A DNA stretch of 64,000 bases from an uncultured bacterium (GTDB lineage Bacteria > Armatimonadota > Abditibacteriia > Abditibacteriales > Abditibacteriaceae): contig CAWJLW010000006.1 of assembly GCA_963843795.1 (NCBI GenBank), positions 2,864,375 through 2,928,374 on the forward strand, read 5' to 3'. The translations under genes and the position numbers were made by a program. This document shows, in pieces, positions 1 to 64,000 of this stretch. How positions within the stretch are numbered: the stretch's first letter is position 1; each line of letters begins with the position of its first letter. The notes under the pieces are model-generated. The model had not been told where the DNA came from. It worked only from the letters and a program-made list of their open reading frames with translations, and ran no database searches.

Positions 1-760
1 CGCCCAAGGGCGTCGAGCAACCGGCTTGCAACGCTTCCATGCAGGCGCGTTCGGTTTCGACACAAAAGCGCGCGCTTTCATTTTCCAACCCTGCAAGTAC
101 TTGCAGCACATTTTGATCGTCGCAGCGCGCTTCCAAAGCCAGCGCGCCCTGTCCGGGCGCGGGCACGAAATTTTGGCAATTGAAATCAAAATGCTGATGT
201 TGCGATAAATCAATGCCAAGCCGGTTCAAGCCCGCGCGCGCCAGCAGAATCGCATCGAAACTTTCATCCAATTTGCGTAATCGAGTGTCGATGTTGCCAC
301 GCACAGAAGAAACTTTTAAGTCGGGGCGCTGATATTTCAATTGTGCCGCGCGGCGCAAACTCGAAGTGCCTACGCGCGCACTGTGCGGCAATTGCGACCA
401 TACAGTTTCGTTTTCCCGATCGTCCAAATCGCGGCGCAAAATGCAAGCATCGGCAGGATTTTCGCGACCGGGCACGCACGCCAGACACAAATTTTCGGGG
501 AAAAGCGGTGGCAAATCTTTCAGGGAATGGACGGCAAAATCAATCTCGCCACTTAAAAGCGCTTGCTCGATTTCTAGCGTAAAAACGCCTTTTCCGCCAA
601 TTTCCGGCAGGGGTTGTCCTTGCTGCTTATCGCCCGTGGTGCGAATGATAATTTCTTCGATCCGCAAATCGGGTGTCAACTGTTCCAATGCGCGTGCGGT
701 CTGCCGAGCCTGCGCCAAAGCCAAGGCGCTGCCCCGTGTACCCATTTTCAAGATCGTCAT
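1..760 (-). CDS. hemC: Hydroxymethylbilane synthase (porphobilinogen deaminase), 3' end runs off window
   Basis: Read by hand on the minus strand from ATG at 760: MTILKMGTRGSALALAQ...GGKGVFTLEIEQALL..DFAVHSLKD..VGTSSLRR..VRGNIDTRLRKL..FVPAPGQGALALE..AGCSTPLG. These are HemC motifs. Not in the ORF track because it has no stop inside the window. Confidence 0.96.
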   Translation of the reverse strand, partial: MTILKMGTRGSALALAQARQTARALEQLTPDLRIEEIIIRTTGDKQQGQPLPEIGGKGVFTLEIEQALLSGEIDFAVHSLKDLPPLFPENLCLACVPGRENPADACILRRDLDDRENETVWSQLPHSARVGTSSLRRAAQLKYQRPDLKVSSVRGNIDTRLRKLDESFDAILLARAGLNRLGIDLSQHQHFDFNCQNFVPAPGQGALALEARCDDQNVLQVLAGLENESARFCVETERACMEALQAGCSTPLG

Positions 761-775
761 ATTTATTTTGAGAAT

Positions 776-1639
776 TTACTGTCCGATGAGATGTGGCGCA
801 CCCAGAAACGAAATCACCATCAGCAAAAAGCCATAAACGACGACTAAATTGGTGCGACGCCCGCGCCAGCCCAGCCACCAGCGCGCCACCAGATAAAGGG
901 CAAAAGTTGCCCAGGTGAGGCCAGAAAATAACACTTTCGGGTCGCTCCATACCCGATATTGCGCCTGATGACGTACTTGCCACACGACGCCTAAAAACAA
1001 ACCCAGCGTTAAAAGCGCCAAACCGAACGCCGTGGCGCGATAAATCACATCGTCGGCGACTTGCAGCGAAGGCAGGCGCTGCCACAAACCGCGCAGTTGC
1101 TTGCGTTTCAATAAATGATCTTGAATCAGATAAATCAAACTCGCCGCAAAAGCGAACGCCAAAGCAACATAACCGGCCACGATCAAGACGACGTGAACTA
1201 CTAACCATTGCGTTTCCAATCCGCTCGGATTGGGCGCGTAGCGATGAAGGGGCGCAGCGGTAAGCGAATATAACGCCGCCAAAAGTGCGACCGGTGTGAC
1301 GAACGCGCCCAAAGTGGTTTGCCCGACGCGTTGCCGCCAGCCCAGATACGCCACGATAAGAGCGCAGCCAAAAACGCCAGCGACGCCCGCTTTTTCGCGC
1401 CACAACAATGCACCTTGCCCGAACATCGCCAATGTGTGTAAATTGGCCCCACAAAACAAAAGCGCAAGGGAACCGATTTCAACGATTTCGTGCCACGCGC
1501 GGCCATGTTCGCGCGGCTCATCCGAGCGTAAAAACAAATGCGCCCATAACAAAAGCATTGCCACAAAATAGCACGCGACCGCGCCCAAAAGTAGCACGCC
1601 TTCCCACGCGGCCAATGCATTGGGAGCACCATTTCTCAT
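776..1639 (-). CDS. ccsA: Cytochrome c assembly family membrane protein (CcsA/HemX-like)
   Basis: Multi-TM protein with WLVVHV, YLIQDHLLK, GLFLGVVW and WSDPKV motifs. ATG overlaps the hemA stop (ATGA). Confidence 0.8.
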   Translation of the reverse strand: MRNGAPNALAAWEGVLLLGAVACYFVAMLLLWAHLFLRSDEPREHGRAWHEIVEIGSLALLFCGANLHTLAMFGQGALLWREKAGVAGVFGCALIVAYLGWRQRVGQTTLGAFVTPVALLAALYSLTAAPLHRYAPNPSGLETQWLVVHVVLIVAGYVALAFAFAASLIYLIQDHLLKRKQLRGLWQRLPSLQVADDVIYRATAFGLALLTLGLFLGVVWQVRHQAQYRVWSDPKVLFSGLTWATFALYLVARWWLGWRGRRTNLVVVYGFLLMVISFLGAPHLIGQ

Positions 1640-3048
1640 CGTGCCCCCTCGGGAGCAACCGATTGAGTTGCGCTGCTTTCTTTTTCGTTTTTGGGCGCGC
1701 TGCAAGTACTTGCAGCGCTGTTTGGGAAGGTTTCTAAATCGAAAGCGCGGCGCAAAGCTTCGACATCTTCGGGCTGCGAATCGGCGGCTTCGCGCAAATG
1801 ACGCAGCGGTGCGTGCATCAATTTTCCGCTCACCGAACGCGCCAGAGCGCGCACGATTTGCTGATCGCGCGGTGACAAATGTTGCAACTGTGCTAGCGCG
1901 ATCTCGGTTTCGCGGTCGCGCACTTCATTGGCGTGACGCGCCAAAGCTGACAAAACTGGCTGCGCGCCGCGACCTTTTATCCACTGTGCCCAGCTACGCG
2001 CTTCTTCACCGATAATTTCCTGCACCAAAGCCAATTCGCGCGCGCGCTGCTGCTGATTGGCTGCGACCACGCCCTGCAAATCGTCGATGTCATACAAATA
2101 CACATTGTCCTGTTGATGTGACAAAGGGTCGATGTCGCGAGGAACGGCAATATCAATCAAAAACAGTGGGCGCTGATGGCGCAAGCGCATAGCCTGCTCG
2201 ACTTGGGTTGCCGTTAACACCAGATGCGGCGCGCGCGTGGACGAAATCACAATATCAGCTTTCACTAACTGTTCTGGAAATTCTTCCCACGTCACGGCCT
2301 GAGCCTGCGCGTTGGGGATGCCTTCAAGAAAATTAAGTTCGCTATCGTTCTGACGCGCATCACTGTCAGAAAACAAACGCGCCAATTCCTGCGCGCGCTG
2401 ATAAGTGCGATTGGCGACCAGAATGCGGCGCGCGCCCGAAGCCACCAGATGTTGTGCCGTCAGCGCCGACATTTTGCCTGCGCCCAAAATCAAAACCGTA
2501 TGACCATTCAGCGGGCCAAAAATTTGGCGCGCTAATTCGACTGCCGCCGAACCAACATTCAATGCGCCGCGCCCAATGGCGGTTTCGGTGCGCGCGCGTT
2601 TACCGCATGCGATAGCGCGACGCAGCAGTTCGTCCATTTCCGCGCCCAGCGCGCCGTGTTCGCGTGCCACCGCCAGAGTCGCTTTCACTTGTCCTAAGAT
2701 TTCGCTTTCGCCCAACACCAAAGAATCAATGCCACTCGCGACGGCGAACAAATGCTGCACCGCGTCATCGTCTTGCGCGCGATAAAAATGACTTTCAATT
2801 TCGAGCGTTTCGTTCTGTGTCCAGCCGCCAATTTGCGGAAGTAATTTGTGCAGTTGGTCGGGAAAATTGGCCGGCGCCTGAAGATAAATTTCGGCGCGAT
2901 TGCAGGTCGAGAGAATCGCCGCTTGTTGGGCGCCATTAGCACGCAGCAAACGTAGTGCTTCGGCTAAACGCGAGGGCGAAAACGCCATGCGCTCGCGCAC
3001 CTCAACCGGCGCGGTTTTGTGATTCAATCCCAGCAAAAATAACGGCAT
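1636..3048 (-). CDS. hemA: Glutamyl-tRNA reductase
   Basis: GLNHKTAPVEVRE, LSTCNRAEIY, SGIDSLVLGESEILGQVK, GAGKM, DIAVPRDI motifs. Confidence 0.97.
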   Translation of the reverse strand: MPLFLLGLNHKTAPVEVRERMAFSPSRLAEALRLLRANGAQQAAILSTCNRAEIYLQAPANFPDQLHKLLPQIGGWTQNETLEIESHFYRAQDDDAVQHLFAVASGIDSLVLGESEILGQVKATLAVAREHGALGAEMDELLRRAIACGKRARTETAIGRGALNVGSAAVELARQIFGPLNGHTVLILGAGKMSALTAQHLVASGARRILVANRTYQRAQELARLFSDSDARQNDSELNFLEGIPNAQAQAVTWEEFPEQLVKADIVISSTRAPHLVLTATQVEQAMRLRHQRPLFLIDIAVPRDIDPLSHQQDNVYLYDIDDLQGVVAANQQQRARELALVQEIIGEEARSWAQWIKGRGAQPVLSALARHANEVRDRETEIALAQLQHLSPRDQQIVRALARSVSGKLMHAPLRHLREAADSQPEDVEALRRAFDLETFPNSAASTCSAPKNEKESSATQSVAPEGAR

Positions 3049-3126
3049 ACCAATCCACTTTTCATCGCGACAACGCCACAATCTGCGTTGCAAGTACTTG
3101 CAACGCAACTTTCCTGACCAGCGGGT

Positions 3127-3768
3127 TCAACTGCTCGAACCATTCACCATTTTTTCAAATTCGGCGCGCGCGCTTTCCACTTCGCCCGCTTTGAGTAAGG
3201 ACAAAATATCGCTTTCCAGAATCGCGCGCCACAATTCGGCGCGCTGCTTTTGTTCACCGAGCATTTTCATTTCGGCGCGCTGTTCGCTCATCCAGCGCAA
3301 CAAGTGAGCGTATTCCGCGCCAATTACGCCTTCGATTTCAGCTTTCAAATGACGCGAAAGCGCTGGGCTACCACCCGAACTTGAAATGCCTATGCAAATT
3401 TCGCCACGACGAATTGTGGCCGCACCGTGAAAATCGCTTTCTGCCGAATCGTCAGCCAAGTTGCACCACGCGCCGTTGAGTTTCGCTTCGCGCGCGATTT
3501 TGGCATTGACGGAGCGCGCATCGGTGCAGGCGAAAACCAGATCAAAATCGCTGGTGTCACCGGCAGCAAAAGCGCGCTGCAAGTACTTGCAGGCGCGTTT
3601 TTCGATGAGCGAGGCCAAAGCTTCACACAGTTCGGGTGCGATAATTGTCACAGTGGCGTGACATTCCACGAGCGAAGCGGCTTTGCGTGCCGCGACCGCA
3701 CCGCCTCCGACAATCAGGCACGCACGACCGCTCACATCTAAAGCGACCGGCAACAGTTTTCGGCTCAT
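3127..3768 (-). CDS. sirC: Precorrin-2 dehydrogenase/sirohydrochlorin ferrochelatase (SirC/CysG N-terminal domain)
   Basis: LIVGGGAVAARK, CNLADD, IGISSSGGSPALS motifs. Confidence 0.9.
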   Translation of the reverse strand: MSRKLLPVALDVSGRACLIVGGGAVAARKAASLVECHATVTIIAPELCEALASLIEKRACKYLQRAFAAGDTSDFDLVFACTDARSVNAKIAREAKLNGAWCNLADDSAESDFHGAATIRRGEICIGISSSGGSPALSRHLKAEIEGVIGAEYAHLLRWMSEQRAEMKMLGEQKQRAELWRAILESDILSLLKAGEVESARAEFEKMVNGSSS

Positions 3769-3781
3769 GAGAATTGCCAGC

Positions 3782-3919
3782 TTACAATTCTTCGCGCGGC
3801 ACATCGCGCAGCGTTTTTTCCAATTGTCGCGTCGCGCGATCCAAACGGAACAGGTAAATCCACACACCGAACCATGTCAAAAGCGAGACGATTAAAGCGA
3901 ATAAAGTTTCTTTGCCCAT
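3782..3919 (-). CDS. ccmD: CcmD-family small membrane protein
   Basis: 45 aa with one TM (WFGVWIYLFRLDR) and a charged tail, directly after ccmC. Confidence 0.7.
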   Translation of the reverse strand: MGKETLFALIVSLLTWFGVWIYLFRLDRATRQLEKTLRDVPREEL

Positions 3920-3938
3920 CAATAATTTCCGAGAATTT

Positions 3939-4589
3939 CTAAGCCCACTGCAATTCTTTCCACGCCGCTGCACGCTCTTGCAAAGCTAGCAAGCGCGCGC
4001 GAATTTGCGCCACGCTTACCAGAATCAGCGTCATGCCAATCATGTTGAAATAAAGCGCGAATTTATACAAATTGTTACTTCCGATAATCGTGCGATTAGG
4101 ATGCAACGACGGCATCAGTTGACGAAAAGCAAACGTCCAGAAAACCGCCGCGATAATGCCCAGAATCGCAAAAACCGCCCACGCGTTGCGCTGCTTGACT
4201 GCGTCTTCAGTCGCGCCGCGCAGCGAAAATAAACCGGCATAAGTGAGAAGCGTGGCGACAATTCCGATCTGCTGAGGGTCCCAACTCCAATAAGCGTTCC
4301 AGTTAATTTTCGCCCACACCGCGCCAGTAATCATCGCGATAATACCAAACGCGAATCCACATTCGGCGAACGCGACCGAAGCACGGTCAAATTTTGGATC
4401 GCGTTTCCATAACCACAGCACGCCATTGACTGCTGCAATGATAAATGCAGTTTCCATCGCAATCGCCATCGGGACGTGGAAAAACGCCGCTGGCGTCGCT
4501 TTTAACGCCGCCGCCGGTGGCATTGACCACGCGATGATAATGCCCGCGCTCACCCAGATTAAAGTCACAATTTGCAAAATCATTGTCAT
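3939..4589 (-). CDS. ccmC: Haem exporter protein C
   Basis: FFHVPMA, TGAVWAKINWNAYWSWDP (WWD motif), SLHP. Confidence 0.9.
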   Translation of the reverse strand: MTMILQIVTLIWVSAGIIIAWSMPPAAALKATPAAFFHVPMAIAMETAFIIAAVNGVLWLWKRDPKFDRASVAFAECGFAFGIIAMITGAVWAKINWNAYWSWDPQQIGIVATLLTYAGLFSLRGATEDAVKQRNAWAVFAILGIIAAVFWTFAFRQLMPSLHPNRTIIGSNNLYKFALYFNMIGMTLILVSVAQIRARLLALQERAAAWKELQWA

Positions 4590-4635
4590 TTACTCAGCTA
4601 GGGCACAGCAAGTCCTTGCGGCGCGCTTTACAACT

Positions 4636-5382
4636 TCAGTTCCACACAAAATCGAACAGCATCCACGCCGCAGCCAGCATCGCCACATCATACGCGACCA
4701 GCGCTTGCAGCGTGCTTTGCGCATCGCCACCGTTGCCAAAAGCTACGCCAGTCGCGTTGGTCGCAATCACCAGCAATGGCAGCAAAATCGGAATCGCGAT
4801 GGCGCAAAACAGCGCACCGCGCGATTGTGCACCCATTGTCATCGCGCCCAACAGCGAAGAAACCGCTGCCAGCCCGATGTCAGACAACAATAAAACGCCG
4901 ATGAGCAATCCGGGCTGCGCGACGTGAATATCGAGCAGCACAATCGTTACCGGCACCGCACCGATTTGCGTGAGTAAAAGCAGCGAAAAATTCCACAGCG
5001 TTTTGCCCCACAAAACCGCGCTCGCCGGTGCGTGCAAACGCAAAAGCCAGTGCGTGCCGCTTTCTTCTTCTTTAATCCACACGCGCGACAGGCCAATCAG
5101 TGCCGCCAGCAATAACGTCGTCCACAACAAACCGGCTTGCACATCGGGCTTTAATTTCTGCGCCGCGACGCTGAAGGAAAGCGAAATCGGCACCGCGATG
5201 GCAAAGAGCGCGATGGAATTTAACGCCGCGCGCGTGCGCCATTCGCCACGCCAATCTTTGACAAACACCGCACGCACCGCGCGCCACCACAGCGCGCGCG
5301 ATGCAACGGATTGAATCTGAGCTTCATTTCTGGCTACGGTTGCTGTTGAGCTTTGCATTTCGCGCAGCGGAGTTTGCACCAT
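4636..5382 (-). CDS. ccmB: Haem exporter protein B
   Basis: KDWRGEWRTR, EEESGT, LWGK, IPILLPLLV motifs. Lies between ccmA and ccmC. Start uncertain. Confidence 0.88.
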   Translation of the reverse strand: MVQTPLREMQSSTATVARNEAQIQSVASRALWWRAVRAVFVKDWRGEWRTRAALNSIALFAIAVPISLSFSVAAQKLKPDVQAGLLWTTLLLAALIGLSRVWIKEEESGTHWLLRLHAPASAVLWGKTLWNFSLLLLTQIGAVPVTIVLLDIHVAQPGLLIGVLLLSDIGLAAVSSLLGAMTMGAQSRGALFCAIAIPILLPLLVIATNATGVAFGNGGDAQSTLQALVAYDVAMLAAAWMLFDFVWN

Positions 5383-5443
5383 TTCACGATAACCAACGCC
5401 CGAAAACGCGCCGCCAGTACTTCCAGGTACTTGCAAGCACGAG

Positions 5444-6088
5444 TTAAGGCGTTTTCAAAATTGGCACGCTTTCCACATCAATCGTGCAATCGCACAGTTC
5501 GATTTCGCGTGCGTCGTTGGTTGCCAACAAAGCCACGCCGCGCGTGCGCTGCTCATCCAGAGCGCGCCGCAAAAGCACGCGACCGGCTTCATCCAAATTC
5601 GCGCCCGGCTCGTCCAACAATAAAATCGGCGGCGCGTGCAAAGTTGCAATACACAAAGCCAAGCGCGCGCGCAAACCACTCGACAAATCGCCCGCCAAAT
5701 CGTTCCAACGCGCACCCAGTTCCCATTCTTCCAAGCGCGCGCGCAAATGCGCTTCTTCATCACTCTTGCAAGTACTTGCAGGGCGCATTTGCGACCAGAA
5801 CTGCAAATTTTCGCCGCACGTCAATTCGCGATACAGCGGAACATCGGGCGCGCACAAACCACACAGCGCGCGCAATTCTTCCCCCGCGATTTCCGAAGCA
5901 TCTTCGCGCCACACAATTCTTCCGGCATCAAGAGTTGTCAAAGCAGCGACAGCGCGCAACAAAGTACTTTTGCCGCTGCCGTTGCGCCCGATAATCGCCG
6001 CGACGCTGCCTGTTTCAATTTCAAAATCTAAGCGCCGCAAAACCACGCGCGCACCATAACGTTTACCGACTTTGCTGCCAATTAACAT
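5444..6088 (-). CDS. ccmA: Haem exporter ABC ATPase
   Basis: GRNGSGKSTLL, LSSG signature, LLLDEPGANLD, next to ccmB. Start taken at ATG 6088. Confidence 0.88.
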   Translation of the reverse strand: MLIGSKVGKRYGARVVLRRLDFEIETGSVAAIIGRNGSGKSTLLRAVAALTTLDAGRIVWREDASEIAGEELRALCGLCAPDVPLYRELTCGENLQFWSQMRPASTCKSDEEAHLRARLEEWELGARWNDLAGDLSSGLRARLALCIATLHAPPILLLDEPGANLDEAGRVLLRRALDEQRTRGVALLATNDAREIELCDCTIDVESVPILKTP

Positions 6089-6222
6089 CGCAGAGAGGAC
6101 AGACAGACAAAAATAAGAGGAAAAGAGAAAAAATTTTGCGTACTGAAGGTGCGGCTTCTTCGCTGCAAGTACTTGCAGCGAAGATTTGTGTTTCTTCCTT
6201 TCAAACCTTCTTTTTCCCTCTT

Positions 6223-7467
6223 TTATTTTTCGCGGCTCACCACGTAATCTGCGATGTCGCACAGCATCTGGCGCGCGGGACAATTTTCGAAAATGTCCAG
6301 TTCGGCTTTGGCTCGACCCGCATATTCCAAGGCGCTGTGCAAACACGAGGCGATGGCGTCGCTCGAACGTAGTGCTTCCAAAACGCGCTCGACATCGACG
6401 TCTTCAATCGGGCTTTTTCCGATCAGTTCGCATAAAATCGCGCGCTCATCGGCGCTTGAAGTTTGCATTGCGCGCAGCATCGGCAGCGTAATGATGCCTT
6501 CGCGAATATCGTTGCCGACCGGTTTGCCAATGCGCTTTTTGCTGGAAACCACGTCGAACACATCATCGACAATTTGAAACGCGATGCCGATATAATGACC
6601 GTAACGTGCCAGAGCCTCGACCTGCTGATCGGTGGCTCCAACGGCAAGGGCGCCGATGCGGCACGAGCATTCAGTGAGGGCCGAAGTTTTCAAGGCGACG
6701 ATTTCCAGATAATCGCTTTCCTCCATTTCCAGTTCGCCGCGCTTCTGCGCTTCCAGCAGTTCGCCCGCGCACATTTGTGCCGTCGCTTGCGCAAGCGGGT
6801 TCATCAAATCATAAAAGCCGCGCTGCGAAGCGATGAGAAAAACTTGCGCGAACAGGTAGTCGCCCACCAGAACGCTCATGCCGTTGCCCCAAACGAGATT
6901 AGCAGCGGGCTTGCCGCGTCGCACTTCGGCGCTATCGACCACATCATCATGAAGCAATGTCGTCGTGTGGGTGAGTTCAACAGCGACCGCAGCAGCCAGC
7001 ACTTTTTCGGGCAATTGCCCTCTGCGCACATGATCATCGCACAATTGCGCCGCCAAAACCGTTAAGGCCGGACGCAAACGCTTGCCGCCCGCGCCCAGAG
7101 TGTGCGAGGCGACATCGGCCACGGCTTTGATTGAAGCCGAAACCATGCGCTCGATTTCGATTTCGACTTGCTTGAGTTGCGGCTTCAAGCCTTGCAGCGA
7201 AGCCGAAATATCGATGTCGCGCCACAATTCCTCAGTCGCGATGCTTTCCTGCGCGACTGAAGAACCATTGTAGCTGGCTCCGTTGCGACGAACATTCTGC
7301 GCGCGTGTGGCTTCGTGCGAACGAGCGTCGTCGTGCGGGCGCACCATGCGTTCGGTCAGGTCGTTGGCCAGTTCATCGGTCATCGTTTCCAGAGCCGTTT
7401 CGACTTGGCCGACCGTGCTTTCAGGCGCAATTTCCGTGGCTTGTGGGGCGTAAATTTGCTGTTCCAT
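6223..7467 (-). CDS. Polyprenyl diphosphate synthase (IspB/HepT family)
   Basis: GGKRLRP, LLHDDVVD..VRRG, GDYLF, AFQIVDD, GKPVGNDIREG. Confidence 0.93.
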   Translation of the reverse strand: MEQQIYAPQATEIAPESTVGQVETALETMTDELANDLTERMVRPHDDARSHEATRAQNVRRNGASYNGSSVAQESIATEELWRDIDISASLQGLKPQLKQVEIEIERMVSASIKAVADVASHTLGAGGKRLRPALTVLAAQLCDDHVRRGQLPEKVLAAAVAVELTHTTTLLHDDVVDSAEVRRGKPAANLVWGNGMSVLVGDYLFAQVFLIASQRGFYDLMNPLAQATAQMCAGELLEAQKRGELEMEESDYLEIVALKTSALTECSCRIGALAVGATDQQVEALARYGHYIGIAFQIVDDVFDVVSSKKRIGKPVGNDIREGIITLPMLRAMQTSSADERAILCELIGKSPIEDVDVERVLEALRSSDAIASCLHSALEYAGRAKAELDIFENCPARQMLCDIADYVVSREK

Positions 7468-7504
7468 GACGTTTCCGTTGACGTTTCCGTTTTTGGCGTT
7501 TGAT

Positions 7505-8257
7505 TTATTTGGTGTGCAGATAATACGACAAAACTTCTAATTGCGAGGTCAAATCGACGTGGCGCACCACAATGCCGGGCCGCACTAAAATCGCGACCGG
7601 CGCGAAATTCAAAATCGCCTGCACGCCCGCTGCCACTAATTTATCCACAGCCGCCTGAGCTGCGCCGCTACTGACCGCGATAACGCCCACTGTGGCGCAC
7701 AACTGCGCGTTCATCGAGACCAGTTCATCAATGTGATGCACCTGCGTCCCGTTAATTTTCGTCCCCACTTTGTTTTTATCAATATCAAAGGCCGCCACCA
7801 CATGAAAGCCACGCAACGGAAAACCCGGATAATGCAACAACGCGCTTCCCAGATTGCCCGCACCCACTAACAACACATCATGGCGCGCATCCAAACCCAT
7901 AATGCGCGATAAATGCGCTTCCAATTCCGCCACATCGTAACCCAAACCCGGCGTTCCAAATTCGCCGAAATACGATAAATCTTTGCGGAACTGCGCCGCA
8001 TTAATACCCGTTCCCTGCGAAATTTGCGACGAACTCGCCGTAGCAATGCCCGAAGCGCGCAAGTTGCGCATACACTGCAAATATGCGCTCATACGCTCGA
8101 TGGTCGGCTGCGGCACGCGTTGCAAATGTTCCGGCAACTCCATCGCCGCTGGCACAACCGTCGGTGCCGAAGACGCTTTGATCGAAGGCGCTTTTGCTTC
8201 GAGTGCCTTGCTCGTTAAAGCGGTGGTTGTAGCCATCGTGGTTTTGGAATTCGACAT
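7505..8257 (-). CDS. rex: Redox-sensing transcriptional repressor Rex
   Basis: TIERMSAY, QFRKDLSYFGEFGTPGLGY, VGAGNLGSAL, ILNFAP. Confidence 0.96.
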   Translation of the reverse strand: MSNSKTTMATTTALTSKALEAKAPSIKASSAPTVVPAAMELPEHLQRVPQPTIERMSAYLQCMRNLRASGIATASSSQISQGTGINAAQFRKDLSYFGEFGTPGLGYDVAELEAHLSRIMGLDARHDVLLVGAGNLGSALLHYPGFPLRGFHVVAAFDIDKNKVGTKINGTQVHHIDELVSMNAQLCATVGVIAVSSGAAQAAVDKLVAAGVQAILNFAPVAILVRPGIVVRHVDLTSQLEVLSYYLHTK

Positions 8258-8336
8258 AAAGCTGTCCCCGGCGCTGGTTTCATGCTGTTTTCATTAAGGC
8301 GTGATTCGCCTCACGAAGCAATGTTTGTGCGAGACT

Positions 8337-8354
8337 TTGAGAAATATTTCACAA
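8337..8354. promoter_or_regulatory. Rex operator (ROP)
   Basis: TTGAGAA-ATAT-TTCACAA, one mismatch from the TTGTGAA-W4-TTCACAA consensus, 80 bp upstream of rex. A weaker CGTGA-N6-TCACG lies at 8300-8315. Confidence 0.8.
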
Positions 8355-8459
8355 GTGTAGCACTGAGACGTGTGAGATTTGCTGCGAGCCTCGCTTTCAT
8401 TGATGAGCATTTCTAATGGGTTTTGCCATCGCGCCGTTAGCAGAAAGCGCGCGGATTTC

Positions 8460-8489
8460 AATTGTGTGGCAAGTACTTGCCACACAATT
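8460..8489. repeat. 30-bp perfect palindrome centred on the iterated core
   Basis: AATTGTGTGGCAAGT|ACTTGCCACACAATT in the divergent rex promoter region. Confidence 0.95.
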
Positions 8490-8601
8490 ATGAACTGAGA
8501 ATTCTCTCAGGGGTGGTGCGAAAGAGAAACTTGAAGGCGCTGGTCCCTTCTAAAAACCTGAACGCGAGTTCGAAATTTACTTTTATTTATATGGAGGCAA
8601 A

Positions 8602-9159
8602 ATGAATTTACTAACGAACAAAAAAACGGGGCGCACATATCTGGCACTGGGCTTGGCAGGCGCACTGGGCCTAGGCACGTTGGGCACCAGCGCACTGGTT
8701 TCTCAGGCGCAGCCCGACCCGAACAACGCTCCCAAAACTGAAAATCCCAATAATCGTCAGGCACGTCAGCGCCGTCAGCGCATAACGCCCGAGCAGCGCA
8801 CGAAAATGATGCAAGATCGCGAAATTGCCATGCTCGAACAGGCGACTGGTAAAACTCTTACTGAAGATCAGAAAACTGCATTGCGCAAGGCTTCGGACGA
8901 ACGTCAGGCCGCGATTAAAGCCGCTCAGGACAAGTATTTGGAAGAAATGTCCAAAGCGACTGGTATGGAAGTCGATGAACTGAAATTGAAAATGCGCGAT
9001 GCGCGCGCACGTAATCTCCTGGGTGCGGTGAATGCAATGAATAATCGTCGCGGTCAGGGTCAAGGCCAAGCGAAAGGTCAAAACAACGCCAACAACAATC
9101 GCCGTCAAAATCGCCAGAATCGTGGCGCCCAGCAGAACGGCGCTGCCGCGCAACTGTAA
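8602..9159 (+). CDS. Secreted helical hypothetical protein (Spy/CpxP LTxxQ-like)
   Basis: GGAGG RBS, signal peptide, ITPEQR and LTEDQK motifs, Q/R/N-rich tail. Confidence 0.65.
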   Translation: MNLLTNKKTGRTYLALGLAGALGLGTLGTSALVSQAQPDPNNAPKTENPNNRQARQRRQRITPEQRTKMMQDREIAMLEQATGKTLTEDQKTALRKASDERQAAIKAAQDKYLEEMSKATGMEVDELKLKMRDARARNLLGAVNAMNNRRGQGQGQAKGQNNANNNRRQNRQNRGAQQNGAAAQL

Positions 9160-9242
9160 AACATTTGTGTAAGGCAGTTGTTAAATCGCGCTGTGCACAT
9201 CGTATAAAATTCGTTAATTCTGCGACTTGTGCGCGCGAGACT

Positions 9243-9290
9243 AATCAAACAACTCGAATCCGGCGCACTGGATTCGAGTTGTTTGATTTT
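9243..9290 (+). terminator. Intrinsic terminator hairpin
   Basis: 19-bp stem AATCAAACAACTCGAATCC / GGATTCGAGTTGTTTGATT, followed by T residues. Confidence 0.75.
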
Positions 9291-9362
9291 AGCTTGCCGG
9301 TTGCCACTGCAAGTACTTGCTGCGTGTCGTATTCGTTGTAGGATCTTCGTTCGGTGATTTTT

Positions 9363-11201
9363 ATGAAACTTTTCCTTCTTCCCGCGCTACTGCTGCCATT
9401 TACCTGCGCACTTCCCCACGTCTCAGCGGCTCCTGCGACGACACAGGCAACGACAAAGAAAAAAGTGGTGACAACTCAAACTGCGCCGTCGTTGCAGGGC
9501 GATGCGCGCATCGTGCACGCTTTGAATCGTTTGAGTTTCGGGCCACGTCCTGACGATGTTAAGCGCGTGCAAAACATGGGTTTGGGTAAATGGATCGAAG
9601 AACAATTGCATCCCGAAACCCTTGACGACAGCGAGCTGGAAAAACAATTACAACCTTTGTCAATGCTGCGCGCCACACCGGAAATTTTGGCTCTGGTTTA
9701 CAAAGCCGAGAACGGGCCGATTGGCAAACTGCTGCGAGAATCAGCACAAAAAGGTCGCACGCCGCAAGTCGTGCTGGTCGGAGACAACTCTAACGCGCAG
9801 AGAAACGCGCTCCTTCAGGGCAAAGCGCAAGATAACGCGGCCCCCCTGATGGTGCCCGATGGCGCGACGGCTTTGAACGCTGCGCAAATGGCCGACTGGA
9901 AGCAAATTCAAAAATTGGGCTTCACGCGCGGCGAAGCGGTCGCAGCAGTCGGACAACTGGTGGACGCGAAAATCGCGCGCGCCATTGATTCGAAAAAGCA
10001 GTTGCAGGAAGTTTTGGTCGATTTCTGGAGCAACCATTTCAATCTTGATGTGCGCAAAGGCCCCGTGCAAACGCTGAAAATTGTCGATGATCGCGAAGTG
10101 ATTCGCCCGCACGTTTTCGCATCGTTTCGCGAACTGCTCGGAGCCAGTGCCAAAAGCCCGGCGATGCTGTTATATCTCGACAACGCCAATTCGACGGTCG
10201 AAATGACCAATCGCCGCAATAATAAAAAGCGCGGCGGTATCAATGAAAACTACGCGCGCGAACTGATGGAATTGCACACCTTGGGCGTTGATGGAGGCTA
10301 CACACAACGCGACGTGCAAGAAGTCGCGCGCTGCTTCACCGGCTGGAGTTTGAACCGCGAAACCGGCACCTTTCAATTTCGCCCGTTCGCGCATGATAAA
10401 GGCGCTAAAACCGTGCTCGGTCAGATCATTCCCGCTGGCGGCGGATTGCAAGACGGCGAGCGTGTGCTGGACATTTTAGCTTCCAACCCGGCGACAATTA
10501 AATTTCTATCTGCCAAGTTGTGCCGTCGTCTGGTCAACGATGAGCCCTCGTCGCAACTGGTCGCGCGCATCGCGCAAAAGTGGACGCAGAGCAACGGCGA
10601 TTTGCGCGCGGTAGTTTCGGCAATTGCTTACGATCCCGAATTTTACGCGAGCACAACGCGCGCTGATAAAATCAAATCGCCCTTCGAATTCGCCGTTTCG
10701 GGTGTGCGCGCTTTGAATGGACATTTTAGCGTGCCCGACCCGGATAAAAATTACGGGCGTTTGCGTTTGGTCGCCGATGGCGCCGCTTCGATGCAGCGGG
10801 GCGGAGGACGTCCCAATCGCGGCGATATGCGCACCTCGCTGGCGCAGGCGATCGCGAACATGGGCCAGCCCCTATTCGGCTATCAGGCGCCGACTGGTTA
10901 CAGCGAAAATTCCAAGAGCTGGGTTTCGACCGGCGCTCTGGTCGCGCGCTTGAATTTCGCGCTGGATTTGGCCGGAAACCAGATCGCGCACATTCGTGTC
11001 GAGCCAGAAAATATTTTTACTGGTGTTTCCGCCGACAATCACAGCGCCGTTTTGGATCGCGCCGGACAAGCCTTGTTGAACGCACCATTATCGATGCGCA
11101 CGCGCGCGACTTTGCAAAAACAGCTGCCCGAAAACACACCTGCCGACGCGACTAAACTGGTCGCGCTGGTGTTGGGTTCGCCAGAATTTCAGCGACGCTA
11201 A
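9363..11201 (+). CDS. DUF1800 family protein
   Basis: HALNRLSFGPRP, FWSNHFN, SPAMLLYLDN, INENYARELMELHTLG, SPEFQRR. Confidence 0.92.
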   Translation: MKLFLLPALLLPFTCALPHVSAAPATTQATTKKKVVTTQTAPSLQGDARIVHALNRLSFGPRPDDVKRVQNMGLGKWIEEQLHPETLDDSELEKQLQPLSMLRATPEILALVYKAENGPIGKLLRESAQKGRTPQVVLVGDNSNAQRNALLQGKAQDNAAPLMVPDGATALNAAQMADWKQIQKLGFTRGEAVAAVGQLVDAKIARAIDSKKQLQEVLVDFWSNHFNLDVRKGPVQTLKIVDDREVIRPHVFASFRELLGASAKSPAMLLYLDNANSTVEMTNRRNNKKRGGINENYARELMELHTLGVDGGYTQRDVQEVARCFTGWSLNRETGTFQFRPFAHDKGAKTVLGQIIPAGGGLQDGERVLDILASNPATIKFLSAKLCRRLVNDEPSSQLVARIAQKWTQSNGDLRAVVSAIAYDPEFYASTTRADKIKSPFEFAVSGVRALNGHFSVPDPDKNYGRLRLVADGAASMQRGGGRPNRGDMRTSLAQAIANMGQPLFGYQAPTGYSENSKSWVSTGALVARLNFALDLAGNQIAHIRVEPENIFTGVSADNHSAVLDRAGQALLNAPLSMRTRATLQKQLPENTPADATKLVALVLGSPEFQRR

Positions 11202-11275
11202 ATCGTAGAGCCACGCTGCAAGTACTTGCAACGTCAATTTTTATCATTTCGCATGTCAATATTCGAGGAAAAATC

Positions 11276-12577
11276 ATGAAAACTTCGCGGCGTATGTTTC
11301 TTAAAGGCGGCGCTATCGCCTTTGTATCAGCGGGCGCGTTTGGCGGTTACGGCCCGCAATGGCTGCGTTCGACGGCGTTTGCTGCCGAACCCAACGCGCG
11401 CCGTCGCAAAACGCTAATTTGCATTTTTCAGCGCGGCGCAGTTGATGGATTATCGATGGTCGTGCCCCACGGCGACCCGTTTTACTATCAGCATCGCAGC
11501 GCGCAAGGCATCGCGATTCCACGCAACGGACGTGATGGCGTGATTGATTTGGACGGCAAATTTGGTCTGCATCCGGCTTTGAACGGTTTGCAAAGTTTGT
11601 GGAAAGATGGCCATCTCGCAGCAGTGCAAGCGGTTGGCTCGCCGAATCCGACGCGCTCGCATTTCGACGCGCAGGACTACATGGAAGCCGGCACGCCGGG
11701 CGATAAAAGCGGCGCCGATGGCTGGCTTTCGCGTGCCCTTCTGGCCTGTCCCGAAGACGCGAAAAAAGCGCGCACCGCATTTGGTGGCATTTCGATGACT
11801 TCCAATTTGCCGCGCGCGCTGCAAGGCGGCGCTGATGCCCTCGCGATTCCCGATTTAAAAACCTTTGGCGTCAAAGATTCCAGCATTGCTATGCCCGAAA
11901 TGGGTAACAGCGGCGCGCGCACCGCCGATGGATTTGAAGCGCTTTACGATGGCGCAGTCGGCGATGTTTTGCACGGCGCGGGTCAGGAATCTTTTGAAGC
12001 GATGAAAATGCTCGAAAGCATCAAAACGCAGAATTATCGTCCTGAACGCGCAGCGCGTTATCCGAATGGGCGCTTTGGCAGTTCGCTGCAACAAATCGCG
12101 CAATTGATTAAGGCCGATGTCGGCGTCGAAGTCGCGTTTGCCGAAAGCGGCGGCTGGGACACGCATGTCAATCAAGGCTCGACACAAGGCAACCTGGCAC
12201 GGCGATTGGGCGAATTTGGCGACGGAATCAAAGCCTTGTATCTCGATTTGGGCGACCGCATGAGCGACGTAACGATTCTGACGATGAGCGAATTTGGCCG
12301 CACCGCGCGCCAGAACGGCAACGGCGGAACCGATCACGGACACGGCACCTGCTTTTTCGTGCTGGGCGATAAAGTCAATGGCGGCAAAGTTTTGGGCGAT
12401 TGGCCCGGACTTGCGCCCGAACAATTGTATGAAAACCGCGATTTGGCCGTCACGACCGATTTCCGCAGCATCTTCGGCGAAGTCGCCAATAAACATCTCG
12501 GCGTGCAAAATTTATCTAATGTGTTTCCGAATTTCGATGTCAAAACCGATAATTGGCGCGGCGTGATGAGAAGCTGA
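11276..12577 (+). CDS. DUF1501 family protein (Tat substrate)
   Basis: SRRMFLK Tat signal, FQRGAVDGLS, RSHFDAQD, GGWDTH, SEFGRT, GTDHGHG. Confidence 0.92.
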   Translation: MKTSRRMFLKGGAIAFVSAGAFGGYGPQWLRSTAFAAEPNARRRKTLICIFQRGAVDGLSMVVPHGDPFYYQHRSAQGIAIPRNGRDGVIDLDGKFGLHPALNGLQSLWKDGHLAAVQAVGSPNPTRSHFDAQDYMEAGTPGDKSGADGWLSRALLACPEDAKKARTAFGGISMTSNLPRALQGGADALAIPDLKTFGVKDSSIAMPEMGNSGARTADGFEALYDGAVGDVLHGAGQESFEAMKMLESIKTQNYRPERAARYPNGRFGSSLQQIAQLIKADVGVEVAFAESGGWDTHVNQGSTQGNLARRLGEFGDGIKALYLDLGDRMSDVTILTMSEFGRTARQNGNGGTDHGHGTCFFVLGDKVNGGKVLGDWPGLAPEQLYENRDLAVTTDFRSIFGEVANKHLGVQNLSNVFPNFDVKTDNWRGVMRS

Positions 12578-12596
12578 AATCGTTGAAAATCAAACC

Positions 12597-12630
12597 AAAA
12601 GCGCGCTGCAAGTACTTGCAGCGCGCTTTT
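12597..12630. terminator. 34-bp palindrome-core hairpin, terminator-like
   Basis: AAAAGCGCGCTGCAAGTACTTGCAGCGCGCTTTT, identical to 13224-13257 and 56702-56735. Confidence 0.75.
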
Positions 12631-12735
12631 TGACATTCATTCGGAACCGCATAAATTCTGCGCGGTCACAAGAATGCCGAAAAAATTATCTGCAAGTACT
12701 TGCACGCAGCATTCGTATTTGCCGGAGGAAATATT

Positions 12736-13206
12736 ATGGAAAAGGCCACATTTGGAGCGGGTTGTTTTTGGGGCGTCGAAACCGAATTTCGCAATATCGA
12801 AGGCGTGACTGATGCCGCTGTGGGTTACGAAGGCGGAAAAACAGAGAACCCGACCTATCAGGATGTTTGCTACAAGAATACCGGACACGCCGAAGTTGTC
12901 GAAGTCGATTTCGATCCCAATCTGGTTTCCTACGAACAACTGGTGCGCTTCTTTTTTGAAATACACGACCCGACGCAGCACAATCGTCAAGGCCCGGATA
13001 TCGGCGACCAGTATCGCAGCGTCATCTTCACCCATTCCGATGAACAAGCTGCAATCGCCCAGAAAGTCAAAGACGAACTGGACAAAAGCGGCGTTTTCAA
13101 GCGCCCGATTGCGACAATCCTCGAACCCGCGCCGACATTTTATCGCGCCGAAGATTATCATCAGCAGTATCTGGCCAAGCGAGGTCAGGCTTCGTGTCGT
13201 ATTTAA
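12736..13206 (+). CDS. msrA: Peptide methionine sulfoxide reductase A
   Basis: [41 protein letters not shown]. Confidence 0.97.
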
Positions 13207-13223
13207 GACGAGTAATTTTCGAT

Positions 13224-13257
13224 AAAAGCGCGCTGCAAGTACTTGCAGCGCGCTTTT
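13224..13257. terminator. 34-bp palindrome-core hairpin, bidirectional terminator-like
   Basis: Same 34-mer, between convergent msrA and the membrane gene. Confidence 0.8.
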
Positions 13258-15744
13258 TTACTCATCGACGGTGTCGCGACCCAGCGACCAAACGACGCCC
13301 GCCGCGACCAGATAAATTAAAGCGCCAAACGATAAGGTTTGCGAGAAGCCAAAAGCTTTTCCGCTCATCGCAGCGCACAGCGAACCGACCACGCTCGCCA
13401 CGCCATTCAAGCCCCAAACCAGAGGCACGCTTCCGGCGCGACGACGCGAAAACAAACGCATTCCAGCGGGGAACGGTGTGCCCAATAAAAAGCCCAGTGG
13501 AAGCAACAAAACGGCGGTCAGGGCGCAGCGCGCGGCAAGGGATAAAAGCGGCCAACCGCCGGTAAGAAGCGAAATCAGCGAGGTGCTGAGTGCACCAATC
13601 GTTGCCACACCCAGCGCGCATAGAGCGGCGTGATTGGCCAAGCGTTTCCGCTCGAAACGCTGCGAAAACCACGCGCCTATTCCACCGCCGAGCAAAATCG
13701 AGAATAAAATCACCGCCAGCGCTAAAGTCGGATAACCCAGCGGCAGAATCAGTTTTTGCACGAGGGGAATTTCGACCAGCATGAAACCGATGCCCAGCAA
13801 AACGAAATAAGCAATCCAGCCCACATCGCTCCCGTTCAAGCGCGTATTATCTTCACTCCAAGTACTTGCAGCAGCGCTTTCATCATCCGAGGGTTCGGTT
13901 GCGGGCGCGAGATTTGGATCAGCGAAATGCACGCTTTCATCCGTAAAATTCGACGCAGTTTTAGGCGCGGAAGTGAACAAACCAAACAGCGAAAGCGCGA
14001 TGGCGACAGCTCCGGCGAAACCGGCGATCTGCCAGAAAATTGGCAGCGATTCCAAGCTGATGTCCAGCACGAAAGGGCGATCGTCCGGGCAGGCGGAAAT
14101 ATCCAACGGTGGCTGATAGGTGCGAAATTGATTGACGAAACCCGCTAAATCCAATGTGCCCGCGCCTAACTGTGGATACGGGCCCACAATCGACAAGGCC
14201 GCTTCGCCCGGCACCCACACTGCGGACAGTCGGCGCGCATTCGCGCCTCGGTTCAGGCGCTTGGCCTGAGCGGCACCAATCGGCGTTTTCTGCACCACAA
14301 GGGCGTAAACATACGGACCGGGACGCGGGTCGGAGGCAATCGCGATATGTTGCATCGCTTTGGTATTGTCGATGCCGAGCGTGGCAAGTACTTGCAACCA
14401 CGTTGAAGTGAAACGCGCCAGCAGAATCGGGTTATCCATCACAATCGTCATCTGCCCGTCCGGCTTCAGCAAATTCCAATAATCGGTAAACGCATCGGTC
14501 GTGTAAATATACGATTCCAAAAGCGCCATGCCCTGTCCTGCGGTCGCGGTTTTGGTGAGAGCGGAAAACACCATGTCGTAACGGTCGCCGCGCGCCAGAG
14601 CCTCACGCGCGAAGGCGCGCCCATCGGCGGTTTGCACCCGAACTTCGGGGCGCTGATAGATGCCGCCGTTGTACTTGCGATAATCGCGCATGATATCGAG
14701 AATCGACGGGTTGAGTTCCGCGCCATCGAAACGCTTCGCGCCCCAGCGCAACGCCAAAAGCGCGTCCAATCCACCGCCCGGCCCAATCGAAAACACGCGC
14801 GAATCCCGACGCTGTAAAGGCGCGCTGGCGAAGCACCAATCTGACAAAGCGAAGTCATTGGTAATGCGCGGAATCGTCGATAATTCGCCGTCCCAGCGAC
14901 TCATGTTAGTTGGCACGTTGCCGTTGGTGTAAAGCAAATAGCTGCCCGGCGAAACCGGATCATCGACGATATCCGTGCGTGCGAAAGCGTTCCAGCGCGT
15001 TTGAACAATTTTCGAAGTGTGGCCCGGCGTGCCCAGTTCCGTGAATAACGGCTGCGTGACGCCTTTGTCGGCCAAAGTCAAACCCTCGGCATCGGGCTTG
15101 GGCGGGAGCGCATCGAGCTGCAAAACGCCAGTGCCCGACGCGACTAATCCAAAAACGAACAACGCCGCGCACGGCCACATTTCAATCGGTTTCCGCGCCA
15201 GTAAAACCACGGGCAAGGCACCCAAAATTGCCGCAAAAACAATCGCTAGAGGCGCGCTCATCAGTTGCAGCACGACGACCGAAAGCGCCGCCGCGCACGC
15301 CGCGCCCGCCAAATCCCACGCGTAAACGCGCCCGCTCCATTGCGGATATAAGGCGAACGCTTCGGCCAACCACGCGCCGCCAAACGAAAACGGCACCAGA
15401 ACGGCGACTGCCAGCATCCAATAGGCATCGGGCGCAACCGGAAACACGCCGCGCAAAAGCACTAACAGCGAGAGCACAACGCTCAAGCCGAACCATGCCG
15501 ACAACCGGCTTAAATCGATAGTTTTGCGCGCGCGCAGCCAGTGCATCGCATAGCCGCCGATGCCCAATCCGCACAAGGCGACCGAAATAATCAGAAACGC
15601 GAAATGATAGCGCAAAAGCGTTCCAAACAAGCGCGAAAGCGCGATTTCCAGAACCAGAATGGCGGCGGCAACCGCAGCGACGCTGCTTAAAAAGGCGCGC
15701 GAAGGAGAAGAAACCGGAAGTGAAGACGACGGAGAAAATTCCAC
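13258..15744 (-). CDS. Membrane protein with central SAM-dependent (spermidine synthase-like) domain
   Basis: N- and C-terminal TM bundles (LEIALSR, GIGFMLVEI, GTPFPAG, WGLNGVASV) around IGPGGGLD / AELNP / ADGRAF. Confidence 0.8.
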   Translation of the reverse strand: MEFSPSSSLPVSSPSRAFLSSVAAVAAAILVLEIALSRLFGTLLRYHFAFLIISVALCGLGIGGYAMHWLRARKTIDLSRLSAWFGLSVVLSLLVLLRGVFPVAPDAYWMLAVAVLVPFSFGGAWLAEAFALYPQWSGRVYAWDLAGAACAAALSVVVLQLMSAPLAIVFAAILGALPVVLLARKPIEMWPCAALFVFGLVASGTGVLQLDALPPKPDAEGLTLADKGVTQPLFTELGTPGHTSKIVQTRWNAFARTDIVDDPVSPGSYLLYTNGNVPTNMSRWDGELSTIPRITNDFALSDWCFASAPLQRRDSRVFSIGPGGGLDALLALRWGAKRFDGAELNPSILDIMRDYRKYNGGIYQRPEVRVQTADGRAFAREALARGDRYDMVFSALTKTATAGQGMALLESYIYTTDAFTDYWNLLKPDGQMTIVMDNPILLARFTSTWLQVLATLGIDNTKAMQHIAIASDPRPGPYVYALVVQKTPIGAAQAKRLNRGANARRLSAVWVPGEAALSIVGPYPQLGAGTLDLAGFVNQFRTYQPPLDISACPDDRPFVLDISLESLPIFWQIAGFAGAVAIALSLFGLFTSAPKTASNFTDESVHFADPNLAPATEPSDDESAAASTWSEDNTRLNGSDVGWIAYFVLLGIGFMLVEIPLVQKLILPLGYPTLALAVILFSILLGGGIGAWFSQRFERKRLANHAALCALGVATIGALSTSLISLLTGGWPLLSLAARCALTAVLLLPLGFLLGTPFPAGMRLFSRRRAGSVPLVWGLNGVASVVGSLCAAMSGKAFGFSQTLSFGALIYLVAAGVVWSLGRDTVDE

Positions 15745-15862
15745 ACTTTCATTTTATTGCATTCGCGCGTTTTGGCCGCGAAATGCGCGCTGCAAGTACT
15801 TGCAGGACGCTTGAGTTAAGAAATCTGCTTCGCGCACCGAACAAGCCATTACACTGCAATTC

Positions 15863-16837
15863 ATGCTGATTTTCGAGTCGCGGCGCTGGATTCAAGCGCC
15901 GTTTAAGAGCGAGGACGAACTGGAAAGTGTGGTGCGCGATAACGCGGAATCCATCTTTGGGCCGTCGTCGATTTACTTTCCCAAATTGTTGTTCAAAACC
16001 GGCGATGGCGCGGGCGCGATTCCCGATGGCTTCGTGATTGACTTGGCTGCGCGCCAATGGTTTGTGGTCGAAGTCGAATTGTCGCGGCACGGTGTGTGGA
16101 CGCACATCGCTCCGCAAGTCGCACGGCAAATCATCGCATCGACGCAGCCGATTTCCAAACAGTTGCTGGTCGAATGGGTCGTGGAACGTGCGCGCGAAGA
16201 TACCAACGTGCTGGAAAAATTCGCCGAACTGGGCATTGATACTTTGGACGTGCGGCGCGTTTTGGCCGAAATTCTCAATGCGCGCCCGATTATTGGAATT
16301 CCCATCGACGCGGTATCGCGCGATTTGCACGAATGGGCGCAAAGTTTGAAAAATGAAGTGAAATTGTGGATCGTCAAGAAATATGTCGAATGGGGCCAGC
16401 CGGAAAATGTACTTTACGAAGTGCCTGATGAGTATCGTCCCGCGCTAGATACGCAAGAAGATGCGCGCACGGGCGGCTTGCGACGTTATGAAGTTGATGT
16501 CGTCGATCTTATAGGCGCGGGTTTATTAAGCGAAGGCGACCGTTTATATCTGACTTATGCGCCCAAAACTATTGGCCGCAAAAAAGCGATTGAAGCCAAA
16601 ACTTATGTCGGCATCGTGCAAGAAAATGGCGCAATCGAAGTACTGGAAAACATTTTCAGCAGCCCCAGTTACGCTGCGCTGTATGCGATTCGCGATGCGG
16701 GCAGCACGCGCACCACGACCAATGGCTGGAACAGTTGGAAAACTATTACCGGCGAAACTCTGTCCGATTTGCGCGAAACTTTTCTCTCGCAGCGCAGCGA
16801 CGATGAAAACTCCCACGAAGAAGCCGAAAGCAAATAA
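15863..16837 (+). CDS. Putative PD-(D/E)XK nuclease fused to a C-terminal RAMA-like domain
   Basis: N-terminal E..LE and IPDGFVID..FVVEVEL nuclease-like motif. C-terminal DLIGAGLL..GIVQENGAI..FSSPSYAA..NGWNSWK..LSDLR matches the RAMA-family pattern by recognition. Confidence 0.7.
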   Translation: MLIFESRRWIQAPFKSEDELESVVRDNAESIFGPSSIYFPKLLFKTGDGAGAIPDGFVIDLAARQWFVVEVELSRHGVWTHIAPQVARQIIASTQPISKQLLVEWVVERAREDTNVLEKFAELGIDTLDVRRVLAEILNARPIIGIPIDAVSRDLHEWAQSLKNEVKLWIVKKYVEWGQPENVLYEVPDEYRPALDTQEDARTGGLRRYEVDVVDLIGAGLLSEGDRLYLTYAPKTIGRKKAIEAKTYVGIVQENGAIEVLENIFSSPSYAALYAIRDAGSTRTTTNGWNSWKTITGETLSDLRETFLSQRSDDENSHEEAESK

Positions 16838-16895
16838 CACGGTGCAAGTGCTTGTAACTCTGCGCTGAAGGGTTTTCTTTTCTTCCCCTATTTCG

Positions 16896-16939
16896 ATACA
16901 AAACTTGTGCTGCAAGTACTTGCAGCACAAGTTTTGTAT
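16896..16939. repeat. 44-bp perfect palindrome centred on the iterated core
   Basis: ATACAAAACTTGTGCTGCAAGT|ACTTGCAGCACAAGTTTTGTAT. Confidence 0.95.
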
Positions 16940-16961
16940 ATTACAAGCGTTCTTTTACGCT

Positions 16962-18293
16962 ATGAAAACTTCGCTTTCGACCGACCAACCAATGCAACTG
17001 TCATTGCTGCGCCAATTATTCGCGCGACGTGACGACAAGGTTCTGTGGGCGATAATTGCTTTGAGCTTGTTGCTGGGCTTAATTTACAACTTCGTAATTC
17101 TGATCGGTTTCGGGCCGGATGAGCCGCGCCACATGGCGTATGTAAAATTGCTCGCCGAAGAACACACTTTTCCCTTTATCCTGCCCGATGGCACCGAATA
17201 TAAGGGCGCGCATTCGCTGCATCCACCGTTGTATTACGCGCTACTCGTCCCGCTGTACTGGCTGACGCACTCGTTACCAAATGATGCGGTGTGGCATCTA
17301 GCGCGCCTGTTTTCATCTTTATTATGTGCGGCAGCGTTGGTATTGTTTTACGACATCGCGCTTGTCGCGAGCAGTCGTCGCGATGTCGCGCGTTTGAGCG
17401 TGGCGCATCTGGCGTGGCTGCCGATTTTCGGCATGACGCTGGGTGTGGTGAACAACGATTCGGCTTCGCTATTAGCGGTCGCGGGGTTTCTGTGGCTTTT
17501 GCTGGTGCGCTATCGAAGCGAATTGAACTGGCGACGCGCCTTGATTTTGGGCGTAGTCGCGGGGCTGGGCAGTTTGTGCAAAGCTACCGTTGTCATCGCC
17601 GATGTCGCGGCAGTTCTGGGTGTTCTCTGGGCGCGCGGCGATTGGAAACGCGGGCAAAGTTGGGCGTATTGCGTCGCGATGGGCGCGGCGTCGGCGCTCG
17701 TGGGCGGCGCGTGGTATGCGCGCAGTTTTCGTTTATACGGTCAGTTTTCGCCAATTGCTTCGGGCTACTCGACGCCGATGTTGCCCAACCCCAGTCAGGG
17801 TATTTTAGTGATGATGCTCCACGATAACTTTCCGCGCGTCTTCGCAATGGCCAATTGGGAACTGTTTTATTCGTCGTGGTCGCAAAAAGACTGGTTTCCC
17901 GAAACTGTGCGCACGCCAATTTATCTGGTTCTGCTCGGTTACTGTGCGCTGGCCGCTATCGGACATCTGCGCGTTTGGCGAGGCGCGAAAACCGCAGACA
18001 CCATAGCAGCACGGTCAGCACGGCGCGCGTTGGGTTGTGCCTTTGCTTTGAGCTGGTTGGCGTGCTTGTTTATGGCACTGTTTCGTCACTGGGGCTGGGC
18101 CGAAGGCGGGCGTTATTTGGTCGCGGCGCTGGGCGGCCCGGCCTTGTTTTTAGCAGTTGGCTGGAGCGCGTTGCTGGGCGAACGCGTGTTCGGTCGTTGG
18201 ATTTGGCTGTGGGGCGCGTGGTCGCTTTGGCTCAACGGTGTGGCGATTTACTGGCTGCTGAATTATCTCAATCCGACGTTTGGACCGCGATGA
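16962..18293 (+). CDS. GT-C (ArnT/PMT-like) membrane glycosyltransferase
   Basis: GPDEPRH, HPPLYY, VNND, LCKAT, EGGRYL, many TMs. Confidence 0.8.
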   Translation: MKTSLSTDQPMQLSLLRQLFARRDDKVLWAIIALSLLLGLIYNFVILIGFGPDEPRHMAYVKLLAEEHTFPFILPDGTEYKGAHSLHPPLYYALLVPLYWLTHSLPNDAVWHLARLFSSLLCAAALVLFYDIALVASSRRDVARLSVAHLAWLPIFGMTLGVVNNDSASLLAVAGFLWLLLVRYRSELNWRRALILGVVAGLGSLCKATVVIADVAAVLGVLWARGDWKRGQSWAYCVAMGAASALVGGAWYARSFRLYGQFSPIASGYSTPMLPNPSQGILVMMLHDNFPRVFAMANWELFYSSWSQKDWFPETVRTPIYLVLLGYCALAAIGHLRVWRGAKTADTIAARSARRALGCAFALSWLACLFMALFRHWGWAEGGRYLVAALGGPALFLAVGWSALLGERVFGRWIWLWGAWSLWLNGVAIYWLLNYLNPTFGPR

Positions 18294-19027
18294 AAAGATA
18301 TTCTCTCGATAAAAACGCCGCGATTTGCGTGGTAATTCCCACGCTCAATGAAGCCACGACGATTGGTGAAGTCGTCAAAAGCGCGCGCCCGTTCTGCGAC
18401 GAAGTGCTGGTGATTGATGGCGCATCGAGCGACGGCACCATCGAAGCCGCGCTCGCAGCGGGCGCGCGCGTCGAGGTTTTCGCGCCGCGCGGCAAAGGTC
18501 GCGCCTTAAGGCGCGCGCTGCAAATTGTACAGCAGCCAATCACGGTTTTCATCGACGCTGATGGTTCGCATGACGCGAGCGATATTCCGCAACTGGTAGC
18601 CGCGCTGCACAACCAGAACGCCACGATGGCAATCGGCAGCCGTTGGGCGGGCGGTAGCGATGAATTGCACGGCGATATGAACAAATGGCTGCGCCGCAAC
18701 GGTTCGCTGCTTCTTACAACTCTGGTGAACCTACGTTTTGGTGCCGATTTGAGCGATATTCAAAACGGTTTTCGCGCCGTCGATACAAAAGTGGCCCGCG
18801 ACATCGGTTTGCAGGAAGATGGCTTTACCATCGAACAAGAAATGGTAATGAAATTTCTGGCCGGCAACTTTCGCGTAATTAACGTCCCCTCGCACGAATA
18901 CGCGCGTCAGGGTGGACGCGCCAAATTGAATTTGGGCCGAGTGTGGTTCCAATTCGGCATCGTCGTTTTGCGCCATCTGTTCAACTTATCGCGCCCACGC
19001 ATTCGACAACGCAAACCCAAACGTTAA
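18290..19027 (+). CDS. GT2 glycosyltransferase (DPM synthase-like)
   Basis: VVIPTLNEA, VIDGASSDGT, GKGRA, FIDADGSH, DIQNGFRA. ATGA overlap with the GT-C gene. Confidence 0.9.
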   Translation: MKRYSLDKNAAICVVIPTLNEATTIGEVVKSARPFCDEVLVIDGASSDGTIEAALAAGARVEVFAPRGKGRALRRALQIVQQPITVFIDADGSHDASDIPQLVAALHNQNATMAIGSRWAGGSDELHGDMNKWLRRNGSLLLTTLVNLRFGADLSDIQNGFRAVDTKVARDIGLQEDGFTIEQEMVMKFLAGNFRVINVPSHEYARQGGRAKLNLGRVWFQFGIVVLRHLFNLSRPRIRQRKPKR

Positions 19028-19088
19028 AACGTAAAACGCGCGCTGCAAGTACTTGCAGCGCGTTTTGATGATCGAAATTGACCGGAAA

Positions 19089-19829
19089 TTAGTCGCTTCC
19101 ATCAACAGTCCATAAGCTGCGTTTGGTCATCGCTTCGAGCGAAAGCCATTTGGTGTGACCATCGGCGAAAACCACGTTGCAGCCGTTGTTGTGCAGCGGA
19201 TTGACACCGTATTTCAGCAAACCTTCTTCGCCGACGAAAGGCGGCTGCTGTGTGCCCGGATTCACAAAGTAGCCATCGCCATCCAACGCCAAAATCGTAC
19301 TTGAAGGACGGCGATAGCGCATTTCATGAATCGGCGGTCGACCGATTTCGCCCATTATTGGATTACCATCTTCCTTTACGATAAAAGAACTGGGCGGAGC
19401 GTTGGGAGCTGGAGGAACGTTGAGATCGTAGGAACCATCCCAACGATTGGACGCTTCTTCGGGCGGGCATCCGGTGCGATATTCACCGTTTTCAGCGTTG
19501 GGGCACTCAAAAACTTCTGTCGCTTTCACATACGGATAAATCGGCTCCACCCACAGCGAACAGTTTTTCGTTTCAGACGTGGAATAGTTGTGTAGGGCAG
19601 GATAAAAACCGGCGTTGTCGCGCACATACTGCGTGATGCCCTGCCCAATTTGGCGCAGGTTACTGGCACAGGTCGTACGGCGTCCGGCTTCGCGCACGCT
19701 CGACATTACGGGCAACAGAATCGCCGCCAAAATTGCGATGATCGCCAGCACTACTAAAATTTCAATCAGCGTGAAAGCGCGCCGCACTGTTCGAGTGCGA
19801 CGCGCTATTGCTGCGCAATGGCAAAGCAT
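19089..19829 (-). CDS. Prepilin-type N-terminal/DUF1559 protein with H-X9-DG motif
   Basis: [45 protein letters not shown]. Confidence 0.9.
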
Positions 19830-19832
19830 GGT

Positions 19833-20789
19833 TTACCTCCCAGCGGGCACAGGAATTTCGGCTTGCGGTTGTGGTTCTTTCTGTGCTTCGTCCGGGGCGA
19901 CGGGGCGAAAAGTGCGGAACACATTCGCGACAAAACGCCCATCGGTGGTGTAAACCGCTAATTGAACCGGTGCAAATTCGCGCGGCATCATCCGCATAAT
20001 ATTGAGGTCTTGGGCGAAAAAAACCGGCGTGTCAGGATTGATCTTGCTCAGTTTCAAAACCAATTTTTCGTCCTTCAAAAGCAAGGTTTGCCGATAGCGC
20101 TCGATAAGCTGACTCGATAGGCTGGCATTGATGCGCCGGTGAATCGCTGCTTGAATTTCATCCGGCAGACCTTTAACCGAAACGCCCTGCTTAACCAACA
20201 TCGACTGTTGCAATTGCGGCGGCAAATCGTCAAGTTTTACGTCCTGTGGTGAAGACCAAACATTTTCATCGACACTGAAATAAATCTCTTTGGCCCAATC
20301 GTCTTGCTGTTGTCTAACGATTTCGCGCTGTTCAATATCATTTTCTGGTCGCAGTCCCGAAGCGCGCTGCAACTTGAATAGCAAAGCGCTCTGGTCGCTG
20401 GGCTGCATTTGCCAACCACCATTATTTTCCCTCCAGTGCACGCCATAGGTGCGACTGAGCGCGCCCATGAACGAAGCCAAGGACATCTCGCGCACGCGCA
20501 GGGTGACCAGTGTTTTGGCAGCGGGAAAAGCCTCCGAGCTTTGCAAAGCCACACCACTTTGCTGCTGCAAAGTTGCCAGCAGTTCGTTCAACGGCATTCG
20601 CTTGGCTTCAAGCGAAACTTTAACTTGTAGGGCTTCCACTTTTTGCAGTTCGAGCGCGGGGTTTTCTCGAAGCGGATCGAAACGGGGCGGCCAGGAAGCC
20701 GGAGACGGAGGAGCCGAAAAAACAGCAGAGTGGGCAAACAGTGATGTCACAAGTGCAATGCACAAGGTTGGTAGCAAGCGAGTTTTCAT
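19833..20789 (-). CDS. Secreted hypothetical protein with secretin-N/STN-like segment
   Basis: Signal peptide, KVSLEAKRMPLNELLATLQQQSGV..VTLRVREMSL. ATGA coupling to the upstream gene. Confidence 0.6.
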   Translation of the reverse strand: MKTRLLPTLCIALVTSLFAHSAVFSAPPSPASWPPRFDPLRENPALELQKVEALQVKVSLEAKRMPLNELLATLQQQSGVALQSSEAFPAAKTLVTLRVREMSLASFMGALSRTYGVHWRENNGGWQMQPSDQSALLFKLQRASGLRPENDIEQREIVRQQQDDWAKEIYFSVDENVWSSPQDVKLDDLPPQLQQSMLVKQGVSVKGLPDEIQAAIHRRINASLSSQLIERYRQTLLLKDEKLVLKLSKINPDTPVFFAQDLNIMRMMPREFAPVQLAVYTTDGRFVANVFRTFRPVAPDEAQKEPQPQAEIPVPAGR

Positions 20790-21554
20790 TGTGGCCTCCT
20801 GTGCAGCGAACCCAGAGGAACATCGGCAATGGCCGAACCGTGAATCGAGGACGTGCGATTCCATAGCATCAGATACGGCTCGGTTGGCGAATTGACGCCG
20901 CCGAAGCGGGTGTAGGGTTTGACGAAAAGAAACGTCTTGTCCCAGAACTCTGGGCTTTGGAGCGTACGAAGGCTTTGGTACTGCGGTTGCTCGTCCAAAC
21001 GTCTTTGAATTTCCTGATGCAGTTGCGAACGCAAATCGGTGGGCAAATCATCGACAGCAACTTGAATATCGGTGTTCTGAGTTTGTCCGTTCCAATTGTG
21101 GGCTTGTCGAAAATACTCGTCCCACTTTTTGGGCGCTTCGACATCGGACAGCGACGCAAAGGCGGGATTGGGCGCGCTCTTTTGCTCGGCTTCAATCAGG
21201 GCAGCGATTGCGTCGTTATCGGGATTGGGCCAAAACAACAAACTCTGTTCATCGAAAGTCTGCATTCGCAGGTTCAATTTGCCGCCCAGATAATGGCCCA
21301 CACCCAATATCGTCATCCTTTTGTCGTAGCTGAGAAGTTCCTCATCATTGGGAATTTCGGTCACGTCAGCGATGACATTGATGTCACCAGCGCGGCTTAG
21401 CTCGATCAGGTAATCGTCGGTTGTCGTGTTTTGCACGCGAAAGGGAATCCACTTCACCATCGCATCCGAAAATTGCGCAGTTGGCGGCGCGCGGTTGCAG
21501 CAAAGCACAAAACAAAATTGCCACTATTGTGGCTGTCGAAAATAATCCTCTCAT
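20786..21554 (-). CDS. Secreted hypothetical protein with an apparent frameshift near 21480
   Basis: GGAGG RBS and ATG at 21554 give the signal peptide MRGLFSTATIVAILFCALLQPRAA, which must shift frame to join ORF 20786..21508. Span is 3n+1. Confidence 0.55.
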
Positions 21555-21982
21555 CGTTAACCTCCGAAAATGAAACAGGTCAAGACAATATGTGCATTAG
21601 AAAGAAGGAAGTTTACGAATTATCAGCACTCTTTTATTCCGTAATTTGATGATCTACTGTCGAAATCGCAGAAAATTGCTGCACAAGGCAAAATTACGAA
21701 ACGCTTCATTAAATGAACTCCCTTGTTCTGTGAACGATTGAGTCTTCCGCTTCCGTCAGCCCGTGAATTTGTGGATGAACGTATTGTAGACGAGAAAACT
21801 TTTTTTGTAAAAAATTTTTCCAGATTGTGTGCTATGCTTTTCGGTTCAAAGATGCTGATTTTCATTCTGAAAATTTCAGTTCAATCGTCGTGAAAACCCA
21901 AAAGCGCTCTGCAAGTACTTGCAGAGCGTGTTTTTGGTTGGAATTTGACTTTTTGAGGTTTTGCGGCGAAGATTAGCTCATC

Positions 21983-22618
21983 ATGAAACCACTTCCTTTA
22001 CGCCAAGTTCTGTTGTTGTGCTTGCCGATTCTCGTCATTGCAATCGTGGCTATCATGCGAACGCAAGCGCGCGAAAAGTTGAAGGTCTACCATTCCTATC
22101 CGTTCACGCCGCGTATGAATGTTGTTGCAGAGAAAGGTCTCAGCGATGGCACATCCAGAAACTTCCGGATTGATGCGAATTTGTTTTCCATCGGTGGGCG
22201 CGGTCAATCGCGCTGGCTGGTGCGCGGTCAATGGTTTGATGTCAGCAGCAAACGTGCGCGCGAAGTGTGGAATTCACAAACCAAAGCGGGTTCTTCAAAA
22301 ATACAGAATACAGCACGAGGATCGTATTCAACGAGTTTGCAGGAAGCGGAAAATCCCGCCCGTCCCACGTATCAAACTAATTTTGTGTGGCATTTTAGTC
22401 TTCAAGGTGTCAGCGACAAAAAATTCAAATATGTCGTCGAAGCCGTCGCCGTCCCATTTTCGCAAGCGGACGAAATTGAATTGGGAACAACATCCATCAC
22501 CGTCGCAGAAGCCACAGCCGTAGAACTTGCTGCGGCACGGCAACGATCCGGTGCGCAGTTTTTTCGTAAGACGCTGATTATGGATGCCAAAGACGACAGA
22601 AAACATTGGTCTTCTTGA
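21983..22618 (+). CDS. Hypothetical membrane-anchored protein
   Basis: 211-aa ORF with one N-terminal TM; family not recognised. Confidence 0.65.
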   Translation: MKPLPLRQVLLLCLPILVIAIVAIMRTQAREKLKVYHSYPFTPRMNVVAEKGLSDGTSRNFRIDANLFSIGGRGQSRWLVRGQWFDVSSKRAREVWNSQTKAGSSKIQNTARGSYSTSLQEAENPARPTYQTNFVWHFSLQGVSDKKFKYVVEAVAVPFSQADEIELGTTSITVAEATAVELAAARQRSGAQFFRKTLIMDAKDDRKHWSS

Positions 22619-22637
22619 AATCGACAAACCAAACGCG

Positions 22638-22671
22638 AAAAGCGCACTGCAAGTACTTGCAGTGCGCTTTT
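22638..22671. terminator. 34-bp palindrome-core hairpin between convergent genes
   Basis: AAAAGCGCACTGCAAGTACTTGCAGTGCGCTTTT. Confidence 0.8.
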
Positions 22672-22691
22672 TGTCGTTTCTTGTTTGGGCT

Positions 22692-24829
22692 TTACAAATC
22701 TTCAATGCGCGCTTGGGTTGTGCGCGCGAATTGACGAAACCATTCGCCGTTGGGAGAAACCAGAGGAAACCACCACGCCGTTGGGCGCAAATTGGTGTAA
22801 CGCAAGCCGTGCGTGACGGTGTAAGCGTCGCGCGTGCGGCGCAGACGCGCCAGTTCGACTTCATATTGCAATTGCGCCATCATTTCGCGCGCTTCTTGCA
22901 CTTCGGGCGCGCGCTGCAATTCAACCAAATGTTGCGTTTTCTCAGCGGCATCTTTTTCGACCTCGCGCGATTGCGTACAAAGCCGCTTTGATGGTTGCAT
23001 CGAAACTCTTCACGTTCAATTTTCAAGGCTTCGATGCGCGCGCGCAATTCGTTCACTTCTTCGTTTTCGCGCGCCAATAATTCGCTTTGCGCCTTGCGTT
23101 CGTCTTTGCTCAAACGGCGCGGCACGCCATTTTCATCCAATGGATTGGTGCGCGCGGCAGCGGCTTCTTTGAGGTCGAAAATGCGTTCGCGCAACGGCTG
23201 CACGCGCGTGCGCCAATCGTCGCCTTTGGCGCGTTCGGTTTCGCGCACCACGTTTTTGGCAGCTTTGCCTCGCGAGCGCAAAGTTTCGATTTCACTTTTC
23301 AACGCTTTAACTTGAGTTTGCGCGCCCAAAACGCGCTCGCTCGCGGTTTCATAATCGGCGCGTTTGGCCTGCCAACTTTCGTCTTCACTGGCCAAAAACT
23401 TCATCAAATCACGTGGCGCATGTAACGGCTTTAATTTTTCTAAAACGGCATCTTCGCGGCCACAGGCACACTGCCAACATTCGCCAAAGGTTCGCGCCGA
23501 AACCGTTGAACTTCCATAAGCGCGCGCCAGATGCGGCGGCAATTGCAGTTGGGCTTCGACCTCTTGTAGCGCGTCCCAAGTTTCGTATTGCAAACGCAGC
23601 ATCGGATGCAAATCTAGTTTCAAACCGCGCGCGCGCAGAGATTGGTTCATCGCTTGAGTGCGCGAAGTGTAGCTGGAAGCTTTTTCGTGAAAGACAAAGA
23701 TGAATTCTGCGGAAAGCATTGAAATCAAAGCGACCGCTTTACCGACAATCGCCACATTCGGGCCGAATTGCGCTTCCAAAAGCGCTGCTAAATCTTGCAC
23801 GCTCTGGCAATTGCAATCCAAGCATAGAGTAATCGGCGTCTCAGTTTCGATGAACAGCGAAGCGCCATCTAAACGCAGCGTGCCGCGCCCGCGACCGGGA
23901 ATCACCACATCAAACGGCGTCGCGCCCGCACCAAACGCATCGAGAGTGTAAATGCCGCTGCCCGCGAGCGATTCGTTGTAGCATTGGCGCGCGATGTCGC
24001 GCGTTTGGGCATTCAAAAATAAATCCAAAAATTTGAAACGCGGCAAATCGCAAGTTTCGTTATTAAAGCGAAACAGTTCCATCGAACTGCTGGTTTCCAG
24101 ATTGCAACCGCCGCCGCCGCGCACTAAACACCACAATTTCGGCGTCAGCCAGCGGTATAAATCGGATAGTGTTGCGGATGAATTTTCGCGCGCATATTCA
24201 TCGACCCAACCCAGAATTTTCGCGCCCACATCTAAAGATTCTCTTCCCGATGGCACGATTTGGTAACTTTGCGCAAACGCCCAACCTAATTGTTCGCGCA
24301 ACGCGGGCAGAACTTCGTGCAATTTCACATCGGCGGCGATAATCGATTGGCTGCCGGTGTGAACAATCGCGCGCCAACCCCACGCGGCGGTTTCGTGGTT
24401 CAAAAGCGCATTTTCGCCACCGGGATAGCGGCGCGCCACGCGGTCGAAAGCGACACCAAGAGACGTGAGAACGGCGCGCGTAGTCACGGTTTCGCTACCG
24501 GTGAAAGAGGAAATTTCGCCCGCCGCGCTCCATAAACCGCGCGTGTCGCCATCGTTGTGTTCGAGCATAACGAAAGGCGGCGCATCTTGGACAACTTCGG
24601 TTTGTCCTGCGGGCAATTTAGCGAAATAATCGGTGTCGTGAACAGCCGCGACCATTGTGGCGTCGGGCGCGACGGCTTCTAAAATGCGGCAGAAAGCGGC
24701 TTTGGTCGGTTCGTCCCACAACACGGTTTGGCCTAAAGTCAGAAACGGCGTGTGCGGGAAACGCGCGCGCACATCGCGCACACAGGCGGCGGCAGTGGGG
24801 TGAACATCGGGAAGTGAAGCGGAATTCAT
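22692..24829 (-). CDS. Hypothetical protein with C-terminal coiled coil, frameshifted near 22975-23005
   Basis: ORF 22880..24874 continues into ORF 22692..23000 (TQSREVEK..NLRPTAWWFPLV). Start taken at MNSASLP. Confidence 0.7.
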
Positions 24830-24928
24830 AAAGCGTTGGTTAAATCGAACAGAGTTTAGGCGAGTTAATGGCAAAATTGCAGCCGCAAGACGTGTTCAAC
24901 AGGACGCGCGATGCCTTAAAATCAAATC

Positions 24929-25936
24929 ATGCAACTTCACGGAACCGATTGGCAACAACTGAACCGTTTTTGTGGGCGACGGCAGCAAGCCTGCGGCATC
25001 GCCCATTTCAAACTGTGCGAAGGGGTTGAAAACGATGTCGAAGTTTACGAAGTGCGCACCGGCAGCGGCTTTTCGTTTCAAATCTGTCCGACGCGCGGCC
25101 TCGATATTATTGCTGCATCGCACAACGGACGTTCCTTATGCTGGCAATCACCGACCGATTTCGCGCATCCAAAGTACTTCAGCGACGATAATTTGGGTTG
25201 GCTGCGCGTCTTTGGCGGCGGGCTTTTGGCGACTTGCGGCCTACAATCGTTCGGTCCCGCTTGCACAGACGAAGGTGAACGCTTCGGTTTGCACGACCGC
25301 ATCGGTCTCATTCCCGCGTCCAATGTTTGCGCGCACGAAGATAGTGACGGCAATTTTATCATCAGCGGAAACGTGCGCCAGACGCGCGTTTTCGGCGCCA
25401 ATTTGCTGTTGCAGCGCACCATTTCATCGCGCGCAGGCGACAATTTCCTGACGGTGCGCGACCGCATCACTAACGAAGGATTTTCGCCCGCACCGTGCGT
25501 GATTCTCTATCATTGCAATTTTGGCTGGCCAGTTATCAGCCCGCATTCAACGGTAAAACTCCCTGCAAGTACTTGCACGCCGCGCGATGAGGTCGCCGCG
25601 CGCGGTTTGGAATTTTGGCAGCAAGTGGAAGCGCCGCAGGACGAATACGAAGAGCAGGTTTTCTTTCACGCTGTCGCGCCGGATGAGAACGGTCGCGTGC
25701 GCGGCGAAATTTGGAACGAGAATATCAATTTCGGCGCGTATCTGTCGTATGATGCGCGCGCCTTGAACCATTTGACACAATGGAAAATGATGGGCGCGGG
25801 CACTTATGTTTGCGGATTGGAACCATCGAACGCGCCGCTGGCTTCGCGCACGGAATTGAAAGCGCGCGGCGAATTGCCAATTTTGGGCGCGGGCGAAAGC
25901 TGGGAATTTGCCATCGAATTGGGCGCGCTGCTGTAA
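24929..25936 (+). CDS. Aldose 1-epimerase-like protein (DUF4432)
   Basis: PTRGLDI, GWLRVFGGGLLATCGL, GLHDRI, LYHCNFGWP, YVCGLEP. Confidence 0.85.
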   Translation: MQLHGTDWQQLNRFCGRRQQACGIAHFKLCEGVENDVEVYEVRTGSGFSFQICPTRGLDIIAASHNGRSLCWQSPTDFAHPKYFSDDNLGWLRVFGGGLLATCGLQSFGPACTDEGERFGLHDRIGLIPASNVCAHEDSDGNFIISGNVRQTRVFGANLLLQRTISSRAGDNFLTVRDRITNEGFSPAPCVILYHCNFGWPVISPHSTVKLPASTCTPRDEVAARGLEFWQQVEAPQDEYEEQVFFHAVAPDENGRVRGEIWNENINFGAYLSYDARALNHLTQWKMMGAGTYVCGLEPSNAPLASRTELKARGELPILGAGESWEFAIELGALL

Positions 25937-26027
25937 ATTAGGCGCTGCAAGTACTTGCAGCACGAAACACATTCGTTACACAGATATTTTAAAATCAACG
26001 CGCTAACTCAAATTCGAGAGAAGATTT

Positions 26028-26330
26028 ATGCACCTAACCGAACGCGAAAAAGAAAAGTTGTTATTGACAGTTGCTGCCGATTTAGCGCGCCGACGTTTGG
26101 AGCGCGGGGTAAAATTGAACGTGCCCGAAGCGACGGCACTTATTAGCAGCGAAATTTTGGAAGGCGCGCGCGATGGCCGCAGCGTGGCCGAACTGATGAC
26201 GCACGGCGCGCAAATTCTCACGCGCGATCAAGTTATGGAAGGCGTGCCATCGATGCTGCACGAAGTCCAAATCGAAGCCACTTTCCCCGACGGCACCAAA
26301 CTCGTCACGGTGCATCAACCAATTCGCTAA
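26028..26330 (+). CDS. ureA: Urease subunit gamma
   Basis: [38 protein letters not shown]. Confidence 0.97.
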
Positions 26331-26338
26331 TTTTCTTC

Positions 26339-27001
26339 ATGCTTGCCCATCTACAATTGCTCGATTCGGCGTTGCCCGTTGGTATTTTCGCGCAATCATT
26401 TGGCTTCGAGAGCGCGGTGCAGGCCGAGCGTGTGCGTGATGAAACTTCGCTGCGTAGTTGGCTCGAAACCTTGCTGTTCAATAGTTGGGCGTCGTGCGAT
26501 ATGATGCCGATTTGCGCGCTTTATAACGGCATGAATGAGGACGAATTGTGGCGTTTGGAACGTTTGATTTTTGCCTCGCGCCTGGCGCGAGAATCGCGCG
26601 AAGCGCAGCAGAAAATCGGGCGGCGCTGGCTCGGCTTGGCGCGCGAAATGTTGCCGGATGCCCATTGGCAAACACTGCAAACTGCGCAGAAAAATGGTGT
26701 GCCGCTTTCCTCCGCGCTGATTTATGGCCACGCTTGTCGGCATTTGCAGGTTTCACGCTCCGACGCCTTGGACGGATTTTTGTATGGCAACGTGGTCGCG
26801 AGCGTGAATAATGCGGTGCGTTTATTGTTGATCGGACAAACGCGCGGGCAGGTGATCGTCGCGCAAACGTTGCCGTTGATTGAACGCGCGCGCAGTGAAT
26901 TTAGGGCGCAAAACCCGTTCGATTTCTGGACGAATGTGCCAATGGCCGATATCGACGCCATGAATCACGAAACGCTTTATTCGCGTTTGTTTATGTCTTG
27001 A
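26339..27001 (+). CDS. ureF: Urease accessory protein UreF
   Basis: LQLLDSALPVGIFAQSFGFE, AVRLLLIGQ, HETLYSRLFMS. Confidence 0.93.
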   Translation: MLAHLQLLDSALPVGIFAQSFGFESAVQAERVRDETSLRSWLETLLFNSWASCDMMPICALYNGMNEDELWRLERLIFASRLARESREAQQKIGRRWLGLAREMLPDAHWQTLQTAQKNGVPLSSALIYGHACRHLQVSRSDALDGFLYGNVVASVNNAVRLLLIGQTRGQVIVAQTLPLIERARSEFRAQNPFDFWTNVPMADIDAMNHETLYSRLFMS

Positions 27002-27039
27002 ACGTTGCAGGCATCTGCAACACAGATTTTTGAATTCTT

Positions 27040-27714
27040 ATGCACGATTATCCTCATTCTCACGCGCACACCGCGTGGAAAACACCCGAAATTTCGCGCG
27101 AACGGCCGTTGCGTGTGGGCATCGGCGGGCCGGTTGGCAGCGGCAAAACCGCGCTCGTCGAAATGCTTTGCAAGTACTTGCGCGACAAATATTCGCTCGC
27201 GGTTGTGACCAACGATATTTACACGCGCGAGGACGCCGAAATTCTCACTCGCGCCGGTGCTCTGCCCGCGCAGCGCATCGTCGGCGTTGAAACTGGCGGC
27301 TGCCCGCACACCGCGATTCGCGAAGATGCGTCGATGAACTTGGAAGCGATTGACGCGCTGGAAATTCAATTTCCCGATTTAGATTGCATCTTCGTTGAAA
27401 GCGGCGGCGATAATCTGGCCGCTGCGTTTTCACCCGAATTGGTGGATCGTTTTATTTATGTGATTGATGTCGCGCAGGGCGAAAAAATCCCGCGCAAAGG
27501 CGGCCCCGGCATTCGTCTGAGCGATTTGCTTTTGATTAACAAAACCGATTTGGCACCGCACGTCGGGGCGGATTTGGGCGTGATGGAGCGCGACACGCGT
27601 TCGATGCGCGGCGACCGTTTGTTTATTTTCTCCAATCTGCGCGCGGGAACGGGCGTGCCCGAAATCGCGCACTGGCTTGAACATCAATTGAATGACGATT
27701 TGCATGGCGAATGA
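27040..27714 (+). CDS. ureG: Urease accessory GTPase UreG
   Basis: [35 protein letters not shown]. Confidence 0.97.
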
Positions 27715-28510
27715 CAGCGCTAAAATCGCATTGGGCAAGTCGTCGCACTTGCGCGCGCACCTGCAAATACTTGCTGAAAAAACCACGTTGGCGCGCGTCG
27801 AACAAAGTGCGCCCTTGAAACTGGCACGCGCGTTTCCGCAGCGCGACGGCAGCTTGAATTTGTGCATCATGGACGCGTCACCCGGACTTCTCAGCGGCGA
27901 CGACTACTGTTTCGACTGGCATTTCGCGCCCGACACGCGCGCGCACATCACGACGCAAGGCTTCACGCGCGTGCATCCCTCGCGCGGCCAAACTTCCACG
28001 CAAAACACGCATTTGAGTTTGGAAGCGGGCGCGCGCTGCAAGTACTTGCCATTGCCGACGATTCCATTCGCGGGCGCGGATTTTCGGAGCGAAACCACGA
28101 TTGAATTGAACGCAAATTCGGCGTTATTCTGGGCCGAAACTTTGAGCGCGGGTCGCATTGCGCGCGGCGAAACGTGGCAGTTCGAGCGCGTGGTTTCGGC
28201 TGTGACCGTGAAGCGCGAAAATCAAATTGTGTGGTGCAATCGCAATCATATTGAGCCGCAAAAACGCGCCGCAAGTACTTGCGGCGCGTGGGAAAACTGG
28301 ACGCACGCAGCGACCTTTGGCGCATTTACGGCGCACAACGAGAATCAAACCGAGATGGTAAATACCGCGCGAGAAATCTTGCAACAAGCTGGCTGGCACG
28401 CTGGCGTGAGTGCTTTAGAATATGGCATAGCTGGCGTCGTTCTGGGCACGCGCGGCGAAGCGATGCACGACACGCTCACACAGCTCGCGCAAGTACTTGC
28501 GGAGTTTTGA
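27704..28510 (+). CDS. ureD: Urease accessory protein UreD/UreH
   Basis: [36 protein letters not shown]. Confidence 0.9.
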
Positions 28511-28601
28511 ACGATGATGGACGAGGAATTTATTTGCAATCACCGCAATCGCGCCGAAAGTTCGCGGCGTTGGGTTTGAACACTTGAAATCAAGACACAA
28601 A

Positions 28602-28637
28602 AACAGCGGCACGAAGAAAATTCTTCGTGCCGCTGTT
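28602..28637. terminator. Hairpin between convergent ureD and PepSY genes
   Basis: AACAGCGGCACGAAGAA-AA-TTCTTCGTGCCGCTGTT. Confidence 0.7.
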
Positions 28638-28676
28638 GGGTTGGGTAACTGTTGATGCGCGAAAATCTCCTGCGAA

Positions 28677-29168
28677 TCAGTGGCTTTTGGTCATCATCTT
28701 CGCACCGCTTTTCGGCGCCATCATGGTGCTGCTCGACATCGATTTGTGCGACACCGTGCTGTGCGATGCCATAGTGTGAGGCTTGGTTTTGGTGGCCATT
28801 TTCGTTTCCGCTTTCATCTCGGCTTTCTCCTGAGCCGGAGTCGTGACTTCAACTTTTTCGATTTTGCCGCTTTCTACACCAACCATGATTTCGCGCAGCG
28901 TTTTGCCCGATTTCACATTAACGGCGTATTGCAATTTACCACCTTCATTTTCTTGTTTGGCGCGCCCGACGACCGTGCCCGGATAGGCTTTCAGGGCAAT
29001 GCGTCGCGCCTGAGTCGAGTTGATTTTGTGGCTGCCTGGCATTGTCTTAGCCATTGCTGGCTTGGCCGTAGTGTGCGCGGTTTTAGCCTGTGCTGGCTGG
29101 CTCAGTGTGACGCTGGTCAAACCCAGCGCGCTCAAACCCAGAACGCCGATGAAATGTTTTGTTCTCAT
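28677..29168 (-). CDS. Secreted PepSY-domain protein
   Basis: Signal peptide, INSTQARRIALKAYPG..YAVNV..EIMVGVESGKI. Confidence 0.8.
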   Translation of the reverse strand: MRTKHFIGVLGLSALGLTSVTLSQPAQAKTAHTTAKPAMAKTMPGSHKINSTQARRIALKAYPGTVVGRAKQENEGGKLQYAVNVKSGKTLREIMVGVESGKIEKVEVTTPAQEKAEMKAETKMATKTKPHTMASHSTVSHKSMSSSTMMAPKSGAKMMTKSH

Positions 29169-29377
29169 GCTTGTTGAACTCCCTTTTGCGCTTTAATAAA
29201 TAATTTTTAACGCATAAAACAAGCTTAAATCTAGGCTCAACGGCCATCTTGAGAATTTGGTAAGTCACAGTTGAGAATTTTCACAACTCCGAAAATTCTG
29301 GCTCTGAAGATCAATAATGAATTGCGTCTTGAATAGCGGCACAAATTTGATTGATATTTGCGCGCGAAAGAAAACGC

Positions 29378-29423
29378 TAACCCAAAAGCGCGCTGCAAGT
29401 GCTTGCAGCGCGCTTTTGGGTTA
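29378..29423. terminator. 46-bp palindrome-core hairpin with central A>G variant
   Basis: TAACCCAAAAGCGCGCTGCAAGT|GCTTGCAGCGCGCTTTTGGGTTA, just downstream of the BNR gene. Confidence 0.75.
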
Positions 29424-29434
29424 AGCGTTTCGTT

Positions 29435-31618
29435 TCATTTCGGCGCGGCAATTTTCCAGATGCCGTAGCAACTGGTGGCAAACCACGCTTCACGCGTTTG
29501 CGGATGCACGCGCACCCAGTGAGCTTCGCGCCCACCATCTTTTTCCACTCCGTCCAATGGCTTTTGGCGCGTCAGGTTTTGCCACGTTTTGCCGCCATCG
29601 AGTGAACGCAAAGCCGAAGCGTTGGAAGCGAATAAATCGCGATTGGTCGCCAGATAAATGATGTCGGCATTGGTCGGATCGAGGGCGATTGAACGCACGC
29701 GCACGCCGCCCCATTGATCTTTGGGCAAATTCTCAAATTCCTGCCACTTGCTGTTCTGCAAGTACTTGCAGGCGCCATCGGAAACGATATACACGCGTTG
29801 GTTTTTCGCATCGACCGCGATGTCGTCGATGCCATCGGGCGCGCTGGCCACGATTTGCCACGTCGCGCCGCCATCACTCGAACGCACCACGTTACGCGCT
29901 TTGCCTTCGACATTTTTGACCGTCGCGCGGCCATACAAAACACCCGCGCTATCTCCATTGTAAACGGCTTCGCAATCGCTCATCGACGTCCAGTTCTGGC
30001 CGCCATCGGTCGAGCGCAAGTTGGACGCGAAAAGGATTTGCGGGTTTTTCGGGTCGCCAAAAGAAACATCGGGGCCAGCGAAAAAATGTTCGGTGTTCGT
30101 CCAAGTTTTCCCGCCATCTAGCGAAATGCGCAGGCGACGTTTGTCGCCCCAACCGTTGGAATCACCGACGAAAAACGTGCTGGCATTGGCAGCATACGCG
30201 CCGTAATCGAAGCCGCCCCAGCCTTTGCCCGAAACGTCGTAATACGACCAGGTTTTCCCGCCATCACGCGTGACCGCGCCGTTGTAATCCTGAGAACCCA
30301 CGAAGACGATATTCGGGTTCTGCTGGTTGAAATTGAAACCGCCGCCGACCAGAATCACGTTGTAACCGTTGCCCGCATACTTCCATGTTTGTCCGCCGTC
30401 GGTCGATTTGGTCGGCCAATCGCCGCCGGTCGACCACGCGATGTTAGCATTTTTTGGGTGCCACGCCCACAACGCCTGCCGTGCGTTCTGCGGCAAAAAA
30501 GCGTGGTTGCTGTCCACTTTGGATTGCTGCCAACTCGCTCCACCATCGTGGCTCCAGAAACGCGGCCACTGGTAATTTTCGCCTTGGCGCCACACGATCA
30601 AGCGCCTGGAATCGACTGGCGAAACATGGATGTTGCGCAACGGCGCGCCGGTCGCCAAAGGCTTGCTGCCCGCGAGCAGCTTCCAAGTTGCGCCGCTGTC
30701 AGTCGATTGATAAACGCCATCTTTGAGACACGCCCACACGCTGTCGGGCTCCGCTGGCGAAACATCAAGGCCCAGAATATCGCCGTCTTGCGTTTTTGTC
30801 CACGTCGCGCCCGCGTCGCTCGAACGCCACAGGCCGCGCGGGTTGGCAGCGTAAATGATATGTTTGGTGGGATGAACTTTCAAACGACTGCCGCCAAGGG
30901 TTTGGGTATCGGGCAGTTCTCGCCACGTCGCGCCGCCATCGTCGGATTTGTAAAGCGCGGGATGCACTTCGGTTTCGCCCCATTTAGCGTTGTCGTCTTC
31001 GATGCGCGACCAGTAAACCGTGCGCGTCATTTTCGCGTTTGTGTCGTAAGAATTGGGATCGAAAGCGAGTTGTTCGCGGTCGTCGGCGCTGCCACTGATT
31101 TTGGCGGGTAACACCTGATGCCATGAAGCGGCGCGGTCGATGGAAAGCCAGACGCCATGAAACTCGGACGCCACCGAATTGGCACCAATCGACAGCACGC
31201 GGTCGGAGTTATGCGGATCAATCGCCACTCCCGAGGTGCCACGCGGCGAATAACCGACGTTGCATGGTTCCCAGTTATCGCCGCCATCGAGCGAGCGAAA
31301 CAGACCGCCGACATCGCTGCCAAAAATCAGAAATTGCCCGCTGCCATCGACCGCGACAGCACGGGGCCACTGCGCGCCTTCGCCACCGGAAAAACCGGCG
31401 TCGATTTGCGCTTGCGACACCAATGGAAGCGGTTGCCACTGCGATTTTTCGCGCGTGGCCAGCGGTTCGGGCAACGGTGGCAGCGCTTTGGCCACCGCAC
31501 GGGAACCGGTTGCCTGAGTATTATCTGCAGCGCTGACCGAAAAAGTGCCCTTTCGAGCGACGATGATGCCCACTAGCGCCAGAAGCGTACAAGACGCTAA
31601 CACGAACTTCAATTTCAT
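29435..31618 (-). CDS. Secreted BNR/Asp-box beta-propeller protein (GH74/VPS10-like)
   Basis: Many S-x-D-G-G-x-T-W Asp boxes and GSDVGGLFRS. An alternative start is at 31657. Confidence 0.85.
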   Translation of the reverse strand: MKLKFVLASCTLLALVGIIVARKGTFSVSAADNTQATGSRAVAKALPPLPEPLATREKSQWQPLPLVSQAQIDAGFSGGEGAQWPRAVAVDGSGQFLIFGSDVGGLFRSLDGGDNWEPCNVGYSPRGTSGVAIDPHNSDRVLSIGANSVASEFHGVWLSIDRAASWHQVLPAKISGSADDREQLAFDPNSYDTNAKMTRTVYWSRIEDDNAKWGETEVHPALYKSDDGGATWRELPDTQTLGGSRLKVHPTKHIIYAANPRGLWRSSDAGATWTKTQDGDILGLDVSPAEPDSVWACLKDGVYQSTDSGATWKLLAGSKPLATGAPLRNIHVSPVDSRRLIVWRQGENYQWPRFWSHDGGASWQQSKVDSNHAFLPQNARQALWAWHPKNANIAWSTGGDWPTKSTDGGQTWKYAGNGYNVILVGGGFNFNQQNPNIVFVGSQDYNGAVTRDGGKTWSYYDVSGKGWGGFDYGAYAANASTFFVGDSNGWGDKRRLRISLDGGKTWTNTEHFFAGPDVSFGDPKNPQILFASNLRSTDGGQNWTSMSDCEAVYNGDSAGVLYGRATVKNVEGKARNVVRSSDGGATWQIVASAPDGIDDIAVDAKNQRVYIVSDGACKYLQNSKWQEFENLPKDQWGGVRVRSIALDPTNADIIYLATNRDLFASNASALRSLDGGKTWQNLTRQKPLDGVEKDGGREAHWVRVHPQTREAWFATSCYGIWKIAAPK

Positions 31619-31714
31619 CGAAAAAGTCTCTTGGGAACGACGCGGATATTTGTTCATATTCGTGGTATCAGAGCGTTTCGATAACCGAAAAGGCTGGCGG
31701 TTTCGTAGCAGTTC

Positions 31715-31918
31715 TCAATGAGTTGTGGCCTGATAACCTTCTTCTTCCACGGCTGCAATCAACGCTTGCACATCGACGCCATCATGCTCGATTTTGGCAC
31801 TTTGCTGTTGCAAATCGACCTCGCTTGCGATCACTCCGGGCACGGCTTGCAAAGCTTTAGTGACGTGCATCACGCAATTCTGGCAAGTCATGCCGCCGAT
31901 ATTCAGTTGTGTTGTCAT
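31715..31918 (-). CDS. Heavy-metal-associated (CopZ-like) chaperone
   Basis: GMTCQNC motif, 67 aa, GGAG RBS. Confidence 0.9.
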   Translation of the reverse strand: MTTQLNIGGMTCQNCVMHVTKALQAVPGVIASEVDLQQQSAKIEHDGVDVQALIAAVEEEGYQATTH

Positions 31919-32036
31919 GAGTTTGTCTCCCGAAATAAAAACTTGGCATAAAGTGTAACGAAAAAACCCGCAAGTACTTGCAGCGCGTGCAAACGCTTGC
32001 GGGCCAGATTTTGCTCTTCGCCGACCGATCAATGCC

Positions 32037-32849
32037 TCAGTGACCTTCGCCATTGCGCTGAGCGCGCTGAGAGTCTTGGTCGATGTCGTCAACGGAATCC
32101 ACCAGTGCGCCGGATAAATTGGCACTCAGCTGAGCCATGCTTTCCTGCTTGTGATGATCGGGCGGAACGGCGCGATTTTCTTCATGAGCTTCGCGCGCCA
32201 GAGGTCGCATCTGGCCGGTTTCGACGTAGTAAATATTTTCCACGATATTGGTCGCGTGATCGGCCACGCGCTCTAGCATTCGCGCGACCAAAAGCAGTTG
32301 CGTCGCTTGTTCGACCAGGCTGGCGTCTTCGCGCATTTTGTCCATCAATTCGGCTTGCAAGCGGTCGCACAAATCATCGACTGCGTCGTCATCGGCTGCG
32401 ACTTGCAACGCGATGTCGGTGTCGTGATTGATGAAGGCTTGCAGGCTGTCGCCAACCATTTTGCGCGCCAGTTCGCCCAGTTGCGGAATATCGACCAGAG
32501 GTTTAAAAAATGACTGGCCCGCCAGACGACGCGTGATGCGCGCGATGCCGCAGGCGTGATCGCCGATGCGTTCTAAATCGACCACGATGCGCATCGAAGC
32601 GCCAACAAAACGCAGATCGCGCGCCATCGGCTGTTGCAAAGCCAGCAGTTGCATGGTGCGCGTTTGGATGCCGAAAGTCATCTCATCGGCGAAATCATCG
32701 TCGCTCACGACTTGCTTGGCCAAGGGCAAATCCTGACGCACCAAGGCATCCATCGACTTGCCGAGCGCTTCTTCGACAAAGCGGCCCAAGCGCAGCATAT
32801 CGTTTTGCAGTTCGGATAATTGTTCTTCAAAAGTGCGGCGAATAATCAT
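32037..32849 (-). CDS. phoU: Phosphate signalling protein PhoU
   Basis: LALQQPMARDLR, DLERIGDHA, LERVADHATNI. Confidence 0.95.
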   Translation of the reverse strand: MIIRRTFEEQLSELQNDMLRLGRFVEEALGKSMDALVRQDLPLAKQVVSDDDFADEMTFGIQTRTMQLLALQQPMARDLRFVGASMRIVVDLERIGDHACGIARITRRLAGQSFFKPLVDIPQLGELARKMVGDSLQAFINHDTDIALQVAADDDAVDDLCDRLQAELMDKMREDASLVEQATQLLLVARMLERVADHATNIVENIYYVETGQMRPLAREAHEENRAVPPDHHKQESMAQLSANLSGALVDSVDDIDQDSQRAQRNGEGH

Positions 32850-32990
32850 TAGGTCACTCCGTTCGAAAGGGGACAATTGAGAGTGAAGAAGGAAATTGTG
32901 AGAAAAGACTGTGTCTAAAACTTTTCTTGCCTGCAAGTACTTGCAACGCGCTTTCTCCCCCATTCAATTCTCATCTCTCCCTCTTGGCCA

Positions 32991-33908
32991 TTAGCCAAAT
33001 CTGCCCGTGATGTAATCTTCGGTGCGCTTGTCGGTTGGGTCGGTGAAAATTTTGGAACTGGCGTCCATTTCGATCATTTCGCCCAGCAAAAAGAAGCCGG
33101 TAAAATCGCTGCATCGCGCGGCTTGTTGCATATTGTGCGTCACGATAACTAAGGTGTATTGCTGGCGCAATTCGCGCATCAGTTCTTCAATTTTCAAGGT
33201 CGAAATCGGGTCGAGAGCCGAACACGGTTCGTCCATCAAAACCACTTCGGGGCGCGTCGCCAGCGCGCGCGCGATGCACAAACGCTGTTGCTGTCCGCCG
33301 GAAAGCGAAAGCGCCGATTTCTTCAAATCGTCTTTCACTTCGCCCCACAACGCCGAGCCTTTCAAGCTATCTTCGACTAGATGATCGAGTTCCTCGCGAC
33401 GACGAATGCCGCGCAGACGCGGGCCATAAGCGATGTTGTCGAAAATCGACATCGGAAACGGATTCGGCTTTTGAAACACCATGCCGACGCGCTGGCGCAA
33501 ACCGACCACATCAATGCCGCGCTGATAAATATTCTGATTATCGAGAGTGACTTCGCCTTGAATTTTGCAGTTTTCGATCAGATCGTTCATGCGATTGAGG
33601 CAGCGCAAAAAAGTGCTTTTGCCACAACCGGACGGGCCGATCAATGCAGTGATAGCGTGCTCGGCGATGGGCGCGTTGATACCTTTGAGCGCGTGCTTGG
33701 TGCCATAATGCAAATTCAAGTCGCGCGCCTGCATTTTAGAAGGGCGCGAATTCATTTCCAGCATTTCGGTGTCGATGGCGGGCGTCGCCATCGCGCGCGG
33801 CGCGGCAGTGGCGTGATTAACAATCGCACCGACTGGCTTTTCTGAAACGGATGCGCCATTATTGGGCTGAACCTCAAGGGACGGAGCGGCGGGAAAGGGT
33901 GTGGGCAT
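32991..33908 (-). CDS. pstB: Phosphate ABC transporter ATPase
   Basis: [40 protein letters not shown]. Confidence 0.97.
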
Positions 33909-34050
33909 AAGCGTCCTCCAGATTTACCGGACGAAAATTGAGAAATCGACTTGCAAGTACTTGCAATAAATTTTAAGCGACTGAAATCGCTGACAGCGTA
34001 CAGCTGACAGCGTACATTCGATGCAGCAATTACTTGCTGCGCTAAGAAGT

Positions 34051-34955
34051 TTATTTCGATGACAGGTTGCGCGTTGCGTAGCGCGAAGCCAAGCTCAGCA
34101 CAAAGACAATACCGACCAAAACCAGCGCGCCGCCCCACGCCAGGGCGTTCCAGCGATCATCGGCGGCGGTAGCGAAATTAAAAATCGTGACCGGCAGTGA
34201 AGCCATCGGTTCATTGGGATTCAAGCTGTAATAATTGTTGCCCAGAGCGGTGAACAACAAGGGCGCAGTTTCGCCCGCGATGCGCGCAATTGCCAGCAAA
34301 ATGCCGGTGATCACGCCGCCGCGCGCCGAACTCAAGACGATTTTGAACATCGTGCTGCCAGCGCGTCGCGCCCAGTGCCAGCGAAGCATCGCGCAACGAA
34401 ACCGGCACCAAACGCACGATTTCTTCGGTCGTGCGCATCACGGTCGGAATCATCATCAAGCCCAGCGCAAGGCCGCCAGCATAGGCCGAAAAGTGGGGCG
34501 GATTTAAGCGGCAAAACCGCAATTGCATACACGAAAATGCCGATCACAATCGAAGGCACGCCGTTCAGTACATCGGCGGAGAAACGAATCCACCAGCCCA
34601 ATTTGTTGTTACCGAACTCGGCCAGATAAATGCCGCCCAGAACGCCAAAAGGCAAGCCAATTAAGGAAGCCAAGCCAATCAGCATCAAAGTTCCGGCGAT
34701 GGAATGTTTCATGCCGCCGCCGTCGGACATCGGCGGCGGTTGCACCTGCGTAAAAAAGCCCGTGCCCAGCACTTTAACGCCCTGAATCGTGACGTAATAC
34801 AAAACCAGCGCGAGCGGAATAATTGCCAGCGTAGTAGCCGTAACCGCACCGATCCACATCAGAGCATTAGCCAATTTACGACGCGGCGCGAGGCCCGTGT
34901 TGGGCGCGACGAGCGGGCGCGTCGGGACGGGAGTGGGAGAAGCAGCGACGTTCAT
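34051..34955 (-). CDS. pstA: Phosphate ABC permease PstA, two apparent frameshifts (~34495, ~34355)
   Basis: Pieces GGIYLAEF/GVPSIVIG, MRTTEE..ALGATRW and ARIAGETAPLL lie in three successive ORFs. Confidence 0.9.
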
Positions 34956-35981
34956 TCGCGGGAGGCTCCTTTCATGCTGCGCGCCATGTTCCACAACAAC
35001 AGGCGCGCCAGTGCGTTGACAATAATCGTGATCGCGAACAAGACGAGCGCGACGTACATCAGCGCGGGCAACTGCGGCCCGCTAGCTTCGGCGAACTGGT
35101 TGGCCAAAGCGCTCGCCAAGGTATTGCCGGGCGCGAACAGCGACCACGAGGCTTCATTGCCGTTGCCGATAACCATCGTGACCGCCATGGTTTCGCCCAA
35201 AGCGCGCGCCAAGTCCTAAGATAATCGCGCCCATAATGCCCGAACGCGCATAACGTAAAATCGGGCCACTAATCGCTTCCCAGTGCGTCGCGCCCAAGCC
35301 GAAGGCGGCTTCGCGCTGCGATGGCGGCACGGCCTTAATCACTTCGCGCGAAACGGCAGTGATAAACGGCAAAATCATGATGGCCAAAATCAGCGCGCCC
35401 GCCATCATGGAAAGTCCAGTTGCCGGACCATTGAAAAATGGCAGCCAGCCGAAATGTGCGCCCAGCCACACTTGGAACGGCCGCAAAACGGGAATCAAGA
35501 CGAAAATTCCCCACAAACCGTAAACCACAGAGGGCACAGCGGCCAGCAATTCGACCAAAAACGCGACTGGCGTGCGCATCCATTTGGGCGCAAGTTCGGT
35601 TAGAAATATCGCCGTGCCAATCGCAACAGGAACCGCCAGCAAAAGCGCCAAAAAGGACGACACCAATGTGCCAAAGATGAAAGGCCACGCGCCGTAAACA
35701 TCGTTGACCGGATCCCACGTCGAGCGCGTGACAAAGCCCAATCCAAACTGGCGAATCGAAGGAATTGAATCGCGGAAAAGCTGGTAAAAAATCAGCGCGC
35801 ACACGACGAGCACGCTGAGCGCGAAGCCCATCGTGCCCCAGTGAAAAATGCCGTCGCCAAGATTGTTGGTGCGACCACCCGACAAAGACGGGCGTTCGCC
35901 AGGACGATTGGGATCGCCAAGGGGATTATCGCCAGTCGGCGGGTGCGGAATGGTTAAAGGAGCAGCGGGATCAACGGCCAT
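34952..35981 (-). CDS. pstC: Phosphate ABC permease PstC, apparent frameshift at ~35210
   Basis: ELLAAVPSVVYGLWG, then RALGETMAVTMVIGN in the next frame. One extra G at CTT-G-GCG-CGC. Confidence 0.92.
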
Positions 35982-36060
35982 AAGTCAAAGTATGAAAGCG
36001 AAATTACGTCGCAAGTACTTGCGGCATCCAAGAAACCGCCGCAAGTACTTGCAGTGTAAT

Positions 36061-37185
36061 TTATTGAATTTCAGCAAGCGTTTTTTTATTCATTTCAACC
36101 AGTTCGGCGGGCAGAGGCGCGTAGAATAATTTCTTCGCCATTTCTTGTCCGTCGGTCACGGCCCACTCCAAAAACGTGGTCAGCGCTTTGGCTTTGTCAG
36201 CGTTGGCGTTTTTCTTATAGGCCAGAATGTAAGTGAAAGCCGCAATCGGATAAGCGTCTTCGCCCGCCGAATTCATAATCGGTGCGCGCACGTCTTTTTT
36301 CAGTTCAGGAATCGCACCAGCTGCGGCTGCGGTAATTGAATCGACGCTTGGTACGATGAACTTGCCCGCTTTGTTTTTCAACGCCACAACCGGCAACTTG
36401 TTCTGCTCGGCATACGCCAGTTCAACGTAACCCAGACCGCCTGGTTGCTGCTTAACAACGCCCGCCACGCCCGAATTGCCTTTGCCGCCGATGCCGACCG
36501 GCCAATCGACCGATTTGCCCGCGCCGACTTTAGTTTTCCATTCCGAGCTGATTTCCGCGAGATAAGACGTGAACACGAAACTCGTGCCGCTGCCATCGCT
36601 GCGACGCGCCACCGTGATCGCTTGGTCGGGCAAATTCACACCGGCATTATCGGCGGTGATTTTCGGATCGTTCCACTTCTTGATTTTACCCAGATAAATA
36701 TCGGCCAGAGTTTCGCCACTCATCTTCAAACCGGTCGGCACGCCGTCCAAGTTATAAGCCAAAACCACCGCGCCAGCGACGGTCGGAATATGCACGACTT
36801 CGTTGTTCAAAGCTTCGTCGTCTTTAAGCGGCGCATCGCTGGCCCCGAAGTCCACGGTTTTCGCAGTCAATTGTTTGATGCCCGCGCCACTGCCGACCGA
36901 CTGATAATTGATTTCGACGTTTTTATCTTTCTTATAAGTGTCGAACCACTGCGCGTAAATTGGATAGGGAAAAGTCGCGCCCGCACCGGTCAGTTTGTCG
37001 GCACCACCCGCGCTCGCTATCTGTTGGCCGCCACCGCTCGCACCCGTCGATGCGCTGTTATCGGCGGTCGGAGCTTCGCCACCACCACAACCGGCGATCA
37101 AACCGCCGCCCAATAAGATTAAAGCGCTCGTGGCGCCGATAAATTTACGTCGTGTCGTTTTCTGATTGTGATTATCGAATTGCAT
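36061..37185 (-). CDS. pstS: Phosphate-binding protein PstS (twin-arginine lipoprotein)
   Basis: TRRKFIG signal with LIAGC lipobox, GAGATFPYP, RRSDGSGTS, GYVELAYA. Confidence 0.95.
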   Translation of the reverse strand: MQFDNHNQKTTRRKFIGATSALILLGGGLIAGCGGGEAPTADNSASTGASGGGQQIASAGGADKLTGAGATFPYPIYAQWFDTYKKDKNVEINYQSVGSGAGIKQLTAKTVDFGASDAPLKDDEALNNEVVHIPTVAGAVVLAYNLDGVPTGLKMSGETLADIYLGKIKKWNDPKITADNAGVNLPDQAITVARRSDGSGTSFVFTSYLAEISSEWKTKVGAGKSVDWPVGIGGKGNSGVAGVVKQQPGGLGYVELAYAEQNKLPVVALKNKAGKFIVPSVDSITAAAAGAIPELKKDVRAPIMNSAGEDAYPIAAFTYILAYKKNANADKAKALTTFLEWAVTDGQEMAKKLFYAPLPAELVEMNKKTLAEIQ

Positions 37186-37239
37186 AGTTTTAATTTTCTC
37201 CACCCGTTTTCAAATACAAACCGAAGTATGGAGAGAGAA

Positions 37240-37258
37240 ATGTTAAGAGTTTTTTAAC
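37240..37258 (-). promoter_or_regulatory. Pho-box-like 11-bp-period direct repeat
   Basis: Minus strand GTTAAAAA-act-CTTAACAT upstream of the lipoprotein pstS. Confidence 0.5.
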
Positions 37259-37296
37259 CTGTTCTCAAATCCACTTCATACACTTATTCAAACGAC

Positions 37297-37340
37297 AAAA
37301 CGCGCTGCAAGTACTTGCGCAAGTACTTGCAGCGCGTTTT
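37297..37340. repeat. 44-bp palindrome made of two tandem cores
   Basis: AAAACGCGCT-GCAAGTACTTGC-GCAAGTACTTGC-AGCGCGTTTT. Confidence 0.95.
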
Positions 37341-37355
37341 CTTTGCCAAACACGG

Positions 37356-38393
37356 TTAACGCACGGTTTTCAGGCTTTTTTGATTGGTCGAAACTACCGA
37401 TTTAGGCAGCGGCGCATACAACAGGGGGCTGGCCATGCTCTGTCCGGCACCCATTGCCCAGTTGATGAAACGCGTCAGTTCGCGACCTTTGACCTTGTCG
37501 CGCTGATTGCGATAGACCAACAGATAAGTCATGCCAGAAATCGGATAGGCTTTGGCGCCCGGCGCGTTCACGATCAACGCACGCACATCTTTTTGCACCG
37601 CTTTGGACGAGCCAGCAATCGCCGCTGTTGTTGAAGCGATGCTCGGTGCCACAAACGCGCCCGACCGATTGCGCACAACCGCATAATTCACTTTGTTCTG
37701 CACCGCATAAGCCAGCTCGACGTAACCGATAGCGCCCGGCGTCTGGCGAATGATGCCCGCAACGCCCGCGTTGCCTTTGCCACCCAGACCGACCGGCCAA
37801 TTGACCGATTTTCCCGCGCCGACTTTCTGGCTCCACGTCGAATTTACCGCTTTGAGATAGTTGGTGAAAATGTATGTCGTTCCGCTGCCATCGCTGCGCC
37901 GCGCGACCGTCACGCGCAAGTTCGGCAGCTTTTTGGCCGGATTGATTTTGGCGATGCGCGGATCGTTCCATGTCTTGATTTGCCCCAGATAAATCTGCGC
38001 AATCGCATCGGCTGTCAAGCGCAAACCGCCGCCCACACCGGGCAAGTTGTAAGCCAGAACGACCGCACCGGCAACCGTCGGAATCTGCGCGACCGAACCT
38101 GGCATCGCCTTAAGGTCTTCGTTGCTCAAAGGCGCATCGCTGGCACCAAAATCCACTGTTCCGGCTTTCAATTGTTTGATGCCCGCGCCGCTGCCGACCG
38201 GCTGATAGTTAATCTGTGTGCCAGTCGCTTTGTTGTAGGCATCGAACCAGCGCGAATAAAGCGGATACGGGAACGTCGCGCCCGCGCCGGTCAAATTGAC
38301 TGCGCTGGCTTTGGCCATTGGCAACAACGCCAGCGCGCCCAAAGCGATAAATCCCAGACCATTTTGTGACAATTTAGGTGTTTTGATTTGCAT
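37356..38393 (-). CDS. pstS: Second phosphate-binding protein PstS (non-lipoprotein signal)
   Basis: AxA signal, GAGATFPYP, RRSDGSGTT, GYVELAYA. AAGGAG RBS. Confidence 0.95.
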   Translation of the reverse strand: MQIKTPKLSQNGLGFIALGALALLPMAKASAVNLTGAGATFPYPLYSRWFDAYNKATGTQINYQPVGSGAGIKQLKAGTVDFGASDAPLSNEDLKAMPGSVAQIPTVAGAVVLAYNLPGVGGGLRLTADAIAQIYLGQIKTWNDPRIAKINPAKKLPNLRVTVARRSDGSGTTYIFTNYLKAVNSTWSQKVGAGKSVNWPVGLGGKGNAGVAGIIRQTPGAIGYVELAYAVQNKVNYAVVRNRSGAFVAPSIASTTAAIAGSSKAVQKDVRALIVNAPGAKAYPISGMTYLLVYRNQRDKVKGRELTRFINWAMGAGQSMASPLLYAPLPKSVVSTNQKSLKTVR

Positions 38394-38438
38394 CGAAATA
38401 TTCTCCTTGAAATGAACCATCAAGAAGATAAGTCGCGC

Positions 38439-38479
38439 AGATTAACCAATCTCTAAAATTAGATTAAGAACAGGTGAAA
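38439..38479 (-). promoter_or_regulatory. Pho-box-like array of four 11-bp-period repeats
   Basis: Minus strand TTTCACCT-gtt-CTTAATCT-aat-TTTAGAGA-ttg-GTTAATCT upstream of the pst operon. Confidence 0.6.
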
Positions 38480-38538
38480 GCCCCGAATTTACGCCAGCAA
38501 GTACTTGCCGCGCCAGCAATTAGCGTCAAAATGAAGCT

Positions 38539-38743
38539 ATGAAGAATTTCAACATTTGCCCCAAATGCAATTCGCAGGACATTTTACGCCTCAGCCGACA
38601 AAAGCCAAGGCGATATGGTTCTTACCAACAGAACAATGTTTGGAGCCGTTTATCTCACACGTTTTGTGTGCGGGAATTGCGGTTATTCCGAGCAGTGGCT
38701 TGACTCGCGCGAAGACATCGAGAAGCTACGTAAACGTCATTAG
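38539..38743 (+). CDS. Small zinc-ribbon protein with an apparent frameshift at ~38590
   Basis: MKNFNICPKCNSQDILR, then after a shift FGAVYLTRFVCGNCGYSEQWLDSREDIEKLRKRH*. Two CxxC motifs; span is 3n+1. Confidence 0.65.
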
Positions 38744-38829
38744 CTCATCAAAGCGATTACCGAATGGCGAAAGCAGTTTGCAAGTACTTGCAGCAACAAT
38801 TTCTACACCCAAAAGGTTACAATGACATT

Positions 38830-40015
38830 ATGAAATTTCTCCATTCATCGCTTATTATCTGCGCAGTGGTTTCCTGTTTCAGCCTGGGCGCACCCGCGCG
38901 CAGCGATGCGCTCGAAACTTCTCCTCTGGCCGCACAAATCATGGAATTGCAAGAGAAAATGATAGCGCAGCCGACGGCCAAAGAGCGCGTTTTCTACATC
39001 ACCAGCGATCATCACGATGATGTTCTCAAGCGAGCGCTCAAAAGTGGACAAAACCAATTTCGCGGCGATGCGCGCAGCCAGTGCGCTTTATCGACAAATG
39101 GCAGCCGAATATTACGCGCAGGAAATTCGTACGCCCGGCATCGAAGCCGAAGTCATGGCGAATTTATACGATTCTTTGGCCGTTTTGCATCATCCTGAAA
39201 CCGATGCTGCCAAAACCGCACAGGCCGCACTGGATACAGCGGTAGACAAAATGTTGCTGCAAACCAAAAGTGATATGAAGCTGCCGCGCCCGATTTCACG
39301 AGGGCCCAAGAATGGAAAGACGATGGCAACAAACAAAGCAGCAAAGGACGTTTGTGGCTCGCGCTGCAACGCTTTCAAAAAGCGCTCGAAGTCGATCCCA
39401 AATTCGCCGACGCACAAAACAACCTCGGCTCGATTTATCAAACGCTTAACGATTTGCCGCGCGCCAATGCAGCTTTTCACAAAACCATCGCGCTTGATCC
39501 GCAGCATCGCGTCGCGTATTATCAATTTGGCCAACTCTTATCATACAAGCAGGCTTCGATAAGGAAGCGCTGAACAGCGCCGATGAAGCGCTGCAATTTG
39601 CCGACTCGCCCGCAGTGAAAATTGATGTTTTGAAATCGCGCGCGCGAAATTCGTTTGGCATTAAACGATCATGCGGGCGCGATGGCAGATTGGCGCGCAC
39701 AAATCGAACTCGATCCGAAAAATCGCAAAATGGGCTTGGTCATGGGCAAATATTGGTATGATGGCGCTGGCTGATGCTGATATAAAAACCGCGCAGAACG
39801 CTTTCAAACAACAGTGTCGATGCTGGTGCCGCTCGCCGATATGTTTCAAACTTTATACGCGATGGCACTCAACGCTTTTGATTTGCAAATCGCAGCCGAT
39901 TTGCGCGGAGTAAAAATCGCCGATTTGCCGCTGAACACGACAAAACGACGCTGGGGCCATTTGCGCGCAAGCAGTTGAAAACTGTGGAGCCAATTTTAGG
40001 CGCTTATCGCATTGA
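38830..40015 (+). pseudogene. Secreted TPR protein broken by several frameshifts (pseudogene or assembly error)
   Basis: Signal peptide MKFLHSS.. and TPR text FQKALEVDPKFADAQNNLGSIY.. spread over four or more frame segments. End approximate. Confidence 0.6.
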
Positions 40016-40222
40016 GCGCAGATTTGCTCGAGATATTGGGACGAGACGATTCCCAATTCCGCGTTTATCAAAACCCGAAAACGCGCCGCTGTTTCCGTCG
40101 CTGCCAGAGCGTTTTAAATGCGCTGACGCCGCGCCCGCTGATTGAAATAAAATTGAGAAAGGCGCACAGCAAGAAAGCGCGCTGCCTTTGTGATTGCTGG
40201 CGCGACTTGTCATGTGTAGGCT

Positions 40223-41272
40223 TCAATGTTCCGACATTAGATAAGCCACAATCAATTTCGTCGTATCTTCTAACGCATCGATATGCGTGCGTTCGTAGCC
40301 ATGAGTGGCATCGACGCCCGGCCCGAACAGCGCCACGCGCGCGTCGCCACCCGCTTTCCAGAAGGCTTTGCCGTCGCTGGAATAGCGCGGGTAAATGCCG
40401 GGGCGCAGTTCAATCTCATTGGCCGCCGCGATTTCTTGTAGTTTCAAAGAAAGCTGCCGATCATACGGCCCGTCTTTGTCTAAAATGCACAGCGAAACTG
40501 CGGTTTCACGCGTGTTCATCGCTTCGCCGCTGGGTGCTATATCCAAGGCGACCAGCTCCGCGATACGTTCGGGCAAACACGCGCCGCCATGTAAAACTTC
40601 TTCGTAAGTGCCGATTTGTAAATACGAAGTTTGGTGCGGTTGCATTCCCGTTTCGTGCATCGCTTTAAACGCGGCGAATGTGGCCGCCAGACACGCTTTG
40701 TCATCTAAATGGCGCGCTTTGATAAAACCGTTGCTTTCTTCGTAACGAGTATCGAGACGCACATAATCGCCGACGCGAATTCCCAATTCGTAGGTTTCTT
40801 CACAAGTTTCGGTGCGAGCGTCAATGCGTACTTCAAAAGAAGCCGAAGTACGGTTCAAATTGTCAATTTCGCTATCGGCGAGATGCGCATGATAGGAAGC
40901 GCCGCGCGGCAAAACCGTGCCGCGAAAAATGCGGCCATCGGCGGTCGAAATTGAAACGTTTTCGTTTTCAATCGAACTCCAAAAATACGATCCCAACTGC
41001 GCCAACTGCAAGCGTCCATTATCATAAATGCGCGAAACCACTGCGCCCAGCGTGTCGATGTGCGCGGTTAAAGCGCGCGGCGCATCATCGTGGCGCCCCG
41101 GAATCGTCAAAATCAGATCGCCTTTGCGCGTGATTTCGATAAGCGAAGCCGGATTAATATCACATAAAATGGTGCGGCATAAATCAATGCCCGCATTGCA
41201 ATCGCCAGTGGGGCTGGGCGTTTCAATTAAACGACGCATTACGTCGCGTAAATAGCAAGAGTTAATTTTCAT
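40223..41272 (-). CDS. M42 family metallopeptidase
   Basis: TPSPTG, TAHIDTLG, ARHLDDK, YEEV, YSSDG, GVDATHGYERTH. Confidence 0.9.
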   Translation of the reverse strand: MKINSCYLRDVMRRLIETPSPTGDCNAGIDLCRTILCDINPASLIEITRKGDLILTIPGRHDDAPRALTAHIDTLGAVVSRIYDNGRLQLAQLGSYFWSSIENENVSISTADGRIFRGTVLPRGASYHAHLADSEIDNLNRTSASFEVRIDARTETCEETYELGIRVGDYVRLDTRYEESNGFIKARHLDDKACLAATFAAFKAMHETGMQPHQTSYLQIGTYEEVLHGGACLPERIAELVALDIAPSGEAMNTRETAVSLCILDKDGPYDRQLSLKLQEIAAANEIELRPGIYPRYSSDGKAFWKAGGDARVALFGPGVDATHGYERTHIDALEDTTKLIVAYLMSEH

Positions 41273-41319
41273 AATGCTTTAGGCGCGGCAAGTACTTGCA
41301 GTACTTGCAACGCACGTTT

Positions 41320-42915
41320 TCAAGTGGTCGGAGAAGTTTCGGGGGCCACTCGACGCAAGCGCAGCGAAAACACAAACGCGATCATCATAATCGCACCACC
41401 AGCGAAATAGGGAGCACCGGCCGAAACCAGATTGAATAAGGTACCACCAATATTTGGGCCGAAAATGCGGCCCAAACTGCCAACGGACTGGTAAACGCCA
41501 ATCAGTTCACCGCGTTCGTTTTCGGGAGCCAACTCGGAAACCAGCGCCGTCAAAATCGGTGTTGCAATCGAGTTACCGAACGCCAGTAAAGCCATCACGG
41601 GAAATTCGCCGATGAGATGTTTGGGAATTGGCACTAAGGCCAGGCCAATCGCCATTAGAACCGTGCCGGCAATGACCATATTGACTTCGCCAAAACGCTT
41701 TTTCAGTGGCCCAATTAAACCGCCCTGCACAATGAGCGCAACAACTCCAATCGAAGCAAAAATCCACGCCGCGAAGGTCGCCGCGCGCGAACGCACCAGC
41801 AATTTTTCGACCGCGCGCCACGATAAACCTTCAGGCGCGGGCTGTTTCAAGGTGAAATCTCCACCCAACGAAGGCGGATATGGCTCATCCGTTCCACCAA
41901 TGGTTTCACCTACGCTATCACCGCCGCCCTCGCCGCCACCGACCGCGACTTTGGGCTGACCTTGCTGCGTCGCCTGAATTTCGCGCCGCGCCGCTTTAAC
42001 AGCGCCTTCGGGGTCGCGCCGAATGTAACTCTGCACTTCAGGCCGCGTGTATTGCTTGATGAGAAATAGCGTGTACGTTCCCTGCAAAGTCGCAAAAGCC
42101 AACGTGGAGAAAAACGAAATCCACACGATGGTATTCAAACCCGGCAACTGAAACACACGCACGAACCCTTTCAAATTGAAAATTTCGCGCCGCGCGCCCG
42201 AGGCTTTGGCCGCCGCGCTCGCTTCGGCTTTGCCATCAGCATTAACGACATTTGGATCATCTGTGGTAGTTTCGTAACGCGCGTTGTTGGCGGCGCGCAC
42301 TTCGGGCGATAAGGTTTCGGGCAAGCGTTTCACGGCCAAGCCCCAGTTGATAAACGAAAGCGCAGCGGTGAAAAGCCCGATGCCGAAATTGCCGCCCCAC
42401 GGCGCGGGCAGTTGCGCCAACAGTGCGCCGACCAGCGGACCAATCGCGAAGCCGACGCCGAAAATCGCGCCGAAAATGCCGAAAGTTTTCGAGCGTTCTT
42501 CGGGCGGCGTGATGTCCGATAAATAAGCTTGCGCGGTCGAAATGTTGCCCGCCGTCACGCCGTCGATAAAGCGTGCGGCGAACAGAAACGGCAGCGAATT
42601 GGCGAACGCGAATAGAATGTAGCCAAGGCCAGTGCCGAAAATTGAATACAGCAGAATCGGTCGTCGTCCCATGCGGTCGCTGAGCCGGCCCCAGAACGGC
42701 GTCGAGAGAAAGCTCATCGCCGAATAAGTCGAGGCCAAAATGCCGACAATAAACGGCGTCGCGCCGAACTGCGAGGCATAAACCGCGAGCTGCGGAATGA
42801 TAATGCCAAAGCCGAGAATATCGAGAAAAACCGTCAGAAAAATGACGCGCTTGGCCGAAGCGCGCTGTTCGGGTGTGAGATGAACGTTATAGCCCGCCGA
42901 TGAAGAAAGCGCCAC
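41320..42915 (-). CDS. MFS transporter (TetA/DHA1-like)
   Basis: LDILGFGIIIP, GRLSDRMGRRP, AQAYLSDIT, GFAIGP. Confidence 0.92.
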   Translation of the reverse strand: MALSSSAGYNVHLTPEQRASAKRVIFLTVFLDILGFGIIIPQLAVYASQFGATPFIVGILASTYSAMSFLSTPFWGRLSDRMGRRPILLYSIFGTGLGYILFAFANSLPFLFAARFIDGVTAGNISTAQAYLSDITPPEERSKTFGIFGAIFGVGFAIGPLVGALLAQLPAPWGGNFGIGLFTAALSFINWGLAVKRLPETLSPEVRAANNARYETTTDDPNVVNADGKAEASAAAKASGARREIFNLKGFVRVFQLPGLNTIVWISFFSTLAFATLQGTYTLFLIKQYTRPEVQSYIRRDPEGAVKAARREIQATQQGQPKVAVGGGEGGGDSVGETIGGTDEPYPPSLGGDFTLKQPAPEGLSWRAVEKLLVRSRAATFAAWIFASIGVVALIVQGGLIGPLKKRFGEVNMVIAGTVLMAIGLALVPIPKHLIGEFPVMALLAFGNSIATPILTALVSELAPENERGELIGVYQSVGSLGRIFGPNIGGTLFNLVSAGAPYFAGGAIMMIAFVFSLRLRRVAPETSPTT

Positions 42916-43107
42916 GAAAATTCCTTACGCAAGTAACTTGCAAAGCCATTTTGCGCATTTAAATTTAAAATCTGGGCCGTGCGCGCACAGTTTGCGTTTT
43001 GACGCACAACGAAACAAGTTGCATTTAATTTATCGCGCTTTTTTCATCGCGCACTTGACGATGAAAAGCGCGTTGCAAGTACTTGCAGACGAAATTCCTC
43101 GTGTATA

Positions 43108-44646
43108 ATGGGGGAAGAAATCACGTTGCAAGTACCTGCCACTATCAATTTCACGATTATGTTAGCTCGCTACATTCCCCATCGCAGAACAAGGGTTTTC
43201 GTGCTGATAATCGCGCCCTTGCTTTTGGCGTGGATATTATTCGTGCAAGCGTCGTGGCGACCGCGCGTGATACAAACTGGCGGCGAACCGGCTCATTTTT
43301 CACGGGCAAACGACGGAACACTCAAAGCGACCAAATCTCCATTTCGAGCAAATTTAAAAGATGGCAGCGGAGCGATTTTAGATTTGGCTTTCTCGTCCGA
43401 TGGCAAAACTCTGGCGTTGGGCCGCCAGATTACGATTAATGGACTCAGAAATAAGCGACGCTGGGCTTACGCTGCCGGACAAATTCAATTGCGCTCGGTG
43501 AAAACGGGCGCGATTACGCAGACTTTGCCGTTTGTGAAATCGAATGAAGATACAATTTTTGAATTGTATCCGCCTTACCGCAAACTCGTTTTCTCGCCCG
43601 ATGGCAAAAAGTTGTTGGCGGGTAGCATGGAAAATTCTGTGGTTTTATTCGATGCCGCTAAAAATCGAGTGATACATTCCAAATTGCGCGTTTATTCTGA
43701 CAAATGCTACCCAGTCGGTTTTTCGCCCGATAGCAAAACCGCGATTTACGCCGAACGTGACAAGGTTGGTGATTATTCTTTGATGCGCGACGACCCAAAA
43801 CGAAAACCTGTCATCGTTCCCGTAACTCTTGTTCATGTTAGCACGAGCGATGGAAAAATCAGCAAACGCGCCACACTCAAGGTTATCGACGGATTTCCAC
43901 AACAGTTCGCATTGTTTCCCGATGGCAAGACGGCAGCCTGCGCTGTCACTTGGAGCGATGGCAATGCCGCCTTCGCTGTCAACAAAGAATCCGAAATGCC
44001 AGGTGTAGTCATCTTTGATGTCTCGACGGGTAAGATTGCCAAAAAAATCAAACCGGATTACGACGCTATCACGGCCATTACATACTCAAATGGCGTCGCA
44101 GATTTGGCGGTGTCGCCCAATGGTTACTGGCTGGCGACGAGTTCCTCGGGAGGCCCCGTCAATAAAAACTTCCTCAGCATAATCAACGTTAGTAGCAGTC
44201 AAATATCCGAAACCAGTGGAGGCAAAGGCGACCATATTCGGAAGCTTGCTTTTGCGCCCAATGGAAAAACTCTGGCGACTTTGGCTGGGAATGGTTTCAT
44301 CGAAACATGGAAAGTGAGAAGGCACTCTTTATATCGCGTTCTGGGCCAGCATCAAAACGCTTACGCAATTGCGTTTTCGCCCGATGGAAAAACCGTCGCC
44401 AGCGCGGGTTCTGATGGCACGGTTAGATTGTTTCGAGCCGAGTCAATTCAACTATTTCCCCAAAGTGCGCTGCAAGTACTTGCAGCGCACTTTTTGACTT
44501 TTTATTCGCTCAAAATCAAATCGCCCACATCATCCAGGCTTTTCGATTGCACGTCGCCGAACCAGCCCATAAAACCGAAGCGGCCTTTGCCATCGTCTTC
44601 GTTCAATGCGACGGATAATCCCAAATTCGCGCCCGCGCGCGGTTGA
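43108..44646 (+). CDS. WD40-repeat protein (3' end probably near 44445)
   Basis: Repeated AFSPDGKTLA units. The tail after the last repeat reads through a hairpin into the convergent gene. Confidence 0.8.
   Translation: MGEEITLQVPATINFTIMLARYIPHRRTRVFVLIIAPLLLAWILFVQASWRPRVIQTGGEPAHFSRANDGTLKATKSPFRANLKDGSGAILDLAFSSDGKTLALGRQITINGLRNKRRWAYAAGQIQLRSVKTGAITQTLPFVKSNEDTIFELYPPYRKLVFSPDGKKLLAGSMENSVVLFDAAKNRVIHSKLRVYSDKCYPVGFSPDSKTAIYAERDKVGDYSLMRDDPKRKPVIVPVTLVHVSTSDGKISKRATLKVIDGFPQQFALFPDGKTAACAVTWSDGNAAFAVNKESEMPGVVIFDVSTGKIAKKIKPDYDAITAITYSNGVADLAVSPNGYWLATSSSGGPVNKNFLSIINVSSSQISETSGGKGDHIRKLAFAPNGKTLATLAGNGFIETWKVRRHSLYRVLGQHQNAYAIAFSPDGKTVASAGSDGTVRLFRAESIQLFPQSALQVLAAHFLTFYSLKIKSPTSSRLFDCTSPNQPIKPKRPLPSSSFNATDNPKFAPARG
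44462..44493. terminator. 32-bp palindrome-core hairpin between convergent genes
   Basis: AAAGTGCGCTGCAAGTACTTGCAGCGCACTTT followed by more Ts. Confidence 0.75.
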
Positions 44647-47600
44647 AATGGTGCCAAGCGCGACCACGGAATCGCGATTTCATAAGTGACCGAACCGCTT
44701 TCGCCTTGACGTTTAGCGCTCACCGTCACATCATTCGTTAAACCGGTCGGCACGTTCGCATCTGCCGAGGAATGAAACCACGCTTTGGGACCGTTTTTAC
44801 CGATGCCAAGCGCGATGTCGTATTTGCCGGGTTTTTCGCTTTTCTCGCGCGTGGGATCAATCAAAAGTTGCAAGCCATCGCTCGCCCACAGCGCATCTTC
44901 CGCTTGAAGTTTGCCCGCGATGTCGTCGGTGACTTGCGCGCCGATATACAAATTGCGCGCGTCCCACGCGTAACGCAGATTGGCCGATAAATCCTGCGGC
45001 CCTTTCCACTTTTCCGCTTGCGCGCTAATCGCTTGCATCTGATTGGCCTCGTTCACCAGTTGAACCGGCGCGGTTTGCCAGAACGCTTCATCCAAAACGC
45101 CATCCAATTTGGGCGCTGATTTGGCCTTCACGACTTGCGCCATACCGCCGAGGAAACGTTCGCTGCTGATATTCTGGCCGCTCGCATCGCTGACATTGGC
45201 GCGCACGCGATAGATTTTATGCGCGTCGAAATCGTTCAATGGTAACTCAAATTGCGCCGAGCTTTTGCCCGCAATCGTCGCGCTGCCCGCAGACGTTTCG
45301 CCCAAATTGGCCAGAGCCGCAGACGACGCGCCGAAAACGCCCTGCGCCATCGCGCGTTCATTGGCCAACGACGCATCCCAATTCACGGTTTGCGCTTCCA
45401 GACCGTTGTTTGTCACAATCAATTTCACGCTCGCCGCTTGATTATCGCTTTTGGCGACCGGCGCGATTTGCAGCGCTAATTTGCCTGAAACCGGCGTGCG
45501 CACATACAATTCGCCGCGTCGCGCATTTGGTGCGCCCAATGTAATCGTGTAATCGGCCTCGCGAATCGCGCTGGTTTCAGGCGCGCTCACTGCAAATTGC
45601 AGCGCGTTTTGGTTGGCTGCTGCGAGCTTTTTCACCGTCCAGAACGCTGGCGCGACCAGATTCACTTCGTTGGCGTTCGCGCCATCGAGTGCGACTTCGA
45701 TCACAGTACTGCCGCCGCGTAAAGCGGTCGGCGCGGCTTTGATAGTGGCGCTGGGTTTGGCGAGTGCAGAGGGCAAAACGTTCGGGCCGCCATCGTATAA
45801 AACCAGAATAGGTTCGTCGCTGACCGAAGCTGTAATGCTCTGATTATTGGCGCTCAAAGTGTGACGGCTACCATCCAAACGAACCAGTTGCACGTTTTGC
45901 ACATTCGGCAGCGGCAAAGCGATGTCGGCGCGGCCTTGGTCTTTCCAAAGTACTTGCAGACTTTTTCCGTCGCGGTCGCGGAACAGAAAAGCGTGAATGC
46001 CATCGGCGTATTCTTTTTCGGCCACGAATTTCTTGATCGCAATCGCGTTCACCATATTGTAATAGGCAATCGCGGTGAGCTTGGGCGCGTAACGATTGAA
46101 GCGCGAATCGAACACATCGTGCGCCGCGCCCGAACTCGCGCCATTGGTGCCGTCGCTGTCAGGATACAAAAAGTCGAACCACGAAACATTGGCGCCGCCA
46201 GCCGCGAAGAAAACCGAGAACTTTTTAATCAGTTCGCCCGCGACGACATTGCGCGGAATGCCCTGACTGTTCAAGCCCAATTCGGTCGACCAGATCGGTT
46301 TCACCACATCGTATTTTTTCATCAGCGCCTGATATTGCGCGATGGCGGCGCGCACGTTCGCCGAATCTTCGTAGATGTGAAAATCGTAGGCGTCGCAGTA
46401 TTTGCCGTAGCCGGCTTTGAAATATTCTTCGTTGGGTTCGACCGAAGTCGCGACGACATAAATCGTCGGATCAACTTTTTTGATTTCCTCATACAGCACG
46501 CGATACGCGTTGACGTTGGCAAGTACTTGCGCGCCGGTTCCGTGGGGCTCGTTGCCCAAGCTGATAATCAGCGGGCGCACATGGCCGAACTTTTCGATTA
46601 AATTGCGCACGCCACCGCGCAAGGCGGCTTCGTCGTATTTGGTTTCGCCGCGCTCGATGGAACCGGCGGGCGTTCCGGTCAGCCAGCCCATGCCCGCTTT
46701 TTCGACGATTTCCAGACCGGGCGCTTCGGCGTTATAAGGCGGCGTTTCCGACCAAGTGCCCCACAAACCGGCGACGCGAATGCCGATGCGGTCGGCCAAA
46801 CGCAAATATTCGCCGATGCGATTATCCCAGTCGCGGCTGGTGAACGGCACGTCTTCGGGCTTATATTGCTTGGTCACGGCTTCGGGCAAAATCGCAAACG
46901 AAGAAAAGTTGCGAAACGGCTCGTCGCCCGCGCGCGGAACCGCGCCGTGCAGCTCGTAATAACGCCCGATTTCCAAATTCGCCGCGCTCAAATCGAGCGT
47001 TCCCGCATACAAAAAGCGCTCGCCATTTTTGCCTTTTGCTTCGACATTGACCGTCAGAGGTTTGGTCTGCTCCGCGCCCCAATAATCGCGCACCACGACC
47101 GAAACCGCGCGTTGCGCATCGAGCAGCGGCTTGGTCGATTCGACGCTGACTTCGAACTGGCGCGGGTCATTGCGGATACCACAAATGACCGATTTGCGGC
47201 GTGGAAAATAACAAGCGCGCCACGCGATTATCTTTGCGCGGCGCGGGCGCGAGATACGCTGCCGAAACTTCATCGACCCAGAATTGCCCGCTCGGTTTAT
47301 TGAGCCGCACCGCGAAACGCGCTTTTGTCACGCCGCGCGGAACTTCGACAATTTTGCTGACCGGCTGCCAGCCGTGCTGCCCGTAAACTTCGGCCAGATT
47401 CACGCTTTGCGTCACTTTGTCGCCATCAAGAAATTCGACTGACACTGCGCCGCTGTAAGAATCATCCGGCGATTTTAATTCCGAGCGCGTAGCCGCTCCG
47501 AACTGCCATTGTCCCGCTGTGACTGCAAATCCCGGCCCGTTCGCGATAATCGCGCGCTCATTATTGGCCGCACCGACCACGCGCGAAAGCCGCAGCGCGC

Positions 47601-48883
47601 CTTGACCTTTGAACGCGCCCGTTGTGCTAATCGTGGTTTCCGCGCTTCCATTCCAGCCAGCGGGCAGTTGCGTTGTGTTCTCGAAATCGCTTTTGAAAGC
47701 AGCGGGCTGCACGACGGCAGCTTGAATCGCATCGGCGCGAATATCGGACAGCAAAAGCGCGGGCTTACGATCTTTGGTGCTCGATTGACCATTGAAAATC
47801 AGCGTAAATTCCAGCGGCTGCGCGTGCCACACACCATCGTTGGCACCGGCCCAATGCTCGATTCCGTTCATCGCTTTCGACTCAATCACCAAATCGTGCC
47901 ACTTTCCATCCGCTACAACCGGCACACCTTTGAGCTGATGCGTTTGGCCGGTTCCATCGACCAGACGAAAGGTAATTGAAGTCACGTTTTCCGACTTTAC
48001 GCGCATACGCAGCGCGGTCAAATCGGCCAGTTGCAGATCGCGCAAATCGCGCGTGAGATAAGTCAGGCCCGCGCCGCCTTCGGGCATCTCGCCCAAGTAC
48101 TTCAGGCTGCTCTGCCCCGCTGCTGGCTCATCTTTGGTCAAAGCGATATTGGCCGAAGCGCCATCGCCCGATTCGACTTTCCAGCCATCGGTCTCATCTT
48201 CGGCCCAATTGTCCAGACGTATAACTGAAGCGACTTTGGGCAAATTCGCCACGTTCGGACGCGGCGTGAGCACAATCTCATTGAGCCACAAATTGCGCAC
48301 TTTGACTTTCTCAGTCGGACTAACCAGAACCGCCATTTCAGTCGCCGCGCCGTGCCATTTGCCATCGTTGGCGCCGCCCCAATATTCGTACTTCGCGATA
48401 CCGGTCACGGCATCGGCTTGCCCTTGACGCGCGAAAAACTGCTGAAGCGGAAACACGATGCGCTGCCAATCGGTACCGGTTGCAGTTTTGAGTACGATTT
48501 GATGGGTTTGCCCGCTGCCATCGTTGATACGCAGCGTGAGCCGGTCGGAATCGGGATTGCGCACCCACATCGACAGCTCGCGCGCATCAACATCGGGGAT
48601 TTTGTTCACGACGGCGACGTAATTCCCGCCGCCACTGAAATCGCCCACGATTTTCAGGCTCGGTTTTCCATTGTGCGCATTGACGTTATCGAGCGTTAGC
48701 CGAACCCTTGGCACCCGGAAATTCCTGCCCATTGGAAAAATCCCATCCGCCATTTTCCTTTTTGGTATCGATCAATGAAACCGTCGGAGCAAGCGGTAGC
48801 GTTTGAGCGCGCGAAACGCAAGGGCCAACTACACCTATCAAAGTTGTCACGATAGCCACGTTGCGAACCTGGCGACTGAACAT
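44502..48883 (-). CDS. Large secreted multidomain carbohydrate-active protein (CBM-like domains, clan GH-A-like module, C-terminal CBM9-like domain), two apparent frameshifts (~48700, ~47172)
   Basis: Three consecutive ORFs join into about 1460 aa. Signal peptide, LGNEP, YDFHIY, KPIWSTELG, PKLDGVLDE..YAWDARNLY..YEIAIPW. Confidence 0.75.
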
Positions 48884-48955
48884 TTCCCATTCCTTTTGAG
48901 TACGATGAACAAGTTAAGAAACTGTCAAGGGGGAAATGTTGTGACTTAATACACC

Positions 48956-48987
48956 AAAGCGCTCTGCAAGTACTTGCAGAGCGCTTT
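48956..48987. terminator. 32-bp palindrome-core hairpin
   Basis: AAAGCGCTCTGCAAGTACTTGCAGAGCGCTTT, downstream of the AKR gene. Confidence 0.7.
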
Positions 48988-49003
48988 TTTATCCGCAGGC
49001 CGT

Positions 49004-49909
49004 TTAGTAACGCACCAGAATTGGCTCGTCATCTTTGGCCCAGCCCATCACACCCGTATCGTGGAGCCAAAATAGCGTGCTCTCCCCTTCCTGCGTTAAC
49101 TCATCGCTTTCGCGCTCGATAATGGGCCGCACTTCTTCGACCAATTGTTCGCGTTCGTCTTCGTTTAATGGCTGAAAATTGTTAGCCAAAGCAATCGCTT
49201 CGTCGATTTGATGCGTATCATCCAAACCCAAAATTGCCAACGAAACTTGAGGCAAACCCAAAGAATAGCGCAGTGCCAGTGCGCGATTGTCATACGCGCC
49301 GTGACCGAAGACTTTCATGGCAACAACGCCCATGTTTTTGTTCTGAGCGCGCGGCAAAACGAAAGTTTCCGGGCTGGAAACCAAGCGATCAGCGATGCCA
49401 AGCGCCACTAAAACGGTATCGAAATCGTAGCTTTCCAAAGCGTGACCCAGAATTTCCGGTCGCGCATGGCCGGTAATGCCGATGAAGCGCACCAAACCTT
49501 CTTCGCGCGCTGTTTCCAGTGCGCTCAAAACTCCATCGGGCGCTATCACTTGTTCCCAATCGGCCCATGTATTTACGGCGTGAACTTGAATCAAATCGAT
49601 GTGATCGGTTTGCAACTTTTCCAGTGACTCTTCCAAGTCGCGGCGCGCACCATCGCGACTGCGGCGATTCACTTTAGTGGCCAAAAACACTTCGTCGCGC
49701 CGCGTTTTCATCACTGCGCCTACATGCGGCTCGCTGCCGTAATCGGGCGAGGTGTCGAAATAAGTGACGCCGCTGTCGATAGCGTGATTCAAACAGCGCT
49801 CGGCGTGCGCGCGCGAAACGTCTTCTTTGCCCAATGGCGCCGTACCATAACCGATGAGCGGAACTTCAATTCCAGTCGCACCCAAAATACGCGTTGCATT
49901 CAATTTCAT
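49004..49909 (-). CDS. Aldo/keto reductase
   Basis: LGATGIEV, YFDTSPDYG, FLATKV, DLIQVH, RFIGITGH, VVAMKV. Confidence 0.92.
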   Translation of the reverse strand: MKLNATRILGATGIEVPLIGYGTAPLGKEDVSRAHAERCLNHAIDSGVTYFDTSPDYGSEPHVGAVMKTRRDEVFLATKVNRRSRDGARRDLEESLEKLQTDHIDLIQVHAVNTWADWEQVIAPDGVLSALETAREEGLVRFIGITGHARPEILGHALESYDFDTVLVALGIADRLVSSPETFVLPRAQNKNMGVVAMKVFGHGAYDNRALALRYSLGLPQVSLAILGLDDTHQIDEAIALANNFQPLNEDEREQLVEEVRPIIERESDELTQEGESTLFWLHDTGVMGWAKDDEPILVRY

Positions 49910-50007
49910 AGCCCTGAAACCTCCCGGATGAGCCGGCGGCATTGCCAATTAAATGCCTTATGCTGAGAAAGAAAAAGCGTCCGGCAAGTACTTGTCGCAC
50001 GCTTTTT

Positions 50008-50682
50008 TTACAACGGTTGTTGTTTGGGAATTCCATCGCGGCGCGGATAAAGGCGCGGTGTGGATTGGAATTTGGCGAGCTTCACCAGATGATAATCTCC
50101 CGCGTGGTCGGGCAGTTGATAAGCGATGATTTGCTCAACGCGCGCGCCCAATTTGCCCAGCGCGTTTTTCGCGGTTTTAATTTCTTCGTGCGCGTTTTGG
50201 CCGCGCCACAGCACAAAATGGCCGCCGACGCGCAGCAAAGGCAAGCCCAGTTCGCAAACTTCGGAAATCGAACCGACCGCGCGACACACGCCGATATCGA
50301 AACGTTCGCGCCACACGGTGTTTTGGCCCAGCGCTTCGGCACGCTCGGATAAAACTCGGCCTTCGATGCCGAATTTTTCAATCGCGCCGCGCAGAAACGT
50401 CGCTTTCTTGCCGGTCGATTCGATGCACGTCAGCGGAAAAATCGGACGCGCAATCGCCAGCGGCAAACCCGGAAAACCCGCGCCCGCGCCCAAATCGAAG
50501 ACGCTTTTGCGCGCTTCAAATAATCCGGTTTCCAAACCTTGCAGCGAATCGACGATGTGCTTGTGCCACGCCAATTCGGGGTCGCGCACGCTCGTCAGGT
50601 TGAACTGCTTATTAACTTCCAAAACGTGGTCGAGCAAAGCGCGCAGACGCGCTTCGATTTTCGCTTCTAAAACGACTTCCAT
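50008..50682 (-). CDS. rsmG: 16S rRNA m7G527 methyltransferase
   Basis: FNLTSV, KHIVDSL, DLGAGAGFPGLPL, RAEA, CRAV, YPRRDGIP. Confidence 0.95.
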   Translation of the reverse strand: MEVVLEAKIEARLRALLDHVLEVNKQFNLTSVRDPELAWHKHIVDSLQGLETGLFEARKSVFDLGAGAGFPGLPLAIARPIFPLTCIESTGKKATFLRGAIEKFGIEGRVLSERAEALGQNTVWRERFDIGVCRAVGSISEVCELGLPLLRVGGHFVLWRGQNAHEEIKTAKNALGKLGARVEQIIAYQLPDHAGDYHLVKLAKFQSTPRLYPRRDGIPKQQPL

Positions 50683-50743
50683 AACTCAATTTCAATCACA
50701 AACAAACGCTGCAAGTACTTGCAGCGCTAACAGCTTATCGTAT

Positions 50744-51961
50744 TTACGCGTCTTCATATTTGCCGAGCACGATGCTGGCGTTGTTGCCGCCGATGCCCGA
50801 CGAATTCGACAAGGCGATTTTCATCTCGTGCGCGCGCGACACATTCGGCACGTAATCCAAAGCGCAATTCGGGTCGGGCGTTTGATAATTGATCGTCGGC
50901 GGCAGCATCTGGTTTTGCAACGCCAAAGCAGTTGCAATCGCTTCCAATGCGCCCGCGCCACCCATAATGTGGCTGGTCGCGCCTTTGATCGAACTGACCG
51001 GAACTTCGCTCGCGCGCGCGCCCAAAACGCGCTCGATGGCTTGCGTTTCGGCCAAATCGTTATATTGCGTGCCGGTCCCGTGCGCGTTGATGTAATCGAC
51101 TTGCGCGGGCGCAACGTTTGCGTTTTTTAGCGCGCGTTGCATCACGATTTCCAAGCCACGTCCGTCTTTATCAGGCGCCGTCAGGTGATGCGCGTTGTTG
51201 TTGATGGCGTGGCCCATAACGCGCGCGTAAATGGTCGCGCCGCGCTTTTGCGCCGATTCGAGAGTTTCTAGCAAAAGAATCGCGCCGCCTTCGCCGAAAA
51301 TTGTGCCGCTGCGATTGAGATCGAAGGGTCGGCATTCATCGGGCGAAATCGTGCGTAAAATGGATAAACCGGCCAAAGTCGATAAACCCAAACCATCGTA
51401 GCCACCGCACAAAACTTGCTCGGCGCGCCCCAGTTGCAGCCAATCGCAAGCGACGCCAATCGCGTGGCCCCCACTGGAACACGCGTTGGAAAGCGTGAGT
51501 TGTGGGCCGCCCAAATTCAAGCGCGTGGCGATGTAAGCCGCGGCATCTTCGGGCGTAAACTGGCGAAACAACTCGTCATCGACAGGTTCAAATTCGCCCT
51601 TCTCAACTTCATCGCTTAGCATTTCGCAAACAAATTCCCACGAAGCCGCGCCGCCAAAATTAGTACCCAAAACCAAGCCGGTTTCGGCACGGTTATCGCT
51701 TGATAAATGGGCAGAGTCGATAGCTTGCTGAGCGGCAGCAAATGCGAATTGGGCAGCTTCATCGCAGTCACCCTCTTCGCCGTATTGCGACCAATCGAAG
51801 TCATGCACTTGTCCACCGTTCTGGTTGCGCAAAACGGAAGTGTCGATTTTATCGATGGGCGCAATTCCAGATTTTCCCGCAAGCAAAGCCTTCCAGAAAG
51901 GTTCAACTGCGTTACCCAGTGGGCAAACACAACCCATACCGCTAATGACAATTTCTTTCAT
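50744..51961 (-). CDS. fabF: Beta-ketoacyl-ACP synthase II family
   Basis: NACSSG, CRPFD..GEGG, INAHGTGT, SIKGATSH (Cys-His-His triad). Confidence 0.85.
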   Translation of the reverse strand: MKEIVISGMGCVCPLGNAVEPFWKALLAGKSGIAPIDKIDTSVLRNQNGGQVHDFDWSQYGEEGDCDEAAQFAFAAAQQAIDSAHLSSDNRAETGLVLGTNFGGAASWEFVCEMLSDEVEKGEFEPVDDELFRQFTPEDAAAYIATRLNLGGPQLTLSNACSSGGHAIGVACDWLQLGRAEQVLCGGYDGLGLSTLAGLSILRTISPDECRPFDLNRSGTIFGEGGAILLLETLESAQKRGATIYARVMGHAINNNAHHLTAPDKDGRGLEIVMQRALKNANVAPAQVDYINAHGTGTQYNDLAETQAIERVLGARASEVPVSSIKGATSHIMGGAGALEAIATALALQNQMLPPTINYQTPDPNCALDYVPNVSRAHEMKIALSNSSGIGGNNASIVLGKYEDA

Positions 51962-52397
51962 GATGAATTGATTATTTTCTTGACTTCTAACTATTGATAC
52001 AATACAATAATAATGCAAATTTAACACAGATCGATCATACTAAAAGCGATTGCAAGGCAGAGTTGGACAATCGTTGAGTTCAACTGTTGTAACTTTCTGT
52101 AAACTCGATTCTTGCGGCGCGTGGTTTTACAGCCGTCTATTTTCTACTTCGTAACACGTTAGCAACAGGCGCGAGGAAATTTTGCCTGTACGCAACACAG
52201 ATTTAACCTGCTTATGGCATCATTCAAATTGAGATGCCATTTTTATCGTCTTCTCAATTTGCCACTGCGCAATCAGCATATTTTCTTCACAGTGTGGCAT
52301 AGTTATGTGCAACAGCCACTCGCTCGCTGTGTCGAATGCTGATGATTACTGATGTTGAGCATTGATCTTAAGTTGGAACCAAACGAGAAAAACTATC

Positions 52398-52931
52398 ATG
52401 AACGCAGCCCGAACTTCTCATCTTTCTACTTTTCCCAACGCGCGCCGCAAAAAAGTTGTTCAAGCGTTGCCCGTTGCGTCCAAAGACCAAACCTCCAAAA
52501 ATCAGGCGGCGACAGAGCGAACGCGGAAGCCCAAAATCGGTGGGCGCGCGACCAAACAGTCGATTCCTATCGACGATATGTTGTGCAGCGAATGTTTGCA
52601 GCAAGCCGAGATTTGCCGCGAACAAGCCCAAGAAGCCGCACGCATGAAACGTTTCAAAGCCGCGCGCGGCCTGTTCACGACCGCCATCGCATTGTGTCAG
52701 CGCGCGCTCAGCGCCTGCGCCGCGCGCAACAAAGATGGCGCAAATCTTCCCAAAAACTCACCGACTCATGCCGATCATAACGTCGAAAACGCCGGTAACA
52801 GCAACGATTTTCTCAGCGGCGATGACGCTGCCATTCAAGCGTATCTCCAACAGCTCAACACCGAAATGGCGACTTACAGCGATCTCGCGCGCAGCATGGA
52901 ACGCCCGCTGAACCCGCACCCAAATTCTTAA
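52398..52931 (+). CDS. Hypothetical helical protein
   Basis: 177-aa ORF after a long AT-richer intergenic region; family not recognised. Confidence 0.6.
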   Translation: MNAARTSHLSTFPNARRKKVVQALPVASKDQTSKNQAATERTRKPKIGGRATKQSIPIDDMLCSECLQQAEICREQAQEAARMKRFKAARGLFTTAIALCQRALSACAARNKDGANLPKNSPTHADHNVENAGNSNDFLSGDDAAIQAYLQQLNTEMATYSDLARSMERPLNPHPNS

Positions 52932-52961
52932 CTCGGCTCTCATAAAACTACGGACCCAATT

Positions 52962-53006
52962 CAAACGGCCCTGCAAGTACTTGCGCAGTACTTGCAGGGC
53001 CGTTTG
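52962..53006. repeat. Hairpin with duplicated core between convergent genes
   Basis: CAAACGGCCCTGCAAGTACT-TGCGC-AGTACTTGCAGGGCCGTTTG. Confidence 0.9.
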
Positions 53007-53010
53007 CGCA

Positions 53011-55101
53011 TTAATTTTTCGGCAGCTGCCAGTTGGTATCGAAAAACCCAGCGGCCAGCGTTTGGTTGGTTCCATCGCTTGGTTCGCGCAGTGCCGAGAA
53101 CACGATGTAATCGGGTGGCAGATCCCATTTGTGATTAACCGGCAGAAATTCGCCCCACGCAACGCCCGATTGCACGACAATCATGCGCTGCGCCGACCAC
53201 GGCGAAGCGTAGCACATTTGCAAGCCCAGCGGCACGCCCGCTTCGCCGCGCAAGTACTTGCGCGTTTTTCCCGTGCCAATGCGCACACCATCGGGCGTCC
53301 ATTCGAGTGGCAACTTATCGGAGATTTCGCTCAACAAAGCGTTGCTTTCGCTCGAGCCGAACAATAGCAGATTGAAATTTTGTTTATCGGCGGCGCTCAC
53401 TTGGGCATCGGCTTTCATCGGCGGCACGCCATCGGCGTAAACGCGCCACTCCTGCGCCCATTTTTCTGCCGCAGCTTTGTCATTATTGACGCCTTTTTGC
53501 AGTTTTTTGGTGCCATAAACCAGCAAAAACGGATCGCGATAACAGTTTTTAACTGGGCCGCTGAGGCTGGGAGATTTAGGTGCGATGGAGGCGGTTTTTC
53601 TCGGTGAAATGGGCCACCAGATCGCACCATCTTCAGCACGCGTCACTTCGACTTTTTCGCCGTTGACGGAAAGATTCACTTTCGCGTTTTTGGCCAGTAA
53701 TTCGGCGGGTGGATCGAGACGAAACGAAGTGACGTTTTTCGTGGTGACTGCAATCGTGTTGGGTTCGACAGCTGAAATTGTGGCATCGATGGTGGCGGCC
53801 TGTGCGTAATCGGCGCGGGTTTGGATATGCGCCCAATACGCGCCCGAATTGCGCGCATTGACACTGATGTAAGTGACACGCGCGGGCGGCGACGTTTTTT
53901 TCAACGGGCGCAGCCAGTCCAACGCGGTGTCGTAGGCGCGGTCGTAAAAATAAATGTAATGATCGCCTCGGGGAATTTCGCGATAGCGAAAGGGCAAACT
54001 TTGCTCTTGCAGCGTGCGCGCCATGCGCCGCGACTGCTCGACATCGGCGATAGTGTCCAAGGCACCGTGTTGAATCAGCATTGGCAAAGTGCGCGCGTTG
54101 GCGGCCAGAAAGCGCGGCTCATCGGCGTCATATTGCGAGCGTTTCCAAATCGGCACATTTTCACGTTGCAAACCAAACCATAGATAGAAATCGCTACGCG
54201 CCGACATCGGAGCCAAGCCCGCCCATAAATCGGGATGATGCAAGCCAACCGCGTAAACGCCAAACCCGCCCATCGAAGGCCCCATCAGCGTCACGCGATT
54301 TTCATCGACGTTATACAAACGCATGGTTTCTTCGCGCACGCGCAACACATCGTCTTCGCCCACATCAACAAAATCGGTGTTACGCCGCCCGTATGGAATC
54401 GCGATGATAAAGCCGCGCGAAGTCGCCAAGCGCCAGGTATCTTCATCGGGCAGCCAGGGCGCCAGTTTGGACGTATCCGGACTGTAACCATGCAGAAAAA
54501 CTACTAAAGGATATTTTTTCTGCGGCGAATAATCGTCGGGCACCGCGACCCAGTAGGGCTGGGGAGAACCATCGTTGCGCGCGAGATAAGCGCGCTCGTG
54601 TAAAGGCTTTTCCGAAGGATAAACCGCATCGTCGGGAGCGTTCGCGACGGCTTGCGCTCGGTCGAGATAAAACGCCGTCCAGTTGCGTAATTCGGCGTTG
54701 TACAGGGCGCGGCCCGATTCCAAAATTTCCAGTGCGAGTTCGACTTGCTCCAACTTGAATTCCAGCAAAGCCAAGTTCTGTGCAGAGGCGGGCGCAGTGT
54801 GGTCGGCCACACGCGCTTTCAACACGCGCCAATTTGCGCGCAGTTGTGCGGCAGATAAACGCGTCGCCGGTGGCGAGAAATAAGGCGTCGCTGCGCCGGC
54901 TTGTTCTTCGCTGTTTTCTTCACTGTGTGCGTTTTCGGGAAGGGTAGGCGGAGCGCCAAACGGAATTTCGGAGGCATCGAGCTTTTGGTTCGCGGGCTTC
55001 GAGGGCGCGCCCGTTTGTGCGCTGCAAGTACTTGCAGCGAAGCACAGAGCAAGTAGTTGCAAGCGGAGAAATGAACGCGAAGAAAAAGGAAAACGATTCA
55101 T
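53011..55101 (-). CDS. Secreted alpha/beta hydrolase (esterase/prolyl oligopeptidase-like)
   Basis: YPLVVFLHGY, GPSMGG nucleophile elbow, HGALD, GDH. Confidence 0.85.
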   Translation of the reverse strand: MNRFPFSSRSFLRLQLLALCFAASTCSAQTGAPSKPANQKLDASEIPFGAPPTLPENAHSEENSEEQAGAATPYFSPPATRLSAAQLRANWRVLKARVADHTAPASAQNLALLEFKLEQVELALEILESGRALYNAELRNWTAFYLDRAQAVANAPDDAVYPSEKPLHERAYLARNDGSPQPYWVAVPDDYSPQKKYPLVVFLHGYSPDTSKLAPWLPDEDTWRLATSRGFIIAIPYGRRNTDFVDVGEDDVLRVREETMRLYNVDENRVTLMGPSMGGFGVYAVGLHHPDLWAGLAPMSARSDFYLWFGLQRENVPIWKRSQYDADEPRFLAANARTLPMLIQHGALDTIADVEQSRRMARTLQEQSLPFRYREIPRGDHYIYFYDRAYDTALDWLRPLKKTSPPARVTYISVNARNSGAYWAHIQTRADYAQAATIDATISAVEPNTIAVTTKNVTSFRLDPPAELLAKNAKVNLSVNGEKVEVTRAEDGAIWWPISPRKTASIAPKSPSLSGPVKNCYRDPFLLVYGTKKLQKGVNNDKAAAEKWAQEWRVYADGVPPMKADAQVSAADKQNFNLLLFGSSESNALLSEISDKLPLEWTPDGVRIGTGKTRKYLRGEAGVPLGLQMCYASPWSAQRMIVVQSGVAWGEFLPVNHKWDLPPDYIVFSALREPSDGTNQTLAAGFFDTNWQLPKN

Positions 55102-55138
55102 AGAAATTGGCAAACCTATATTGCGACCTTCGCTTAAC

Positions 55139-55260
55139 TTTGTAGGGCGCGGGTCCCTGAGCCGCCCTGTTTCAGACCAAATCCGTTCTTTAAATATCGG
55201 TTATTAAATATCGGTTATTGCCGCCCGACAAGGACGGGTCGGAGACCCGCACCCTACAAA
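55139..55260. repeat. GTAG-type REP doublet (REPIN-like)
   Basis: TTTGTAGGGCGCGGGTC (55139-55155) is inverted with GACCCGCACCCTACAAA (55244-55260), one mismatch. Each unit has an internal hairpin. Confidence 0.7.
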
Positions 55261-55297
55261 TGCTTGTGGCAAATGCTTGTCACAAGCATTTGGCGCG

Positions 55298-56041
55298 TCA
55301 CATCTGCAAACCGCCATCAATGCCGAAAGTTTGGCCGGTAACATAAGCCGCTTCATCCGAAGCGAGATAAACCGCCAGAGCCGCGACTTCTTGTGCGGTT
55401 CCGAACCGCCGCAATGGTACTAAGGCGCACTGTTTTTCGCGCTGTGCTTCGTTATCGCTCAACATATCGGTGTCGATGAAACCGGGCGCAATCGCGTTTA
55501 CCGTGACGCCATAAGGCGCGAGTTCACGCGCGGCGGTTTTGGTCAAACCCAGTAATCCGGCTTTGGCCGCAGCATAAGGCGCGCGCAGGGCATCGCCCAT
55601 CTGTCCGGCACGCGATGACAGGTTAATAATGCGTCCGGTTTTGCGCCGCGTCATGCTTTTGGCCGCCGCACGCGATAGGCCGAATGCGGCTTTGAGATTC
55701 ACATCCAGCACTTCATCCCAGCTTGCGTCCGAAGTCATCGCCAGAAAGCTGCTTTTCAAAAGGCCCGCGTTGTTAACCAGAATATCCAGACCATCGAAAT
55801 CATCGTGCGCGCTTTTCCACAGGGCTTTGAGCGCATCGGAATCGCGCAAATCGCATTGAAAAACCGGCGCGCGACGGCCCAGAGCTTCGATTGCGCGCGC
55901 GGTTTCCTGCGCGGCATTTTCATCGCTGTTGAAGTGCAGCGCGATGTCGGCGCCCTGCGCGGCCAAAGCTAAAGCGATGGCGCGACCGATGCCACGACTG
56001 GAGCCGGTAACAAGAGCAGTTTTTCCACTGAGATCAAACAT
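55298..56041 (-). CDS. fabG: 3-oxoacyl-ACP reductase family SDR
   Basis: TGSSRGIG, LVNNAG, YAAAKAG, NAIAPGFIDTDM, IDGG. Confidence 0.85.
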   Translation of the reverse strand: MFDLSGKTALVTGSSRGIGRAIALALAAQGADIALHFNSDENAAQETARAIEALGRRAPVFQCDLRDSDALKALWKSAHDDFDGLDILVNNAGLLKSSFLAMTSDASWDEVLDVNLKAAFGLSRAAAKSMTRRKTGRIINLSSRAGQMGDALRAPYAAAKAGLLGLTKTAARELAPYGVTVNAIAPGFIDTDMLSDNEAQREKQCALVPLRRFGTAQEVAALAVYLASDEAAYVTGQTFGIDGGLQM

Positions 56042-56230
56042 GACTTGTCATTTTAACTCAATCGACCATGATTACCGTGCACGATTTCGATGGCTCGTGC
56101 AGGGCTGTGTGAAGGGCTGCACGTACTTGCAGCCCCGAATTTTGAGCGCAACCGCAACAATTTTTGGTGCGTTAAAAGAAGCTGTCGTAAAAAGCCGCAT
56201 GGCAGAACGAGAAAGATTAAAAAGGAAAAT

Positions 56231-56686
56231 ATGAAAATTTTGAGTTGGCTTTATCCGGCGTGGCCCAGTGCGCGCGTTTCGCTGGGATTGCTGTTTTTGC
56301 GCGTAGTGAGCGGGCTGGCGATGATGCAACACGGCTGGAGCAAAATCCAAAGCCCGACCAGTTGGATGGGGCCGGATTCGCCGGTTCCCGGCTGGGCACA
56401 AGCGTGCGCCGCGCTGGGTGAATTTGGCGGAGGACTGGGCTTGTTAGTTGGCGCTTTTACCCCGCTGGCCGCTTTGGGCATCGCATCGACGATGATTGGT
56501 GCGATTCTTATCGCGCACCGCGACGCTCCGTGGATTGCTGGCGGCAAAGGTCCGTCGTGGGAAGCTGCGGGTTTTTACCTGTTCGTTGCCATCACCTTTC
56601 TTCTCGCCGGCCCGGGCCTCTATGCACTTGATGCGCTTTGGGTGCGCGGACGCTCTATCGATCCAGAACGCATACGCCGCGTTTGA
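56231..56686 (+). CDS. DoxX family membrane protein
   Basis: GLLFLRVV, HGWSK, EFGGGLGLLVG, GPGLYALD. AAGGA RBS. Confidence 0.9.
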   Translation: MKILSWLYPAWPSARVSLGLLFLRVVSGLAMMQHGWSKIQSPTSWMGPDSPVPGWAQACAALGEFGGGLGLLVGAFTPLAALGIASTMIGAILIAHRDAPWIAGGKGPSWEAAGFYLFVAITFLLAGPGLYALDALWVRGRSIDPERIRRV

Positions 56687-56701
56687 ACGAATTACGAACT
56701 T

Positions 56702-56735
56702 AAAAGCGCGCTGCAAGTACTTGCAGCGCGCTTTT
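56702..56735. terminator. 34-bp palindrome-core hairpin after DoxX
   Basis: Same 34-mer as 12597-12630. Confidence 0.75.
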
Positions 56736-56809
56736 GCCATCTGTTTCAATTCTCACTGTGGGCTGTGATAAAATTCACCATACAATCGCAGAATTTCTTT
56801 GCACTTCTC

Positions 56810-58636
56810 ATGGAAACCACTTCGCCCCTCATCTCCGCCGCACTCATAGACGACCTGAATGCGCCTGCCGCGAAACCTAAACGTTCGCGTTTCGCGCCGC
56901 CGCCTGCGCAGCCTAAAAACACCGCGCGCGCCGCGGTTTGGGATTTATCGCGTCGCGTCACGCCGCGCGACCGTTCCAATGGGGCGCAATTGCACATCTC
57001 GCCGGTCGCTAGCGCCGTAATGCGCGCACGCGGAATCGAAAATGTCAATCAAATGCAACGCTTTTTGGACATTGAAGAAGCTCGCAACGACCCGTTCGAT
57101 TTGCCCGACATCGAAGCCGCCATCGAACGCTTGCACCGCGCAATTGAAAGCCGTGAACCAATCTTAATTTTCGGTGATTACGATGTCGATGGCGTCACAT
57201 CGACCGCGATGATGCAACGTTCGCTGGCGCTTCTGGGAGCCAATGTCGAGGCTATCGTGCCCGAACGCGAAGACGGTTACGGCCTTAGCGTGCGCGCCGT
57301 CGAAGCCGCTCACGCGCGCGGTTTCGGTTTAATTTTGACCGTCGATAACGGTGTCACCGCATTTGCCGCGCTCGAACGCGCGCAGAAATTGGGCATTGAA
57401 GTTATTGTCACAGACCACCATGAACCGGCAGAAACCTTGCCGCCTGCTCTGGCGATTGTCAACCCGAAACGCAGCGATTCGCAGTATCCGTTTCGCGAGT
57501 TGTGCGGTTGTGCGGTGGCCTATAAAGTAATGCTGGCTTATCTCGAACGTTATCAACCGCGCCACGCTGCGGGTTTCGCCGAGCGCTACAGCGATTTCGT
57601 GGCTCTGGCGACTATCGCCGATTGTATGCCGCTTTATGGCGAAAACCGGTTGTTGGCGCACGAAGGTTTGCGCCAGTTGGCCGCCACGAAAAAAGCCGGT
57701 TTGCGCGCCTTAATGGAAAGCGCGGGCGTGCGCATCGAAAACGCAACCCTGAACGGCACTCAAGTCGGTTTTTTTATGGCGCCGCGCTTAAACGCTGCGG
57801 GCCGCTTCAATCGCGCCACTCTTTCGCTGCAATTATTGCTGGCCAAAGACGCGGCCAGCGGGCAGGAATTAGCTGCCCAACTCGAAGCACACAATCGGCG
57901 CCGTCAGGAAATTACCACCGATATGCACCGACAGGCCGCCGATTTAATGTTTCAATCGTCCGATTTAGACCGCGATTGCGCAGTCGTGGTCGCGGGCGAA
58001 AATTGGCCGCTGGGCATGGTCGGTTTGCTCGCCAGCCGACTGGTCGAGAAACACGGACGTCCGGCGATTGTGCTCGGCGTTGATGGCGAAATGGCACGCG
58101 GGAGCGGACGTTCGATTGATGGTTTCGATTTAGGCCATATTCTCAAAGCCACGCGCGATATTATTCAAGGTGGTGGCGGCCACGCCGGAGCGTGCGGCGT
58201 GCATCTGTCGACAGACCGCGTCGAAGAATTTCGCGCGCGGGTTTTGGAATGTACCGGTTCGCACCTTACACAAGACGATTTTCTGGGCCGCGTCGAACCC
58301 GACTGCGTGGTCGAAAGCGACGATTTAACCCCACTTTTGGCCAGCGACTTGGCGATGTTGGAGCCCTGCGGCAAAGGCAATCCCGAAGCGCTTTTGGCCG
58401 TCACCAATGCGCGCATTCAAGACGGACGCAACATCGGCAAAACCGGCACGCATTTGAAATGGCAGGTGCAAATCGGCGCGCGCGTTTTCGATGCGCTGTG
58501 GTGGAGTCCAGGCGACCGCGCCAACGGTTTTGGCATCGGCAAGCCAATTGATCTGTGCTTTTCGCCGCAGTTGAATCATTTCAACGGACAAACGAAATTA
58601 CAATTGATCATCAAGGCCGCGCGCCCGGCGGTTTGA
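56810..58636 (+). CDS. recJ: Single-stranded-DNA exonuclease RecJ
   Basis: GDYDVDG, TVDNG, TDHH, ATIADCMPL, PRLNAAGR, GSGRS, GGGHAGACG. Confidence 0.95.
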   Translation: METTSPLISAALIDDLNAPAAKPKRSRFAPPPAQPKNTARAAVWDLSRRVTPRDRSNGAQLHISPVASAVMRARGIENVNQMQRFLDIEEARNDPFDLPDIEAAIERLHRAIESREPILIFGDYDVDGVTSTAMMQRSLALLGANVEAIVPEREDGYGLSVRAVEAAHARGFGLILTVDNGVTAFAALERAQKLGIEVIVTDHHEPAETLPPALAIVNPKRSDSQYPFRELCGCAVAYKVMLAYLERYQPRHAAGFAERYSDFVALATIADCMPLYGENRLLAHEGLRQLAATKKAGLRALMESAGVRIENATLNGTQVGFFMAPRLNAAGRFNRATLSLQLLLAKDAASGQELAAQLEAHNRRRQEITTDMHRQAADLMFQSSDLDRDCAVVVAGENWPLGMVGLLASRLVEKHGRPAIVLGVDGEMARGSGRSIDGFDLGHILKATRDIIQGGGGHAGACGVHLSTDRVEEFRARVLECTGSHLTQDDFLGRVEPDCVVESDDLTPLLASDLAMLEPCGKGNPEALLAVTNARIQDGRNIGKTGTHLKWQVQIGARVFDALWWSPGDRANGFGIGKPIDLCFSPQLNHFNGQTKLQLIIKAARPAV

Positions 58637-58645
58637 TTTTTCTCT

Positions 58646-59728
58646 ATGAAACCATTCTGCAAGTACTTGCCATGCGTTTTAGCCGTCTTTTTAACGGCAA
58701 CCGTGCGTGCCGACGTGCCCTTGCCGCCCTTATCCAACATCGAAAAAGCTACGATTGAAAAACCGACATATCCCGACCTCAGAATTAATGACATCGCACC
58801 GAGGTTCGCTTTGTTCGACACGAATGAAAAATTGCAACTTTCGGTCGCACATCTTGGCGAGCGTTCGCTATTAGTTGTCACCTTGAACACGATGGACGAA
58901 AGTGATAACGACGAAGCCCGCAAAGCGCGCGCTGCCCGAGCCGCTTCTATCGCCAGCGCACTGAAAGACGCTACTGCACGCTTAGAAAAACTACCGGTTC
59001 AAATCGTCGCCATTGCGCCACCAAAAATGTTCCAAAACCTGCGCGATGCTTTGGGAGGCGCGGATGCGATAGAAAAAATCGCTCATCTGAATGTATTGCG
59101 TGATGACGCACAAAACTGGAGTCGCACCATTGAAGCGCCCTACAACTCGGTTTCAATCGCCGCGATAGACAAAGCCGGTTTTCTGCGCCGTCTGGAAACT
59201 GTCGATAGCGACGAATTATTGGCCGCACAATTAGGCGTCATTGGCGACACAACGCCGCGCTTGGAAATTGGAAAAGTTGCGCCCGATTGGAGCGTGGTGG
59301 ATTTTCAGGGACGCGCGCGGCGTTTAAGCGATTATCGCGGTCAGAAAAATGTGCTGTTGACATTCTTTCCCAAATGCTTCACCGGCGGTTGCGCCAATCA
59401 TTTGCGTTCTCTGAACGAAACTCTATTGGCATTCAAAACCAACGATACGCAAATCATCGCGGTTTCGTTCGACAGCGCCGATGGCGAACGCGGCCAAATC
59501 GCGTTTGCGCAACAATTAAATTTAGGCTTTCCTCTCGTGCCCGACACGGGCCGCAATTTGGCGCTGCTCTACGAAGCCGCATTTTCGCCGCAACAGCCCG
59601 CGCCCTCGCGCATGACGGTGTTGATTGATAAAGATGGCATCTTGCGTTACATTGATAGAGAAGTGCAAGTTCTGACGCACGGGCCGGACACGATAGCGAA
59701 AATGCGCGAATTAGGAATGCTAAAATAA
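58646..59728 (+). CDS. Secreted AhpC/TSA (peroxiredoxin-like) protein with two thioredoxin-fold regions
   Basis: Signal peptide. C-terminal GKVAPDW..RLSDYRG..FFPKCFTGGC..RMTVLIDKDG; N-terminal copy is degenerate (IDKAGFLR). Confidence 0.8.
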   Translation: MKPFCKYLPCVLAVFLTATVRADVPLPPLSNIEKATIEKPTYPDLRINDIAPRFALFDTNEKLQLSVAHLGERSLLVVTLNTMDESDNDEARKARAARAASIASALKDATARLEKLPVQIVAIAPPKMFQNLRDALGGADAIEKIAHLNVLRDDAQNWSRTIEAPYNSVSIAAIDKAGFLRRLETVDSDELLAAQLGVIGDTTPRLEIGKVAPDWSVVDFQGRARRLSDYRGQKNVLLTFFPKCFTGGCANHLRSLNETLLAFKTNDTQIIAVSFDSADGERGQIAFAQQLNLGFPLVPDTGRNLALLYEAAFSPQQPAPSRMTVLIDKDGILRYIDREVQVLTHGPDTIAKMRELGMLK

Positions 59729-59806
59729 AGCTCTTGCATAATTCTCTTTTCTAACCCTACGACTTCAATTGCAGAGATTAGAGAAGAAGTTTAATGATTG
59801 AGATAG

Positions 59807-59842
59807 AAAAAGCGCGCGGCAAGTACTTGCCGCGCGCTTTTT
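59807..59842. terminator. 36-bp palindrome-core hairpin
   Basis: AAAAAGCGCGCGGCAAGTACTTGCCGCGCGCTTTTT. Confidence 0.75.
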
Positions 59843-59890
59843 GATGTTTTTATTCGATGTTTTTATCAGAAATCGGCTAAAATAAGCGTC

Positions 59891-62800
59891 ATGCAGCGAC
59901 AATGGCAGATTCGGCTTTTCGGAGGGTTGAGCGCGTCCGATGGCACGCGCGAGCTTCATAAATTCCGCACGCAAAAAACTGCGTCGCTGCTAGCGTATCT
60001 GGCGTATCATAGGCGCGACCACGCGCGTGAATGGCTAATGGCGCAGTTCTGGCCGGCGTGCGACACGGCCTCGGCGCGCCACAATTTGCGTATGGCGCTT
60101 TCAGCGTTGCGTCACCAGTTGGAAAGCGAGGGCTGGCCGCCCGGTTCGGTATTGAAATGCGACCGCACGCGCATCGGTTTCGCTGCCGACGCCGTAACCA
60201 GCGATGTTGCGGAGTTTACGGCCGCTTTTGACCACGCGCGCCAACATTCTCAAAGCCAGCAGGAAAACGCGGTGGCGCACTGGACAGCCGTCGTCGATGC
60301 TTATGGCGGAGCTTTGCTCGAAGGTTTTTACGACGATTGGGTCGCGCCCGAACAGCGACGTCTCGAAGAACTTTTTTTTCAGGCGCTGCACGAAGCTGTA
60401 CGGCAACTGGAACGCGCGGGCGATTTCGAACGCGCTTTGCAATACGCGGCGCGCGGCCCGATTATCGATCCGCTGCGCGAAACCGCCCAGCGCGACTTGA
60501 TGCGTTTATATGCGCGGCATCAACCAGCGCTGGCCCTGCGCCAATATCACGAATACGAACTTCTCTTGCGCCATCAACTCGGCGGGCGACCCGAAGCGCA
60601 GACCACAGCCATGGCCGCGCAAATTCAGAACAACGCCAGCTCTCATCATTTTTCAATTACCGCGAAACAGTTCGTCATCGAAGGCGAAAATTCTACTGCA
60701 AGTACTTGCAGCGCGCCGGATGCGGCCATGGCTGGGGAACCGCTGTTTCATGCGCCTTCGGTGTTTCACGCGCCTTCGGTATTTCATGCGCCCTTGCCTT
60801 GCACGCAATTTTTTGGACGCGAAGCAGAAATGGCGCGCTTGCAGGTTTTATTGTGCGATCCGCACACGCGGCTGGTGAGTTTGACCGGGCCGGGAGGCAG
60901 CGGCAAAACGCGGCTGGCACAGGAAGCCGTCTCGCTGGTAGCCGCGCAGTGGGCGGGCGGCGCGTGGCTGGTAGAGTTGGCCGATTTGTCGGATGCGAGT
61001 TTGTTAGTGAGTGCACTGCTGGCGAGCTTGCAATTGCGACCCGCTCCCGATCTCGATTCTTTTGAGGAACTGGTGAATTTTCTCCAACGCCAGCCGGTTT
61101 TGCTGCTGCTCGATTCGTTTGAACATCTGATGGAAGAAGGCGCACCCATTGTAGCGCAACTATTGGCGCGCGTGGCCCATTTGAAATGTCTGGTCACCTC
61201 TCAGCAAACACTTCATCTGGCGGGCGAGCGCGTTTTTTTGGTGCCGCCGCTGGATTTGCCCGCTGAATCGTCAACTTGGTCGGACGCGGCCAGCGTGCGT
61301 CTTTTTGTGGATCGAGCGCAAGCCGTGCAGCCCCATTTCGCCATCACAGCAGCCAACGCGCCGCTCGTAGCGCAGTTGTGCGAGCGCTTAGAAGGGCTGC
61401 CTTTGGCCATCGAATTGGCCGCCGCGCGTTGCGGTGCGCTTTCGGTCACGCAGATGCTGGAGCATTTGGATCATCGCTTCGATTTTCTAGTCAGCCGACA
61501 GCGCGGCGTGAATTCACGCCACCGCACTTTGCTGACTGCCATCGACTGGAGCTATCAATTGTTGTCGCCTGCGCGGCAAAGTTTTTTCGCGCGCCTGTCA
61601 ATTTTTCGCGGTGGCTGCACGCTCGAAGCCGCGCAAACCATCGCGGGCGACTGCGAAACTTTGGCCGCGCTGGAAACATTGTGCGAATCTTCGCTGCTGG
61701 TGGCGCGCGAACACAGCGGAGCGATGCGTTTTCATTTGCTGGACAGCTTGCGCGAATTTGGCGGGCAAGTACTTGCAGACGACGAGCGCGCCATTTTGCA
61801 ACATCGTCACGCCGAATTTTTCACCGCACTGGCCGAAGCCGCCGCGCCGCAATTAGCGCGCTCGCACGCGGGCGATTGGCCGGAGCGTTTGGCCGCCGAA
61901 CAGGATAATTTGCGGGCGGCGCTGGAATGGAGTTTGGCGCACAATGCGGAACTGGCGTTGCGCATGGCTAGCGCACTGACCGTTTTCTGGGAGCGGCGTT
62001 GCCAGATCGCCGAAGCGCAAAGCTGGCTCGAGCGCGCGCGCCCATTGCCCGGGCCGGACGATTTGCGAGCGCACGTTTTACACGCCAGTGGGCGCATCGC
62101 GTTCGTGCAAAGCGATGCGACGGCAACCGAGATGCTCCAAACGGCACTGCAACTTTTTCAGGCTACCGCGCAACGTGCGGAGGAAAATCGTGCCGCCATC
62201 GCTTCATCGCTTTCGATGTTGGGTGTTATCGTATTGAATCGAGGCCATTTCAAAGATGCAGCGAGGTTTTTCGATCAACAATTAGCGGTCTGGCAGGTCA
62301 GCGCAATTGAAGAGATTTCATCGCCAACCGAGGAGCAACAACACGGCATTGCCGCAGCGCTGGCGCAGCGCGGCAATTTGGCAGTCGCGCAGTGCGATTT
62401 TGTCGCGGCTTTGCCAATTTTGCAGCAGGCAGCGACTCATTTTCGCGTTTTGCAAGACGATAACGGTTTGGCCTACGTTTTGGACGCGCTGGGCCAGATG
62501 GCTTTGTTGCAAGGCGACCGCGAAAAAGCGCGCGCCCTGCTCGACCAGAGTTTGAAATTGTATCACGATGCAGAAGAAACGCTGTGGAGCATTCGCGCGC
62601 TCTGGGGACGCGGCCATCTGGCACGCGACGAAGGCGATTTCGGCGCCGCACTGGGCTTTTACCGCGCAGGCATTAACACCGCTTGTCGCAACCGCAATCG
62701 CATCAGCGTTCCGTATTTGCTCGAAGCCATTGGCGCGCTTGAAGTCGGGCGCGGCGATGCAGCGCGCGGCGCAATTTTACTGGGCGCAGCGCAAGCCCTA

Positions 62801-62986
62801 CGCGATGAACTCGGCATGATCGTAATGCCGATATGGAAAGGCGATTATCAGCGCGCTTTATCCAGCGCACGCCAAATTCTGGGCGCAGCAGCTTTTGAAC
62901 ACCACTGGTCGCAAGGCTTTTTCTGCGACTGGGAATATGCCGCCGCCCATGCGCTGAATGGAACTTCTTTTTTTAATTCAAGCTGA
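59891..62986 (+). CDS. SARP/AfsR-like regulator: BTAD + NB-ARC ATPase + TPR
   Basis: IRLFGGL, LLAYLA, DPLRETA, LTGPGGSGKTRLA, LLLLDSFEH, EGLPLAIELAA, C-terminal TPRs. Confidence 0.92.
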   Translation: MQRQWQIRLFGGLSASDGTRELHKFRTQKTASLLAYLAYHRRDHAREWLMAQFWPACDTASARHNLRMALSALRHQLESEGWPPGSVLKCDRTRIGFAADAVTSDVAEFTAAFDHARQHSQSQQENAVAHWTAVVDAYGGALLEGFYDDWVAPEQRRLEELFFQALHEAVRQLERAGDFERALQYAARGPIIDPLRETAQRDLMRLYARHQPALALRQYHEYELLLRHQLGGRPEAQTTAMAAQIQNNASSHHFSITAKQFVIEGENSTASTCSAPDAAMAGEPLFHAPSVFHAPSVFHAPLPCTQFFGREAEMARLQVLLCDPHTRLVSLTGPGGSGKTRLAQEAVSLVAAQWAGGAWLVELADLSDASLLVSALLASLQLRPAPDLDSFEELVNFLQRQPVLLLLDSFEHLMEEGAPIVAQLLARVAHLKCLVTSQQTLHLAGERVFLVPPLDLPAESSTWSDAASVRLFVDRAQAVQPHFAITAANAPLVAQLCERLEGLPLAIELAAARCGALSVTQMLEHLDHRFDFLVSRQRGVNSRHRTLLTAIDWSYQLLSPARQSFFARLSIFRGGCTLEAAQTIAGDCETLAALETLCESSLLVAREHSGAMRFHLLDSLREFGGQVLADDERAILQHRHAEFFTALAEAAAPQLARSHAGDWPERLAAEQDNLRAALEWSLAHNAELALRMASALTVFWERRCQIAEAQSWLERARPLPGPDDLRAHVLHASGRIAFVQSDATATEMLQTALQLFQATAQRAEENRAAIASSLSMLGVIVLNRGHFKDAARFFDQQLAVWQVSAIEEISSPTEEQQHGIAAALAQRGNLAVAQCDFVAALPILQQAATHFRVLQDDNGLAYVLDALGQMALLQGDREKARALLDQSLKLYHDAEETLWSIRALWGRGHLARDEGDFGAALGFYRAGINTACRNRNRISVPYLLEAIGALEVGRGDAARGAILLGAAQALRDELGMIVMPIWKGDYQRALSSARQILGAAAFEHHWSQGFFCDWEYAAAHALNGTSFFNSS
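60746..60793 (+). repeat. In-frame 18-bp tandem repeat (FHAPSV x2.7)
   Basis: TTTCATGCGCCTTCGGTG TTTCACGCGCCTTCGGTA TTTCATGCGCCC. Confidence 0.9.
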
Positions 62987-63033
62987 TTTCCTACTTCGCC
63001 CACTTTTCTATCTCGCCCGCTTTCTCGCTGTCG

Positions 63034-63064
63034 CCGTCCATCTCAATTGATGGGCGGTTTTTTT
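63034..63064 (+). terminator. Intrinsic terminator
   Basis: CCGTCCATC-TCAATT-GATGGGCGG followed by T7. Confidence 0.8.
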
Positions 63065-63184
63065 AGCGGAAACTTTTCGCACATCACGATTTTGTGACGT
63101 TTCTGAGACGCACGGCTTTTAAGATGAAAAGCCGTGCTGCAAGTACTTGCAGCACCCCAAATCTACGTTTCGCTGGAGAACACG

Positions 63185-64000
63185 ATGAAAATCTCATGGA
63201 AAATTCTTCTGTGCGCCCTTATTATTGCGGGCACTGGCGCCTCCGCACGCGCGCAAGGCAACGTGCCGTTTCCCGGCGACACCACGCTAATGACGCGCGA
63301 TTTCGACCCGGCTCATCCCGGCCAAAGCCTGTTCAAGCCGGTTTTCAACGATCCCACTTTGCTGCGTCAGGTCGTCAACAGCGCATGGCAAGCGGGGCGC
63401 TCTTCGATTGCCGACAACATTAAAAACGATATGGGAGTAGGAAATTCGCTTGGCCCGGGCCTCACGCCGTATAACATCGCTGTCGAAATGGGACAACCGG
63501 GCGAACTCAGCGCCACGCCAGGCCATTACGCCGCCGGTTCGACGCTCGACATGATTTATGTAGTGAAAGGCAACTGGGTCGAATTTACTACCACGCAGCC
63601 AACTGCACTGGGCAAATGGGCCGACCCACGTTTTTCCTGCACCTACGATTTGACGCTGACGATTTCGATGTCGTTGGGCGATACGCCCGGCCCGCTGCAC
63701 ATGAAATCGGTGAAAGCTCAAGTCTCGAATGCCAAAATCGACTCGCATGGTTTGATTGCCGATTTGGTTTTCATCGCCAACGGCGTAGCGAAATTCTTCG
63801 GCACCAATTTCATCGCCAAAGCCGAGAACGCGCTTCAAGGCAAGAAATTCGATTTCACCGATAAAATGAACCAAAATTTAGTGCCTTTTAATGCTCTGCT
63901 GGCGAATTTCGTCGGTCAGGGTTATTCGCTGGCCGATGCGCTGCTCAACACGGCGCAGGCCCTGCCCGCCGGATTAGGCATCCGCTCGCTGCCGGGTGCG
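63185..64000 (+). CDS. Secreted hypothetical protein, runs off window
   Basis: GGAG RBS, signal peptide MKISWKILLCALIIAGTGASARAQ; frame open to the window end. Confidence 0.75.
   Translation, partial: MKISWKILLCALIIAGTGASARAQGNVPFPGDTTLMTRDFDPAHPGQSLFKPVFNDPTLLRQVVNSAWQAGRSSIADNIKNDMGVGNSLGPGLTPYNIAVEMGQPGELSATPGHYAAGSTLDMIYVVKGNWVEFTTTQPTALGKWADPRFSCTYDLTLTISMSLGDTPGPLHMKSVKAQVSNAKIDSHGLIADLVFIANGVAKFFGTNFIAKAENALQGKKFDFTDKMNQNLVPFNALLANFVGQGYSLADALLNTAQALPAGLGIRSLPGA

Follow-up and report, generated by a model that had tools for sequence, protein, structure and literature searches.

The palindrome GCAAGTACTTGC is a word of the HIP kind and one of five GTAC dialects in the Abditibacteriaceae (Armatimonadota); the evidence suggests a mark of 'self' on DNA, of a type not described before. 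The analysed window, a stretch of 64 kb, holds 49 exact copies, about 1 per 1.3 kb, the same number on recounting as in the initial annotation, while none is found in any of 100 dinucleotide shuffles of the window. Genome-wide the word is present 2,567 times, about once per 1.7 kb, where Markov models of orders 1-3 expect 0.2-0.7 copies, and all 11 contigs of the genome (G000, an assembly 92% complete) hold it, so that the enrichment extends beyond one contig. The earlier claim of a lineage-specific, genome-wide signal of HIP or DUS type, distinct from HIP1 and DUS themselves, is thereby borne out by copy number and by dialects in relatives, the word being another sequence, palindromic and at home in Armatimonadota. 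As in the HIP class, it is over-represented genome-wide, occurs in coding and non-coding DNA beyond codon usage and occupies conserved sites.

Copies in spacers and genes

Along the 3.6-Mb contig there are 47-83 copies per 100 kb, except for the IS-rich first bin (30). Mapping relative to ori and ter, as the initial annotation had proposed, finds the copies continuous through the skew switch, which is crossed at 54-73 copies per 100 kb, with no terminus gap. Placement is independent of gene function; where tags are scarce, the DNA consists of IS islands, R-M genes and a contractile injection system. All 12 positions are held, with just 506 one-mismatch copies genome-wide (3,073 minus 2,567); the consensus with flanks is the 12-mer between CT and AG, and A/T tracts lie about 15 bp from the centre. 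Genome-wide 70% of the copies are intergenic, at 2.9 per kb compared with 0.20 per kb in coding DNA. In the window, independent gene calls reproduce the split into 32 junction and 17 coding copies given earlier; the former, with junction labels that depend on the gene caller used, comprise 23 tandem, 5 divergent and 4 convergent copies (Table 1).

Table 1. Copies of the palindrome and associated structures in the window
Feature	Position	Strand	Details
49 copies of GCAAGTACTTGC, central GTAC	93..63150	.	exact count
17 coding copies	starts 93, 1702, 3579, 5768, 14384, 25565, 27170, 28038, 28271, 28489, 29758, 46519, 53250, 55024, 60698, 61765, 63139	.	own gene calls
23 copies between co-directional (tandem) genes	3090..59830	.	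starts 3090, 6165, 9309, 11218, 12608, 12692, 16912, 25947, 31970, 32933, 33953, 36011, 36041, 37307, 37319, 41288, 43075, 44472, 48966, 50711, 56713, 58659, 59819
5 copies between divergent genes (terminator unneeded there)	8469..38791	.	starts 8469, 15792, 21911, 38497, 38780
34-bp perfect palindrome centred on copy 13235, convergent junction	13224..13257	.	-25.3 kcal/mol, z -6.1
Convergent-junction copy, shorter mirrored arms	19045..19056	.	-20.2 kcal/mol, z -2.6
Long hairpin centred on copy 22649, convergent genes	22631..22679	.	-32.6 kcal/mol, z -7.6
Two copies separated by 30 bp, some three turns of the helix	36011..36052	.	example of phased close pairs
Doubled copy (37307 + 37319) within a single 44-bp palindrome between two pstS genes	37297..37340	.	
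Copy 52973 and a second copy with one base deleted, forming one hairpin, convergent junction	52964..53004	.	

Many intergenic copies in G000 are terminator-type hairpins. A copy is found in 276 of 432 convergent spacers, often within long hairpins with terminal T-tracts, and in 51% of divergent spacers; the arms are mirrored copy by copy, past the consensus, and doubled cores are also present. The 34-bp palindrome of the window, with an A-tract on the left, a T-tract on the right and a GUAC loop, has the shape of a bidirectional intrinsic terminator. The intergenic share and the convergent hairpins are what would be expected if the word were chiefly a transcription signal, either a terminator core or the operator of a global regulator, and an unrelated-looking phage carries a near-identical palindrome that often adjoins ribosome-binding sites. 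Such a role is nevertheless very unlikely to be the main one, and weak as the sole explanation, as coding copies are evenly spread along genes and lack long arms, yet are conserved, the dialect of the relative G009 shows no arm mirroring, and gene function is irrelevant. Two 16-base phage scans for the tagged hosts gave 6 and 13 loci with a single copy each.

Under the codon-shuffled null proposed earlier, the coding copies number 745-747 compared with 1-7 in five synonymous-codon resamplings. Those of the window translate as Q-V-L-A, K-Y-L or A-S-T-C, and QVLA numbers 562 where 40 are expected. The copies alter the encoded proteins; they are mostly colinear with orthologs, aligning as substitutions. 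In a relative with 66% nucleotide identity, 14 of 34 coding sites coincide with a copy of that genome's own dialect (chance 0.012), with 11/11 against 2/10 in a same-peptide control. Were the word instead a selfish repeat of REP or NTS type, mobilised by a transposase or nuclease that recognises hairpins, the intergenic bias and the hairpins would be accounted for; also in favour are the gap-free alignment of 27/34 coding sites, below the 93% of the background, and a single weak match to a Y1 transposase in G000. Such an origin is extremely improbable, since neither a shared body nor a target duplication was found around the copies, which are over-evenly spaced rather than clustered and enter genes as substitutions. 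The Y1 matches do not follow the tag, with none in tagged G006 and most in untagged G003, and G000 has no small GIY-YIG protein of Ssn size, so that the word differs from REP/RAYT and NTS/Ssn systems also by its coding copies and the missing RAYT or Ssn link. The initial annotation had likewise seen no transposase, target-site duplication or shared internal body, and Rfam has no match in the window.

Dialects, spacing and helical phasing

Seven of the 27 family genomes are tagged, with five dialects of 10-24 bp, every one with GTAC. The exact 12-mer is all but confined to one species, each of 40 relatives having 0-3 copies, and close relatives live without any such tag; the search for other words covered 8-110 kb per untagged genome, so that further tags may be missed. 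G012 has the core GAGTACTC. G006, whose tagged status rests on 120 kb added to the first 23 kb, has a 24-bp form with AGTACG/CGTACT, a different symmetry centre and some half-sites. The RpoB tree of the genomes is a quick version with 30 of 31 genomes, G024 being excluded. Dialects in relatives, like the mirrored arms of individual intergenic copies, the over-even spacing and the 10.5-bp phasing, go beyond what the initial annotation had described.

Sites repel one another. In G000 the median distance between a coding copy and its closest intergenic neighbour is 1,049 bp, compared with 689 bp (maximum 770) in 200 nulls. In G009 gaps of 16-400 bp number 34 where 116 are expected, and the coefficient of variation (CV) is 0.62, a value that 300 nulls never approach (0.88 or more); the CV is 0.61 in G012 and 0.52 in G006. 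Public DNA contigs (three runs of one study, possibly the source sample, at a depth of about 3 and in short pieces) held no usable polymorphism at tag sites.

Close pairs are phased. Among 242 pairs 16-120 bp apart in G000, a 10.5-bp period is strongest (R 27, null maximum 10.5) and persists in 132 non-hairpin pairs (R 14.8 vs 7.6). Coding copies, too, have an A/T tract some 15 bp off the dyad, in excess of a QVL control on the upstream side. Palindrome, A/T tracts and phasing together suit a dimeric protein that binds the chromosome better than they suit a pilin. On this rival reading the tag would be bound by an abundant dimer, possibly sensitive to methylation, that organises the chromosome or acts in the cell cycle as SlmA, Noc and SeqA do, requires a site every 1 kb or so and binds neighbouring sites on the same helix face; the strict 12-bp palindrome and the copies in divergent spacers are in line with this. 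The SlmA site GTGAGTACTCAC is a 12-bp palindrome with the same AGTACT core, its centre being equal to the G012 core (PMC3020112), and a chromosome role has been proposed for HIP1 (PMC5861425). We regard this reading, the leading rival, as rather unlikely. Unlike SlmA sites, the copies run to thousands and do not spare the terminus, and no TetR protein was found in G000 (no match to PF00440/TetR_N, whose control matched in 13/14 genomes). The 382 copies of G009 include a single pair at 16-120 bp and lack A-tracts, the symmetry centre of the G006 form lies elsewhere, close relatives do without the tag, and the 10.5-bp period could be strengthened by A-tracts that are phased in spacers generally.

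A methyltransferase, a nuclease and GTAC avoidance

A solitary beta-class adenine methyltransferase (G000:C6:2517365-2518135) is kept in 7/7 tagged genomes. Its matches among named enzymes, in plasmids and the PDB, are generic beta-class ones at 32-36% identity, and it is the neighbouring nuclease in relatives that suggests GTAC as its target. Intact copies of this partner are present in 0/7 tagged and 13/20 untagged family genomes (Fisher p 0.006, a value that overstates the association because kin genomes are not independent), and in tagged G015 a frameshifted remnant adjoins the methyltransferase. A diverged, dead copy of the nuclease that might act as the reader was sought in the six frames of G000 with a profile of 120 sequences, without a hit (best E 3.6). 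Seven untagged family genomes also lack the nuclease, so that its loss is insufficient for a tag. The link to a methylase on a GTAC/AGTACT core made in the initial annotation is thus supported comparatively for the methylase; AGTACT has to give way to (A)GTAC as the core shared by the dialects.

GTAC is purged in 12 of 13 nuclease-bearing family genomes, avoidance being only partial in G003, and is also avoided in G007, G016, G002 and G025, where no nuclease was detected. In 65 nuclease loci outside Armatimonadota, nearly all verrucomicrobial, GTAC occurs 158 times where 1,561 are expected and ranks last in frequency among 4-base palindromes in 59 of them, which suggests that the nuclease cuts unmarked GTAC. 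Most copies carry a signal-peptide-like leader, and the enzyme is apparently exported in most relatives. Without a match in Pfam, the family has a predicted PD-(D/E)xK restriction fold of PvuII/MutH type (pLDDT 91); the model is closest to NhoI (Z 7.3, rmsd 3.5, 120 aligned), MutH (Z 7.2, rmsd 4.0, 144 aligned) and PvuII (Z 6.3, rmsd 4.2, 128 aligned), and the best 24 structural matches, of moderate Z, are nearly all restriction-type nucleases or resolvases. An unnamed restriction-type family, mostly with a signal-peptide-like leader, is thereby tied to the almost complete disappearance of a 4-base word from genomes of two phyla. The HpyAXII/PabI system likewise combines GTAC restriction-modification with genome-wide GTAC avoidance and a barrier to incoming DNA (PMC2588503); there the nuclease is of the HALFPIPE fold and the methylase of gamma class, whereas the putative GTAC nuclease described here has the other fold and a leader on most copies. 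R.PabI itself was matched in 0/31 genomes, with a positive control that was also silent.

A presumed methyltransferase site at the dyad, together with the enzyme's constant retention, would also suit a functionless tag, made and restored by methylation-directed repair or gene-conversion bias, the ratchet published by Elhai for HIP (PMC4390886), with hairpin-templated copying that mirrors the arms and doubles the cores. This is improbable: a 4-base enzyme leaves at least 8 further fixed bases and five dialects unexplained, MutH was not found in G000, and a context-blind ratchet predicts no repulsion between sites.

A proposed self tag and its counterparts

The reading to which we lean, at a little less than even confidence, is that the tag marks self DNA, can be methylated and gives kin DNA an advantage in uptake or recombination, in the manner of HIP1 or DUS. 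It is supported by site-by-site maintenance, spacing, thinning in mobile DNA and the distribution of methyltransferase and nuclease, and weakened in that no reader was found. A basic ComP- or ComN-like pilin, as in DUS/USS systems, is not among the 8 non-DUF1559 prepilin-like proteins (mature-part pI 5.4-6.4) of 33 retrieved by a motif rule that can miss pilins. G000 has ComEC, ComEA and DprA, but competence genes occur in untagged genomes too and do not discriminate, ComEC being found in 30/31 genomes and DprA missing only from G017, the untagged sister of G012 (84% complete); ComEA and EVE as readers were either not found or non-discriminating.

The methyltransferase would mark GTAC and the partner nuclease would cut unmarked GTAC, purging the word from genomes that keep the nuclease. 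Nuclease-free lineages may have made the mark a positive one, with some uptake or recombination protein preferring fragments with the (methylated) tag; as one tag would suffice per fragment, biased uptake or conversion would, we propose, accumulate tags until evenly spaced, and intergenic copies could later have been co-opted as terminator hairpins in the G000 species. A bolder claim, which we consider rather doubtful, is that one family switches between two opposite modes of self-recognition sharing the methyl mark. In one, an exported nuclease would destroy incoming DNA with unmarked GTAC and, in Opitutaceae as well, drive GTAC out of the genome; in the other, a new receptor would license uptake or recombination of DNA with long species-specific GTAC palindromes. 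If true, this would add a third family with sequence-specific uptake dialects to the two bacterial families described in the literature consulted, and HIP-type words would arise from a decayed restriction-modification pair. In Campylobacter jejuni transformation is methylation-gated, the RAATTY site of the orphan adenine methylase CtsM serving as self mark for uptake; the 4-base site here lies within long fixed words, and relatives have a putative cognate nuclease that is apparently exported.

HIP1 (GCGATCGC) and alternate highly iterated palindromes are found in cyanobacteria (PMC4390886, PMC5861425), and methylation of HIP1 raises transformation more than 100-fold (10.1101/2024.09.10.611283). 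The word shares with HIP1 its conserved sites in genes and spacers, a methyltransferase site, here putative, at its centre and a retained orphan methyltransferase. It is unlike HIP1 in its host, in length (10-24 rather than 5-8 bp), in five dialects within one family, in the strong intergenic bias in G000 and local repulsion below 400 bp, and in sister lineages of opposite state, with GTAC purged where the nuclease is kept. DUS of Neisseriaceae and USS of Pasteurellaceae (PMC2397512, PMC12616744; DUS spacing 1.1-1.5 kb) show comparable density (here 1 per 1-1.7 kb, within the usual 1 per 1-2 kb), fixed-core dialects, terminator use, scarcity in recently acquired DNA and substitution into permissive coding sites, and USS also A/T-rich flanks; they are asymmetric, whereas the word is palindromic, with a putative methylase-site tie and an uptake role that is conjectural.

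The function of HIP1 and the origin of such words are a long-standing question. A single family spans tagged, untagged and GTAC-purged genomes and offers a candidate methylase and nuclease, which makes it possible to look for the reader with whole-proteome profiles and to assay the enzymes themselves. CGATCG is under-represented in G000 (O/E 0.20).

Abundance and placement of the palindrome

The 12-bp palindrome GCAAGTACTTGC, here called the tag, is real and selected. It had been described in the initial annotation as highly iterated, and indeed the window, located on contig C6, holds 49 copies and none occurs in any of 100 shuffles; the genome-wide count and mapping proposed there gave 2,567 copies in the 4.30-Mb, 92% complete host genome (G000) against a Markov expectation below 1 (orders up to 3), at a flat density that passes the skew switch without a gap. 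As one-mismatch variants number just 506, all 12 positions are held. Named homologs assign the host to the Abditibacteriaceae. IS transposases, restriction-modification (R-M) genes, a cluster of helicases and a contractile injection system are found in the two longest stretches free of the tag and on those tag-poor small contigs that were examined; one other tag-free gap is just a very long sensor gene. On tag-poor contig C3 (L432-L433), an extracellular contractile injection system cluster comprises sheath, tube, baseplate, Pvc16 and AAA ATPase.

By our own gene calls (3,438 genes, 86% coding), copies number 1,801 between genes, 745 within them and 21 at edges, which bears out the supposed spread over coding and non-coding DNA, at densities of 2.9 versus 0.20 per kb. 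At least one copy is present in 276/432 convergent, 1,105/2,164 tandem and 230/451 divergent spacers. In convergent spacers, the mirror symmetry of a copy's two flanks continues past the consensus as far as terminal A/T tracts; the resulting palindromes span about 34 bp and are shaped like terminators. In the window, five of five intergenic examples fold (z -2.6 to -7.9) and the single coding example does not. Coding copies are distributed evenly along genes and in all three frames, and as they number about 747 versus 1-7 expected from codon usage, the latter is excluded as their origin. QVLA (562 versus 40 expected) and ASTC (132 versus 3) are in excess in the proteome, and therefore the coding copies have changed it.

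Dialects and behaviour of the sites in relatives

The survey of relatives proposed initially gave a divided result: the exact 12-mer is nearly private to its host (0-3 copies per genome in 40 relatives), but some members of the family carry related words containing GTAC. AGTACT is strongly over-abundant, at 750-1,230 per Mb, in six of 331 Armatimonadota genomes searched, every one Abditibacteriaceae, and reaches at most about 240 per Mb in the remainder; in the phylum survey, families f11 and f34 almost lack it (0-54 per genome). The dialects are CAAAGTACTTTG in G001, CGAGTACTCG in G012, TCGAGTACTCGA in G009, G015 and G019, and, in G006, the 24-bp palindrome AGTACGGTCGAWWTCGACCGTACT, which contains GTAC twice; some half-sites are present in G006 too, and half-site matches total 2,981 across its genome. 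Tagged are 7/27 family genomes, namely both of genus g1 and five of six of genus g6, the sole untagged g6 genome, G017, being sister to tagged G012 in a quick RpoB tree. Contigs C1, C3, C14, C26 and C30 (L271-L285) of this GTAC-poor genome bear patches in which the dialects of G001, G012 and G006 occur and which look like acquisitions from tagged relatives; dialects might serve to trace DNA donors. Fifty-nine metagenomic loci (L438-L517; 59-71% GC) represent one or more further tagged organisms with dialect CAAGTACTTG and about one AGTACT per 0.85 kb.

Judged from alignments, the copies look like substitutions rather than inserts. Among 147 ortholog-like pairs from 400 kb sampled of G009's 3.8 Mb, the majority of 39 host sites align in register, two bearing the other dialect at the identical place. 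The CAAGTACTTG relative, compared over 195 pairs at 66% nucleotide identity after 59 of 80 returned loci had been retained, shares the position of 14/34 tag sites (chance 0.012). At places read as QVL in both proteins, the relative's word occurs at 11/11 tagged versus 2/10 untagged host positions, and at those read as KYL, at 3/4 versus 2/6; gap-free alignment is somewhat less frequent at tag sites (27/34) than in the background (93%).

Gaps of 16-400 bp are depleted in G009 (34 versus 116 expected) and coding copies in G000 avoid intergenic ones (median distance 1,049 versus 689 bp; near-motif control 725), so copies repel each other. From the even spacing it follows that one site serves about 1 kb. 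Close pairs in G000 are phased at 10.3-10.9 bp, out to about 80 bp separation. This helical phasing, the palindrome and the A/T tracts lend some weight to a site for a chromosome-binding dimer, which we nevertheless consider rather unlikely. That the tag is the product of a functionless repair ratchet is improbable.

The methyltransferase, the candidate nuclease and avoidance of GTAC

The host encodes a single PF01555 methyltransferase, of the beta class with DPPY, besides two of type I/IIG shape (C6) and an Eco57I-type piece (C11). Orthologs of the PF01555 enzyme occur in 22/31 class genomes, including all seven tagged ones, and the two copies bearing stops are both in untagged genomes. In G020 and G017 its gene is convergent with an unnamed gene, a candidate nuclease for which no Pfam match was found; its model (pLDDT 91) resembles restriction nucleases and MutH with moderate Z, and the Atlas leads to PvuII and ScaI. 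The nuclease is intact or nearly so in 13/31 genomes, each with the methyltransferase, and in none of the seven tagged genomes, of which G015 retains a frameshifted remnant adjoining the methyltransferase.

In 12 of the 13 nuclease-bearing genomes, the ratio of CGTACC to its reversed control, low values of which mark avoidance of GTAC, is at most 0.051; the thirteenth, G003, has 0.13. Tagged genomes show ratios of 0.13-0.50, and three genomes with neither gene (G010, G021, G023) ratios of 0.29-0.38. Counter to this pattern, GTAC is avoided without a detected nuclease in G007 (0.05), G016 (0.02), G002 (0.08) and G025 (0.04). Of 80 returned loci with the nuclease, eight from Armatimonadota and seven short ones were set aside; the remaining 65 (>8 kb), from outside the phylum and nearly all verrucomicrobial, contain 158 GTACs versus 1,561 expected, a count made on nuclease-bearing loci. 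In 59 of them no other 4-base palindrome is as rare as GTAC, and no methyltransferase homolog was found within these loci.

A signal-peptide-like leader precedes 84/120 nuclease homologs by a crude hydrophobicity rule and 10/13 family copies by eye, and is absent from the G020 and Abditibacterium utsteinense nucleases. We infer a putative GTAC R-M pair with a usually exported nuclease. This mostly leader-bearing family of candidate restriction-fold nucleases occurs in Abditibacteriaceae and Opitutaceae (L326-L338, L340-L419), and its carriers are nearly without GTAC. At L083 (G020), the methyltransferase clusters with that of G000 and not its own genus (support 84) and the nuclease lacks a leader; this is likely a transferred cytoplasmic R-M pair.

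Readings of the word and other observations

The word is maintained and evenly spread, has dialects and a secondary terminator shape, and is mutually exclusive with the nuclease. As had been claimed for the first two, it belongs to none of HIP1, the uptake sequences DUS/USS, the nucleoid-occlusion site SlmA/SBS and the clustered extragenic repeats REP. The Campylobacter CtsM case, SeqA and Noc offer further comparisons. By analogy, the word appears to work like HIP1 and DUS: those HIP-class features that could be examined are present, and a methyltransferase link to GTAC may be one more. The comparisons with HIP, DUS, GTAC R-M and SlmA draw on PMC4390886 and PMC5861425 (HIP), PMC2397512 and PMC12616744 (DUS), PMC2588503 (GTAC R-M), PMC3020112 (SlmA) and PMC11893778. 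Among the main texts covered, mostly from outside subscription journals, no description was found of the core 10-mer, Abditibacter palindromes or Armatimonad highly iterated palindromes, nor of a periplasmic, signal-peptide GTAC restriction endonuclease tied to transformation; such words could be listed in supplementary surveys of whole genomes.

A role of the tag in uptake or recombination is tentatively put forward, at slightly less than even chances. The word would be methylated at its centre and recognized by a reader protein, and a fragment-level filter would predict one site per about 1 kb, a range comparable to the DUS spacing of 1.1-1.5 kb given in PMC2397512; methylated HIP1 enhances transformation, according to 10.1101/2024.09.10.611283. 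Speculatively, G006 hints at an asymmetric unit of recognition that would be needed on each of the two strands, as with a signal read on single-stranded incoming DNA. The comparative frame around the word is unusually testable.

Other words were seen. In a 67.8-kb tailed phage (G331, L286-L289; 39% GC) that has 7-deazaguanine genes, GTGCAAGTRCTTGCAC occurs 43 times when up to two mismatches are allowed, with many copies adjoining AAGGAG-type ribosome-binding sites; this palindrome probably arose by convergence. The asymmetric CAGCCACG, possibly Chi-like or another tag, is over-represented in G007 (L306-L308; 43 versus 3.7 in 70 kb) and G016 (L325; 15 versus 1.5 in 26 kb).

Locations of individual genes and operons
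Feature	Location	Remark
Solitary beta-class adenine methyltransferase	G000, C6:2517365-2518135	
ComEA-type helix-hairpin-helix gene	G008, L335:1077-2082	directly upstream of nuclease gene; 1 of 93 nuclease loci
Phosphate transport operon	window 33953-38423	two tandem pstS genes
pstA	window 34332-34994	matches first half of its model only
MFS transporter resembling tetracycline efflux pumps	window 41320-42915	far below curated cut-offs

The half-length pstA match suggests a frameshift or assembly error.

Follow-up and report, generated by a model that had tools for sequence, protein, structure and literature searches.

The 12-base palindrome GCAAGTACTTGC is hyper-abundant in this bacterial genome and, as alignments with relatives show, its copies within genes have replaced ancestral sequence of the same length, through substitution in place. 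The analysis covered the genome and, in closer detail, a window, i.e. the whole stretch of 64 kb under study. The explanation that we prefer, tentatively and with a little less than even confidence, is that a lineage-specific palindrome is written in place and likely kept by a DNA-reading protein, which predicts a DNA-uptake or self-recognition system resembling the readers of the uptake sequences DUS and USS. The word would be written into genes likely because such a sequence-specific system favours the DNA that carries it.

In the window, 49 exact copies of GCAAGTACTTGC were found while 100 shuffles yielded a mean of 0.00 and a maximum of 0. Genome-wide, 2,567 copies were counted in 4.30 Mb where base composition predicts 0.25, an over-representation of about 10,000-fold that is shared in kind with HIP1, a short exact palindrome vastly over-represented across whole genomes. 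The 36 possible one-mismatch variants amount altogether to 506 occurrences. Being palindromic, the word reads identically on either strand, and direct reading bore out the earlier note in that no frame contains a stop codon. About 70% of the 2,567 copies are intergenic and about 30% lie within genes as the bare 12-mer. Copies are spread more evenly than a Poisson process would place them (CV 0.89): gaps longer than 7 kb number 13, for 26.7 expected. Copies may also be adjacent in tandem, a 12-base spacing being seen 12 times on contig C6.

Automatic gene calls, made with our own crude caller, placed 20 of the 49 window copies in genes, 1 at an edge and 28 between genes. After curation of the window set by domain limits, 16 firm genic copies were retained, 5 in the QVLA frame, 5 in the KYL frame and 6 in the ASTC frame, and five more depend on the start codon (Table 1). 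The 17 intragenic copies counted previously (5, 6 and 6) were therefore essentially right as a total, the KYL class containing five firm copies instead of six. The even split between the three frames is local to the window: genome-wide the frames are unequal, 785 internal sites being divided into 470 QVLA, 169 KYL and 146 ASTC.

Table 1. Genes and copies of the 12-mer discussed in the text (positions within the 64-kb window)
Feature	Position	Strand	Remarks
HemC	2-760	-	PF01379
Exact 12-mer in HemC (VLQVLAGL)	93..104	.	Syntenic relative L202: TRQALAAL, gap-free
Exact 12-mer in HemA C-terminal tail, frame ASTC	1702..1713	.	
SirC/CysG N-terminal type protein	3127-3867	-	
Exact 12-mer in SirC-type protein (RACKYLQRAF)	3579..3590	.	
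ABC ATPase (CcmA-like)	5444-6346	-	PF00005 at aa 102-246
Exact 12-mer in ABC ATPase, frame ASTC	5768..5779	.	Frame derived from coordinates
Intergenic copy, non-consensus but complementary flanks	8457..8494	.	CAATTGTGTG...CACACAATTA
Intergenic 34-base perfect palindrome	12597..12630	.	AAAAGCGCGCT-12mer-AGCGCGCTTTT; terminator-like in both directions
Intergenic long form	13224..13257	.	3' of msrA and convergent gene 13258-15744
Exact 12-mer in 828-aa protein 13258-15744(-), frame QVLA	14384..14395	.	
Prepilin-type gene	19089-19829		
ureG, urease accessory GTPase	27040..27714	+	TIGR00101, E 3.6e-96; gapless alignment with PDB 5xkt_A, 4hi0_E
Exact 12-mer in UreG	27170..27181	.	xGC AAG TAC TTG C = CKYL (LCKYLR)
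ureD, urease accessory protein	27692..28510	+	PF01774, E 1.7e-45
One-mismatch copy in UreD	27763..27774	.	GCAAATACTTGC; encodes LQIL; read directly
Exact 12-mer in UreD, frame CKYL	28038..28049	.	Ungapped against 10 orthologues, reading LEYxP or LEWFP
Exact 12-mer in UreD, frame ASTC	28271..28282	.	Ungapped against 10 orthologues
Exact 12-mer in UreD, frame QVLA	28489..28500	.	Stop 3 codons later
QVLA-frame firm copies	93, 14384, 28489, 46519, 61765	palindrome	Curated gene calls
KYL-frame firm copies	3579, 27170, 28038, 29758, 53250	palindrome	Curated gene calls
ASTC-frame firm copies	1702, 5768, 25565, 28271, 55024, 60698	palindrome	Curated gene calls
Start-codon-dependent genic copies (n=5)	3090, 16912, 32933, 58659, 63139		

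The urease accessory genes carry several of these copies. In UreG, no gap falls in the column of the site among 11 orthologues, whose residues there are LCKQL, LCKRM or the like. The UreG sequence of equal length given in the earlier note matches PDB 5xkt_A, with a gapless alignment over 194 residues. RNA folding at this copy is no better than in shuffles (z +0.69). As had been noticed, ureD alone contains the word in all three frames (28038, 28271 and 28489) plus a near-copy at 27763, a position around which the N-terminal alignment is too poor for gaps to be judged. The UreD QVLA site is ungapped against 9 of 10 orthologues, the remaining one terminating earlier. The proposed alignment of UreG and UreD with their orthologues finds 4/4 exact sites in ungapped columns. 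Sites in HemC and the SirC-type protein had been described as being in register, and both are indeed ungapped at the motif in the relative L202. The SirC-type copy has the same letters there (CKYLQRA) and is adjoined just upstream by a 6-base gap (2 aa). In the HemA tail, L202 has PSSA with no gap at the site itself, a gap of 9 bases lying upstream, and at the 14384 site it carries CAAGTACTTG at the same position (WLQVLG).

The same picture is seen genome-wide. When compared with the relative G009, 115 of 139 sites were ungapped and three metagenome relatives gave 50/58, 37/43 and 12/14 (together 99/115). In the pooled site-to-relative comparisons, in which only 42 sites have at least two aligned relatives, 262 of 292 (about 90%) showed no gap inside the 12 bases. 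This supports the proposal that sites arise in place and not by insertion, and consistent insertions of 4-5 aa at the motif, sought as the contrary outcome, were not found. Among the 16 gapped cases in the metagenome relatives, a single gap measures exactly 12 bases, and gaps spanning the word measure 15, 18 and 27 bases. One 4-aa gap was seen in the G009 comparison (PLQVLAG opposite K----GH). Spread by substitution without indels is the HIP1-type pattern, here accompanied by a modest excess of neighbouring indels (24/128 beside sites vs 14.9 expected with controls matched on local conservation, p 0.012). At lineage-specific sites (n=53), the identity of the relative was 0.49-0.56 in the 12-mer block vs 0.56-0.66 beside it. 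Overwriting of the whole block by unrelated sequence was rejected, since relatives stay homologous over the 12 bases. The use of G009 as a motif-free outgroup was also rejected because it has an AGTACT word of its own, which leaves the gap test unaffected. Since G009 has this dialect, the RVLE or RVLD found opposite QVLA is not neutral ancestry.

Coding copies sit at weakly conserved, permissive positions and they distort the proteome. Amino-acid identity with G009 is 0.29 at sites vs 0.53 in controls, and genes that are at least 70% conserved contain 0.127 copies per kb, compared with 0.27-0.33 per kb elsewhere. The enrichment of the encoded peptides and the choice of codons, which the earlier note proposed to examine, both turned out to be very strong. 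ASTC occurs 258 times in the proteome vs 4.6 expected (about 50-fold) and is encoded by the exact word in 230 of the 258 cases, for 0.55 expected from codon usage, despite rare codons. Likewise, 688 QVLA and 445 KYL peptides are present, vs 38.8 and 118 expected respectively.

Most intergenic copies form the tip of terminator-like hairpins. A copy is present in 62% of 430 convergent spacers and in 38% of 2,374 tandem spacers, mostly 10-40 bases past the stop. Stem complementarity in the flanks reaches 0.50-0.60 vs 0.27-0.41 expected, which is true covariation. Long forms reach folding energies of -25 kcal/mol (z about -5), with U runs downstream, and the word is present in 6 of the 7 strongest hairpins of terminator type found over 20 kb. 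For instance, the perfect palindrome at 12597 is predicted to form a stem of 15 bp closed by a GUAC loop (-25.4 kcal/mol, z -5.6) and the long form at 13224 reaches -25.8 kcal/mol (z -5.0), while the copy at 8457 (-19.1 kcal/mol, z -4.7) exemplifies flank covariation. The features of an intrinsic terminator, a G+C-rich hairpin and then a U run after a gene, are thus confined to the intergenic long forms, as far as sequence indicates. Internal coding copies (n=613) have no flank complementarity and their RNA folds are no better than shuffles. Symmetric A3/T3 tracts lie about 15 bases on each side of the dyad, even in tandem and divergent spacers, and in one-directional spacers the two kinds of tract are equally strong.

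These observations weigh on two of the rival explanations. According to the first of them, the word acts at the RNA level as the apex of intrinsic terminators and the coding copies are by-products of template switching or short-patch conversion. The location of copies shortly after stops in convergent and tandem spacers, the covarying stems, the low folding energies with U runs and the share of the strongest hairpins all agree with it and, since stems covary at most copies, a terminator role alone could maintain these. Yet the 613 coding copies are nucleotide-conserved without flank complementarity or special folding, a hairpin has no need of a fixed apex sequence, the related word of G009 lacks hairpin flanks, the A tract equals the T tract in one-directional spacers with both present in divergent ones, and the homology across the 12-mer block at lineage-specific sites fits stepwise change and not copied patches. 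We regard this explanation as quite improbable. Far less credible still, and largely refuted, is that the coding copies were inserted as a tiny mobile element, either one resembling the Rickettsia palindromic elements or a MITE moved by a REP-associated transposase. Rickettsia palindromic elements, which like GCAAGTACTTGC are palindromes translated inside conserved proteins, lengthen these proteins, being inserts of about 100-150 bases. The contrast drawn with them previously holds well, as protein length is unchanged here in about 90% of comparisons and copies do not add residues visible as gaps in orthologues. The modest excess of nearby indels, the single 12-base and 4-aa gaps and the adjacent tandem copies would suit insertion. 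Against it stand the ungapped comparisons, the lengths of the spanning gaps, the diversity of the flanks (the 2,567 copies represent 2,388 different 32-mers), the different repeat that flanks the only Y1-transposase-like gene and the fact that regions rich in insertion sequences are motif deserts.

The core of the word, AGTACT, reaches hyper-abundance in 6 of the 27 family genomes (G000, which is this genome, G001, G009, G012, G015 and G019) and is far below control in the genera g2 and g5. Genus g6 contains both kinds, with 4 AGTACT-rich and 2 AGTACT-poor genomes. The dialects consist of this fixed core with different outer triplets that are rewritten at shared positions (QVLA to RVLE/D between genera). 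G001 carries CAAAGTACTTTG, with 129 copies in 364 kb and zero copies of GCAAGTACTTGC, and the metagenome relatives, grouped by record prefix and G+C only, carry CAAGTACTTG with loose ends. In G009, the dialect is TCGAGTACTCGA, with 863 copies in 1.2 Mb and the frames SSTR, EYS and RVL[ED]; hairpin flanks are missing from it, and aligned parts of ORFs contain 265 of the 863 exact copies. At 10 of the 12 positions common to this genome and G009, GCA..TGC is paired with TCG..CGA. Three species of genus g2 have instead a non-palindromic, strand-symmetric word, AGCCACGSCG, with about 2,000 copies (1116/1123, 971/1000 and 298/262 per strand).

Conservation of individual sites differs between relatives. 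The core 8-mer is kept at 26/54, 21/40 and 6/12 orthologous positions in three relatives (48-53%, background 6.2-6.4%), and copies occupy the same positions across species with only 65% nucleotide identity. In G001 the core is kept at 17% of sites vs a background of 7.6%, indicating high turnover. With G009, 12 of 169 ungapped AGTACT positions are common for an identical 6-mer background of 12%, so that conservation is not above background. Site conservation of the HIP1 type is therefore found in the three relatives and G001 but not in G009. As to mobile DNA, that of this genome lacks the word: transposases, together with ParA/ParB genes and a type I restriction system, occupy the two 26-kb motif deserts. 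In contigs resembling plasmids or phages, the same word has a density of 1.2-1.4 per kb.

The search for reader or driver genes found no reader protein for GCAAGTACTTGC. Neither this genome (G000, 92% complete) nor G001 yielded a Vsr, a C5 methylase or a Dam-type methylase, and the RE_ScaI family had no match in any genome searched, control genomes included. The sole PF01555 methylase of G000, a candidate, is of the N6-adenine type (DPPY). Its orthologues (56-75% identity) are present in 25 of 26 family genomes, AGTACT-poor ones included, and it thus occurs irrespective of the tag. The HsdM found belongs with the type I genes of a motif-free island. The uptake genes ComEC, HHH_3 (ComEA-type) and DprA are present in G000 and equally in relatives without the word, and are for this reason non-discriminating. 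The sole RAYT-like (Y1-transposase-like) gene was rejected as a driver, the repeat on its flanks being another one, a G+C-rich hairpin.

Under the preferred explanation of a DNA-uptake or self-recognition system, a symmetric dimer would read the word in double-stranded DNA and so exert the pressure, with a specificity that drifts from one species to the next. Near-matches would turn stepwise into new copies by biased fixation, which may be molecular drive (preferential uptake and recombination) or selection, and intergenic copies may have been co-opted in this lineage as the apex of bidirectional terminators. The strong avoidance of AGTACT in sister genera resembles restriction-modification biology more than uptake. 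A HIP1-type process is possible although doubtful, in which an orphan methyltransferase marks AGTACT, a methyl-directed or very-short-patch-like repair ratchets near-matches, and selection on nucleoid or chromosome organisation retains the copies. HIP1 is likewise a palindrome that spreads by substitution, is conserved across genomes and gives way to alternate words in relatives (excerpts of PMC5861425 and PMC4390886). Moreover, AGTACT is a hexamer of the classical restriction type, and one family contains both genomes in which it is hyper-abundant and genomes that strongly avoid it, the G009 word is found as HIP1 is, without hairpin flanks and partly in aligned ORFs, and spacing is evener than random. 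This process is disfavoured by the missing Vsr, C5 and Dam-type methylases in G000 and G001, by the PF01555 methylase being shared with AGTACT-poor genomes, by the HsdM lying in the motif-free island, and by the g2 word, which as a non-palindrome is ill-suited to a palindrome-specific methylase. It is less plausible again that the word serves an abundant symmetric binding protein, e.g. a nucleoid-structuring one, or a self-mark for defence or anti-restriction, uptake being unrelated. The exact 12-bp dyad with phased A/T tracts in all spacer types, the sharpness of the word (2,567 exact vs 506 one-off), the avoidance of the core in sister genera and the plasmid- or phage-like contigs with the same word speak for such a role. 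A candidate protein was not found, however, the thousands of genic sites at permissive positions suit drive over site-by-site function, and turnover is high in G001. An extension of the uptake reading, which we consider speculative and hold with low confidence, is a family-wide, evolvable genomic password, in which the AGTACT core with species-specific triplets would be recognized by a fast-evolving dimeric reader gating uptake or recombination to kin. In such a system, drift would rewrite thousands of sites and their peptides (QVLA to RVLE), lineages with other words would purge AGTACT, and resident plasmids and phages would copy the word of their host.

Several known systems share part of these features. 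To our knowledge, hyper-abundant short words have been well studied in just Neisseriaceae, Pasteurellaceae and cyanobacteria. The function of HIP1 is still debated after 30 years. HIP1 (GCGATCGC) of cyanobacteria is, like GCAAGTACTTGC, a hyper-abundant palindrome in both genes and spacers. It has 8 bases, whereas GCAAGTACTTGC has 12 with an AGTACT core, belongs to another phylum, is mostly intergenic at terminator-like hairpins, has no cognate orphan methylase identified and has a core that is avoided in sister genera. An excerpt of PMC13756078 (citing Robinson 1997) states that HIP1 gives no indels in alignments, and it is held for that reason to spread by substitution (PMC13756078; spread by substitution also in PMC4390886). 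Sites of HIP1 are also described as shared from genome to genome, certain lineages having variant words (excerpt of PMC5861425), and it was recently tied to transformation (excerpts of PMC13756078 and of bioRxiv 10.1101/2024.09.10.611283).

DUS of Neisseriaceae and USS of Pasteurellaceae resemble GCAAGTACTTGC in their density of about one copy per 1-2 kb, dialects, terminator location, coding frames and peptide enrichment, and genes for ComEC, ComEA-type protein and DprA are present here. The dialects, terminator enrichment and absence from acquired DNA that characterize them are all found; a non-palindromic word equal on both strands is not what GCAAGTACTTGC represents, and the g2 species carry such a word. 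We know of no uptake sequence that is palindromic, nor of any uptake assay, receptor or competence phenotype in this group. Furthermore, a DUS/USS hairpin needs an inverted pair while a single copy of GCAAGTACTTGC suffices. In excerpts of PMC2817400, uptake sequences double the encoded tripeptides, sit at poorly conserved residues, have coding copies in all frames and are absent from genes without homologues in relatives; 34.5% of DUS in N. meningitidis are within ORFs, most copies being intergenic in this species as for GCAAGTACTTGC. The peptide enrichment by GCAAGTACTTGC is far above the roughly two-fold reported there. DUS have species-specific dialects and are frequent in terminators (excerpt of PMC3630211). 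REP/REPIN elements with RAYT are similar to intergenic GCAAGTACTTGC in being palindromes of 30-40 bases near gene ends in hundreds of copies. Unlike these, which are strictly extragenic and RAYT-linked, GCAAGTACTTGC has 613-785 internal coding copies (about 30% genic), diverse flanks and a RAYT-like gene that lies beside another repeat.

In the literature searched, the 12-mer was found in no paper and its 8- and 10-mer cores as a genome-wide element in none among the matches listed. A search on palindromic overrepresented uptake sequences, Verrucomicrobia included, gave nothing on this group, and no demonstration of transformation in it was found. That one family holds the same core hyper-abundant with at least three flank dialects, avoided in sister genera and replaced by a non-palindromic word elsewhere amounts to a natural experiment. 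This within-family contrast could separate models of drive, selection and methylation, and should allow the reader gene to be located through phyletic profiling. It also illustrates how strongly a pressure at the DNA level can reshape proteins, a tetrapeptide being enriched about 50-fold through rare codons, an imprint that bears on codon-usage models, gene prediction and the detection of foreign DNA in such genomes. If the password reading were true, it would provide an uptake-sequence system outside Proteobacteria, the first one whose word is both palindromic and modular.

Beyond the family genomes with abundant AGTACT, no iterated word was seen in 60 kb of G014 (genus g5), a sample too small to exclude one. 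A UreD-based search of metagenomes for related loci returned no relative, and a scan of IMG/VR with a 16-mer retrieved 6 contigs containing a single copy, the level expected by chance. A contig scan with a 16-mer yielded at least 36 single, scattered matches, none of which led to a relative; the second metagenome scan used a 20-mer query. In two DNA contig sets of one study with low, patchy cover, contig joints were observed between motif copies and look like assembly artefacts.

The word GCAAGTACTTGC is a perfect palindrome of 12 bases that, on direct reading, encodes ASTC, xKYL or QVLA depending on the frame and carries a stop codon in none of them, as the earlier note had stated. The window contains it 49 times, with no copy in any of 100 shuffles, and the assembly (4.30 Mb in 11 contigs) 2,567 times, where base composition predicts 0.25. 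One-off variants reach 506 in total in this genome and are chiefly transitions at positions 4/9 and 1/12. A head-to-tail pair of exact copies (GCAAGTACTTGCGCAAGTACTTGC), along with partial duplications of the word, was observed at 37307-37330 of the window as well as at 41288 and 52973, and an exact 12-base spacing between copies occurs 12 times on the main contig, C6.

Genes were called with our own crude caller, which relies on dicodon scores, chooses the longest start and yields 3,242 genes in the assembly; it assigned 20 of the window copies to genes. Curation with domain limits gave 16 firmly intragenic copies (5 QVLA, 5 KYL and 6 ASTC) and five further ones whose intragenic status hinges on the chosen start codon, so that the 17 copies (5, 6 and 6) counted in the earlier note are essentially right. 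The three frames and the near-copy that it had described in ureD were found as well (see table). The even split of the window is not kept genome-wide, where 785 internal coding copies fall into 470 QVLA, 169 KYL and 146 ASTC; the 139 copies within BLAST-validated orthologue alignments divide into 83, 34 and 22, respectively. The first tenth of called ORFs is inflated through over-long starts, and from the flat part of the within-ORF distribution about 30% of copies are estimated to be truly coding and about 70% intergenic. In the window, pstA (34051-34994) was found as two overlapping minus-strand ORFs, at 34332-34994 and 34051-34389. Contigs from a public run miss one base at 34354 and another at 34509, within the split gene, which reflects a frameshift, an assembly error or strain variation.

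Copies of GCAAGTACTTGC in ureG and ureD (window coordinates)
Feature	Position	Family	Copies of the word	Remark
ureG (UreG)	27040-27714	TIGR00101	27170	single copy
ureD (UreD)	27692-28510	PF01774	28038, 28271, 28489	one for each frame
One-mismatch copy in UreD	27763			

The proposal that the palindrome is written into proteins in place was examined in orthologue alignments. UreG from 11 and UreD from 10 genomes of the same family were collected and aligned, and none of the four exact copies falls in a column with gaps, the UreG orthologues having LCKQL, LCKRM and similar residues at the motif position. The earlier note had cited a Klebsiella UreG sequence of the same length, which agrees with PDB 5xkt_A; the latter aligns without gap over 194 residues and has LCKAMRD. 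HemC and SirC, which the earlier note described as apparently in register, were compared with L202, a syntenic metagenome contig: VLQVLAGL of HemC stands opposite TRQALAAL without gap and the SirC copy is common to both, with identical letters. The HemA copy also has no gap at its site in this relative.

On a larger scale, the assembly was compared with 1.2 Mb of G009, a species of the sister genus g6 (558 reciprocal best pairs with a median identity of 56.7%). Paired genes contain 232 copies, of which 139 lie within the aligned part, and no gap was observed within one residue of the motif at 115 of these 139. The gapped share is 17% of sites against 9.8% of 74,747 control windows, and after matching for flank identity 24 of 128 sites are gapped against 14.9 expected (p 0.012); the excess of indels near sites is real but small. 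Metagenome contigs were retrieved with a 20-mer, and record prefix and G+C served to separate them into three populations, with the caution that each locus was selected for one exact copy. In these relatives, which have about 65% of nucleotides in common with the assembly in aligned codons, CAAGTACTTG occurs about 1.1 times per kb and its ends are looser. No gap lies within 3 bases of the copy in 50 of 58, 37 of 43 and 12 of 14 cases, and in many gapped ones the motif is aligned to the motif with the gap beside it. Word-spanning gaps measure 15, 18 and 27 bases, and a 12-base gap occurs just once. With all relatives pooled, the 12 bases are gap-free in 262 of 292 site-to-relative comparisons, so that insertion is a minor route at most; the observation of the earlier note is confirmed, and its interpretation as in-place substitution finds support. 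At the second site of the gene at 13258-15744 (minus strand), the core stands in frame ASTW in the assembly and one base off, in frame QVLA, in L202; a 6-base indel adjoins this place, which has the word in different frames.

At lineage-specific sites ungapped over 36 bases on either side (n=53), the identity of the relative is 0.49-0.56 in the 12-mer block and 0.56-0.66 in the adjoining sequence. The relative's sequence is still homologous there, with one or two differences above background, which fits stepwise change from near-matches rather than the overwriting of unrelated sequence. Sites are placed where the protein can accommodate change: amino-acid identity at them is 0.29, compared with 0.53 in controls. 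Genes with at least 70% identity to their G009 orthologue have 0.127 sites per kb, the remaining genes 0.27-0.33. In the proteome, composition would give 4.6 ASTC, yet 258 are present (scrambled peptides occur 2-8 times); the exact word encodes 230 of the 258, where codon usage predicts 0.55. In the same way, QVLA reaches 688 occurrences (38.8 expected) and KYL 445 (118 expected), AAGTACTTG being used in 317 of the latter. For QVL, 670 of 1,057 cases use CAAGTACTT, where 4.6 would be expected, although GTA is an 8% and CTT a 9% codon.

Of 430 convergent spacers, 62% contain an intergenic copy, as do 38% of 2,374 tandem and 36.5% of 427 divergent ones; the copy usually lies 10-40 bases past a stop. 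Its flanks extend the palindrome (consensus AAAGCGCGCT-word-AGCGCGCTTT) and covary, with a complementarity of 0.50-0.60 against 0.27-0.41 expected under independence; 2,388 distinct 32-mers exist among the copies. The intergenic fold is a 15-bp stem with a GUAC loop (about -25 kcal/mol, z about -5) with U runs after it, and the word is present in six of the seven strongest terminator-like hairpins of 20 kb. No flank complementarity was observed at 613 internal coding copies, and the RNA fold of the UreG and UreD copies is no better than that of shuffles. About 15 bases from the dyad lie A3 and T3 tracts; in one-directional spacers the two sides are equally strong, and the tracts are present in divergent spacers too. 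They therefore belong to a symmetric DNA element and are more than a terminator tail. A RAYT-like ORF with a weak Y1-transposase match (G000:C6:752058-752288, G000 being the assembly; locus L271, 1351-1797) is flanked on both sides by a different G+C-rich hairpin repeat (GGGCGGGTC.GAGACCCGCGCCC).

In 40 relatives, exact GCAAGTACTTGC is absent or at chance level, with 0-3 copies each. G001, the sole other species of the genus compared (63% complete), has zero GCAAGTACTTGC, yet 2,725 AAGTACTT, and its own word, CAAAGTACTTTG, occurs 129 times in 364 kb. Among 401 sampled genomes of the phylum, G001 and the assembly alone are rich in AAGTACTT. AGTACT is hyper-abundant in both and in four of six g6 species (2,813-4,733 copies, the reversed control giving 236-1,045). 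These four (G009, G012, G015 and G019) were seen to have a hyper-abundant 12-mer palindrome of their own, TCGAGTACTCGA. It counts 863 copies and 321 one-off variants in 1.2 Mb of G009 (G009:C1:1-1200000, L038-L097), with coding frames SSTR (87), EYS (69) and RVL[ED] (109), and no hairpin flanks were found around it in this genome. The core is far below control in two other genera of the family, g2 (1-126 against 305-1,419) and g5 (1-15 against 654-1,172), and likewise in the single genome of another family, f2. This suggests restriction-type avoidance, in these groups, of a core that is amplified by their relatives. The deficit amounts to 10- to 600-fold (for example 1 vs 654 and 3 vs 548). 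Three species of genus g2 (G007, G018, G016) have instead a non-palindromic word, AGCCACGSCG, found 1116/1123, 971/1000 and 298/262 times per strand against about 40-50 for the control (totals of about 560-2,240 against about 90). This word, of which 10 dispersed copies lie in 20 kb of L346 (G007 loci L346-L348), looks like a classical uptake-sequence-type word. In G024, an AGTACT-poor genome, at least 11 of 18 copies of the core lie on one 7-kb contig (G024:C98:1726-6897), which may be mis-binned or foreign and come from an AGTACT-rich organism.

For exact coding sites of the assembly, the three metagenome relatives retain the core 8-mer in 26 of 54, 21 of 40 and 6 of 12 orthologous positions (background of identical 8-mers 6.2-6.4%), and G001 retains it in 6 of 36 (background 7.6%). 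Shared core positions number 32, 25 and 8 in the former and 10 in the latter, where independent placement predicts 0.01-0.04. With G009, 12 positions are shared against 0.15 by independent placement; these 12 of 169 ungapped sites are no excess over the 12% background of identical 6-mers, so that conservation at that depth stays at background level. GCA..TGC is paired with TCG..CGA at 10 of the 12, that is QVLA opposite RVLE/D, so that the outer triplets were rewritten in place. Presence patterns over several relatives nest in a tree-like manner, at least two relatives being available at 42 sites only.

The behaviour of GCAAGTACTTGC matches two known kinds of words, HIP1 and DNA uptake sequences. 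HIP1, a cyanobacterial palindrome, causes no indels in alignments and is hence held to spread by substitution (PMC13756078, citing Robinson 1997, a title among the references of PMC4390886); it is conserved by selection, with variant words in some lineages (PMC5861425), and was lately linked to transformation (PMC13756078). For DNA uptake sequences, a doubling of the encoded tripeptides, a location at poorly conserved residues and absence from genes that lack homologues in relatives are described (PMC2817400), as are dialects and terminator positions (PMC3630211). The present word differs in that it is 12 bases long with an AGTACT core, belongs to a different phylum and is modular, with a fixed core and variable triplets. 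Moreover, sister genera appear to avoid the core, a single copy forms the hairpin apex and the peptide imprint is much stronger. No paper on GCAAGTACTTGC was found in the literature search.

The most likely mechanism, which we put forward tentatively, would be a DNA-level tag that a predicted symmetric protein reads and that drive or selection maintains, much as with uptake sequences; that such a tag would serve uptake is a step that we infer. The assembly has ComEC, DprA and a ComEA-type HHH_3 protein; relatives without the word have them equally. The chief rival of this mechanism, a HIP-type ratchet linked to methylation, seems less likely to us; HIP1 itself is linked to orphan methylases (PMC4390886). 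The single PF01555 methylase of the assembly is of the DPPY, N6-adenine type, with M.RsrI, M.MboIIA and CcrM as nearest solved relatives, and 25 of 26 genomes of the family, whether rich or poor in AGTACT, have an orthologue of it. Vsr, C5 methylase and Dam-type methylase were found neither in the assembly nor in G001, and RE_ScaI gave zero matches in all genomes searched, control genomes included.

Copies are spaced more evenly on the main contig than Poisson placement would give (CV 0.89; 13 gaps above 7 kb against 26.7 expected). Two copy-free deserts of 26 kb, G000:C6:56010-82495 and G000:C6:517680-543429, are probably recently acquired mobile DNA. Desert contents include Mutator, IS4/5, IS110 and IS3-type transposases, ParA- and ParB-like genes, a type I restriction-modification system, an ArdC-like fragment and an HNH gene. 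Small metagenome contigs (L181 of 12 kb, L194, L172, L161 and L205; 50-57% G+C) carry the exact word at 1.2-1.4 per kb; they contain D5-type (D5_N/DUF5906) and Toprim primases, have almost no homologues in the assembly and may be plasmids or phages with the word of their host. Finally, motif density is low on small contigs of the assembly (C3 0.07, C11 0.18 and C4 0.24 per kb against 0.63 for C6), which may be mobile elements or mis-binned DNA.
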